Shown here: positions 1-64,000 of the stretch, piece by piece
Layout of the letters: each line of letters begins with the position of its first letter
How positions within the stretch are numbered: position 1 is the first letter of the stretch
DNA from: Trichoplax adhaerens
Taxonomy: Eukaryota; Animalia; Placozoa
DNA: 64,000 nt
Assembly: GCF_000150275.1 (NCBI RefSeq)
Contig: NW_002060943.1
Span: 10,758,209 to 10,822,208 of the forward strand
Reading direction: 5' to 3'
Program-made: the position numbers and the translations under genes
Notes under the pieces: generated by a model
Seen by the model: the letters and a program-made list of their open reading frames with translations, nothing else
What the model was told of the DNA's origin: nothing
Database searches by the model: none

Positions 1-72
1 AAAGTCTTTTAGAAAATTTCATTTGACTAAGACAGTTCTTTGCGTGATACTTTAATTACAATAGACTATCTG

Positions 73-122
73 NNNNNNNNNNNNNNNNNNNNNNNNNNNN
101 NNNNNNNNNNNNNNNNNNNNNN
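73..122. other. Assembly gap (50 N)
   Basis: Run of n characters. Confidence 0.99.
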
Positions 123-159
123 AACGTTTATCGCAACTGCTGGAAAAGATAAATTGATT

Positions 160-226
160 ATCATTTTGCAAAGTGCCCGGGCAGTTTGCAAAATGACCGA
201 CTTCGCATACGGTCACGTTCATATAT
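160..226 (+). repeat. End of a dispersed palindrome-array element (CATTTTGCAAAATG type)
   Basis: tcattttgcaaagtgcccgggcagtttgcaaaatgaccgacttcgcatacggtcacgttcatatat is nearly identical to 26106-26172. Confidence 0.75.
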
Positions 227-1537
227 TACCGGTAATGGCTTGTCATTACCGGTAATGACGGCCGCGTTACTACGCCATTACTACGGCATTACCGGTAATG
301 GCCAGCTATTACATGGCCCAATATCGGTAATGCTACCTTTGGGCAGGCCAATATCGGTATTGGTCGCTGAATCAAAAGGCATACATGAAGAATAAGCTAA
401 TATAGCTAATATAATTGTCACAAATCCCACTTGTGATTTGGTTAGGTCAGGTGCTATAGTAATTGTGTATGTCTTCCACTAACTTGGAAGACTTCTTCTA
501 AGGGAACACTCTTTCCTCACAGTCACACAACTACTCAGGTTTCCTTCAGACCTCTAGCACTTTTTATTCACCAGTCATTTGGTTTCTAGTCTCTACTAGT
601 TCGTCCTAGCCCGGAGCGACTACTGCCGGCGAATGGCAATTCGCTCGGTCTTTTATACCATCCCCACTCATTTGTGGGGCATACTAGTAAATTGCTCCTT
701 CCACAAATTGTATAAGTTACTATAGGGAATTACTCCCAGACAATTAACATGACTTAGTATGAGCTTGGATAGTAAACAACACTAATGAAAAACAACCAAT
801 TATGGTGCCAATCAGCGAGCCTGAGCTCAGCACCAATACATGTAATTAATTATTGGAGCAGTGCGCTCCCATAAGCTAATCTTATATTAAGACAAATACA
901 AAAATTGCTGGGCAGAGTCCAGTATTCCCACTATTGACTTCCTATATAAGTTCCAGGGTTACTTACTTGATAAACGCTCAGGAACTAGTTAAATTAACTG
1001 CATTTAGTGACGGGAAATGCCGTCACTGGGATTTCGCGACTAAAAAAAAGTGTCGGTTATATCCGTCACTGGGACTACAGGAACCAAAAAAAGTGTCGGT
1101 AATTACCGTCTACGTTTGTTCAGCATATATGATTGTATCTAGAAATCGTTTGATTTGCTTATGTTGATGTTGACCATAAACTGAGTAAAAATCTCGATTT
1201 ATGCGTTTAAAAATATTTCATAATTTGATGTGCTTACGTTGATTAGAATGCGATATTGGCAAGCCTAATGAAGACTAAGGCATTACCGATGTAATTCGAT
1301 ATGTTTACGTGGCATTTACGTTGAGTAGAATGCGATATTGGCAAGCCTAATAAAGACTTAGCCATTACCGACATTTGGTAGGCATATACCTGAGCATTAC
1401 TGGTATTGGCCAGCCCTAACGTAGCATTACCGACATTGATCAAGTAATAGCTAGGCAAGACCGGTAATGGCCAGCCCAAAGGTAGCATTACCGACATTGA
1501 TCAAGTAATAACTGGCCAATACCGGTATATATGAACT
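217..1537. mobile_element. Foldback/MITE-like element with inverted arms built from CATTACCGGTAATG-type palindromes
   Basis: Left arm ~217-365 and right arm ~1240-1537 are reverse complements: gttcatatat(t)accggta...tcggtaatgctacctttgggc(a/t)ggcca. The right arm has internal ~59- and ~80-bp tandem units. Confidence 0.6.
416..960 (-). mobile_element. LTR-like fragment nested in the foldback element (far end unresolved)
   Basis: Starts TGTCACAA like the solo LTR at 11880. Minus-strand TATAAAA (~651) and AATAAA (~563) are in LTR order. No convincing second terminus or TSD found. Confidence 0.35.
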
Positions 1538-1976
1538 ATATACCAAAATTAATACTAATTGTGATACTATGCAAGTATCTGTTCGCGAAAGATATCTACA
1601 TTACGTCATTTGTAGCATTTTTACCTATGATATTGTAAGTAATGGTCATTGACAGATTGAGCTAAGTTAGTACTGGACTTGACAGTGAAAGTGGAAAGAT
1701 AAGTATTTCGCTAACTATAAATAAATTTGCAATCCATAGTATGGAACTGCAGGACTTATTGTTATGCCTCTAGCTAAAAAGTGAATTACGTAATAAAGTA
1801 AAGTTAACAAGAAATGCAAACCATATCAATTATATCTAGACGCTTTACTGCATATATATACTTTCTTTTTACGAAAACACAGAATAGAATTAAAAAGTAA
1901 ATTGATTAATATCGCCAATCGTGATTTCACGTAATAGTATAAATAAATATTGCTTTATTAACCTCTTCATACAAAC

Positions 1977-2830
1977 CAGCTTTGCAATAGATTACGTAAT
2001 TTACGATCAATAAGTTGAGTCCCTGAATCAGGAAAGATATCTGCGCTATCAGAAGACTTTCTCTGCAAGCGAATAATACAAAGACTTCGACTCTTCGTAT
2101 TTTACATTAAACATTAATTTTAATAACTCTTTATTATACGGTATACGGCATTATTACGATACAAATACACTATGAATAGCGGTATAGATCGGTATTTGTA
2201 CTGTAGTAGATTTCTGCCTTTCACGAGTAAAACAGAGTTGGTCTCAATAGTTGGAATAAAGTAAAAGTAGCTCGACATTGTGAAGTTTGTCTTGTGACTG
2301 CAGTCTAGAAGGAGAGTTCTAGGCTTAAACTAGAATAGTATTTGACTGTAGCAACTTAGAATAGCAGAATACTCTACTATATCCTTTTTCAGGAGAGTAA
2401 TCCGTGACAAGCATTTATATATTTTTCTACAATGGTCTAAGAGTCCTTGCTAGTACGGTGCTATTAACTTTGAAGCTATCCAATAAATTAGAGGCTAATT
2501 TTACTTGCCGCTACCTAATGAAGGCAGCAGTATTTACGTACATATATATCTAGTGACTAATACAAGATAATCAGATTACAATATGTCATTATCACGGAAC
2601 GTTCCCGTGATAATCTACAATCTACCATAATTTATTTATAATCACAGTGATTCGAACTGTTAGTAACAACGCAAGACATCTAAACTAGAAACTGACTAAA
2701 TAAGGGTAAGCCAATAAATATTTTCCTAGAAGAGATATTATTTCTACTCTAATCTCTACATTACATTGTCATACAACACCGTAACACCTTACAAGAAATG
2801 TCGAAATTATTATATTAGCAGAAAGTAACA
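1977..2830 (+). repeat. Dispersed repeat family R, copy 1 (interrupted by a degenerate solo LTR)
   Basis: Colinear similarity to 11545-12760 and 19320-20230, e.g. ggctaattttacttgc.gctacct.atgaag and tatcacggaa...gtgataatctac. Confidence 0.8.
2152..2409 (+). mobile_element. Short degenerate solo LTR inserted in repeat R
   Basis: 258 bp absent from the R copy near 20040. Ends are TATTACG...CGTGACA (first G mutated), flanked by GGCAT/AGCAT (4/5 TSD), with AATAAA at ~2256. Confidence 0.55.
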
Positions 2831-4257
2831 TAACCTTATTAAGGATGGTTAAACACCGATCAAGCTCCAAATATATTACAATAACCCTAAACTAGGGTTA
2901 TATTAGATTTAATTTGACTTAATAGGAAAGCATCGACGAGGATAATCGTATCACAACCTAAATTGAATTTATATAATTAGCTTCCATAATGATAACCGAA
3001 CTTGTACTATTGTAACTTTAAAATAGAGTAAGAAGATAGTCGCTATTTACATCATTTTTGCCTAATAATCTATTTAAAAGTAATATAATGCAGTACTATT
3101 GCGGTAAATAAATATTTTAAGATAGAAAATGAGGATAAAGAAGTGCTGTTATCGAAACTGATCGGAGGTGTCTATTGAATCGAACGAAGACATTAAAACC
3201 TTGAAATAATCATAGAATAATCTGTAAATTACCAGTCTAGTTTGATTTTAATCATTTATTCAGATAGTTTTATAGATATCGACAAGACTAGGAAAATGCG
3301 CCAAGAACAATAAAAATTCATCTATGCAATTATATTTTTATCTTTTAAAATTGTTTCTTTACTCAAAGAAAGGAATAATATAAAGGAAAGCTATCACAAT
3401 CTTAATAACGGGAGTCGAAGTATATTAGGGTCTTAAATTAATTGCAAAGATGTCACTGAACCTAAAGATTTAAATTAGTCATACAACACACGAAAGCCAC
3501 TTACAACAGGCGTAGGTTAATTAATTAAGTTACTTTTATTGAAAAGATTAGCACAGGCGGCAACGAAACAGCTACTGGTACTGAACTAATAAACTCATAA
3601 TTGCATTGGCTAAGGCGGAGTATCGCAGATGGCGTAAACAACATTAATGAGCAATGAATTAATTGTATTAGTCATATGCCATAGTGTAGATATAAATTAG
3701 CTATATTAAATTTGTTGAATAAGGATAAATTAACGTAAGCGTTAGATTACATGGTTGGAGCCATTAGCTCCGTAAACAATTACATGCAGGTCTGTAGATT
3801 AATAATATTAACAATATTAGTGTTGTTATTTATAATAAAATAAAGCATGATATTTGCAAGTTTTCTCTTTATGTTTTTGGAATGGTCTATCAGTGGATGC
3901 GAGTCGATAGATTTAGTATGTGCAAATGAGTCCTTTATTATTTGTATTGTTCTAGAAAGATATTGACTTACACGTCATTACTATATTGGTTACTCATGAA
4001 AATATAATTGATAATATTGATTGCTACTCTGACCAGATAGAATTTTTTGCAATTTGTACGGTACTATTGAAATTGATATTGAATATCTATTTCCATCAAA
4101 TTTTTTGAAGGAGTAAAGGTGTCTCACAAAATCAGTCTAAAATAGTGGATGTCTTCTGCCTCTAATACAACTTCAGCAACCTCATAATATTCTTCAACAT
4201 CTACATTCGTATCCTTCTACTTACATTCCAGAAATTGCTAAAATACCCTATTACATT

Positions 4258-7200
4258 ATGAAGCTTAATTTTACCATATTTCTTTTACTTCATATGAGCA
4301 TTGATAGCTGCTGTAAAAGTGATAAAATTGACTTGTATCTTGGTGGATTTTTTCCCATCGACAACTTTGAATGGAATGCTAGTGGTCTCCTACCAGTATC
4401 TCAAATGGCAATCGACGATATTAATTCTAGAGATGATATATTACCTAATTATCGTCTGAATTTAATTGTTCGAGATACCAAGGTAAATTTATGAACTAAA
4501 ATTAGTTTAAAAATGATCCTACCGTTTTGCTTTAAAGTTTGCATCATCGTCACTACTTGGTTCTAAATACTTAAATAATATAAGAAAGTTCATGTTATAG
4601 CAAATTTTTGCCATTGATATCAACTCCTTTATATCATTTATTTCTTCGTAAAGGCTGTGGCTACGTTAGGTGTTAAAATCTTATTCGATTTCATCCAGCT
4701 GCCGCCAACGAAAATAATGCTTTTAGGCTCTGGTTTTACTCGTGTTACATCCGCAATAGCTGGAGTAGCAAAATATTTCAACTTAATTCAGGTTGGTTTT
4801 CGTCAAATATACGAAACTTTCACAATAATATTCGATTTATGCGTTAAGACTTATCTTCTGATATAATTGTATTGAACATTAGTAATAACTAGTGAGCATT
4901 AAGCATCATTTATCAATATCTTTTTTAGTCAAACTAAGGCAATATTAAGATCCTCACAAAGTAGGTAGTTTAATCTTAGAGTCCTTTTGATAATCGTTGG
5001 GAGAGAGTCAAAAAATCTTAGCTTTATCCAATTTGTACTTTACTATTCAGTTTTCTGTTTAATATTTCAAAATTAAATATTGCATTATTAATTTAATAAA
5101 CAAGTTCAGATTCGAGATATTATCATAACCATCAGCTTCTTATTGCCGAAACAATCTTTAATTGACACTTATTTCGTCAAACAATCCTAGCAAGTCTTCT
5201 GTTCTCTTAATTACTAACGCTTGAAAATTACACGCCCTCTTTTCTTCAGAACCATTTCATTAATACCATAGATGGAAATGCACCATATTATGTCCAAGTA
5301 ATTTCATTTACCTGGTATTTATTATACTTTGAAATATTATGACCGAAAGCGCTAAAAATATCGTAACTTGATAACATCTCCTCAATAGATTAATAGTTGT
5401 GCATATTTCGTAATTAATCCGTGGCATTTACAACAGTTTAGTACTCTATTTGTTAGGTAGAAATTAATTTCCAAGGAAGTAATATTGCATAAACACATTG
5501 GTATTCATTTTTTACTAAAATATTTGGTCATTGGACAACTATTTACAGCATCAACTTGCAAGATTGATAAAATACGCAATACGCTAGAAGCTAGTGAATT
5601 TGGCTCTAGTTTCACTCACACATATTTTGTGGATCGAGACTATTTTTGGGCATATAGTAATTAGCAATAATTAAATCTAATCCAGAAATGCAGTATAACT
5701 AATTAGTAGGATAATCGATCATTGCCACGTACAGTACTAATTATTGCATAGGTAGCAAACAATATTAGAATCTGTCTTAACTTGTGTTGATAAAAATTTA
5801 CCACTTTTGAAAATCCTAACGTAATCTCTTCATAATAATATACAATAAAATACGATTATAATTTGATATCATCTAGAGATAGATTTGGTGTTTACATCAG
5901 AATTTAGTACGGTATGTTAATTCGGTCAATTAGAGCTATTATGTTTAGAGAACGTGTCCTTAAATTGTGAAAATAAATAAGAAATCTAATTTTGCCTGTC
6001 TTGATCATTACTGATCTTAAGAGTTAAGGTAAAAATAGATTAAGGGGATACAGTTACCTAGCACTTTTAGATCCTGTTACCGATAGTAATAGTCATATCA
6101 TCTGCTTTAATGATCAGTCGATTTACAACAGGCGCAGCGACTGGTATTTAACCTACCACATCATTTGCATTACATTAATAAATTAACAAATTTATTCTCG
6201 TGCCATATAAATGATTTAGGAATACTGTATGTCATGATTTAAAATGCAAAACTGATTGCATTAGTACAGTGATACTGTTTGGCTAATCTATACTCATATA
6301 AATTTTTACGGTATTTAAAAAGAAACGAACTATCAGTATATAGGTATAGAAGTCGTTAACTTTAATGAGTGAGGACAGGATGATTATACCTCACGGCGTA
6401 GTAATATCGAGATAAATTCCATTCGATTATCACATATGAATATTAAGTTCTTTCAATCTAGCAACTTATTCATTCCCGTACAAACAATTTTAAATCGCAA
6501 CATTTCATGAGAATAAACCCGCATCCAAATAAGTTCCTACCTTACACACGATTCGATCAAGATAAAATGATCTAAATATGAAAGAATTTATATAGCTACT
6601 TAGTAAATTTAAAATGTAGCTTCTCTGAACTATTTATATTTTATTACGGAAGGAGATACAGGGCTGATTTCTGCTGAAAAAGAGTATACAATAGGATCTC
6701 AAATGAATCTTCGGATATCACATTTCTTATATGCAGAATACGATTTTGCTCATATTTAAATTGAATAGCTAAATTGTAATAGCTCTAACATTAAACATAA
6801 TCTGCAAGCATACACACAATTGATTCTCTAATCGCCAATAGCGGAAGTCTGCATCCACCTGTAATGTAACTTAGTATTGATTGTAGACTGTTAGCCATGT
6901 GTAGTATAATGTACGGTAGATATTTATCCTAAGAGATATTTGGTAGCTGTAACTATAGACTGTAGCGGTAGAGACTCTATGCTAGAGTACAGATGACTAT
7001 ATACAGTAAGCTGTTGAGTTACTAATATGGCTATAGGTAAAAATAGAACTGTAAATCATATATTAGGATATGGTTAATTCATTGTACTTTGGCTGGTGTG
7101 AATAATGTCTACGTAAGTACTGTAGTCGTATCCATATTGGATTAATGATGGTCCGCAGTAGAATAGTCTTACTAAGAATAATTTAACTATGTGTAAAATA

Positions 7201-10200
7201 AGGTAAAAGGTTGTCATGCGGATTGTAGCTGCGAATGCTACGGAAAGTATAAAAGCATGCAACTTTAGATTATTCTGTTAGTTCGTTGTAGAAGTCTTTA
7301 GAAGTAGTATTCGGCTAGAGTAGAGCTGTGTAGTTAATCTTTGTATAAGATTCAATAAAGCCCTTATTTTTCTAAAATTTGGAATTTCGTGATTGGTATA
7401 TATCACACCACCCTTAACTTTGAAATTAAATAACATACGCGTAAATCAGTTACGGTACGGCACGTTAATTAATATTGCCTTTCATCTTTGATATCATACT
7501 GTCTGAAAGTAGTATTATTCATGAATTAAAGCTACCGGTAGGGTTTACACATATTTTATTCTTTTGAATATACCGTAGAATTTTAAAATACTTTGTCCCA
7601 GCTATCGAAGAACCGGCCATATTTGACTGTTCACTGCAATCTTACGCCTTACATATTGCAGTATTCGCGGCATGGAAGAATGCGAGATAATATACGTCAG
7701 ATTACAGCAATTGACTACCGTAGTAGCTTCCGCTCGGTCATGAATCGATTTTTCTACAAATTATGGCGGTATTCGATGCTATAATTTTAATCAAAGAATG
7801 TCAAATACGGTACTGTGTTAGTTAGAGCTTTCCTTTCAAGTACCGTAACATAAATTAATGTCGATCGAGGGATATCTCATCCGTAATTAACAGAGGTGTT
7901 TGTATTAAAATCTTAACTAAAAATACCCATATATGTATTCAAGATCGGCATTTCGGATTAATTTAAAATAACGAATATGTGCGTATTCTAATTATTTACG
8001 TTAATGCACGTATGTGGGAAAATCGTATATAAGCAATATTGATGTCAAGTAATTATAAAAATAATCCACCATGTTTATCAGCAAAGAATCTTATAAATGT
8101 TATTATTACATGATTGCCGAATACGATCTAGATTAACCAGGACATTTGATTGCTGAGAGTTTAAAATGAACGAATACTTTTATTTAGAAAGTCTATTCCC
8201 ACACCTCTTGTCACAACTTGCCAGCAGCGACAAAAAATTTCGATTTATGAAATTCATTAATAAGTTTTAAGGGCCGGCAATGATTCTAGTACAATAGAAG
8301 ATCGCTTACTCGAAGTAAATGCGTAGACGTATATGCCTATAATTTATAGATTTCTGATTTAACACAATTGTATCATCGCAATCAAAGAGGTTCAATTTGC
8401 TTACCCTAGCTGACGAGATTTATTAATTTATTTGATGATAAGCCATTTACTAATTTATTACCGGTAACCTGTTAATTAGTCAATCATAAGCAAAGGTTAT
8501 AACTAATTCCCTATCTTGTATTTGTTCATATTAGACAACATACTCTTCCGAGGGTGTCTTACTGTCTGATAAAAGTAAATATCCATTTGTGTTCCGAACA
8601 TGCTTTTCCATTAATGCTTGGAGTTTACCTCAGATAATACTACTCAAGCATTTTAATTGGACGAGAGTAGCCACGCTGACCAGAAGAAGCGATCTATACG
8701 ATGCAGTAAATCTCGTTTTGTTTATTGATATTCTTAAAAAATGTAAAACATGGTATTACTAATTATGTTAGCCATTTTTCTTCAATAATTGTATTTTATA
8801 AACTAAAGAAATATCTTCTTTAATTTAATGCAGTTTATCTGTAGTAATAGAAAATTCACACTGTCCAAGCAAGTTATAGCTTTATGTTTTAAGCTAATCA
8901 CTAATTTTTGTACACTACTGGTACTACTGGTATTTAATACCTTGCTATAATTTTTAGAGTACGGAGAGATTATTAAGTGAACTCCATCGAGCAAAAATTG
9001 AAGTAATTGCCGAAGAAGGACTTATCACTGGCACTAATTCCAGTCGCCAGATTAAAATCTTAAAGGTCGGTAATAATTATAGTACTTGATTTAAATAGCT
9101 ATTACGATGAAAGAAAGTCATTCAGCTAGAATAATATACCAGATTGACTCTTTTACACAATAACAGCATTAAGCTAGATTGTGAGATATTTCTACCTAGT
9201 AATGTAAATAAAGCACTTCTTAGCTTTCCTTATCGCGAGCTGAACACGACAAGTAGAAAAAATTAGAAAACATAAAAAACGTCGTCTGATGTAGAAATTT
9301 GTCATGTACTCATACTTTTACAATAATACGGGTATACGCGTATGCTCTATCCGCCTTGGCCAAAGTTGGTTTACCTATTTTAATAGGCCGACATTACGCC
9401 AAAATACATCCTTAATATAGATACAGATCGCGTCAAATTAATACTATAGTTGAGGTTTTCTATATCTGTATCTTGAAACGTCGTGAATTGCATTTAAAAG
9501 GCAAGAGTAAGTAGCACAAAAGACAGCATTTTTGTATCAAATCTTCGAGTGTTTTCCATTAGGAATATCAATATTTTTTCTCGCGTCCATTTTAATCCAT
9601 GTATTACATTGTTAACATCCTCTAGAGATAGCAGCAATAAAATTCGTAATCATAGCAAGTAGTGTAGATAAATTCATAAGTATCGTACTGTATAAGAAAG
9701 ATATCTAAAGTATGATATAAGGTGTAAATGTTCTTATACGTTAAAATTTATGATTTTCAGTTAAGGTGGCTTTAATGATTATTGAGACTAGCTTTTAGTA
9801 CCAGTATGGCTATAGCATTGTTACGGTGTTGCCTTGTCATTAGGATAGTTTAATAAGTACAGTAGTAGCTAGTATGGAGAATATCCATATTTGTAGTGCT
9901 AGGTAAGATAAGTAATGCCTTAACGTGGATGTTGTTTGTTATAGTTCATTACATACTTGATGTTGATTGTTATTGTGTGACAGATAGCAGTAAGATGATT
10001 CAAGTTTTAGTTGATGATAGTTGAATTAGACAACCTACGAGCTTAGATTAAGATTAATTATGAGTAAGAGATTCAAAATATTTACTGATAGAAAAGCTAT
10101 GTAAGGAACATCTCAGTTCGAGATGTTTCTCCTAGTAAGATATAATAATAATACTGTTGTTGTTTACAAATTAGACGGTTCCTATATAAACGGGAACATT

Positions 10201-13200
10201 TGAGTTGAGTGGTGTGGTAAAAAGATGTAGATGTATCTTTGCTAATAAAAGTTTTATCTTTACAGTCTTTTACTATGTGTGTTTAACGTTAAGTAAACGG
10301 GCGTTTAAGTCAGTAGCTACTTATAGACTTTTACTGTACGTTACCTTGTCGCAGAAGTGAAATTGTGACAAGCATTCACAAATAGAAGTTTTTAAGATCG
10401 TTATTCACATTATAAACAATTTTATTTATTGTATAATTAGGTCAGGACAATTTTTAAGTAATATAGTTTTCATTCGGTAGCTTGAGCAAATACATTATCT
10501 AAGATGTAATTCAATAAACACCCGGACTACTGTATAGTAATAATAAATATTAACTTAAAAATAATAAATATATTTGGCTTAATATGTAATTATGATAGAT
10601 TTATACACAATCAGTTTAGCTTGGAACGATTCTTTGCTAAAAGCTTCTTCATTATACTGAAATAATAATGTACATCATGAGGAATATGGATGTAGAAAAC
10701 AAAAATTTTGCAGTTAATCTTTCTTCGTAATTGATTGCTCTATTGAATTAAAATTAAACCAAAACTTGCTTTAAAGCATGTAGTGAACCTATTTTCTCGC
10801 ATATCATAACAGAAAAGTGACGCCCGGATAATTATAGCGTATCTACAAGAAGAAGACGCCATTGAGGTATTTTGCCAGGTTGGTCAAGTAGGCATAGTTA
10901 ATTTTGTTATAAGGTTAATCATTGCTCAGATACAAAGTATATCAATGTTATTAGTCTACTATCCTGCAACCTAGAGATTGCAACTGCTTGTTCGAGGCGA
11001 GCTGATTCTATGATTTATACGAGCGAGTTATGCACTAGTAGATTTTCAAATTTAAAGAGAAATTGACCATTTATATATCCAAGATATCAAAATATTGTTA
11101 ATTAATCTTTCCTAAAATAGATGCTAGCATAAGCTCTAAGATTTACAGCATATTTAAATGATAAATACATCCTAGTACTTTAGATTATACTGTTTTACAT
11201 TTGTTTCATCAATCGGTCTAATACATTTCTATCATTCTATGATATATTTGAAAAGATGTAGTCAATAATTTCAATTGAATCATCTTTCGCATATATAGGC
11301 TTATAAACATCAAATGTACGGACCGAATTATGTTTGGATCATACCTAATTATTTTTCTAATACATTTTGGAGCAAAGCAACAAAGTTCAAATATGTTGAC
11401 TGCACCCCGGAAGAAATTGCGATATCGGCAAATTATTCCTTATCAATAAGCTTCGCTGCAATAAATGTCGTTACAAATAAAACCATATCTGGAATGGTAA
11501 ATTTAAAAAATTTTTAATTAAAGCTGTTAATAATATTACCTGATGTTACAGTCAATAAGTCAAGTCCCTGAACTATATAAAGGGGAACAATGTCTGCGAT
11601 ACGGGGAACACATCTCCGCTAATGATCAACACGCAGACTTAGAGGTCTCGTATTTTTAACTAAACACTAGTGCAAACTCCCGTCGCTTTGCTGACGGTTT
11701 ACGATAATGTGCTCATTTAACAGATAGTATTACCATTTGATAGACCTGTCAGAGGTTCAATAACTTTATACCGTAGTTAGTAATATTAACTTTGCAGCCT
11801 TCCAATAAGTCAAAGGCTAATTTTACTTGCTGCTACCTGATGAAGATAATAGTATTTGCGAATACAGATACCTAGAGACTGTCACAATTTCAACTCTACG
11901 ACAAGGAAACGTACAGTAAAAGTCTGTAAATAACTACCGACTTTAATGCCCTTTTACCAAACGTTAAGCATACTCAGCGAAGCACCGTAAAGATAGAACT
12001 TTTATTAGCGTAGATAATGTACATCTACAACATTTCACCACACAACTCAACTCAAATGCTCCCATTTATATAGAAACTATCTAATTTGTAAACTACAGTA
12101 TTATTATTATACCTTACTAGGAGAGACATCTGGAACTGAGATGTTCCTTACATAGCTTTTCTATCAGTAAAATTTTTAATCTCTTACTCATACTTAATCT
12201 TAATCTAAGTATGTATGTTATCTAATTAAGCTATCAATAGCTAGAACTTGAATCATCCTACTATGATCTATGAATAGGAACAATCAATATCAAATATGTA
12301 ATAAAATATCAACAAATGATATCCACGTTAAGACCTTACTTATCTTACCTATTACTTCAAATATGGATAGTTTCTATATTAGTTACTACTGTACTTATTA
12401 AACTATCCTAACTGTAAGGTAACACCGCAACAGAGACTTATACAAGATAGCCAGGTTAAAATAAGTTATTATCACGGAATATTCACGTGATAATCTACTA
12501 GTATAATTTATCATAAGTCAGTTATAATCACGATGATTCAGGCTGTAAGTAGATTATTCTTAACTCCCTTATTTAACCATTAATTTCGGTATGTATGTTA
12601 CGGCCATTCTTAAGACTGATGTTGTCCTTAAGGTCAGTCACGGTCTTTGCTAAGACATTAATCATTCCTAAGAATGGCCGACCAATCCTAGGAATGATCG
12701 GCAATTCCTAAATTATTTCCACTCTAATCTCTATATTGCAATTTTATAACACTGTACCAGCTAAATTTTATATTACGGAATATGTAAAGTCTCGCATTTT
12801 GTCTGTATAATTATAATGAAAAAATTTATCCTTGAGATTACGATAGAACTCACTCATGATAATTATTAAATTACGTATTATTATCACGCATTACTTGATT
12901 CAATACTACAAATAAACACTGTTACATTATTACTTGACGATTTATAAATTACTACTAACCGACTGTTTATCTTACGAATTTAGACGCCGAATAACTTTAA
13001 CATTCGCTATAATAACTGGCCAACTATCGTTAATCAAACCTATTATCCCAATAGTTATGCTGCTTTTGCTTACGATTCTATTTGGGCGGAAGCGATGGCT
13101 ATGAATAACTCAATTAAACGATTAGCCGAGCTTAACCGGACGTTAGAAGATTTTCACTACGGCGATAGAGAGATGTCACGAATACTTAAGGAAGAGATGT

Positions 13201-16200
13201 ATAACCTCAATTTTTCGGGAATAAGTGTAAGCTACTACTGTAGATGTTCAATCAGCCTCTAAAAGAAGTACACGTATGTAAAGTGTACGATATTAGTTAA
13301 ACTGCCTGTTAGTCCACGTTGAAATATGCGTATGTTTACTTTACTTAAATCTAAAATTTTAAACGTTTTTATTATATTATATTGCAAATATGAAAATGTG
13401 GCTGCTATTAAATTAACTTAATTATCAGTAGAGTCACATTATTATATACCAAAAATCTAAGTTAGCCAGAATTCTTTGCCAATGCAATTATAATCAATAT
13501 AACTAAAGCTATATTCTCAATCTAGATCGTTACAATACTTCATAGATTAGACGATAATTTATAATTAGTAAATATCGAATTTATACTCTTACATACAGTA
13601 TTTGAGAGATTTGAATGACTGTAATGAGAATTGTGCTACTGGTAATACGTATGAATAGCAATATATCATTAAGTTAGTGTTATGGAATACAACTATAATA
13701 TATGAAAGATTAATATTAGACTATTACGGTGTAAAGTGATATATCGCAAGAATATATTTGATTAGCTTGAATTTAGAAATAACAAAAATTTATGTAGTAT
13801 AAATACTACCAAAGTGTATATTAAATTATTACCGATGTTTTCTCATTTCACATTTCATAGTTAAAATAAGCTAAAGTATCGTTTTTGTATCTCTTAAGAT
13901 TAGCAGACTGCCTTCAATATGCAGCTATAGGAATACATTAGACTAATTTGAGGACATTTGTCGATCAAAGAATTAACCGCATAATTAAATATAACGCTAT
14001 GATTCATTATTTGCATAGTTTATTAACCCATAATTATACCAATTTATTTGTATACTGCTTTATGGCTTGGATAAAATAATGGTAACATTTCTGCTGACAG
14101 AATATAGTCCAATTTGATACATTTGGCGATGTTCATCCACATGTTACATATCTAGTTCAATATCAAGGTTTGTTAGTTCTAGGTTAATTTTAAAATGAAT
14201 CTATTACGATTTAATAGATATAGCAATGATTGTTTACTTTTTATTGCTTTTACTTTGAAACATGCAACAGACATTTTATCTATGAGATATTATTATCCGT
14301 TCTTTAAATTTCTTACAAATAGGTAACGTCAAAAGAACAGTTGCTACTATTTTGCCTAAAGAGAAACGCGTCGATTTCTTTACTACACCTCCGAATGTTA
14401 TAAGATGGGCAGGTTGAACACGATTTTTGACCTTAATGAGAATTATACTAGTCTTATGAAAATGTTAATATAATTAAACTTTTCTAGTACTGTAATACGT
14501 TATTAAGTTTATTGGTGAATAATAACAACTTTCTAATTGATATAGGTGCTGGACCCCCAGTAGATCGTATTAAATTAAAACAAGTTGATACAAGGCTTCC
14601 ACTACATGTTTTTATCATTATGGCCGCTCTATCATGTTTAGCCATAATTTTGACTATAGTTTTTATGATTTACAACAATAAATACAGAAACGCCAGGTGA
14701 TAATAATGTACTTTACTCGTTTCGAATAACACTGACAGCACGATGCAGTGCTTAAAAGCAAGATTTAATTAGCTTTAGAAACAGCATATTCATGTTAAAA
14801 TATGTCTAGTTGTACTTAATTGAAAGTAGCTGTAAGATAAAACAAACACGTAGTCACAAATAGTAATGTAGAATTAAGATATCTATAAATTTTACTATAG
14901 TAAATTAATTGAAGTATGTTTGAAGAAATAAAAGAATTTAATTAATACGGTACCTAAATATGTAATATAGAAGATCTAGAGTAAACAGCTCGTAATCTAC
15001 CTTTAATCAATTATCATCTTCACGTATACGTAAAATAACTGACAGAATATTATTTTGGAATTTTGATACAAAAAAGCCAAGAAATTTTCTGCTTATATAA
15101 GACTTTATTCTGTCATACTTTTAGAGTTATTAAAATGTCCAGCCCCAACTTGAATAATTGCATTTTAATCGGATGCATTCTATTGTACAGTTCAAACATT
15201 ATAAGTGGAACCATTAGTATTATATCATCCGCAACTTTATGTATGGTAAGTAATATAATACTTATTAGAAATATCCGTAGTAATTAGTGTTACGACTTCC
15301 AAATTTTGTAACAAGTACTAGATCTGCACTCAGCAAGGAGACCCAGTATTAAGTTGAAGAACTAACTTTATTGTTAAATAAAGAGTTTATATACTTTCTT
15401 TATTGTGACCTTTGATCTACTGACGTAGATCACAAGATCATCACTAACAGAAAGGTTTCCATAGTTTAGACATTACAAATAGAATATCATGCCAAGTATG
15501 GCAACGTGAGAATACATATATAGATAACCTTAATATAGTACCATAACTACATCTATATACGCATGACGTGATAACATCGTGATATTTAACTATATATAGA
15601 AAGAAGGTAACATACTAATTATGTAACTATTACAGAACGTGATATTAGCAAATTAATATCAAAATTATTCAAGCGTATAGTAAACACAATTTTCAATCAA
15701 TTATTATTATAAAAGGACGCAAACTCATTATACTACTGTATGTACGAGTATAATAGGGAAAATGGGGGTCTGCCAATGTTGCAATATAAGTTAGAACCTT
15801 AAATATATCACCAAAAGCACCTATGTGTATAAATACCGCATCATTAATTAACAGTATGTAGCAATAGACTAGTTTTAATGAATTTCTAATAATACACATA
15901 TTCATTAAAACTTATGCCTGCATATCACTTATTTGAGTGGTAAAATATAGCACTTTAGACTCTTTAATGAATATTTTTCAGATTTCATACATTTAATGAA
16001 CATATTTGTATACGATACGTCTTTGAGTAGTCATTTACATTATAAATTTATTTGTAACGAATGACTTAATTGTTATACTGTACCATCGAAAAAGTTAGCA
16101 CCATGGTTAACAATAATAGGATTTGCTACAGTATCTGGTTCTATGTTTGCTAAGACCTATCGAGCTTATAAAATTTTGACAAGCAGAAAAAGAATTAATG

Positions 16201-17261
16201 TAAGTGCTTTTGTAAATTTATTGTATATTTGTATTTTACTGGATCCATTCCTTTATGCAGATAGAAATAAAAATCTAGTTTATTCTATATATTAAATATA
16301 TAAGTATATATTAATATTGATTTCTTCTGTATATGCATAATCTAACGAAACGCCAAACTATTGAAATCGGATAGCCTATACATGATTATCATCTATATGG
16401 TATAGTAACAGTATTAATTCTTATGGAAACAATGGTATTAACGACGTGGACAGTAATGGATCCAATGAAGCCAGAGTATAGAATCTTACCTAGACAGGTA
16501 TTGTAATAAGTAAACTTTAGTATCTACGTGTGTAATTAAAAAGGAAACTAATAATTACGTTGCAGCAGTTAGACTTTTTACCTTGATAAATACACGTATA
16601 ATTATAAATGTTATATGTACTTGATTTTCTTCGGTACTAGTACTAGTTTTAAACATCTTAAATATATTATTAACTTTTTTCTAGACTTCTCCAAACAACA
16701 GCTTTATAATTTTAGTTCCAAGACTACTAGAATGTTCGTGCAAAAATTTTGTCATATGGCTGGCTATAATTTTAACTTTAAATGCATTCGTGTTAATTTT
16801 TGGCGCATTTCTAGCTTATGAAGCAAGAAATATTAAATTATCTGTTATGAATGAATCGAAACAAATTGCTCTTTGTATTTATAATGTTGCACTTTTATGT
16901 ATTATTGTCATTCCAATCTCATTTTTCTTACCAAATACATCTGGAGAAACATATATTGCATCGAGTGGATTAATACTCTATTGTACAACAACGACAACAT
17001 GTATTTTCTTCATCCCAAAGGTATTGACAGTATTTCTGATATACCATAATCTTATTTATGTTGGTAATAGCTCTATAGCGACTATGCGCAATATTTTACT
17101 GCCTACTTCAATAATGATTAGGATACTATTTAATATTCGTATCTATTAACTTTGAATTTATCAATTTATTACAGATTAAGTATAAACATGATGTCGTTTA
17201 TCCTAATGGGCGATTTTTCTCTGTTGGAGACAAAAGCACAAATACAAAGATCGACTCGTGA
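4258..17261 (+). CDS. GABA-B receptor-like class C GPCR, paralog 1 (signal peptide, Venus flytrap, 7TM; ~740 aa)
   Basis: GT-AG exons in continuous frame: 4258-4482, 4654-4791, 8535-8705, 8958-9065, 10813-10878, 11299-11496, 12984-13226, 14101-14167, 14323-14412, 14546-14696, 15125-15245, 16095-16199, 16375-16497, 16685-17020, 17175-17261. Motifs: LYLGGFFP, AIDDIN..DILPNYRL, YPFVFRT, AYDSIWA, IKMSSPNLN, FAKTYR, FGAFLAYEARN, NESKQIALCIYN, FFIPK. The last exon is least certain. Confidence 0.92.
6860..7407 (+). mobile_element. Solo LTR, family A (548 bp), in intron 2 of GPCR1
   Basis: TGTAATG...TATCACA ends, perfect 5-bp TSD CCACC (6855-6859/7408-7412), TATAAAA ~7248 then AATAAA ~7354. Near-identical inverted copy at 24015-24566. 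Confidence 0.9.
9819..10370 (+). mobile_element. Solo LTR, family B (552 bp), in intron 4 of GPCR1
   Basis: TGTTACG...TTGTGACA ends, perfect TSD AGCAT (9814-9818/10371-10375), TATATAAA ~10183 and AATAAA ~10244. Diverged inverted copy at 11880-12432. Confidence 0.88.
11667..11724 (-). mobile_element. Helitron-type 3' terminus (possibly a minimal element)
   Basis: Minus strand reads ...CCGTCagcaaagcGACGG-gagtttgca-CTAG|T: a GC-rich hairpin ~9 nt before a CTAG end followed by T. About 55 bp are shared with 25226-25279. Confidence 0.65.
11880..12432 (-). mobile_element. Solo LTR, family B (553 bp), in intron 6 of GPCR1
   Basis: TGTCACA...GCAACA on the + strand, perfect TSD GAGAC (11875-11879/12433-12437). 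Reverse complement of 9819-10370; the empty site is visible in the other R copies. Confidence 0.9.
12601..12712. repeat. Palindrome array (CATTCCTAGGAATG type)
   Basis: cggccattcttaag...cattcctaagaatggccg...caatcctaggaatgatcggcaattccta. Confidence 0.55.
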
Positions 17262-19319
17262 TCAAAATGGAGTAAATAATATTATAATTCTACTATTGAA
17301 TAATACACTTACCAAGCTACTGCATAATGATAAGACTTAAATTTAATGATCATTCTGAATAGTACAAATTCAATTTTAATCTCGCGTTAATGCGGCTATT
17401 ATATGAATTTTAATTATAGTATATAGCGAGCGTACTGTTCAATAATACGAAAACTCTCGAGGCATAGTAATAATTCTTAATTTTTAATGGTTTTCAGCAT
17501 TCAATATTGCAGCAGTAACTGCTAAAGGAACCATTTCGTCAGATATATTGTTATCTATATTGTTGCTAATTATAGATACGTCAATAGCTATATCGCTAAT
17601 TAAATATGTAAGCTATTTTAAAGATTTCTTTAATTATCGATATTTTAAAATTGCAGCTATGTAATCATTTTTAAGTATAGCAAAGTACCGTCTACACGAC
17701 ATACTAAGGTCTCTGAAACACTGTTGCAATGATGGAAAGGATTAATTAACCGGGCGTTTATAAGCTTAATTAGATCTGCGTTATGTAACAATTGAAATCA
17801 GTAAAAATTCAGAGTAGTTCAGAATCAGCCGCCTATGACTTGTCGATAAATACTACCTCGTATTAATAAATTTTTGTTATCCATGATGTAGCATAATCGA
17901 GGTATTACGACTTAAGATACTTTGAGCTAAGTTTGAAAGGAAAACTATATAAGAATTATGAATAAGCAATTATTTAGCTGACAAGGCTTGTTTTATCACC
18001 AATACAAAATTCATTTTGATAGTAAACGATAACAAAGTTTACAAGAATTTAAACCTTTCAACTACGATATCAGTCCATTGGAGAAATTTTACTACATTTC
18101 AAGCTACTACTGTTGTAATAGAATACTATATCCAATTTATGTGATAGTTTAAACTATAATACTTATTCGTAAATATTATAATTGGTGAGTTCTACTCATA
18201 ACACAATCTGAACTGTGATATTTACCTCATGATCATTCATTCAAAATTTGTATTCTACTAAACAGTTTTCAGTAAAAGAGAATACTTGATTATAAGGGAG
18301 TTTAAATCATTTAAAGAGCTTCTTTTAAAGAGAAAATACACGAACTCTGCTTACCGTAAATATACGTCATGTTGATTATGAATGGCTTGCTTCACAAGTT
18401 TGTAATATGTTTTCTAATGAGCTTCTACCAAAATTTACATGCTGAAAAATCAATTTTATAGCTAAATCATCAAGGCTATTGTTTCTTTCAATATGAATAG
18501 AGCTACCAATTAGGCGAAAAGCCTTTATATCTTTCCTACAGGCATGTTTAAGGCCTAAAATAGGTATACTAAGCTTGCTTTGACTCCAAAAAATTACATG
18601 ATAGTCTTATGACCACATACTACAAATTACGCATTTTGTATGATTTTATTAGACAACGATACTCCTTCATCAACAAGTGCAATAGTAAGCAGTAACTATG
18701 ATTTATAACCATAATTTCAGTAAAAATTACTTTAATTAATTTTTTATTCCTTTTTCATATTAATTAGCGACGTATTTCAACTTTTGGAGAGAAAATTTAA
18801 TCAAATTGTTATAAACCCTTTACTTATCATCTCTGCAGTTCTTCAATTTATGAAAGAGAACTTATCCAATATTAACTTTAGGCACACGATTACATAACAG
18901 AAGATCGTCACATCAGTGTCTACTTGTCAACAATTAAGGATACAGGTCTTTGGATTTATAACCCCAATTCAATCTTTTGATTTTTATGATATAAGACGAT
19001 AATAGATCGCCTAGATTATAGACGAGAAGTAAAATTGTCTAGGTGACATGATAACAATTAATCATTAATAACGTTTATTTTACTTTGTCTACAAAAATAA
19101 CATTAAAATTCGCGTTAGATTCGCATGTTGCTTGAACATGGTAGATTAATTAAGTTAATTTTTTTAAATGCCTTAGCATCGTAGCTAGCAATTAGACCAA
19201 ATTACCGAGTTAATTTTATTTAGTGGTAGATCTGAACTTCTTTCTCTTGTACTGTATTGTTTATAGGCATAATTTAACATTTGATCAGGCTAACTGACGA
19301 TGAATCAAATATTTAAAAG

Positions 19320-20230
19320 ATTTCGAGTATCAGGTTGTGACAGTGTTATATACCGTATTAGAGTAGAAATATCTATGTTAGGGTAATTTTGTTAGCCTAT
19401 CCTTATTTAGTTAACTTCTAATTGAACCACCTATCAGGGAGCAATATCTACTCTATACGAATTATCGCATTTATACACACTTTTACAATAGCAAAGATAT
19501 CCTAGTTAGTAATATTAACATTGAAACCTGATAATGAATCAAAAGCTAATTTTATCTACTGCTACCTAATGAAGACAACAGTATTTATGAACATCGACAG
19601 CGAATGACTAATACAAAATTGTTAGATTACAATATGTCCTATCACGGAACATTTCTACGATAATCTATAATCTACCATAAGTAAATTACAATCACAGTGA
19701 TTTGAATTCTAAGATTATTCTCGATTCCCTAATTAAACTGCTAATTTCAGTAGGCTTTATATATTACCATAAAAGCTAGTGCTATATTATTTAATATCAC
19801 ATATCTAAATTAGAAACTCTTCATATAAGGGTAAATCAACAAAATTATCGTAGAAATATTCCGTGATAGGACATATCGTAATCTGACTATTCTGTATTAG
19901 TCATCAGATGTCTATGTTCGTAAATACTGTTGTCTGCATTAGGGAATAGTAACTAAAATTTATGTCTAATTCAGTGAATGATTCCAAAGTTGATCGTACT
20001 AACTATGACTCATGAACTATTGAGGAAGAGTATATAAACGCAATATATCGTGTAAATAAAGTTAATTCTTAAACTTAGTGTTTAACGTAAAATATGAGGC
20101 GTCTTAGTCTTTGTATAGTCTGCCAGAAGAGCAAAAGCGTTCCTGATAGCACAGATATCGTTCCTTGATACGTGGTTCAAGGAATTGACTTATTGATCTT
20201 ACATTACGTTATCTCGTTGCAAAGCTGTTT
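19320..20230. repeat. Dispersed repeat family R, self-nested copies in opposite orientations
   Basis: 20230-19845 and 19420-19320 match R on the minus strand; 19430-19845 matches on the plus strand. 19505-19663 and 19845-20005 are reverse complements. Confidence 0.75.
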
Positions 20231-22305
20231 TATGACACGGGTGTGTTTGTTGCTGGGTCCGAATTAATATGCGTTATTTACCGAAAATATTTCGGTTATC
20301 ATTGCAGTTATTATTGAGCTCTCAATAGATAGATACGAGGCATATTTTCTAGTAAGTTTTTCACTCTAGTCAAAAAATTACGATGTTAAATAAATAGGAT
20401 ACACCTGACTCCGAGACTACGGTGCCTACCCTACGAAGCATAGTCATCATTCTAACGCCGTAATAGCGACTAATTTCATTAATAGTTGTGATAGACCATT
20501 AATTTATTTAGCCATTCATTTATCTATAGCTTTGTATAAGTCTATTCAGACATGTTTTGGTACATAAGATTTCTTCAAAGCTTCTAAATTGAAAACTGTT
20601 GCTACACTTGCTGAATAGTAAGGTCAACTGATTAGATGAGGCTACGTTCAGATTATTGTCGACTTTATACTTTCATAATCGTTAATTTTATATGTAGAGT
20701 CATTTACTTTGTTACTCTTGGTATGATTAATTATTCTAACTTAAGAAAATATTTAACAATTAATTAAGACTGCAGATGTTCAAATCGAATTATAAATAAA
20801 TTAATGGCATTAGAATATGTTATGTATTCTAATAACAATTTATAGGTCGCATACTTGCCTTAATTCTAGCTAAAATAGCTTCCGAAATTCTGTATCAATA
20901 CTCCAGAAATTTTATTCACCCTCATTTTAATTTATCTATTTATTATGCTAATAATTCGAATGCTGCAATACTTAAAAGTAATTTTAAAATTTGTATAACT
21001 TTATATAATTACAATCGTAAAGTTACGACATTAAGTGAAAAACTAGTTCAGAATTAGCTACCATGCAAAATTTTTAAATCAAGGAGCTTGTAACTTGATC
21101 AAGATATAAACTTCACTCCCGTATACTGCACTTAGAAATGAAAAACCGTGTAGAATCAACACTAATACTACTATTTTGCTTATCTCATATCCGACAAATT
21201 TTATTGTGTCTTTAAGTAGGATTGGGCGAGCTGAATTTAATTCGAATTTCAAAGCGAATAAGAAGGAAGTTGCAAAATACAGGTTGCCTGTTTTTAACGC
21301 AAGACAATAATTTTAAATTAATTTAACAAAGAGTACAAATTCAAATTATCTAACAACTTGTCATTCTTATGCCTATGTTAAAATCATATTAAATGAATTC
21401 TCGGAAAGTGCTCTACATAGACACATTACAGCCGGTACAGATATGGTAACGCGATAATTTAAGAGTATATGAACAAATGTGAAATTAAGGTAACTAGGAT
21501 TTCAGTGAACTAAACTTTGTAGTTCTTCGTTCCATAAGTTTAGCTAGAATAATACTAGATATACGAATTCAGAGGTAGCAACTAAGAGTGCGATAACCAT
21601 GAATCAGGGTCAATTTAAAGACAGTTATTCCGAGAAAATTAGTTGTACGAACAAAAAATTTATTTATATTGAACATAACATGTAGCTTTAAGCACTACGG
21701 TATAACTTATAGTAATATAACAATACCTAAAAAATATAAACCTAAATAAATAATAAAGCATTAGTGCAGCTAGTGAATGGTTATGTCCCTTTGTGCATGA
21801 GCTTGATAATAAATTTGGTAAACAGTAACAGACATCGTTTAAATTATTAATACGACCATAAAAACAACAAATCAATATTCTTCGATGATGTAACAACGTC
21901 ATCTGCGATGTTCGGAAATACATGTTATTAATTTATATAATAAATACAACGCACAGTATTACAGAACAAGTAACATAGTTTCCTCTTATAAAATCTCTAT
22001 TGCGATCTACTATAGATTTGGCATTATCCATCTTATTATTTCTATATTGTAATGTCATTAGTGCCATAAACTGATCCTATATTTATTCTGTTAGCAACGA
22101 AAAAATAAACTATGTTAAAAGAATTTCAATACGGATTATTACTTTTTTATTATTTTTCATGACGTATCCTACTTAACCCGGATACAATCACTGTTCATGA
22201 CCGTACATAGTTTCTGAAAATTTCAAACAAAAAATAGTTTCGGAATTCGAAAAAGGAGTAGAACTTTGGTTTATATTAATTGATCGTACAGTATAAGATT
22301 CTATT

Positions 22306-25300
22306 ATGTCTCTTCGCCAAGGTTGCCACGGACTATTAACCGTCTTACTATTAAATTTCATATTGATAATGCTATTCTCAATGTCAGCAAGTCGGTCCGA
22401 AAATTCTTCGAAGAATGGAAAGAAAACTATAACAATTACTGGACTTATCCCATTAACTGTACGCGAAGGTCAGTGGAATGCTATGGGTGCACTCCCTGCA
22501 ATAAAAATGGCAGTTCAAGACATCAATGAAAGCCCAAACATATTAAAAAATTATAACGTGAATTTACAGTGGGGAGATACACAGGTAAGCCAAATATTTC
22601 AGCGGATAACACAAATAATAATAGCTACGACATGATCATCAAAGTCGATTAATCACCTTATACATTGCTAGTATTTAACAAACGTAATCAGGACAAGCTA
22701 TGCCTACGGTATAAACTGTCATAACGCCTTGGGAAGATATTTATTATTTGATACATCAGCTAATTTTTGGTTATATATTTTTCATAACACGATTTTTCAA
22801 TAAGACAATAATGCGATTTCAAAATTTGAGCATCTCTTAATCTGAAAACGACAAGCGATAGTCTGTAAATGTAGTGTATTGTGATGATATATTAAATACT
22901 AGCCTATTCCCCTATGCTTTACGAATGAGATTTCTTATAATATTAGCTGATGTTATACTCAGTACACAGTCGTATCTGACTCAATCTAGCAGAAAATTGC
23001 ATCTTACTGTTACCTGACTATCATAAGAATACCATACGGCAACTAAAATCCTGTAGCCATCATTATCTAAGAGATTATGAAAATTATAAGATAAGTCAGT
23101 TTAGTACATTTTTGAAGGGCTAAAAATCCGTTCACTACGAAGGATCGCAAGCATTAATAGTTTTCGTACCTATTTGGATCGAACTTACGATAAAAAGGAT
23201 AGTTAGATACGACTTAATATAGAGATGGATGCTTTCGATATCATAATAAAGTTCTCTGAAGGTAATTATTGTTGATTAATAATGAATCAATCAAATTCAG
23301 TGAGATTTTCCTACCTCCTCATTTGACAATTTATGCCAATATGGCGCCTTTAAATAGAGAAATTTGATGGTCATTGTTATGACCAAATTAACTTAGCATG
23401 GGGAAGTATAGGAGGGATATATTTATTTCATTTTAGCGAGTTTACAGTAGTATACTGTGGCTACCACATTAATACTTTCTGGAAAAAAAGCTTAGAGTTA
23501 AGCTATCAATTCAAGTGCTTTGCAGAGATCTTGATGTTATCGTAATCAGAGAACCATCATGCTAGTACGCCTAAATTAGTCTAGTAACTTATCATAAAGG
23601 CTCAGAAAGGTTATGTCCTCTTCAGGCTACTGCATATTACTAAATTAACAACCGAACCGTAAAATCAGTCGATGTATTATCTGCGAATATGATACTGTAT
23701 TCATTGAATGCATAGTGGACTGATATCCATACATTAGAAGATAAATAGAGCGATAGGATTTGCATGATATTCTAAAAATTGATACGCTATCTCGTTTATA
23801 GCATATCCGTAAAAATAATTATGCAATTAAATTTCTATAAAGGACAATTCTGGAGTTTAGCCTTTATCACAAATTTAACTGCTCCAGCTCGTCAAATGGC
23901 GCCAAGTTTTAAAGTTTAGAAAGTACTATTTTGCAGCATAGTTAGAAAAATTGCACGGTGAACTTAAGTATTCAATTACTATTCTGCTCGTATAAAATAG
24001 CTTAAATTAGTTGGTGTGATATATACCAATCACGAAATTCCAAATTTTAGAAAAATAAGGGCTTTTATTGAATCTTATACAAAGATTAACTACACAGCTC
24101 TACTCTAGCCGAATACTACTGCTAAAGACTTCTAGAACGAACTAACAGAATAATCTAAAGTTGCATGCTTTTATACTTTCCGTAGCATTCGCAGCTACAA
24201 TCCGCATGGCAACCTTTTACCTTATTTTACACATAGTTAAATTATTCTTAGTAAGACTATTTTACTGCGGACCATCATTAATCCAATATGGATACGACTA
24301 CAGTACTTACGTAGACACTATTCACACTAGCCAAAGTACAATGAATTAACCATATCCTAATATATGATTTACAGTTCTATTTTTACCTATAACCTTATTA
24401 GTAACTCAACAGCTTACTGTATATAGTCATCTGTACTCTAGCATAGAGTCTATACCACTACAGTCTATAGTTATAGCTACCAGATATCTCTTAGGATAAA
24501 TATCTACCGTAACATTATACTACACATGGCTAACAGTCTACAATCACAATACTAAGTTACATTACAGTTGGTTAAAGGTAAAACAATTTCGAAATGCCCG
24601 TTATTGTCATAACACATTTTCAAGCCTATGGGTACTTGAAAAGCTGTATCTAGCAATAGTACATACAAGTAAATACACTTGCAACCGCGTCCTAAACGCT
24701 TTAAGATTACGCTTTATTCTATTCGAAAAGAAGACAGAAAAGATTTATTATCATATTTCTTATCAAAGATAGCTAAAGGAGAATAATTTCAATATCTACC
24801 GTTATATCTTAGTAACCGTAGTCATGATAAAATCTGACATAAATTAGTACTGTGTAAGACTGATTCATAGCAGAGTGAAAACCTAAATTTTAGAAATGAT
24901 CTAAGATCACGCAGTTTTCTGAATGCACTGACATACAATACTATTTATAGTCAGTTAAACCGCTTCTGTATCTTACAGTCATAAATGAACAGCTCTGATA
25001 ATTGTTAAAAGTACGCCTATAACGAGATCATGTTGATAATAACTTACTAGATTCGGATATACAAGATAAACAATATGCCATCTTGATTAATTGGCGCTAA
25101 CGAACTTAGAGCATTAACTGTAAATGGTACAAGTTTGAGAATATTGTCACTACTAACGCCATTATCAGAACAATCAATTTATCTATAACTGTTACTTATT
25201 ATCTGTTATCATCGTTTCAAAGTAACTAGTGCAAACTCCCGTCGCTTTACTGACGGTTTACGATAATGTGCTCATTTAATATCTTTTACGATATTCATGG

Positions 25301-28300
25301 TAATGTAATCGAGATAAGAGAAGAGAGAAATACCGGCACATTACGTTAATCTTAGAAATGTAGCAAAGAGATCGTCTCAATAGATACGTATAATGTAAAG
25401 TTCTTTGAATTCACTGCATACAGAACTATAATTTCATAATGCCATTACTGTAGTGTTGTAACATAAATTTTTATTTGTTCGCCAAGATTGGATATTTATA
25501 CCCCATACGACATACATTTAATATAGGTCAATATCAATTGTAAAAATGTGCTGATAAATTAATCTGACCGTAAATAATAATCCTCGAGAACTAGTCTAAG
25601 TCAATTAAATATCTTTCAATAATATATAACACAATATGCTATCACTGTTGATGCGACGCCAAGTGTGCAAAATCAACCACTTGATACGAATAGCAATGCA
25701 CTGAAGACAAATTTTAAGCGACTGACCCTACAGATTTCTTCCTTATATGAAAAGTATTTAATTATTTCATTTTACGATAATAATAAAACACGTTATTCCT
25801 TTACATTTGTCTTGTTAAATACTACTACTTAAGATACCGTACTAGATTGATCATTAAGGATTAAAGGTTTTTGTACATACATTGATATTTACGAAAAATT
25901 TTGCTTCAACAATGGTTGCAATCCCTTCGGAATAGATGTAGTGATTGTTTTAGTAGTTAATATAGCAGTTATTGTAGCGACTTTCTATTCAAAACATTTA
26001 CAGTCAATTTTAAAATTGTTGTAGTAAAATGACAGCTACTGTAGCTAAAGCATTTTGTAAAATGACCATACTGCATAACATTTTGCAAAATGTCTTACCG
26101 TATTGTCATTTTGCAAAATACCCGGGCAGTTTGCAAAATGACCGATTTCGCATCCAGTCTCGTTCATATATACTGCGTACTAAATCGAATCTGTATTATA
26201 TGGTAGGCTAGTTCATCGCATGCTTTATCCTATTTCTTAAACACTACAAGATGGAAGCATAAAACGCAAATATTGATTTCTGGTGGATATTCTGAAGTTA
26301 TTGCCTCACTTGCAATGGTTATTCCTTCCTTTAACTTATTACAGGTACTGTTTTCATTGAATTGGCTAACGTCAATTTAATAGAGTTTATCAAAATTCGG
26401 TCAATTTCTATGTATTCACATTGTCTGATATATTACTAGTTGTTATAATCTATAGATGGATGTACATGTGAGACAAGTAAATGCTACGACACATTCTATT
26501 CCAATGCATCTGAAAAATTACTGATCTTTTTCATATTTGTGTGACCATGAGTCTTTCAATTAGCGAATTAATAATGCATTCTACCTACGTATATTACCCA
26601 AGTATGATTAATACTGTACTGCCCATTTAGTGTATATTGTCATCTCCTTTCGTATCGCATACAGCAGCATAAAAATTATAAATTTATATTTAGCCGTTCT
26701 ATTAATTTGAAGATAGCGATGATATAGATTAATCGGATAGATACGATTAGTGAACTTCCCATATATTAATTTGAAGTAGTCGTAAAATTTATGCCTCCTG
26801 CTAAGAACGAAAACTTTGGCTATTATCCATAAAGATTTTTTGGCTTATTTGTGAATCAACAAGTTTAGAATAAATGCTAAAATTGCTAATATTTAGAGTT
26901 ATAAATCAAGTACGCATGGCTACGACATGTTGTTAGTTATGTACTTGTAAAAGTTTATCACAATTATTATATGAACATCGCCGACATATTAATAGAATCT
27001 AGTATTAAAAATTTTCTCTTACGACCTAGACGAACAATAAATGCGAGAAAAAATAGCATGATTTACAATATACCAATATCAAATATTGTTTAACTTATTT
27101 AATTTTCGAAGGTTATAGCTATGATTCCTTAGTCATAGTCAGAATTTTTTGCTTAATATTAGCGGTAATAAACGACTGAGAGGCAGATACCGTTTGTTGA
27201 ATTATTTTGGACGGAAATTATCATGCTTTATTCGATATACTATAAATTAATTAATCTAATTGATTTAATTTAATAACTTTCAGGTTTCCTTTGCTTCAGT
27301 TAGCTCTGATCTATCAGATAGTGAAAAATATCACAACTTTTTCAGGACATGTCCTGATATAACACATCTAACACGACCAATTCTACCGGTTTTAGCGCAT
27401 TACAATTGGACAAGTGTGGCTATTTTACATACTGTTAGCGTAACCTTTAATAGGGTAATGCAATAATTGAATAATGAATTATATTAATAACTGGTATCGC
27501 TATACTACTAGATATTATAGATAGAACAAAATCAAATGCGTATCAGCGATAGCATGAGATTATGCAATGTATTATATACTGTAGGAAAAGTTTTAATATT
27601 AGCTTATTTGATGCTTAGGGTGTTGAAATACTGAGACACGATCTTGGAAAAGCTGGAATAAAAGTTTTAGCTGACGAAGAATTTACATATTTATCTAACT
27701 TAAAAAGAGAACTAAAGAGTATTCTGGTAAGTAGGATTACATGAAATGTACAGAATTACCTTCCTTAGGTAACGTAAGTAATTGATACAGTCTATTTCTT
27801 TTAGTATTAGAGGGTTATGTCACAAGTTATTACGTCTCAACGAATTGTTACGCGACTTGTTATGAATTAATTAATGTAAAGTAGTCCTGCTGTAATATCT
27901 CAATTAAATGATTGAGAAATTTCATGAATTAGCTTATTCTTATACCTATACCCAGTCATTCATGTAAATCGTCTGCACTTATCACCGTAAAAATGTTCAC
28001 CATTTCGCGTTTAATTACGATAGTTGCAGTCAGTTGATGAGAATTTTGTAGACTAGCTATTATTGTGATTATCGGATCAATAGTATCTATTCATTGGCGG
28101 TAAATTCCCCAGAATGTCACGCAGCTTGTTTGCGATTAATTTAGAAAAGGTTTACAATTAGTATGGTCAAATAATAGAAAATTCGTGGATTAGCTTATTA
28201 CATTATAATAACTCGTGTACCCGCATTTTATAAAATGTTGATAGTTGCCTATCAAAGATCTTACTAATTATCCGACTACCAGCACAGTAAAATTGATCTC

Positions 28301-31300
28301 ATGTTCGAGTAAATTTTAAACCTTGATTTTAAATTATATTGAATTAATTAATTATACGCGTACATTAAATCTGAAAGAATTACTGTGTTGTTTGAGATTG
28401 TAATACGTATATAGAATTTTTTATAGTTAGCATGTTAAAAATATGACAATTTATTACATAGAATTATTCGACAAATTACTGCTACAATTTATAAACCTAA
28501 TCGTGCGTACTGTTTGTATATTTGTAGGATAGCAAAGCACATATCATTATTGCGCTTATTCACGAAGCTGATGCAGTGAAAGCTTTCTGCCAAGTAATTT
28601 TTTCAAGTTTAACATTTTATTCCGATATATTGTCTACTCATTTAGACTAGAATTAGTTGCGTTGCAATGTAATTTACTATACACAAATATTCAATAACTT
28701 TATCGGCAGTATTATATAGTATTTGGCTAAGTTATAACTACTTTATTCGAAAGCGTAGTATACGTATTTTTGATAATCACTGGATTCAGTATGGCTAATC
28801 TGTTTACAACATTAGTGACAGCTAATCTCAATTTAATAGCCGTGCCGCTCTCTAGAAGAGCATCGAGGATTTGTTCTATTGTGATAGTATTTGTTAAAGA
28901 TATCAAAAAATGCAACGTAGTAAATGTGCCGTATTTGCAAGAATGTAGCTATACCATGACTAATATATTGAAGGCCGGTTATAGATATTTAGAAGTGCTC
29001 TAGAGCAATTTAGCGAACATCCGTCCCCGATTTTTAGGTGTAGAAGAGTTTGTTGCTAGCTGATTGAGATATTATAGCATTTTATTATTAATAACAGGCC
29101 TGGTACTTAGTCATTAACGCCTACTGTACGAACTAAATGAGAAACTTATTCAGTGATTAAGACATAAAGATCTGAGCATAGCAAACAAATAAGGAAATTA
29201 AATTTTAAACTGTTTTGACTATAAGAGTAAGATATTAATCCTAATATGGCTTAATCCTCTAAAGTATGTGTATTACTTTTAGAACAAATATTAAAAGAAG
29301 ATTCAAAAATTTTTTTATTCTTAGTCATTGAAAGGCTAGCATTTTAGAGGGTGAAATATTTCTATCTATTTTCTAACTACAGTATAGTAATTTTAGCAAA
29401 TACCAGCTTATATTTGGAGTAAATTACAGGCTACGGTAATAAATTATAGCAATTGTTTAGTGCCCTTGAAATTACACTTAAATAAGCAAAAGGAACTTAC
29501 ATACTGAGCTTTAACAACACCTTAAACACTAGGCTTTTCATCTTGGTCTTTACGGAAGGGAATATGTATGGTTTGTAACTAGTTGGATAACGGAAAATTT
29601 CTGGACAAATAGTATCAATGATGCAAGTATTAACTGTACCTCTGAACAAATTAAAGAAGCTGCGCAGAATTATCTTATAGTAGATTTCGTTGAAATCGAA
29701 TACAATAATATCACTGCAGTATCGGGAATGGTAAGTTGAGCAAAATGTCTGGTAATATTCATATACTGTACTGGCCAAAGCACAAACATTACGCAAAGTA
29801 TTAAGTAATTATCATTCAGAATTTTTTTCCAACTTGGCTAAAGTTTAACGTCATGAGAAAGTCTTATGCTAGTATGCCGCTATTTAATAACTGTGCTTTC
29901 ATTACCATATTTAGACTCCTTACCAATTTCAGCAACGCTACATAGACCTCGCTGAAAAAAAACAGATAGAAAAAAATCAATACGTTGGGTTTGCTTATGA
30001 TGCTATTTGGGCCATAGGATTGTGTCTTGATAATGTTATCCGAGAATTGGCTGCCGAAAACAAGAGCTTAGATGATTTTCGGTATAGTGATTCTTTTGTC
30101 GGTAGGACCATTCTTAAAGAAATGCGCAAAGTAAAATTTCAGGGGATTTCAGTAAGTAACATAAATCCAGCTATTCGGTAGAGGGCCGTGGACTAACTAT
30201 TGCAATTCCTGTGATTACAATGACTATATTCTTGATTACTGACATTTATTGATAGTTAAATTATAATGACAGATACTATTGTTTGGACAGGGATTTAAAA
30301 TATTGAATAATTCTGATCAAGAGCCACCGGGTGTTAATCTTTTCAGGCAGCTACAAGGTGTGGCATAAACATAGGTATAAAGGCTGTAGTTAGCTGTATT
30401 TTTGATATGCTTTTATTAATATTTAGGGAACAGAATTGTGAATGTTGGATTAATAGATAAAAATGACAGAATAGATTTTCAGGCAACAGAGTTAGTACCT
30501 ATACGTTGGACAGGTAGCTGCAACATTTACTTATTGTATATTAAAATAAATGTTAGATATTATTAAATGGAGGATAAACGCTAAATTATGAAATCTTATT
30601 AGGTGGACGGCCACCAGTATCAGGATATATTATTGAAGAAGTTCATGCAGGAATACCGTTGTATCTGTTTATTATCATGGCTTCTTTATCATTTATTGGA
30701 ATCATAATAGCCGTCTTTTTTTTATTTTACAACTATCGATATCGAAATACTCGGTATTAAGATATGAAATAGATTAAGATAATATTTAACAATTTCATGT
30801 AGATGAATTGTTATCTACATACGTAATTCACGAATTGATTATTAAAGTATCACCTATCATAAAATTTTAGTGGAATATTTATAAATGCAATCTTTCTTAG
30901 CCGAAGAACAAAAGCTTGTTAAATGATGTAAGATGACAGATATCAACGAGTAATAATTTCCCATATTATTAGCAAGATTAGGATATCAAGTCCAAATCTC
31001 AATTATTTAATCCTGACTGGGTGCATCTTACTATACGCATCGGTTATTATCATGGGTATTGACGATAGTACAAGCTACCTTAATACATATTGCAAGGTAA
31101 GCCTGCAACTATCAATTATGCAACTTTGTCTTTATTACACATTGAAGTTGGCAGAAATTAGTGAGATCTTACTATCGGACTAACTCTTTTCGGAATTTGT
31201 ACGTAGCAAAACTCAAAATCCTGTAATATTGGAGATTTGCAATCGAGATTGATTAAAATATTACATCACTTCAGCAGATACCTGATAAATTCCTAAAATT

Positions 31301-32833
31301 TACTCAATTTCAAGTTGTTACGGAACATTACAGCTAGAATTTTTATAATTTCCTTAAATTTATATACCTGGATAGATAATACCATGGCTAAACAGTATTG
31401 GATTCTCCTTAGCAGCAGGGTCACTATTTGCTAAAACGTATAGAGCTTACAAAGTTTTAACGACTAGATTTCGAATAACTTCGGTAAGATACGTATATCT
31501 ACGGTAAATATCGAAGCTGTCGCTGTGATAAGTAACTTCTATTACTTATCCATTATAATTATTACTTGTAGCCATTAAAAGATTCTCATCTACTTGCAAT
31601 TGTCCTGATATTAATGGCAATTGAAGCTATTCTACTAACCTTTTGGACAGCAATCGATCCATTAAAGGCGGAAAAAATGGCAGCTCCGCCAATCGTAAGT
31701 TTATTTATTCACTTTTATATCGTATCATTCGTATGTAAACTGTATGTAATAAGTTACGCATAAATATAGTTAACTAGACTACTACTCATTCTTATTTGAA
31801 TCATAATACTTTCTTGTAATAATTCTTATTCTATAAATCAATGCTAGTCTGATCCTAATCGATACAAATATAAAATTGTACATACTTACTGGGTATGTAC
31901 ATGCAATTATGGCGTTTATTGGCTTATCGCTACACTCATCCTGAACGGCATAGTGTTACTATTTGGGGCTTTTTTAGCTTACGAATCAAGAAAAATTAAA
32001 CTCTCAGAGCTGAATGATTCTAAACAGATTGCTCTCTGTATATATAACATAACAATTTTGTGCATTATTATTATACCGATATCGTTTGTTATACCCAACA
32101 GTCATGGCGAAGTTTACGCCGCTATTGGTTGTCTAATATTGTATTGCACAACCATGTCATTATTTACCTTTTTCTTCCCTAAGGTACGACTAAGTTTTGT
32201 TATAAATACCTGTACTTATTAAAAAAACTACGATTTATATTTAAGTGTCAAGCAGATGATATGCACTTTCTAATATTGGTATAAATATGACATTATGTTT
32301 ACCTAGATGAAGGGCAATGCTAAACCTTCTAGTATTCGATTTAGAATGAATGAAAATGCTTCAAGTAGGATGGCTAGCGAAAAATACGAAAGCGCTATGG
32401 GAAACTCAGAATTAATGTTATCTTGCAGGTAGACAAATTAAATTTTTTCATTTATATTCTAATAGTGAATATAAAAGAGGGTGCGAGGAAAATAAGGCAC
32501 GAATCGTACGATAGTAGAAGCATTTAGGATGTACTTTTTACTAATCGCCTCGAAATAAAATACATCAAACTTGAAAATCGTTTTAATTAATTAATGCTGA
32601 TCGTTGTGATATTAAATTTCATAACTTCTCTCTGCACCCCCCCCCCAAAAATATGTGAGAACATTCTGGTTTTATTTTAAAATTAAAACAGTTTATTCGT
32701 CACTAGCTTCGAATGAAATAATGCCACTACCATCCCAATTATCTCAAATATGTGTTAAGTAGGGCTGCTTTTAACTGTCTTATATTCATGTAGGTACAAG
32801 GAAGGCAATGGCAAACGGCAAACTGCTGTATAA
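22306..32833 (+). CDS. GABA-B receptor-like class C GPCR, paralog 2 (~770-785 aa)
   Basis: Exons 22306-22584, 26207-26344, 27284-27454, 27619-27726, 28528-28593, 29533-29730, 29915-30151, 30291-30357, 30427-30513, 30603-30753, 30973-31096, 31376-31483, 31572-31694, 31848-32183, 32307-32428, then either read-through stop at 32432 or last exon 32794-32833. Same phases as paralog 1. Motifs: AYDAIWA, IRISSPNLN, FAKTYR, NDSKQIALCIYN, FFFPK. Confidence 0.92.
24015..24566 (-). mobile_element. Solo LTR, family A (552 bp), in intron 1 of GPCR2
   Basis: Reverse complement of 6860-7407 with roughly 15 differences counted by eye. Perfect TSD GTTGG (24010-24014/24567-24571). Confidence 0.9.
25226..25279 (-). 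mobile_element. Helitron-type 3' terminus, second copy
   Basis: Same hairpin + CTAG|T end as 11667-11720, with one mismatch in the loop. 5' end not located. Confidence 0.65.
26020..26172 (+). repeat. Palindrome-array element (CATTTTGCAAAATG type) ending in CGTTCATATATA
   Basis: Repeated cattttg(c/t)aaaatg units; the last ~67 bp match 160-226. Ends 34 nt upstream of GPCR2 exon 2. Confidence 0.75.
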
Positions 32834-35062
32834 GATATCTTCATGTAAACTCGGTAATGACATACAGCAGCAATTCCAGTCCATGGAATGATAAAAGCTT
32901 AAATTATGCTATTTTACGAAAAATACGTGTACTTTTGAATTGAGTGTGGTTATGCTATGATAGTTTAAGACAATTTTGAATAGAAGGATGTTTTTTTGAC
33001 CCATTTTACATGCTTATTTATAGAAATGATTACAAAAATTCATAGGGTGGTTTGATAATCTTAATTTAAGATCGTGTTGAGTCAGAATAGCTGTGCATTT
33101 CCAAAACTATAAATTCTATTATATGTTCTTGCATTCATCTCTGTTTAAAATATATATCTGAAATTGTGCTTGAATGGATAACAATCAGTTTAGATTGTCA
33201 TTTATGTACAGGTTGCTAGCAGCCATGTAGCGTTTGGCAATCAAAATTGAAAGTTTGAAATTAATTTTAGTAAAATTTCTAAATAATTCAATTTTATCAT
33301 AAGCAAGGAGATTGATTTAGCTAGATTATTGTAGATATTGTCGAAGATTAAATTTTAACTTTATGGTTATTTCTGTAGTCCTTCTCTTTTAACGAATCTA
33401 CATGTAAATAAAGACATTTTCCCCTTTATGCACTACAGTTTACATCTACCGTGGTAATGTTTGTTAAGACATCCTTGCAAATCAAAATAAATCTAAGGAT
33501 TTTCTTGTATACTGGTTGTCAATCAGATTTCCTTTTGGAAGTTCGACTCCAAGAATGTACTGCATTTTGTAAATTTTATACTCAAAATCGTAGTTAAGAA
33601 TCTCATACTGCAGTATAAAAGTACCAGAAATATTCCATCTCGAAAAATTAGTTGATAGGTACCCTTGCAGTATGCATGTAAGAGTATGTCAAACTTCCAT
33701 TGCTTCTTATTAGACCATCAAAGTTTGACGATTGAAAATAGATTATATTTACTACAGAATATCTATTTCTTCAAGACCTTTACAAGATTTGTGGCTACAA
33801 TTCTGCACTTCCACCTTGAAATCCGGCTGGTTATAAAAGTAATAAAAATCAATATTTCTATTTAGGATTGTTTGCCAATTTTTGATCATGCTGCATTAAA
33901 TCTTAAATGTTTCAGTGGAGCATATTCTGTAACTCAAGAATTTAATATATTTGATAAGCATATTATACCATAGTTATGGTGTTGATAATCTCTCGTTATA
34001 AGAGTAGTAGAAATACTAGTAAATAGTTAATCAAAGAAAGTGGTTAATATGTGTTCTAGTTGCTTATCATATTGTGGCATTTTACTTATTAAATGATCAA
34101 ACATTGCATTTATAGAATAGAGTGCTCTATATCCTCGGTACTTTCCAGAATTATTTCAAGTCGAATTTGACGATTTAACGTTATCTTCTCATTTCAATCA
34201 GCTTACAGCCAGCATGATTAAACGTATTATAAAAATACTATCTCTAGCTTAATAATTATAATTGATGGAATTTTAATCCTACAACATCAAATCAAAACTT
34301 TCACAACGGATTTTTCGTTGGGCAGGTGTTTTAAGTCTAATAAATAGTAAATATTATGATATGGTCGCATTAAATATTAACTGTGAGTGAATAAAGCGAG
34401 TCAAGATGTCGTATACTCCTTTTTAACGGTACTGTAAATAATATTATCTATTGCATCGGAATGTTCTCAACTTATTCAACACGGTTTATAAATTTGGTCG
34501 AGTGATAATCGCTTACTAGTAACCATAAATCAATCATACTTCAAATATAGTTTTACTTCGTAATGATATCGCTATTTGTGTTGTAATATTTATAATTTGA
34601 ATTATTAAAGATTCTTTCAATCTGGTTACTGTTTGATATACATGCAGAGCTATACTGCTAAGATAGAAACTAGTATTTATTAATCACCTCATAAACAATT
34701 AATCTGTCCTTTTATAGGTCCTAAATTCTGTAACGCTTTAATCATAAGTTAACTTATTATGCAGCGCTGCCGCAGGTGAGAATTATCATCAAGATTATAG
34801 CTCATTCAGTAGTTAACCATATAAAGTAATTGTAACAAAAATTCTTTTTAACAATGTTGCAGTCTGTTTTCGAGATGTAGTCATAAAACTCAGTACGGTA
34901 CTTTTACTGGTCATAGTACTGTGTATTCGATGCAAATCACAGCTTACTGTCCCCAGTTAAAATTGCTGTTGACGAGAAAAATTCCGTATTGGAAAAAGCG
35001 AAAAATTTCAATCAACTTGTGCCCGACAACGTTACTACCGATTATTTCTAATTTGGAACAAG

Positions 35063-38000
35063 ATGATACAACAAATATTGTTAAACTTGATGTTATTTCT
35101 CATCATCGGCTTAATATTTCATCCTGGTAATGGTGAACATTATACGCACGAAAATGAATTCAATATGGAACAACATAATAAAGGAGATTTATACATTGGA
35201 GGACTCTTTCCTGTGCATTCTATTGGTTGGGATGCCAGTGGTGTTATACCTGCCGTTGAAATGGCTCTGGAAGACATAAATAATCGATCGGATATCCTAG
35301 CGGGCTACAAGCTTAAATTACTATGGAAAGATACTCAGGTAAAGTATTTCCTTCAAGCAGTCTCGAATTTTCAACTCTATTTTAAAACATTTCGTCGAGT
35401 AGAAGCCACTGCATAGAAGAACATTACGACTGAATTACACAAACTGGTTTCTTGTGCCATGTATATTTTCGCTGACAGTGATTGTGGTTTGACATACGGT
35501 ACTATTGAGGAAATGTCGAAATTAAAACTTTTTCAGAGTTCTTTTACGGAAACAAAGTTGAAAACTTGATAGCGTTTACTAGCACCGCAGACACCCTTTG
35601 TTCTCAATTTTTTTCATAATTTACGGTAACTCGTATGAAAAATTTTAAAGTCCATGCAATATGATATCGTTTATGATTCTATTTTTGTCATTCAAATCAA
35701 ATAAAATATTGCAGTCGTCCATATACAATTTGATCTATCTGGATTTTGCCGTGCGACAAGATTTAGCTAGTATACTATAGCGTTGAGACATTGATGGTAA
35801 TCTACTGCATAGTGATAGAGATAATCCATTGGAATTTATTTTGTACCAACGGCTTTTGCTCGTTTAAGGAGAGATTATAATTACCAGACTTTCTATTATA
35901 ATAACGACGGCCATTCGTCGAGATTAATTCACTTTCTATTTAAGCAGACGTCATCTATGTTTTTTAGGGCAAGAATCACGTAGGTTTATCGGCATACTAC
36001 GACATTCTTCGTAAGCCTCCAACCAAAGTTACAATCTTGGGGCCTGGATTTACGAATATAGCCACAATGACGGCGGAGAATTCCCATTTTTATAATTTAG
36101 TGCAGGTAACATGATAAATAAAGTAAGATAGGTGACCGTGATACAGATTATTATTATTATAGGATCACGTACGGTGCTCTAACCTTGTCTTTAAAGATAT
36201 TCAGCCTGTAAAATTATTTTCTCGAATTATTTCGTTGCATATCGGCTGGTATTTCTTAACGTTATGACGATAAAAAATTTCTAGTGGTAGTTTGGATATT
36301 TAATGCTTACGGCTTAAATTTCACCATTTTGCGGCTGTAAAGATTAAAATATCATTGTATAGCTAGCAATCGTTATTACCATAGTTGATTTTATTTTTCC
36401 TATAAGATTAGAATAGATTCGATTGGATAATGGCCGGATCACTATAGTTTTTATTAATTCTGTAATATTAATTAAAATACATTCACTATTCCACATGCTC
36501 TGACTACTATCAATTAGTTGTAAAATAACCGGGTGAAAATTTCATAAACCGTTAGTGAAAGTGCTACTTTGCTGAAAATGGATTAGTGTCTCAGCGAATT
36601 TTTATTACCAACACGGTGATTGATGAAATTTTGCCCGAAGCAATCATATCAGCCCTGATGCCACTGAATGTAGTAATATTTTTAGTTTTCTTATATAAAC
36701 TGTTTATATTACCAAGTTTTCCTAAGACTATGTTGACTACGTCATTCAATTTGATCAGGCAGAAAATTACGAAAGATGAAATATTGGAACTTGCAATTTT
36801 ATTATCGCTGATATTTACCTTCATTTTGCGGTTTAAACTGGTAGATAAATATTGTGATGTATTGCAGTCTTCAATTTCGTTCTTAATTAACCAATTTTAT
36901 TTTACTGCCTGTATAATACCTGACGATTTGTCTTATAACGCTAATAGAAGACTCTTGCTCTTTCCATCTTGCTTAAATACCAGAAAGAAAATAATCCCTT
37001 GTAACTGTATTCATACCATACGTAAATGTAGATTTTATCCTTCGTTTCTATCTAGGCTTACTTTGTTCATTTTTGATCGGTTCTAATTCCTCCAAATAGT
37101 AACTGTTGAGAGTTCTAATTTCGTCACCCATTTTAAAGATTTAGTTGCCAATAGATCAATACTGTACTGTGTCGCGCTTTTTATTTTCTGATTATAATTA
37201 AACACACTCCTGCACCTGATTAATTGACTTTATTGCGTATCAAACCTACGTAATATTGTTAATAGTGATCTTTATTCTTCATCTTGTTTTTACCAAATCG
37301 TTGAGGGGAGTACTACGTTAAGAAATAGTATAAAATGTTCTATGTTACAACAACATTTTTGTTCAGTAAATATCTCAAAAATAAATGCTTTACAGTAATA
37401 TTCGAAGCAGATTTTATTAATATCATCAAACAGTCGATAACCCTTGAATGAAATGTTTCCCTATCTGTTCACTTAGAACGAAGAAAAGCAAAAATGAGAA
37501 ATTACTTCATCATCATTAGTAAATTTAATGCTTTATTTCAAGTTTGCGTGTTTAATTAACATCATAATTGTCATTTTCTTCTCGCAGGTATCCTACTCAG
37601 CAGAGGGTGCTCGTTTATCAGACAGAAATCTCTTTCCTACGTTTTTTCGTACCTGCTATAATCCGAGTTCATTCAGTTCACAATTAGTAACCATATTACT
37701 TCATTTCAACTGGACTGAAGTTGGCCTTCTTTATGCGAATAGTGACGATTTTAGCCATGTAAGTCGGCTTTAAAAGTAATAATAACAAGATCTACATCTT
37801 TTTCTCCTTGTGGTCATTTCAAGACGAATACCGCATAGTTGATAAACAAAATCGATTTGTTAATTATCACTATTCATCATAGTCGGTAAATTCATTAAAG
37901 AAGAGCTTCTCTCAAGCTGGTATCAAAATTGCTATTGCTGAAGACTTTGCTGCCGGTTCATCTATGGAACGAGAAGTTACTCGGATTAAGGTATATCGTA

Positions 38001-41000
38001 AATAATGCTTAAAGTTTTAAATCATTTGATTGTTTTCTTAACCAGATTAAAGTTTAAGAAATGCATAGAATAGCCATTTGATTCATGTATAAATTAGATT
38101 ATTCTCATCATAAGGAATCAAAAGTAAATATCATTATCGGTTTATTCCATGTTGAAGATTCATGGAAGGTATTTTGCCAGGTAGGAAAGATTTATATCCA
38201 TTAGAATCTCTGTATTAGTAAGTCATTCAGTTAATCCATCATTGCTGCTATCAAAACAACCAATTTTAATTTGCTAAATGGATAAATAGAGGTCGCGTAT
38301 TTTAATTTAAACAGATGACATTAATCTACTTGTAACTTTGTATATGTTACAGTTTTTAATTTCTATGATAAACGATTGAATTAGGCTTTTACGTTACAGA
38401 TCTGCGTGATTGCACGAGAGACAGAAATTTTAACTAATAAAGATAGCCATAAACACAGCAACTTCTAATTAAAATAAAATTTAATCCGTCTTTGTTTTAA
38501 TTATTAATTGTATCAGCCAACCAGCATGGTAATTAGCTTTTTAATTGGCAATCTATACTTATAGAAGAGATAAAATTTTAAGTAGGATGTAAGTTTGTCT
38601 ACCAGCACAGGACCTTTAGTTTTAAATAAGTTTTAATTGGAATATAACTTTGCATTTTTGCCTATATCGATCAACGTTTTAAATTCGGATTTACGTTGGT
38701 AATCTACGTAATGATAGAAGAAATAGTACTTTTATTTAGCAAATGAATTAACGAATATGATACTTTTCATTAAAAAAGATTTAATATAGCGAAATGAAAC
38801 TTTATATTGTTACTGGTCTGATTTTAACCATATCGACCAACACTTTGAATTAGGCTTTTAAGTTAGCCATTTATGGATACGATTACGCTTGGATTATTCC
38901 TAGTTGGCTGTCTAAAGAATTTTGGATAAAGTCTAACAACATCCAAGGTGTAAATTGCACCTATGACCAAATACTACAAGCATCACAATATTCCCTTGCC
39001 ATTGATCATTCAAAGAGCAATGTACTAAATAGATCGACAGTATCGGGCATGGTATATATTTCATAATTTTTTTACCAATCTAGTAGATAAAATGAGATCA
39101 TCAGATTAAGAGTTTAATTATATATCTGATTATTTCATTTCTAGTAGAGATTTATCCTTTCTTGTGTTCATGCTATTTCTTTACATATTCATTCCTTAGA
39201 GTAGATTTAAATATGAAGTTGGTTTCTGATAAAGCAATCAAAGTTTTGGTTATATAATATTAATTATAATTTTATGGTAATATATGCAGACTCCATTAAT
39301 GTTTCGGCGACGATACCAAGAGCGACTTCAAACTAATAATTACACTTGCCGAATAAATCCTTATGCTGGGTTTGGTTACGATGCTGTGTGGGCAGTTGCA
39401 CTAGCTTTAGATAATTCCATTCAAGAATTAAAAATGTACAACAAGACTTTAACTGACTTTAGTTATAACGATTCAGAGATGGGTGGCATAATTTTACATC
39501 AAATGGGGCTAATCGAGTTTGAAGGAGTAACAGTAAGAAAGTGCTTTCTAACTAACTAAATATTTTAATGGAAGAATAAGCCAGCTTAGCTTATATTTTT
39601 TAACCTTATTAATGTTAAAGTGCAACTTTATTCATATTATTATGATATTTTGGTACCTCAATTTAGAATTATATTAAGTTTGATAAGTTTGGAAATGTTC
39701 AGCCACGTAAGACCTATTTAAAGCAGTTACAAGGTATCTTTAATAAGCTTTCAACAATGAATTTTATTAAGCTTAGTCAGGAATGAGTTTGGTATTAAAG
39801 AAAATTATTACAGTAGGTGACACTATCATAACGATGCTATTTCTAATTAAATATTCTTATTCTTCATACTTGTAGGTGGAGAATTACAAATTGTCGGCAT
39901 TATTTTAGCTAATTCTAACCGAATTAGCTATCAGAGTCCCCAAGTATCTCCGTTGATATGGCCAGGTAACATGCCGAAGACTATTAATACGATGCCTAAT
40001 GTCTTCACTCAATTTTTTCATACAGATTTAGTAACTATCTTATATTAACTTACGCTTTTGGTTTGTCTTATATTATCATTTGATGATATTGGGATGAAAT
40101 AGTATTTCTACTGTAGTAACTATATTTTTCTCTACTACTATATTCACCTTAAAATTATTGATCTTTTCGTTTACTTTACTCTACGGTACTCTTTGATGTT
40201 ATATGGAAGAAATACAGTACTATAACTAATATACCTGGTAATTTTATGATTTTTCTCCGTTAACTGAACAACTACCTTGAGATTATAAGGCTCTTCATTT
40301 TATCATTTGCTACTATAAGTTAAAATAAGATCAATACGCTTTGAATAGAATAGAGTTTGGTTTCCCTTGTCTTTAGTCACTACTCTTAAATTTTCTAATC
40401 TTCATTTATCTAATTTAGATGACCACACTCCGGTTGCAAAATATCGTTTTGTCCTCATCAATATTGGAATTTCCCCAATACAGTTTTATTTTATGACAGT
40501 CTTAGCGGTAACTGGTATTTTACTCTCCACGACATTAATTATGTGTAATTTCAAATTTAGGCAGGAAAGGTAACTAAAAATTGATGAATACTCGTGCAGC
40601 CCAGGCCGCAGCATAAGATTTGTTTCTTAAAAACGTTTGCAATCTCAGTATATCAGTTACTAATTATAGCAGTTTCTATATAATAACAATTGTAGCTCTC
40701 TGGTTACCTAGCTTATTAAATTTTTAATGTTATTAGTGTAATAAGGTACAGTTCTACATTAAATTAACTCTATAGCACAATGATGTAATATTAAAAGGTC
40801 TTTAAACTTTCAACTGAACAATAAATAATGGAATTATTTATGTGATTGAATTAAGCACATATAACGTTACTAAGTTCTTAAGTATTATGTACGCGTATAC
40901 TAGCACAATTTAGTGATCATAATATTAATAAATTTGATAAATAGCTAACGATAAACATTGATATTTGTTCGTCGTAGTTTTTATCCCATCGAGAATAAAT

Positions 41001-42551
41001 AATAAATTTTAGTCAACAACTATTACAATGTTAGAAGAAAATCTCTCAGCTTATAATCTTGGTCTAATTAATTTTACTTAACTTACAATATAATTTAATT
41101 TCAATTGTTACAGAAATGTCAAAATGTCAAGTCCGAAGTTAAATTATCTTGTTCTACTTGGTTGTATAATTTTATACATTGCTGTTATCGTCATGGGTAT
41201 TGATGGAAAAGATTGGATTACCAAACTTTGCATGGTTTGCTAGAATGAATCTCGTATCAAAATGGATTGTCCAGAGTTTTTAGTTACCAATGTTGGTTTA
41301 GGTGCTTCAATTCTAATATTTACTTTTTCTATTGAAATTCTTAGCTAACTCCGTGGTTTATATGCGTGGGTTTTACTTTAGCTGCTGGTGCACTCTTCAC
41401 CAAGACTTATCGAGTATACAGGCTGTTGACAGCAAAGACTAAACTTCGAGCTGTAAGCATTGCTAGAATTTTTTCGTTCTTTAAGCTGAAAAAGGTAGAC
41501 TAGAATTCCTTTATAACTGCTTCAAATTATAATATACACAACTATAGCCAATTCGAGACCACCATTTATACGCCATCATTTTCATTCTGTTGGTCATTGA
41601 AGCTGGTATATTAACTGCTTGGACAGTAGTTGACCCGTTGCATTCAGAGATAGCTTATAAAGTTTTAGATGTAAGAAATTGATCTCAGATGCATCATTAT
41701 TTTTACGATGTATTTTTGTTATGAATATCCTTTGAAACTTCTAATAATGGATTTCGTATCAATCAATAAATTAGATACCAATAGCAGAAAGAGGCACACG
41801 TTATTGTGGATATTATTTTCAATGCAATTGTAAATATAAAACATATTGGTTTGTTACAACTATATCTCTCAATGCCGTTATACTTTTGTTTGGTGCTTTC
41901 TTGGCATACGAGACAAGGAATATCAAGATCACTTCAATGAACGATTCAAAAGAAATTGCTATATGTATTTATAACATTATACTTTTGTGTGGTGTGGCCA
42001 TTGCGGTTTACATAACGACGCCAAAACATAGTGGCATCACCTATGGAATATCTGGAGGACTAATTTTATATTGTACTACTTCTTCGCTGTGCATTCTTTT
42101 CGTTCCTAAAGTAAGTGTCCTAACTTTAATGCTGAGAAACTCCGTACAATTATGCCTAAAAGCATATCTCGCATAGTCTATGTCTTCACTTAAAAAAATC
42201 TCATTTATGATTCAATCGTTTTTAGATTGTGAGAAATTGTAAGTTAATCAAGCGTCGTCGACCAAGTTGCAGTACTGAAGCTAGTTGTAATACGAGTGTA
42301 ATGTTATCATACGACACATTTCAAGAGGTTAGTAGACAAATTTCTGAATCGTTCAGTAGGACTGCTTACAAAGGTATCTAATGACCTAAACTTGATAATA
42401 AATAGTTTTATTATTTTTTGGCGAATTCATTTAACAGAAAGAGAATGAAATTAGAAAACTCAAGCAAGAAGTTGATCGATTGCAATCTACACTACAAGTA
42501 CTGAACTGTACAGATACCAAAAAATACGACAGGAGTGATCCTTCTGAGTAG
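35063..42551 (+). CDS. GABA-B receptor-like class C GPCR, paralog 3 (~800 aa, C-terminal coiled coil)
   Basis: Exons 35063-35338, 35968-36105, 37588-37758, 37883-37990, 38115-38180, 38854-39051, 39290-39532, 39667-39733, 39876-39965, 40419-40569, 41114-41234, 41345-41452, 41548-41670, 41775-42110, 42226-42327, 42438-42551. Motifs: LYIGGLFP, FPTFFRT, GYDAVWAVALAL, VKMSSPKLN, FGAFLAYETRN, NDSKEIAICIYN, LFVPK; tail FQEKENEIRKLKQEVDRLQSTL. Confidence 0.93.
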
Positions 42552-43220
42552 TCCATTAGAGTTACGTATATTTGAGTAAATATAATGTCGATAGTTCTAT
42601 ATACGCGTATGCAAATAGCAACCGTAGAATATTACAACTTTACAATTAAATTACACAACCTGCATTATTTCATTAAGTATATGTTTATAGCAACCACGAT
42701 CATTAAAATAGTTTAATATTGCGGTTATATTTTAAGATCAAAGTATAAATAGAAATTATAGGGTATATGGTACTCATATTTTTTCACTTCTAATGCTTAG
42801 TCGCATGAAAATCTATGCTATATCATGAATTTTTCTTTCTTTCTTACAATGTTCGAGATTGCAATTTCCTTCAACGTTTTGACATTAGGCAATGTTACAC
42901 TTTGATGACAGCCATCTCATCTCTTTACTTTAGCTCTGTTTTAATACAAATTAACTTTACATAATAGACGAAGTTTAATCTTTATTTCAAGCAATTGTTT
43001 GAAAAGTGTCGAATAATTAAATGTGAAAATCCAAGAGTTGTATGAATTAAGTTAATATCGCTGAAGGACATCTATAAAATGAAGAAATTAATAAATAGTG
43101 ACAATCTTTGATTGTACTATGTTCATTATCAATAATGCTTTGCATTACGAGCACTATCAAGGCAATTACGACGGTCAGAGTCACGCCTAAGGGCAAAGAA
43201 ATACTATTTCCGTCACCACC

Positions 43221-49282
<6,062 letters not shown>

Positions 49283-49481
49283 AGTTGCGATTTATTTTGA
49301 AATCGATTTTCTTGACAGCTTAGCTAGTATTACATTCTACTGTACAGTATACGCGTCTACTTGCTGGTTCATTTATTATTAATTCTTATTCGTGTTTCAG
49401 TCAGTCGGTTGTACTGTACAGTACCGTACACAAGCAAGCAGAAAAATCTGGCGGAGTACGGTAATTTAGAGCAGGCTAAGT

Positions 49482-49499
49482 TTTTGGCGGGAATTTGAT
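49482..49499. promoter_or_regulatory. E2F site (TTTTGGCGGGAA) with adjacent CHR-like TTTGAT, ~200 bp upstream of the RECQL4 ATG
   Basis: Matches the TTCCCGCCAAA-type E2F element typical of replication-gene promoters. TTTGAA also occurs at ~49296 and ~49602. Confidence 0.6.
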
Positions 49500-49554
49500 T
49501 CTTTCTAACCAGTACAGTACTACGGACCATTACAGTGTACAGTACTGTAGAGAC

Positions 49555-49953
49555 TACAGTACTGTACTGTACACTACTGGAAGTTTTTTTTACCACTGAA
49601 ATTTGAAACCTTACAACAAGTCGACAGTAAACTGTCCCCCCTATCAGGGGTTTCTCGATTTTGTACTTAACTTTTTGCTATACTCTAATTAATGAAGAAA
49701 TTGATGACTAGAGAAACAGTGTAGATGGTTCCCATCAACATCACAGACAGTCTGTACGGTACAGTACAACGTACTGCACTGTACACTACTGGAAGTTTTT
49801 TAACCACTGAAACCTGAAACCTCACAGAGGTCAATAGTAAACTGTGTCCTCTATCACGGGCTTCTCGATTTTGTACTCCACTTTTTGCTGTACTCTAACT
49901 CATGAAGAAATTGATGACTAAAGAAACAGTGTAGATTGTTCCCATCAACATCA
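49555..49953 (+). repeat. Tandem duplication, ~210-bp period, in the RECQL4-RBM39 intergenic region
   Basis: ctgtacactactggaagttttt...gttcccatcaacatcac occurs at ~49567-49744 and ~49779-49954 with scattered mismatches. Confidence 0.9.
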
Positions 49954-50324
49954 CCAATCCTGCACTCTGTACTTGGGATAAATTTCCCCCCCCCCAAAAA
50001 AAAAAGTTGAGAGGTCCTTGCCTGCCTCTAGTAGCAATGTTGACTTGGTAGTTCATAGATTAAAGATGATTTTGAGGCCATTTGCTTCATTGTCAATGAT
50101 TTTTTTGCCCTGAGTTATTCACAAAAGGGCAAAAACCTACAGTACTACAATACAGTGTACTGTAGAGTAGAATACTAGCAAGTACTGTATTCGACGGCAC
50201 AAGTGTGCATGCTCATTGTGGCACGTGCACACACTCACTAGACTGTAATGTTTCATGCTACACTGCTAGTCCAATACTGGCATAACTCATTGTTGGCTGC
50301 TTGGAAGTAAAAAGTGCGACGAGT

Positions 50325-50418
50325 TCACTTTTCTCGCTGCCATTTTCTTCGGACGTTCCCTGGCAATCGTTTATCGCGCCGTTCTTCATCATTGCTTTTC
50401 TGAAACGTTCTTTTGCGG
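50325..50418 (+). promoter_or_regulatory. Probable RBM39 TSS and non-coding exon 1 with YY1-like motif
   Basis: Pyrimidine-rich Inr-like tcacttttctc, GCTGCCATTTT (YY1-type, 50336-50346), and a strong donor GG|GTAAGT after 50418. Confidence 0.5.
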
Positions 50419-50752
50419 GTAAGTATTAAGATTCTATGATAGGCAAAAGTTGATAGAATACGCTCAGTATGGTAGTAATTCAAATACTTCCAACTATTTG
50501 CAAACTATTGTGCTTGCATGTCCTTTTCCACACTACAATACTGTACCATCGTGTCATCTTGATACATTGACTGGACGTAGACTACAGAGCTGTAGTGAAT
50601 GCTTAGATATAAAGTTTAATCCAACTAGTCGACTTTTAACGATTCTGAATTATTCTATTATTGTTTAAGAAAGAAAATTTCATTTTGTGATTTAGGTGCG
50701 TAACCTTTACAGGTGAAATCTTGCTATATTTGGTGACTAAATAATACAAAAT

Positions 50753-53700
50753 ATGGCTGATGATATTAATGTCGATGAATTGATCGAAGCACCTTATAAG
50801 AAGACTGAGGTAACGGGTTTCGATTATAACATGCTGATAGTAAAAATAACTTACTGAGAATGGATCGAGACGCTTGAGTATTTTGCAGATAGTACAGTAG
50901 TAAAGTTTATAGCACTACTAAACAACTTCAAGTAGAATATACGCTTTGGTGCAATGGAAACCTCAAAGTCTTCTGCATCGATGTAGTAGTACTGTATATG
51001 TATATATATAGATTGTACTATAATAGTGCAATAGTCCTTCAATATGCAAGAGGGATAAAAGTGATTACGATCCCTGCTCTTTGCAGTACTTATGATATAT
51101 ACGTAGAAAGATTGCATACTATTGTATGCATGTACTGTACAATAGTACGTAAATCAGCATAAGATGCTAAATTCGCATATAAAAATTGGACGTTTTTACT
51201 GCATATGATAAAAGCACGCCACTGCTTAGCCATGTCTATGCGGATACGGTACTGTAGTTTCAATATAGCCTATGGCTAATAACTGTGTAATGACGCTTAT
51301 TTCTATTCAAATCTGAATTAAGCCGGATGATTAGCTAAAACTGCTGTTCTGTTCCGTTATAATGTAGAATGTAGTTGTATAGTACTGTACTTTGTGTTCT
51401 ATATAACTTGATGGAATCAAGTAATTTTCATGTCCTTGAGAAATTACAAGTCAACATACTCGTAAAACGTGTAATCGTAACTAGTAATGCACTTGGTATA
51501 TTGTAACTCCTTCGTTGTTGAACAAGTATACAGACAGTATTGGCAAGTATTATATTTTATTTCTTTAATGAAGACTAGTTTTCTATAAATACTGAGTGTG
51601 TAGGACTCAAAATTGTTTCATGATATCGATATAGCTTGCGATACAGTACAATATACATGGATTGTTATAATAAATTGACTATTCAGTACGTACGTGGAAA
51701 TCTAGCAACCTGCATCATTATCTGTTATAAAGATCAGTTCGTTATATTATTCCTGAGAAAAGGATATGAAAAACTATGCGTGCTTATACAAGAATTGGTG
51801 TGGGTCTGTCCACAAATAACTATGATGCTGACAGTTGTATGCATTCTCTTTTCTAGAGCTTATTGACTTTTACAACGTGCTTACAGCTTGAAGTTATATT
51901 GAGGTAGAGAACAGTTTGGGAGAAATCGTCTCACTTTGCGTCACTGCTGATATTTAAATTGTACTCGTTGTAGTAGTACATTTCTGTAGGTTTACCATTT
52001 CGTCTAAATTAACAATTACCTGGGCACTTATGATACTATCACTCATCGATTGTGCGTCATGAGAGAATTCGCATTAACATTGCTATGCGTCGTTGTTATT
52101 TGTATTCGGGATTCGTATTGTGTTAAGACTTTGATACAGTATATTTGTTTTGTTCAGATAATTCGCTTCCGTTGCATTTATTCTACTTTAAATAATAGTT
52201 GGTATTGCGATATGCCTCGACCGTATGCGTTATGTTGTCTGCTTCTAGGCCTGCTGCTGTCAATACGTAACCATTGGTGTTCGATTGATAGATCGAGAGA
52301 TTGAGTAATCGATTGTTGTCAGTCGATGAAAGCAAGGAAGCTACCCGAATACTTAGCTGCATCATGCTGATAAATTACCAATTTTTTTTTCTTGAAAAAT
52401 ATTTCAAATCCTTAATTATAGAATGAAGTGAAGCCCATAGAAGAAGATAAAGACAAGGACCAAGAAAAGAACGACGCTAGTGGAGATCGCAAGAGGTAAA
52501 TATCGTCCGCCATAGTTCAAATGAAAATTTTAGTCACAATTGTAAATCCCTATGGACTTTTACTTGACATTGATTATACTAAACTATGAATTTTTATATA
52601 ATACTGCTTAATATGATAAAATATAGTAAAAGCAAGAAAAGAAAAAAGAGTAGAAGCCGCAGTAGCAGTCCTCGACGACGTAGTCGATCTCCACGTCGTC
52701 GTAGTCGATCTCCACGTCGTCGTAGTCGATCTCCACGCCGTCGTAGTCGATCGCCACGCCGTCGTAGTCGATCGCCTCGCCGTCGTCGATCCCCTCGCCG
52801 TCGGTCTCCAAAACATAGGCATCGGTACAGTGATGAAAAAATGTTGTAATTTTTTTCCAGATTGCGACTTTTGAATAACTGGATAGACTGTCAAAAGCTT
52901 AAGATTGTTAGCGTTATTATATTACATTTACTGCACCGTTGATCACACTATATGTTAATTCAACTTAAAATGATAGGAGGAGTAGAAGCCGAAGCCACGA
53001 TCGTCATCGTAGAAGAAGTAGGAGTAGAGATAAGGAAAGTAAGCATGGAGGAAGACGCAAGAGTCGTAGTAAAAGTAAGAGTCCAGCTCAACCTGCGGAA
53101 AGGTAACGATGCAAAATGGTTAACCTCTAAATTTTGCTAATTGGTATTAATGTAACTACAAACCCTAAAATGGATGATAAAGTTATACATAAGATTCAAT
53201 TCGCATTGATTTATTTAGGCCTCCACGTGCAGCTTCACCTCAGCTAACTCCAGATGAAAGGGATCAGAGGACAGTATTTTGCATGCAGTTAGCTGGTAGA
53301 ACTGGTAGAAGACAACTGGAAGAATTATTTTCTCCTGTTGGGGAGGTACCATATGATTTAATTGTCCCAAATTAAAGTTATTAAGATGTAGAGTAAATGA
53401 AAGTCAGAAGAGATCTTATATCCGTTTGCTATTTCGTGTCGAAAATACAGTTTTAACTCGCAGCATGCAGCTTTCGTTCTGTATTTGACATTGTATCATT
53501 TATCGAAATTAACGATCTTAACATTTTAACGTTTCAGATGCGAGATATACGGGTTATTGCTGATCGTAATTCCCGTCGGTCCAAAGGCATTGCTTATGTT
53601 GAATTTCGTCTAGTAGATTCTGTCGATAAAGCACTGAAGTTAAATGGTACGAAAGTTGAAGGAATTCCAATAATGATCCAACGTACTCAGTCAGAGAAGA

Positions 53701-55275
53701 ATAAGTGAGTCTTGATAATTTCACGTGTTAACTATATTATCCATGGTATAATTCAGATAAAACTTGCTTATAGGATTGCTGCACTGCAAGCTCAGCAGAA
53801 AGCACAGCAAGGACCAACGCGTTTATATATCGGGTCGTTACATTACAACATTAACGAAGATATGCTGCGTGCTATTTTTGAACCGTTCGGATTGGTAATA
53901 TGATGCTGCATACGAATTATGTCAATATATCGCTGTATTCTTAATGACATTTGCATGATCGGAAGTTACCGTTTCTATGTTAAAAAACGATAGGTTGAAA
54001 ACGTAAACATAATAAGAGATAGTGATACCAATGTTTCAAAGGGATATGGATTCATTCAGGTAGTATAAACTATTGTACCAGTTCGTGATATTGATGATCT
54101 ATTTTGTTAGTCAGTTTCTCTAATGTAAGCCTAACTTTTCAAGTTATACGTTAATGTGTCTGAGTTTAAGCAACTGATGCAGGAGTAAATTTTAATCATG
54201 TTTTATTGATTCATGATAATATACAGTACAAAGAACCTGATAGTGCTAGAAGAGCTCTTGAGCAACTCAACGGTCTGGAGGTGGCAGGTAGACCAATTAA
54301 AGTTGGCACCGTAACCGATAGAAGTGCTGATTTGTCAGCAATGTCTGCACTAGATGATGATGACACCGAAAGAGGTGGAATCGAAATGAATTCGTTATCA
54401 CGTGTTGCGTTGATGGCTAAATTATCTCAGACACATAATGCCAGTAAGTTTGATAATTAGAGTTTAATTCCGTACTGCATCATATCTCCTTTTATTAAAA
54501 GTTTTTAACATTAACTTCTTTGTCTTGCAAACAATTTTTAATGCATTTTATATCTGCTTAAAGATTTAAACCCACCTACCGCATTAAGCAATACTTCCTC
54601 AGCTACTGTGCCGGTGTCTGTGCCGGTGCCTGTGCCTGTGCCTGGACCAACTCTTCCTGCTACTGGTCTAATTCCGGCAGCTAATACGGTGCAAGCTTCG
54701 CCTTGTTTCTTAATATCGAATATGTTTGACCCAGCTAAGTAAGTACGCTTTTGCCGTCACTTTTTTGAAAATCTTGAATTTATGTTTAGAGATGTTGTTT
54801 ACTACAGAGAAACGGATCAGGATTGGGATTTAGATATCCGTGACGATATCATTGAAGAGTGCAACAAGCATGGAAATGTTTACCATGTATATGTAGATAA
54901 AACTTCCCCTGTAAGACTTCTGTTGCTTCCTAGTTTCACTTGAGCTTATTATTTACCATGCCTAACCCTACGTGTGTAATTCTTTTGTCATTCGTAGAAA
55001 GGTATTGTGTACGTAAAGTGTCAAACGATTGATGTTGCTGCTAGGGCGGTTAAGTCTCTAAATGGGAGATGGTTTGCAGGTATAATCGCTACCCTTTTAG
55101 TACTATTGTTCGATTAAGTAATAAATGGAATTACTATGTGACTCGCAACTAAGTTAGGAGTGTTTCTTTCATAGGTAACATGATCACAGCACAATTTTTA
55201 TCATTGGCGAGCTATCATACGACCTTTCCACAAGCAGCGAATGCTAATACACCATTGAAGCCTTCTGCGTCATAG
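50753..55275 (+). CDS. RBM39: Splicing factor RBM39/CAPER (RS domain, two RRMs, UHM)
   Basis: Coding exons 50753-50809 (MADDINVDELIEAPYKK), 52422-52495, 52627-52824, 52977-53102, 53219-53345 (ERDQRTVFCMQL), 53538-53704 (RRSKGIAYVEF), 53774-53894 (RLYIGSLHYNI), 53994-54059, 54227-54444, 54603-54738 (or from 54564), 54808-54910, 54998-55079 (LNGRWFAG), 55175-55275. RBM39/RBM23 family. Confidence 0.96.
52668..52810 (+). repeat. Coding 21-bp tandem repeat (RRRSRSP)n in the RBM39 RS domain
   Basis: Unit cgtcgtcgtagtcgatctcca, ~5 near-perfect copies plus degenerate ones. Confidence 0.92.
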
Positions 55276-56419
55276 GTTATGGTAAGGTATCGCTAAGATA
55301 AAGAGCATCGTTGAAATGAAGATCAATTATCGGGCAATGTGAATTACAAACTTAAGTATTATCAAAAGTATTGCTATGACCATGAATGTGAATTTTGTCA
55401 GATATAAATGAAGCATAGCGAAAAATGTGCTGTTATAACAGTAGCTTTTAAGGTAGTTTATAATTTATACTGTGAGATATGTTGAAGAAGCGTGTATTTA
55501 GTTGGTGTATGCCTGTATGCCCTCTTAAATCGCATAAGTTATCTAGAATACCACGGTACTGTCGGATAAAGTAGCTAAACATCACTTATAGGTTTTGTAT
55601 ATCAATTTGTTTTGATACAATTCTGTTCCCTTTCATATTGTGACAGTGCTCTATTGAATAGTCTATTATAAAAAATAAAAAGATTTTGACGATTAGTCAT
55701 GCAATTTCTTGTGTATCGAGATTGGTTAGGAAAGCACTTTTAATCTTTATGGTTTACTAATTATAATAATATAAGAGAGCAATACTACAGGTGTGAAAAG
55801 TGTGACGGGAAATATCATGAAGTCACAATCAATGCATATAATTAATTTTTTTAATGCAGATATGCTCATGTTATGCATGCATACTATACTGTCGATAGCA
55901 TAGTATCCAGTATAATAGCCTATTTACAGTTAGTATCTTAAATTAAAACAATAAACTGCTTACAGTATATAAAGACGAGAATAGATTTCGATGCTCAAGG
56001 TTTGTTATTTTACATCCACCATATCTGCATGCAAAGAAAATCTATTCATCCAAATAAAACATGATCTTCAAATGAGGTCGAAGTGCTATACCAGACGGTG
56101 TTGCAGATAAACTGCATAGACTAGCGACAATGCAGTACCCTGGACTGTATTGTAGAATGATTATGTGCTGTAGTGGACTACAAATTATTTAGTCTAGTTA
56201 AGGATACATACTATATAGTAGGGATCTTATTAATAAATAAATGACTTCTGTGTCTGCAGAGCTGTACAACTGACATTGTATACCTACGTACAGCACATTT
56301 ACATGGCAGATGTTGCGTGAAAAGTTCTACTTTACTCAAGGACTACTAGATTGCTAGCCTAGATTGCTGGGTTTCTAGTCATCCAAGACTTTACTCAGGG
56401 ACTACCAACTGTAACTGTA

Positions 56420-56600
56420 AATGTACACTATACAGTATGTACACTACTATATACAGTACAGTAGTACTGTACTGTACAGTATATTGTATAGTACTTATAG
56501 TACTGTATGCTGTTCTGTATTGCACTGATTGAACTTCATTGCAGAGCAGGAAATCAGGACAACACTAGAGTACACTGTACTGTACTGCGCTACTAGCTGT
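56420..56600. repeat. TACTG/CAGTA pentamer tract upstream of B3GALNT2
   Basis: tacagtacagtagtactgtactgtacagtatattgtatagtacttatagtactgt...gtacactgtactgtactgc. Confidence 0.75.
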
Positions 56601-56690
56601 AGTTCTCGAGCAAATTATGCTTGCTCAGTTGCTAAATGTTATGCTTTGAAGCATAAAGGACTAAATAATGGAAGGATCCTCCTAGGAGCA

Positions 56691-59600
56691 ATGGCAATTA
56701 ATGGAAGAAATCCTTTACCGATATTCCTTGACTGCTCTTTACCTATGTTATTACTATTTTGTATCATAGGGTTACTTGCATGGCCATTTTGTTACAATTT
56801 CATTGCTAGCAATGACGATTTACGTAAGACCTTGAGCTAATATGCAAATTTGTTTATGTAGCCTGCTGTAATATCTTCCTAATACTAATTGGTAGTATAG
56901 TATGCCAGTTTTCTGATGTTTTACGTTATTATGATCAGCTTAGAGATAAGTTAGTTCTACGCGTTCACAGATTGCAATTATAATATGAGTGCATTCTATT
57001 TTTCTATCGTATCTCAGTTTTCTTTTCTCATTTCAAAAACATGCTCAATGAAGGATCGTATGATATGGTTATTGGCATAGTGTCCGCCCGTAATAATTCA
57101 AAATTAAGGCAGGCTATTCGAGATACATGGCTTGGTGCTTTGATGACAAATCAGCAGTTAATAACCAGGTGAATACGCATGCTGATTTACAGATTCCAAC
57201 GACGTATAGCATTGAATAATTAATTCTCTGTTATACCTGAGTTGAATTTTTGCAAATCTAGCCAAATTTTCATATTTAATCATACTCTTATAGACTTTAC
57301 TACGGTTAAAGTTTTGATATTAGTGATTAGTTTCGTCGAGATGCTTTCATGACGAAAGATAGGTAATATAATTAATCAATCAATCAATATGTTGTACTTA
57401 GTAAATTTAGGGAATACGGCATAATTTTATTGCTAGGTTACACTCATACTTCAGATGCAGATTGAATGAATAGTACTGTATTGCTCGTTATATATAGTTT
57501 TCATGAAATTAATACTGTCAATAGTGAACTATATTTTAAGATATCAAGGTTATTTATTATTACTATTGTCTTTGTATTTCTTGCATTAGTATATTCGTAG
57601 ATCAGGTTGATAATAATTAATTCACGGATTATTCATTTAATTTTTGATACAGAAAATTTAAAATATTAGTAAAGTTCATTGTCGGCGATTCTCCATGTAT
57701 GATTCCTCCGGTATGGCGGGAAGATCAATATACATGTCAAAAAAAGATCATAAGAAGTGCGTTTTAAATTGTAAAATTAAGTAATAATAATCGTAGTTAT
57801 ATATAATGTCTAGTAAATTTAATCTGCTATAGCCCTGCTGTATAGTATTATGAAAGAATAAATAAGTACTATTTTATTAATTGATTAGCTGATTTTATGA
57901 TACAGCACCTGTTGTAAATATTATTGCATGTAATTGATTAGTTTGTTATGTATAATGTCCTATATTTATTGTGAAATATAAAACGTACAGGGAATTAGCT
58001 GTTACAGGAATTATGTTTTGTTATGTTATTTCTATTTCGTGGTGAATTTCATAGATTTTATCATTACATATTGTATAGTAAGCGAGTACAACATAAATTT
58101 ATTTATAAAGCGTAATTGCTAACTATATGTATTATGATTTAAGATTCTTCAGATGTTCATTCCGTTGTCCAACTGAAATCCAACTTTGAATATTCTAGAG
58201 ATGAGGATACGAATCATTATTTTTCGTTAGGGATCCGTTTTACAGTTTACCATCCTATTGTTATTAGTTCACTGGGTATGATCAACTTCAAAGAAAATCG
58301 AAATAAAGGCACAAAATTGTACTTATATGATGAAATTAGTCAGGTACTGAAAATTACTTTACCAGTTGATGTTATTATTTTGAAGATATTTGTTAGTCAC
58401 ATGACTTTAATTAAAGAGCCAAATTTTAAAACTTCTTGCTATAGCAAACCGTTGCTCATACCACTTTTAACCATAATAATCCTGGTAGAGTCTTCCATAA
58501 CTTTCGTTACAGTGACATTGGTTATTATTTGTTACCCAAAGTAGGTCGTTTATGCGGTTACTCTACCTGTAACGCTTTTGTAGTAACAGTCATGCAATCA
58601 ATAACCACATTAAAATAATAGTGATGGTCTAAATTATACAGGGATTCATTGGGTGTGTCTTTGCTGAAAATATTACTAATGTAGCTATTTCAAGAAAGCG
58701 CTCCGATTGGATACTAGATGAAGGAGAAAATGCTATTAAAATTTTCGAGGTTTCGTATGCTATCTGGATTTCGAGATGAAGAGATTATAAATTTTAAATT
58801 TTTATTAAACTTCATGTTTTAATCCCAATTTCATGATAGCTGAAATTATATAATCATGACACGAATGGAATACCTCGCGAAGAAGAATTTATGTTGAAGA
58901 GAAGATTAGTAGACATCGGCTTATCTTTTCAATACAAAATTAAAGGTGGAATGAGAAAATTTTAATCATTAATCAATGATGTTAGACTGAGAGAATTTAT
59001 TTAAATAGAAGAAGCTACTATAACAGCGAATTATACAGAAGATGAGTATAAAGAGTTGTTAAATGAGGAACGGGAAGCTCTACATCAGGAAATGGTTGCA
59101 TATGATGATATTGTTCTTGTGCCTCACATGGACGTTTATCGAACTTTAGCAAGTAAAATGCTCCTTTTCTATGATTGGTATGCAAAAATTACGAAATAGT
59201 ATAATATTAACAGACTTCATATAAAATAACAATTAGTAGTTATTTAATAATTATGATGTTCTATACTCGCTAACTATAGGTTAATGAAAAATCTCGAATT
59301 TCAGTTATTCATGAAAGTAGATGATGACTGTTTTGTAAATATCAACTCCATTGTAGAGGTACTGTAATCCTATTACCTCCAATCTAGAGTTGTAGCTTTT
59401 TAAAAATAATAGTGGAGCAGTAACGTGCCATTATTGCTCGTAATGCTTCTGTACTTGATGATTTTCAGGCTATACATAGTCTTGATCTACTGGAGAAGCG
59501 TAAGTTTTGGTGGGGCAAGTAAGTGTTTGCATTATAGTTGGTTTTAGTGTTGTATTACTTATATAGTATAACCCTAGAAGTATCTTAGGTTATGAGTGTC

Positions 59601-60288
59601 ATTGTTTGTCTCAATTAAATTAGTTTTCGTTCGAACTGGCCAGTAGAGCGATTTGGGAAATGGAGCGAATTGGACTACAACTGTCCGATTTATCCAGCAT
59701 TCGCATGTGGTAGTGGTAGCATTTTAACAGCTGATATCATCAAATGGTTGGCAAACAACAGACAATGGTTGAAACCCTATCAGGTCTTATCATTCAATTT
59801 TAGTTACGTAAGACTAGTTCCTTTGTTGTACAGACCTACAGACTGAGCTATGTGTATGCTTATATTTATCCTGGCCATTTCAGCCACACAGAAAGATAAT
59901 CTATAAAATTTAATATTGAAATTTCTAAATGCATTATGCTTCTTATTAGGGAGAAGATGTGTCCATGGGAATTTGGATGACTGCTCTTGCTCCGTTGCTG
60001 ATTAAAGTAACAATCACTGATCTATTTATATTGACACTAACTAAGAAGACTTTGTAATAAATATTATGATTTAATACGTAGTCATAAAAATTTCCGACCA
60101 CTTCATATACGTAAAGTTTACTAGAATGATATACGTATTGTCCTATTTTTTGTAAATCCTAGGATGGAAATTGGGAATGTTTCTCTACCTGCAATAAAAA
60201 TATGTATACTTCCCCTGAACACTCACCAGAGGAATTGGTGGCATTATGGAGGAGTTACTTAAAATGCGGCAACCCTTGCGGTTGTTAA
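56691..60288 (+). CDS. B3GALNT2: UDP-GalNAc:beta-1,3-N-acetylgalactosaminyltransferase 2 (GT31, type II membrane protein)
   Basis: N-terminal [63 protein letters not shown] insert domain, [25 protein letters not shown] (DXD), [44 protein letters not shown]. About 13 GT-AG exons. The start could be 56691 or 56745. Confidence 0.93.
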
Positions 60289-60539
60289 TATCAATAGAAA
60301 TCAGCTAAGATATTTGATCAAATTAAGCAATACAATCTTATCGTCAAGAAGTTTATTTTATTTAGTAGTGTGCATCCATTACCACTTGGCGCTTTATACA
60401 TTAGCAGTCCCAAAGATATTTTTAAACTTTTATGGAATATAATCATATACAAGATATGAACATATACGAATACGTTTTCTTATAAATGATACCCAAATCG
60501 TGTTTGCATATGTCTAAACATCAAGTTATCTCGATTATA

Positions 60540-60568
60540 CTATATAATATATATATATATATATATAC
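60540..60568. repeat. (TA)n microsatellite
   Basis: tatataatatatatatatatatatatac between the convergent B3GALNT2 and CHMP1A stops. Confidence 0.9.
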
Positions 60569-60809
60569 ATTCTGTTAAAGCTTACTAAATTCGTAGCTAC
60601 AGCAAAACAGATGAAACTTAGTCAACTATGTTTTGATTCTACTAGGCAGAAATAGAGATGATATACACATGACTGAGTTGTAAATTAGAAACGACAATAA
60701 TAGCACCTAAAAATAGCCCGTTTTTAATTATTCGGCTGACGTTCAAATCTATGAATGATAAGGTATCCCAGACGTCTTGCCGTTGTTAAGCGACCTACTT
60801 GGCAATTCG

Positions 60810-63718
60810 TCAGTTACGTAACTGCGCAAGCCTAATAACAATTACGGGGAAAAACACAATTTTATTTTTTAAGTCAATTGAATATAATGTATATAAAGAT
60901 ATCTTGGCCGAAAAATTACCTTCGAGAAAGAGCATCTCCTTCTTTATTGGACAAACTGCCCGCTGAAATCGAGTCAGTACTAGGGCGTGCATTTTCTAAT
61001 TGCGACATAACTTCCAAGCCATTTTCTTCGGCAACTTGCTGGATTAATGTATCAACCTGTTATATATCAAGAAGTATAGCAATCCATATGAATTCATAGC
61101 TAGAGAAATATAATTTATAAATTGGGGCTTGAGATAGCATTTTTCAGGCAAACAAAGTTTTATAGATAGTCTATAAGGGATAGTACCTGATCAGTTGGAG
61201 TTGTTAAAGTTGTAGCATTTCCCATTGAATCCTCCATGGTCTATATGATGGCAAAAAATATTTTAATAAAACAACTTACATTTCAATGAGGATAAAGAGA
61301 GACAGAAGGGTATTGCGCTCTATCTATTGAGTTTACACTCGTATTTTACATTAAATATTTTTTTAGAAGTTGCAATCGTACTTTTATTCGCTATCAATTT
61401 ATCGGTATAATATCATTGCAATGTTATTGGTAAATCCTTACTGTCTATTTAATATCTTACTAACCTGGGTGTGAACATCGAGGTTTTCAAATACTTTCTC
61501 GAATTTTTCCATTGTAGCTGTAACCTATATGTTGAAGTTTACACGTATATATTATAACGGCGAGATGTCTTAATTGCATGACGTATGTTATGTTTGTAGA
61601 TATAATTTTATTAATTATGGCAATATTTATGTCAATAAATATAGGTGAGATATGAATACATAAAATAGGCATGTATCAAGAATAGATTATAATTTAAAAC
61701 AATTACGATGTTGCTACCTTTTGAAGATCCATGGTTTGCATAGCTTTATCGAGGCCTTTTACAACTCCACTCATATTACGAGTAACCTTAATGGAATCAT
61801 ATGAGAACGTAATACTCAGAACTTACTTGACAGATTATCAAGTGATCAGTCTGGATTCAGGAACTTCTAAGACGAAATTCTTAGAAGTGCTTATAGGATT
61901 AATCATACCTGTTTCATAGAAACTGCCGTTTGGACTTTACTAGCAACAGCATCAACGCGCGAAGCCATTCTTAGATAATTTAAACCTTCATTCTTCTTTC
62001 TTATAGCATTCTCAGCATAAATGCGAGCACCTTCAACGTTCCCTTGAGTCAGTGCCTGAAGCAATTAATACCCGTCATGTTACTGTATTCTTAAAAGTTA
62101 CAACTTTAATTTTGGTTGAAAAAATATGTGCTTAGGTTACTTATTTAGCATGAATAAGTTATAACTACACATCTATGATACGTTAACTGCATAATGAATT
62201 ATAATAACTGCAACAACCGTTATTTACATTAGGCTAGGAATATTCTTCATTTTTAAATCTAAGGTAATCCATTTCCAGAATCCTAGCTCATTTTTGGGCT
62301 ACTCGTTCATTGCATTTTCTACTAGTGTACAGTAGAATAGCTACTTTAAAATTAAATTAAAACATGATGTTGCTCACTCAGATACCTTTCTGACTTTATT
62401 CTTCTGGACTACTTCGTCTTTTTCGCATTTTTTTGCAAAACGCTCGAGTTGTTTTGTCGTAAACTTTGTAAAGAATCAAGAGAAAAAGTACTGAATTTGA
62501 TTTACAAATAGGATTCCATTATTAAGGCATACAGTATACATATTGTTGTCATAGAGATTTGTGCATACTGCATACTAGTCCAGTCATTACTGTCGGAAGA
62601 GAGAAATACATTACAGACAGATATTTAGCTGTGCTCCTGTATATCGAAGACTACTATGGTACTGTATAATATAACTTGTAAGCATACAATATACTCTAAT
62701 ACTTCAATAGTAACTATAACACCACTACAGTATTGCAAGACAAACGAACACTGAGAAAGAATTTATCAAACTCGCACTTTAAGATACCCTGCAGGAGCAA
62801 ATTAATCTTGACGATATACAGTAGAGTAAGCTTTCTTTAACTAAAGGTCTGTGCAGATAATACAATTTTACACGGAGCATGTTGACAACCGTTTAGTCCA
62901 TTAAAATGTATACTTCCTGATCATACTTTCAAATCCCGTCATATCCCATCATCAGTGATCTTAAATCTTTCAGTTGAAATTTCAAAACTTTAACAACGTT
63001 TATACAGTAATGAATATGTGTCTGTGAAAGCAATTGACATTTGTACAGAGGCACGAATTAAAGTTGCTGAAGTATCCCAGTTAGCTTTTCTGTTTGCGTA
63101 TTGCTTGTTAACTAGACCACCGAATTCACTAAGCACTTCATGGTCGTTATGTTGTCACTATGATATTATTTTTCTACTAGCAGTACACTACACCTGTATA
63201 TCATGCTATTGATCATTAACTTTCTGATATTACTGTATGTAATCGCTAATAATTCAAAAAGTTGATTCTAAGCATACGAGTCGCATACAACAAATAACCC
63301 TGAAGTTGCTTAATAAGGTTTACTGGGTTCACCACTGGTAGCAATGGAAGCACAGAGTTGGCGTTAGAGTATAACATGTTGTACGGACTTGATGAAAACA
63401 TTTTACTGTGAGCGTAGTTAGGTCATAGCTATCGAAGTGGATTTTTCTTTTGCACGTATGAGTAGTTTTATCCTCGCTAATCTGCTGATCAAGACCAACC
63501 AAATATACTAACCTTTAATTGAAATAAGGTATCTACAACAACACACAAGATATTAGAAATTAGCACGATCTGCCATGAATTAATCAAGCGTATATTCAAT
63601 GAAGTACGCTATAAAGACCACTCTATCTATTTACAAATTTATTAAAATCATAGGGTAAATCATTGCGAAGATAATAACTGATATCTTTAATCATATCGAA
63701 TGGGTTATTACCATCCAT
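60810..63718 (-). CDS. CHMP1A: ESCRT-III subunit CHMP1A (9 coding exons)
   Basis: Exon 1 63718-63712 (ATGGATG) and exon 2 63532-63513 (DTLFQLK), then [102 protein letters not shown] and MIM1-type end DALSRRLAQLRN*. Confidence 0.96.
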
Positions 63719-63819
63719 AGTCCGGTTGATTGCGTTTCCTAGCAGTTATTTCGGTTTAATGTTTTCAATTTTGACTCCTCCAGACTTTTGTTACTGGTTA
63801 CGTTGGAACATAATTTTAT

Positions 63820-63962
63820 ATACAGTATAACAGTACAGTCCAGTACAGTACTGTGCACCGTAAGCTACAGTACTGTGCACTGTACTGTGTGATATTACGT
63901 ACGGTACTGTACTGTAATCAACACGCAACTAATACTGCACTGGACTGGACTGTACTACAGTA
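63820..63962. repeat. TACTG/CAGTA pentamer tract upstream of CHMP1A
   Basis: cagtacagtccagtacagtactgtgcac...cagtactgtgcactgtactgtg...gtactgtactgta...ctgcactggactggactgtactacagtag. Confidence 0.75.
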
Positions 63963-64000
63963 GACTCCAGATTAAAGTTAGGATATTACGTCATAACTGT

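What the first reader, a model, noticed from the sequence alone, without database searches (positions are those of the whole stretch)
4258..42551. Tandem trio of GABA-B-like receptors with a rewired ligand pocket: candidate orphan chemosensory/transmitter receptor family
Seen: three intact-looking paralogs with identical exon phases but highly divergent Venus flytrap domains. Against recalled human GABA-B1b pocket residues: W65 is kept in all three; S130 is T/S/T; S153 is E/V/E (YSSEG, FASVS, YSAEG vs YGSSS); H170 is C in all (FRTC); Y250 is Q/H/H; W278 is Y/W/W; E349 is Y in all. The amine-binding residues are lost, and in paralogs 1 and 3 an acid sits where GABA's carboxylate normally binds Ser. 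Inference: these are not GABA receptors; paralogs 1 and 3 may prefer a cationic/amine ligand and paralog 2 something else.
Basis: partly seen in the sequence, partly recalled or inferred. Interest (0 to 1): 0.82.

Follow-up and report, generated by a model that had tools for sequence, protein, structure and literature searches.

The report
Placozoan GABA-B-like orphan receptor array
Three intact neighbouring Trichoplax genes encode GABA-B-like receptors that have lost most GABA-contact residues, but they belong to a six-gene array within an already published expansion of about 37 such orphan receptors, so the finding is real and mostly known.

Summary
The window is Trichoplax adhaerens scaffold DNA. 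It carries three intact 15-exon class C GPCR genes: P1 4258-17261, P2 22306-32432 and P3 35063-42381. All splice sites are GT..AG, and the intron phases are identical.

- W65 is kept.
- S130 is T/S/T, S153 is E/V/E and H170 is C.
- Y250 is Q/H/H, W278 is Y/W/W and E349 is Y.
- The C103-C129 disulfide is also lost.

The trio is the downstream half of a six-gene tandem array. Recurrent gene conversion has shaped the array, and dN/dS of 0.05-0.25 shows purifying selection. The six genes form one placozoan clade that is neither GB1 nor GB2.

"Not canonical GABA receptors" is therefore supported. The family is already published: Nikitin et al. 2023 list 37 GABA-B-like receptors in Trichoplax with one GB1 ortholog. 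Nearly every non-GB1 member has a rewired pocket. The cationic-ligand idea remains untested.

New here are corrected gene models and a clade-specific cleft signature: Cys170 with an acidic residue at 153 or 131. The scan had already noted this array upstream (s1-790526) and another GABA-B-like copy elsewhere (s1-781612).

The parts
4258..17261 (+). P1, GABA-B-like class C GPCR gene, 15 exons, about 742 aa (TRIADDRAFT_52579 locus)
   Evidence: Splice model. P0151 (TRIADDRAFT_52579) matches most exons at 100% but skips exon 3 and adds spurious exons. Pfam.
22306..32432 (+). P2, GABA-B-like class C GPCR gene, 15 exons, about 772 aa
   Evidence: Splice model. P0002 (RDD36458.1, Trichoplax sp. H2, partial) matches exons 2-15. 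Pfam 7tm_3 151.6 bits and ANF_receptor 129.1 bits.
35063..42381 (+). P3, GABA-B-like class C GPCR gene, 15 exons, about 783 aa
   Evidence: Splice model. Its N-terminal part is fused to the P2 7TM part in the published model TriadITZ_001282.
8535..8705 (+). P1 exon 3: flytrap lobe 1 exon holding positions 150-154 (YSSEG, Glu153) and 170 (FRTC, Cys170)
   Evidence: This exon is missing from the public model P0151.
27284..27454 (+). P2 exon 3: FASVS (Val153) and FRTC (Cys170)
37588..37758 (+). P3 exon 3: YSAEG (Glu153) and FRTC (Cys170)
4654..4791 (+). P1 exon 2: positions 129-131 (Phe-Thr-Arg in place of Cys-Ser-Ser); the homologous exons are P2 26207-26344 and P3 35968-36105
10813..11496 (+). 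P1 exons 5 and 6 with their intron: position 250 (Gln) and position 278 (Tyr); the conserved disulfide Cys pair is retained
12984..13226 (+). P1 exon 7: position 349 (Tyr)
16685..17020 (+). P1 exon 14: TM5-TM7; the homologous exons are P2 31848-32183 and P3 41775-42110
   Evidence: Pfam 7tm_3 64.8 bits. PDB: GABBR2 75.9 bits, GABBR1 62.7, GPR156 30.8.
12877..15287 (+). Gene-conversion tract shared with upstream paralog U3, 98-99% identical including introns; 90-96% identity continues to about 17327
   Evidence: blastn. dS is about 0.04 in exons 9-14 against about 0.37 in exons 1-8.

Best explanation
P1, P2 and P3 are working genes for orphan GABA-B-type class C GPCRs. Each has a Venus flytrap domain joined directly to a 7TM domain, with no cysteine-rich domain and only a short tail. 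They are the last three members of a six-gene head-to-tail array in Trichoplax adhaerens. The array grew by tandem duplication and is partly homogenised by gene conversion. Together with one or two dispersed relatives it forms a placozoan-specific clade inside the published lineage-specific expansion of GABA-B-like receptors. Inferred: like other class C receptors they act as dimers, a small ligand closes the flytrap cleft, and the 7TM domain activates a G protein. The cleft no longer has the GABA site, so the ligand is something other than GABA bound in the canonical pose. Its identity is unknown.
For: - Identity: the genome is 105.6 Mb in 1414 contigs and the window is on the 13.26-Mb contig. 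P0151 (TRIADDRAFT_52579) matches P1 exons at 100%.
- Intactness.
- Architecture: ANF_receptor plus 7tm_3.
- GABA-B family: the near-full-length P2 ortholog scores 277 bits to GABBR2 and 250 bits to GABBR1, against about 65 bits to mGluRs.
- Six-gene array.
- Clade: SH-aLRT 100, outside both the GB1 and GB2 clades. With only the TM5-7 exon, the array plus a gene on C1411 at 3.119 Mb group at 96.
- Purifying selection: dN/dS is 0.05-0.25 in both domains wherever dS is not saturated.
- Pocket: S153, H170, Y250 and E349 are replaced and C103/C129 are lost.
- GB1 residue roles: PMC6429233 and 10.1101/621060. The second paper treats a charged residue at 153 or loss of C103/C129 as abolishing GABA binding.
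- The family is published: PMC10133484.
Against:
- No ligand, dimer partner or G protein was tested.
- W65, a hydroxyl residue at 130 (T/S/T) and an aromatic residue at 278 are kept. Tyr at 349 and a non-His at 170 are also seen in Nematostella receptors proposed to bind GABA, so an altered GABA or omega-amino-acid site is not excluded.
- The full-length tree is unrooted and used a short search.
Confidence: 0.72

Rival explanations
1. One reading: the acidic cleft (Glu153 in P1 and P3) makes these receptors sensors of a cationic or amine ligand, and P2 senses something else.
For: Glu153 is fixed in five of the six array genes. P2 has Glu131 in the same lobe-1 patch, so all six keep an acidic residue there. 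In GB1, positions 130 and 153 hold the ligand's carboxylate (PMC6429233), so an acid there would repel a carboxylate. Pocket-vicinity positions differ between the young pair U3 and P1 slightly more often than other positions (6/15 against 52/287, one-sided Fisher p = 0.047). That position list was chosen after the fact.
Against: P1 and the three upstream genes carry Arg131 next to Glu153, which may form a salt bridge and cancel the charge. No structure or docking could be run on a correct model. Because P2 has Glu131, the proposed split between P1/P3 and P2 is not clear-cut. Charge arguments for flytrap pockets are often wrong without a structure.
Confidence: 0.15
2. Ligand-free partner subunits: like GB2, their flytrap binds nothing, and they serve as signalling or trafficking partners in heterodimers with other GABA-B-like paralogs, for example the single GB1 ortholog.
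For: The best pairwise PDB hits are GABBR2 for single exons and marginally for the whole protein (277 against 250 bits). NCBI names the H2 orthologs 'GABA type B receptor subunit 2'. The canonical ligand residues and one lobe-1 disulfide are lost.
Against: In the full-length tree they lie across a 100-supported split from the clades holding vertebrate-type GB2. The flytrap alone scores the same to GB1 and GB2 (152.9 against 149.1 bits). Their tails are 28-51 aa, too short for the GB1/GB2 coiled coil seen. W65 and an aromatic residue at 278 are kept, unlike GB2's Gly at 65. Six or more diverging copies are unusual for a pure partner subunit.
Confidence: 0.1
3. They still sense GABA or a close omega-amino acid in an altered binding mode.
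For: Trichoplax responds behaviourally to GABA (PMC10133484). Nematostella homologs with Tyr at 349 and no His170 were proposed to bind GABA and baclofen. W65, Ser/Thr130 and an aromatic residue at 278 are kept in P1-P3.
Against: S153 is Glu or Val, Y250 is Gln or His, G151 is Ser or Ala, and C103/C129 are missing. The same Nematostella study used such changes to predict no GABA binding. Trichoplax has a separate GB1 ortholog.
Confidence: 0.06
4. They are unexpressed or decaying gene copies.
For: Public gene models are fragmentary or chimeric.
Against: All 45 exons are open and all 42 introns are GT..AG with conserved phases. dN/dS is well below 1 among the P1-like copies. The H2 strain keeps near-identical orthologs.
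Confidence: 0.03

Closest known systems
Trichoplax 'GABA-B receptor-like' expansion (Nikitin, Romanova, Moroz et al. 2023, Front Neurosci, PMC10133484)
   Same: Same organism and same family: 37 GABA-B-like receptors in seven placozoan clades, only one GB1 ortholog, and a proposed role in amino-acid or nutrient sensing. Their Table S1 entry 'like 10' (TriadITZ_001282) is the P2 7TM part fused to the P3 N-terminus, and 'like 9' is a partial copy of upstream paralog U1.
   Different: Their set lacks the pocket exon of all six array genes (FRTC search) and lacks the TM5-7 exon of P1, U2, U3 and P3. They gave no pocket analysis of this clade. This report supplies full exon models and the six-gene array.
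Human GABA-B receptor subunits GB1 (GABBR1) and GB2 (GABBR2), PDB 4MS3, 6UO8, 7C7Q and others
   Same: Flytrap domain joined directly to a class C 7TM domain. These are the best solved relatives (250-277 bits against about 65 for mGluRs). The FxPK end of TM7 and GB2-like TM3 and TM6 motifs can be read in the sequence. One conserved flytrap disulfide is retained.
   Different: Not orthologs of either subunit. Four of the seven GABA contacts are replaced non-conservatively. The C103-C129 disulfide, present in both GB1 and GB2, is lost. There is no long coiled-coil tail.
Nematostella GABA-B homologs predicted not to bind GABA (bioRxiv 10.1101/621060)
   Same: Non-bilaterian GABA-B-like paralogs that lack C103/C129 or carry a charged residue at position 153, and have Tyr at 349.
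   Different: A different phylum and clade. There the charged residue at 153 is Arg, here it is Glu. Cys170 is fixed in the placozoan clade.
Tandemly arrayed class C chemoreceptor families (vertebrate V2R/OlfC, T1R); comparison from general knowledge, not tested here
   Same: Class C receptors multiplied in tandem arrays with divergent flytrap pockets. In Trichoplax the GABA-B-like genes lie in several such arrays.
   Different: Those families belong to the mGluR/CaSR branch and have a cysteine-rich domain. A chemosensory role for the placozoan genes has not been shown.

Membership tests
Class C (family 3) GPCR | Periplasmic-binding-protein-type flytrap domain (Pfam ANF_receptor) followed by the 7tm_3 domain | tested here: met
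   P2 ortholog P0002: 7tm_3 151.6 bits and ANF_receptor 129.1 bits, both above the curated cut-offs. P0151 (P1) likewise.
GABA-B receptor family (GB1/GB2/GB-like branch of class C) | Closer to GB1/GB2 than to mGluR, CaSR or T1R, with no cysteine-rich domain between flytrap and TM1 | tested here: met
   277 bits to GB2 and 250 bits to GB1, against 65 bits or less to mGluRs. Exons 8-10 join the flytrap to TM1 with no Cys-rich stretch.
GB1 (GABA-binding subunit) | GABA contact set W65, S130, S153, H170, Y250, W278, E349 (roles in PMC6429233 and 10.1101/621060) | tested here: not met
   P1/P2/P3 read W, T/S/T, E/V/E, C, Q/H/H, Y/W/W, Y. Only the GB1 ortholog P0053 among 58 representatives has the full set.
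GB1 and GB2 | Lobe-1 disulfide C103-C129 | tested here: not met
   Position 129 is Phe or Tyr, and position 103 is Ala or a gap in all six array genes. Cys is present in both GB1 (P0053) and GB2 (P0072).
GB1 and GB2 | Long C-terminal tail with the heterodimerising coiled coil | tested here: not met
   The tails after the TM7 PK motif are 28, 41 and 51 aa. The GB1 ortholog's coiled-coil stretch alone spans about 45 aa well after TM7. No coiled-coil predictor was run.
GB2 orthologs | Placement inside the GB2 clade in a tree | tested here: not met
   The array clade (support 100) lies on the other side of a 100-supported split from the clades containing vertebrate-type GB2, P0072. The tree is unrooted and used the quick search.
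Published placozoan GABA-B-like expansion (PMC10133484) | A Trichoplax gene of the GABA-B-like family, present in or related to the catalogued set | tested here: met
   The P2 TM exon is found verbatim in Table S1 entry TriadITZ_001282, fused to the P3 start. The U1 copy is in TriadITZ_001281.
Functional GPCR with ligand-gated G-protein signalling | Expression, surface delivery and ligand-dependent G-protein activation | not testable with these tools
   There is only indirect support: open frames, conserved splice sites and dN/dS of 0.05-0.25.

The most novel reading that the evidence does not exclude
The cleft of this placozoan clade may have been rebuilt around a conserved, apparently unpaired Cys170. 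It sits with an acidic residue (Glu153, or Glu131 in P2) and, in P2 and P3, His250. These side chains replace residues that all touch one small ligand in GB1, and Cys, His and Glu are typical soft-metal ligands. The clade could therefore be a GABA-B-type sensor of a metal cation or of a thiol-reactive small molecule. That ligand class is not known for GABA-B-family flytraps.
Probability: 0.07. Interest if true: 0.65.

Novelty: new member of a known kind. Interest (0 to 1): 0.3.

Why it matters
Placozoans have no neurons yet carry the largest known set of GABA-B-like receptors. Their ligands matter for how transmitter and chemosensory signalling arose. This locus adds no new kind of receptor.

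It does show that public models and the published catalogue miss or scramble a six-gene array. Correct exon models are given here.

It also defines a clade-specific cleft signature: Cys170, an acidic residue at 153 or 131, Tyr349 and loss of one disulfide. That makes these genes a compact, testable panel for de-orphanisation.

Tried and rejected
1. "These are simply GB2-like ligand-free subunits." This was my first reading, from exon-level PDB hits. The full-length tree and the equal GB1 and GB2 flytrap scores weakened it, and it is kept only as a minor rival.
2. The word-index search with P0151 returned only 5 proteins, too few for a tree. The representative search with one exon supplied the references.
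3. No database protein is a correct full-length model of any of the six genes. P0151 lacks exon 3, P0002 lacks exon 1 and TM1, and P0152 is a U1/U2 chimera. I therefore did not fold any of them. The fold tools also give no residue-level output that could test pocket geometry.
4. Exons were joined only inside local scripts, to count frames and stops and to merge already aligned exon rows for the tree. No joined sequence was printed.
6. Gene-wide positive selection on the flytrap was not seen (omega 0.12-0.23). The high 7TM identity between U3 and P1 is gene conversion, not constraint.
7. Literature searches for the locus tag and for pocket analyses of placozoan GABA-B-like receptors found nothing specific.
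Full report
**What the window is**

The window is AT-rich (about 31% GC). It lies at G000:C1414:10758209-10822208 in a 105.6-Mb, 1414-contig assembly. The database protein P0151 is TRIADDRAFT_52579 / XP_002108270 of Trichoplax adhaerens, seen on a 13,260,704-bp contig. It matches most P1 exons at 100%. The genome is therefore T. adhaerens, as earlier scan notes had said. It is not human DNA.

**Checking the observation**

Stop-to-stop frames and paralog-to-paralog BLAST show three + strand genes with the same exon series. I fixed the splice sites by requiring a GT donor and an AG acceptor of matching phase at homologous positions in all paralogs.

- P1 runs 4258-17261, P2 22306-32432 and P3 35063-42381, with 15 exons each.
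- Exon lengths are nearly identical, and the intron phases are 0,0,0,0,0,0,0,1,1,2,0,0,0,0 in all three.
- There are no internal stops.
- P1's last exon starts at 17175, after a CAG acceptor. The 17172 used came from a tblastn edge.

Pfam finds ANF_receptor on the flytrap exons and 7tm_3 on the membrane exons. Both are above the curated cut-offs on the database models. Identity between P1, P2 and P3 is about 30-45% in flytrap exons and 50-56% in the TM5-7 exon.

Joins were made only inside scripts, for frame counting and for merging aligned exon rows, and nothing joined was printed.

**The pocket**

The representative search with the P1 TM5-7 exon returned P0053. P0053 is a true GB1 ortholog: it scores 957 bits to human GB1 and 980 bits to the chains named 'Metabotropic GABA-B receptor subtype 1' in entries 9jr0/9jqx.

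At a constant offset of 27 (26 after one indel), its residues are W65, C129, S130, G151, S152-S154, H170, Y250, W278, Y279 and E349. These are the residues named as ligand contacts in PMC6429233 and in the Nematostella study 10.1101/621060.

I aligned 58 representatives of at least 600 aa and added each exon translation as a fragment. The readings for U1/U2/U3/P1/P2/P3 are:

| GB1b position | U1/U2/U3/P1/P2/P3 |
|---|---|
| 65 | W in all (a one-residue indel shifts the column in P1 and P3) |
| 129 | F/F/F/F/Y/F |
| 130 | A/A/S/T/S/T |
| 131 | R/R/R/R/E/N |
| 151 | S/S/S/S/A/S |
| 153 | E/E/E/E/V/E |
| 170 | C in all |
| 250 | Q/Q/Q/Q/H/H |
| 278 | F/F/F/Y/W/W |
| 349 | Y in all where readable |

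Two points are added:

- Both cysteines of the C103-C129 disulfide, present in GB1 and in GB2, are missing.
- P2 carries Glu at 131, so an acidic residue sits in that lobe-1 patch in all six genes. P1 and the three upstream genes also have Arg131 beside Glu153.

**How special is this pocket?**

Among the 58 representatives only P0053 has the full GABA set. Tyr at 349 is common in the orphan members. Cys at 170 occurs only in this clade.

I read the exon-3 homologs of 30 Trichoplax paralogs. Position 153 is S, T, A, I, V, G, Q or E, and position 170 is A, S, T, I, V, R, Y or C.

- Cys170 is confined to the six array genes plus the gene at C1414 near 6.126 Mb, which is the published 'receptor-like 8'.
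- Glu153 also occurs in a gene at C1411 near 3.113 Mb.

A rewired pocket is therefore the normal state of the family. The clade-specific part is Cys170 together with the acidic residue.

**Surroundings: a six-gene array**

The TM5-7 exon has 49 matches in the genome. Six lie on the same strand of C1414, about 10-18 kb apart. P1, P2 and P3 are preceded by U3, U2 and U1, which are 97%, 87% and 76% identical to P1 in that exon.

I fetched the upstream 58 kb. All three upstream genes have the same exon series (only exons 1-14 were placed in U1 and U2), open frames and splice sites. U3 has a 209-N assembly gap inside exon 7.

Many other family members also sit in tandem groups: C1402 at 1.13-1.23 Mb, C1406 at 2.13-2.18 Mb, and C1414 at 4.69-4.76 Mb.

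**Evolution**

Nei-Gojobori estimates give dN/dS of 0.05-0.25 in both domains wherever dS is not saturated. This is purifying selection, not decay, and there is no gene-wide positive selection on the flytrap.

- Between U3 and P1, dS is about 0.37 over exons 1-8 (per-exon values 0.19-0.66 in exons 1-6) but about 0.04 over exons 9-14.
- blastn shows 98-99% identity, including introns, over P1 12877-15287, and 90-96% onward to about 17327. The 5' half is 74-79% identical. This is gene conversion.
- U1 and U2 share a 674-bp tract at 99.6%.
- Between U3 and P1, 6 of 15 pocket-vicinity positions differ against 52 of 287 elsewhere (one-sided p = 0.047). This is a weak hint, and the position list was chosen post hoc.

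**Placement**

Single exons score higher to human GB2 than to GB1. The near-full-length P2 ortholog scores 277 bits to GB2, 265 to 9jr0_A ('Metabotropic GABA-B receptor subtype 1') and 250 to human GB1. The flytrap-only chains score 152.9 (GB1) against 149.1 (GB2), and mGluRs reach about 65 bits.

In a 64-row, 770-column tree:

- The six genes plus the H2 ortholog form a clade with support 100.
- That clade sits in an unresolved group of orphan GABA-B-like receptors.
- That group shares a 100-supported side with the GB1 clade, apart from the clades that hold vertebrate-type GB2.

The tree is unrooted and used the quick search, so I claim only that the six genes are neither GB1 nor GB2 orthologs. 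A 100-column tree of the TM5-7 exon groups the array with the C1411 Glu153 gene (support 96) and, more loosely, with 'receptor-like 8'. The tails after TM7 are 28-51 aa, too short for the GB1/GB2 coiled coil.

**What is already known**

Nikitin et al. 2023 (PMC10133484) report the following:

- 37 GABA-B-like receptors in Trichoplax, in seven clades interleaved with cnidarian and hemichordate ones.
- One GB1 ortholog as the first candidate GABA sensor.
- A proposed role for the rest in amino-acid and nutrient sensing.

NCBI names the H2 orthologs 'GABA type B receptor subunit 2'. The orphan family is therefore not new.

The public record of this locus is poor, however:

- P0151 skips the pocket exon and inserts spurious exons.
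- P0002 lacks exon 1 and TM1, and P0152 is a U1/U2 chimera.
- In the paper's Table S1, 'like 10' is the P2 7TM part fused to the P3 start, and 'like 9' is a partial U1 fused to an integrase-like tail.
- The pocket exon of all six genes, and the TM exon of P1, U2, U3 and P3, are absent from that table.
- I found no paper that analyses this clade's pocket.

**Mechanism and verdict**

Shown:
- The genes are intact.
- The products have class C GABA-B-type architecture.
- They form a tandem array shaped by gene conversion.
- They are under purifying selection.
- They have lost the canonical GABA site and one disulfide.

Inferred:
- They act as dimeric receptors.
- The flytrap closes on a non-GABA ligand.
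- The 7TM domain couples to a G protein.

It is untested, and Arg131 in four of them complicates it. The ligand-free-partner rival and the altered-GABA-site rival are less likely but not excluded.

The finding is real and correctly read, but it describes further members of a published expansion.

Noticed in passing
U3 has a 209-N assembly gap inside exon 7.
   Followed up: yes
window 12877-17327, and upstream -36336 to -35663: Gene-conversion tracts. P1 and U3 are 98-99% identical including introns over about 2.4 kb and 90-96% further on. U1 and U2 share a 674-bp tract at 99.6%, the one noted earlier as s1-790526.
   Followed up: yes
window 4258-17261: The public model TRIADDRAFT_52579 (P0151) omits the true exon 3 (8535-8705), uses spurious exons near 5356-5469, 7059-7139 and 11549-11644, and drops part of the TM2 exon. 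The H2 and TriadITZ models of neighbouring genes are partial or chimeric.
   Followed up: yes
window 31-392 and 26014-26208: A short dispersed repeat. Frames at the window's start and inside P2's 3.6-kb first intron translate to very similar strings, seen only in the frame listing. It is probably a mobile-element fragment.
   Followed up: no
window 43221-44372 (- strand): A 383-aa single-exon open frame just downstream of P3. Its only Pfam hit is a sub-threshold MutL_C match (E 0.063), so its identity is unknown.
   Followed up: partly
G000:C1411:3113461-3119536 and G000:C1414:6125927-6132917: The two nearest relatives outside the array. One has Glu153 with Ala170. The other, the published 'receptor-like 8', has Gln153 with Cys170. 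Together with the array they suggest a placozoan subclade of about eight genes.
   Followed up: partly
G000:C1175:3900-4202 (contig of 8338 bp): A copy of the TM5-7 exon 77% identical to P1, close to U1's value of 76%. It may be an allelic or unplaced copy of U1.
   Followed up: no
genome-wide: The TM5-7 exon gives 49 genomic matches at E <= 0.001, against 37 GABA-B-like receptors catalogued in PMC10133484. Some may be other class C genes or duplicate contigs, but the catalogue is probably incomplete.
   Followed up: partly
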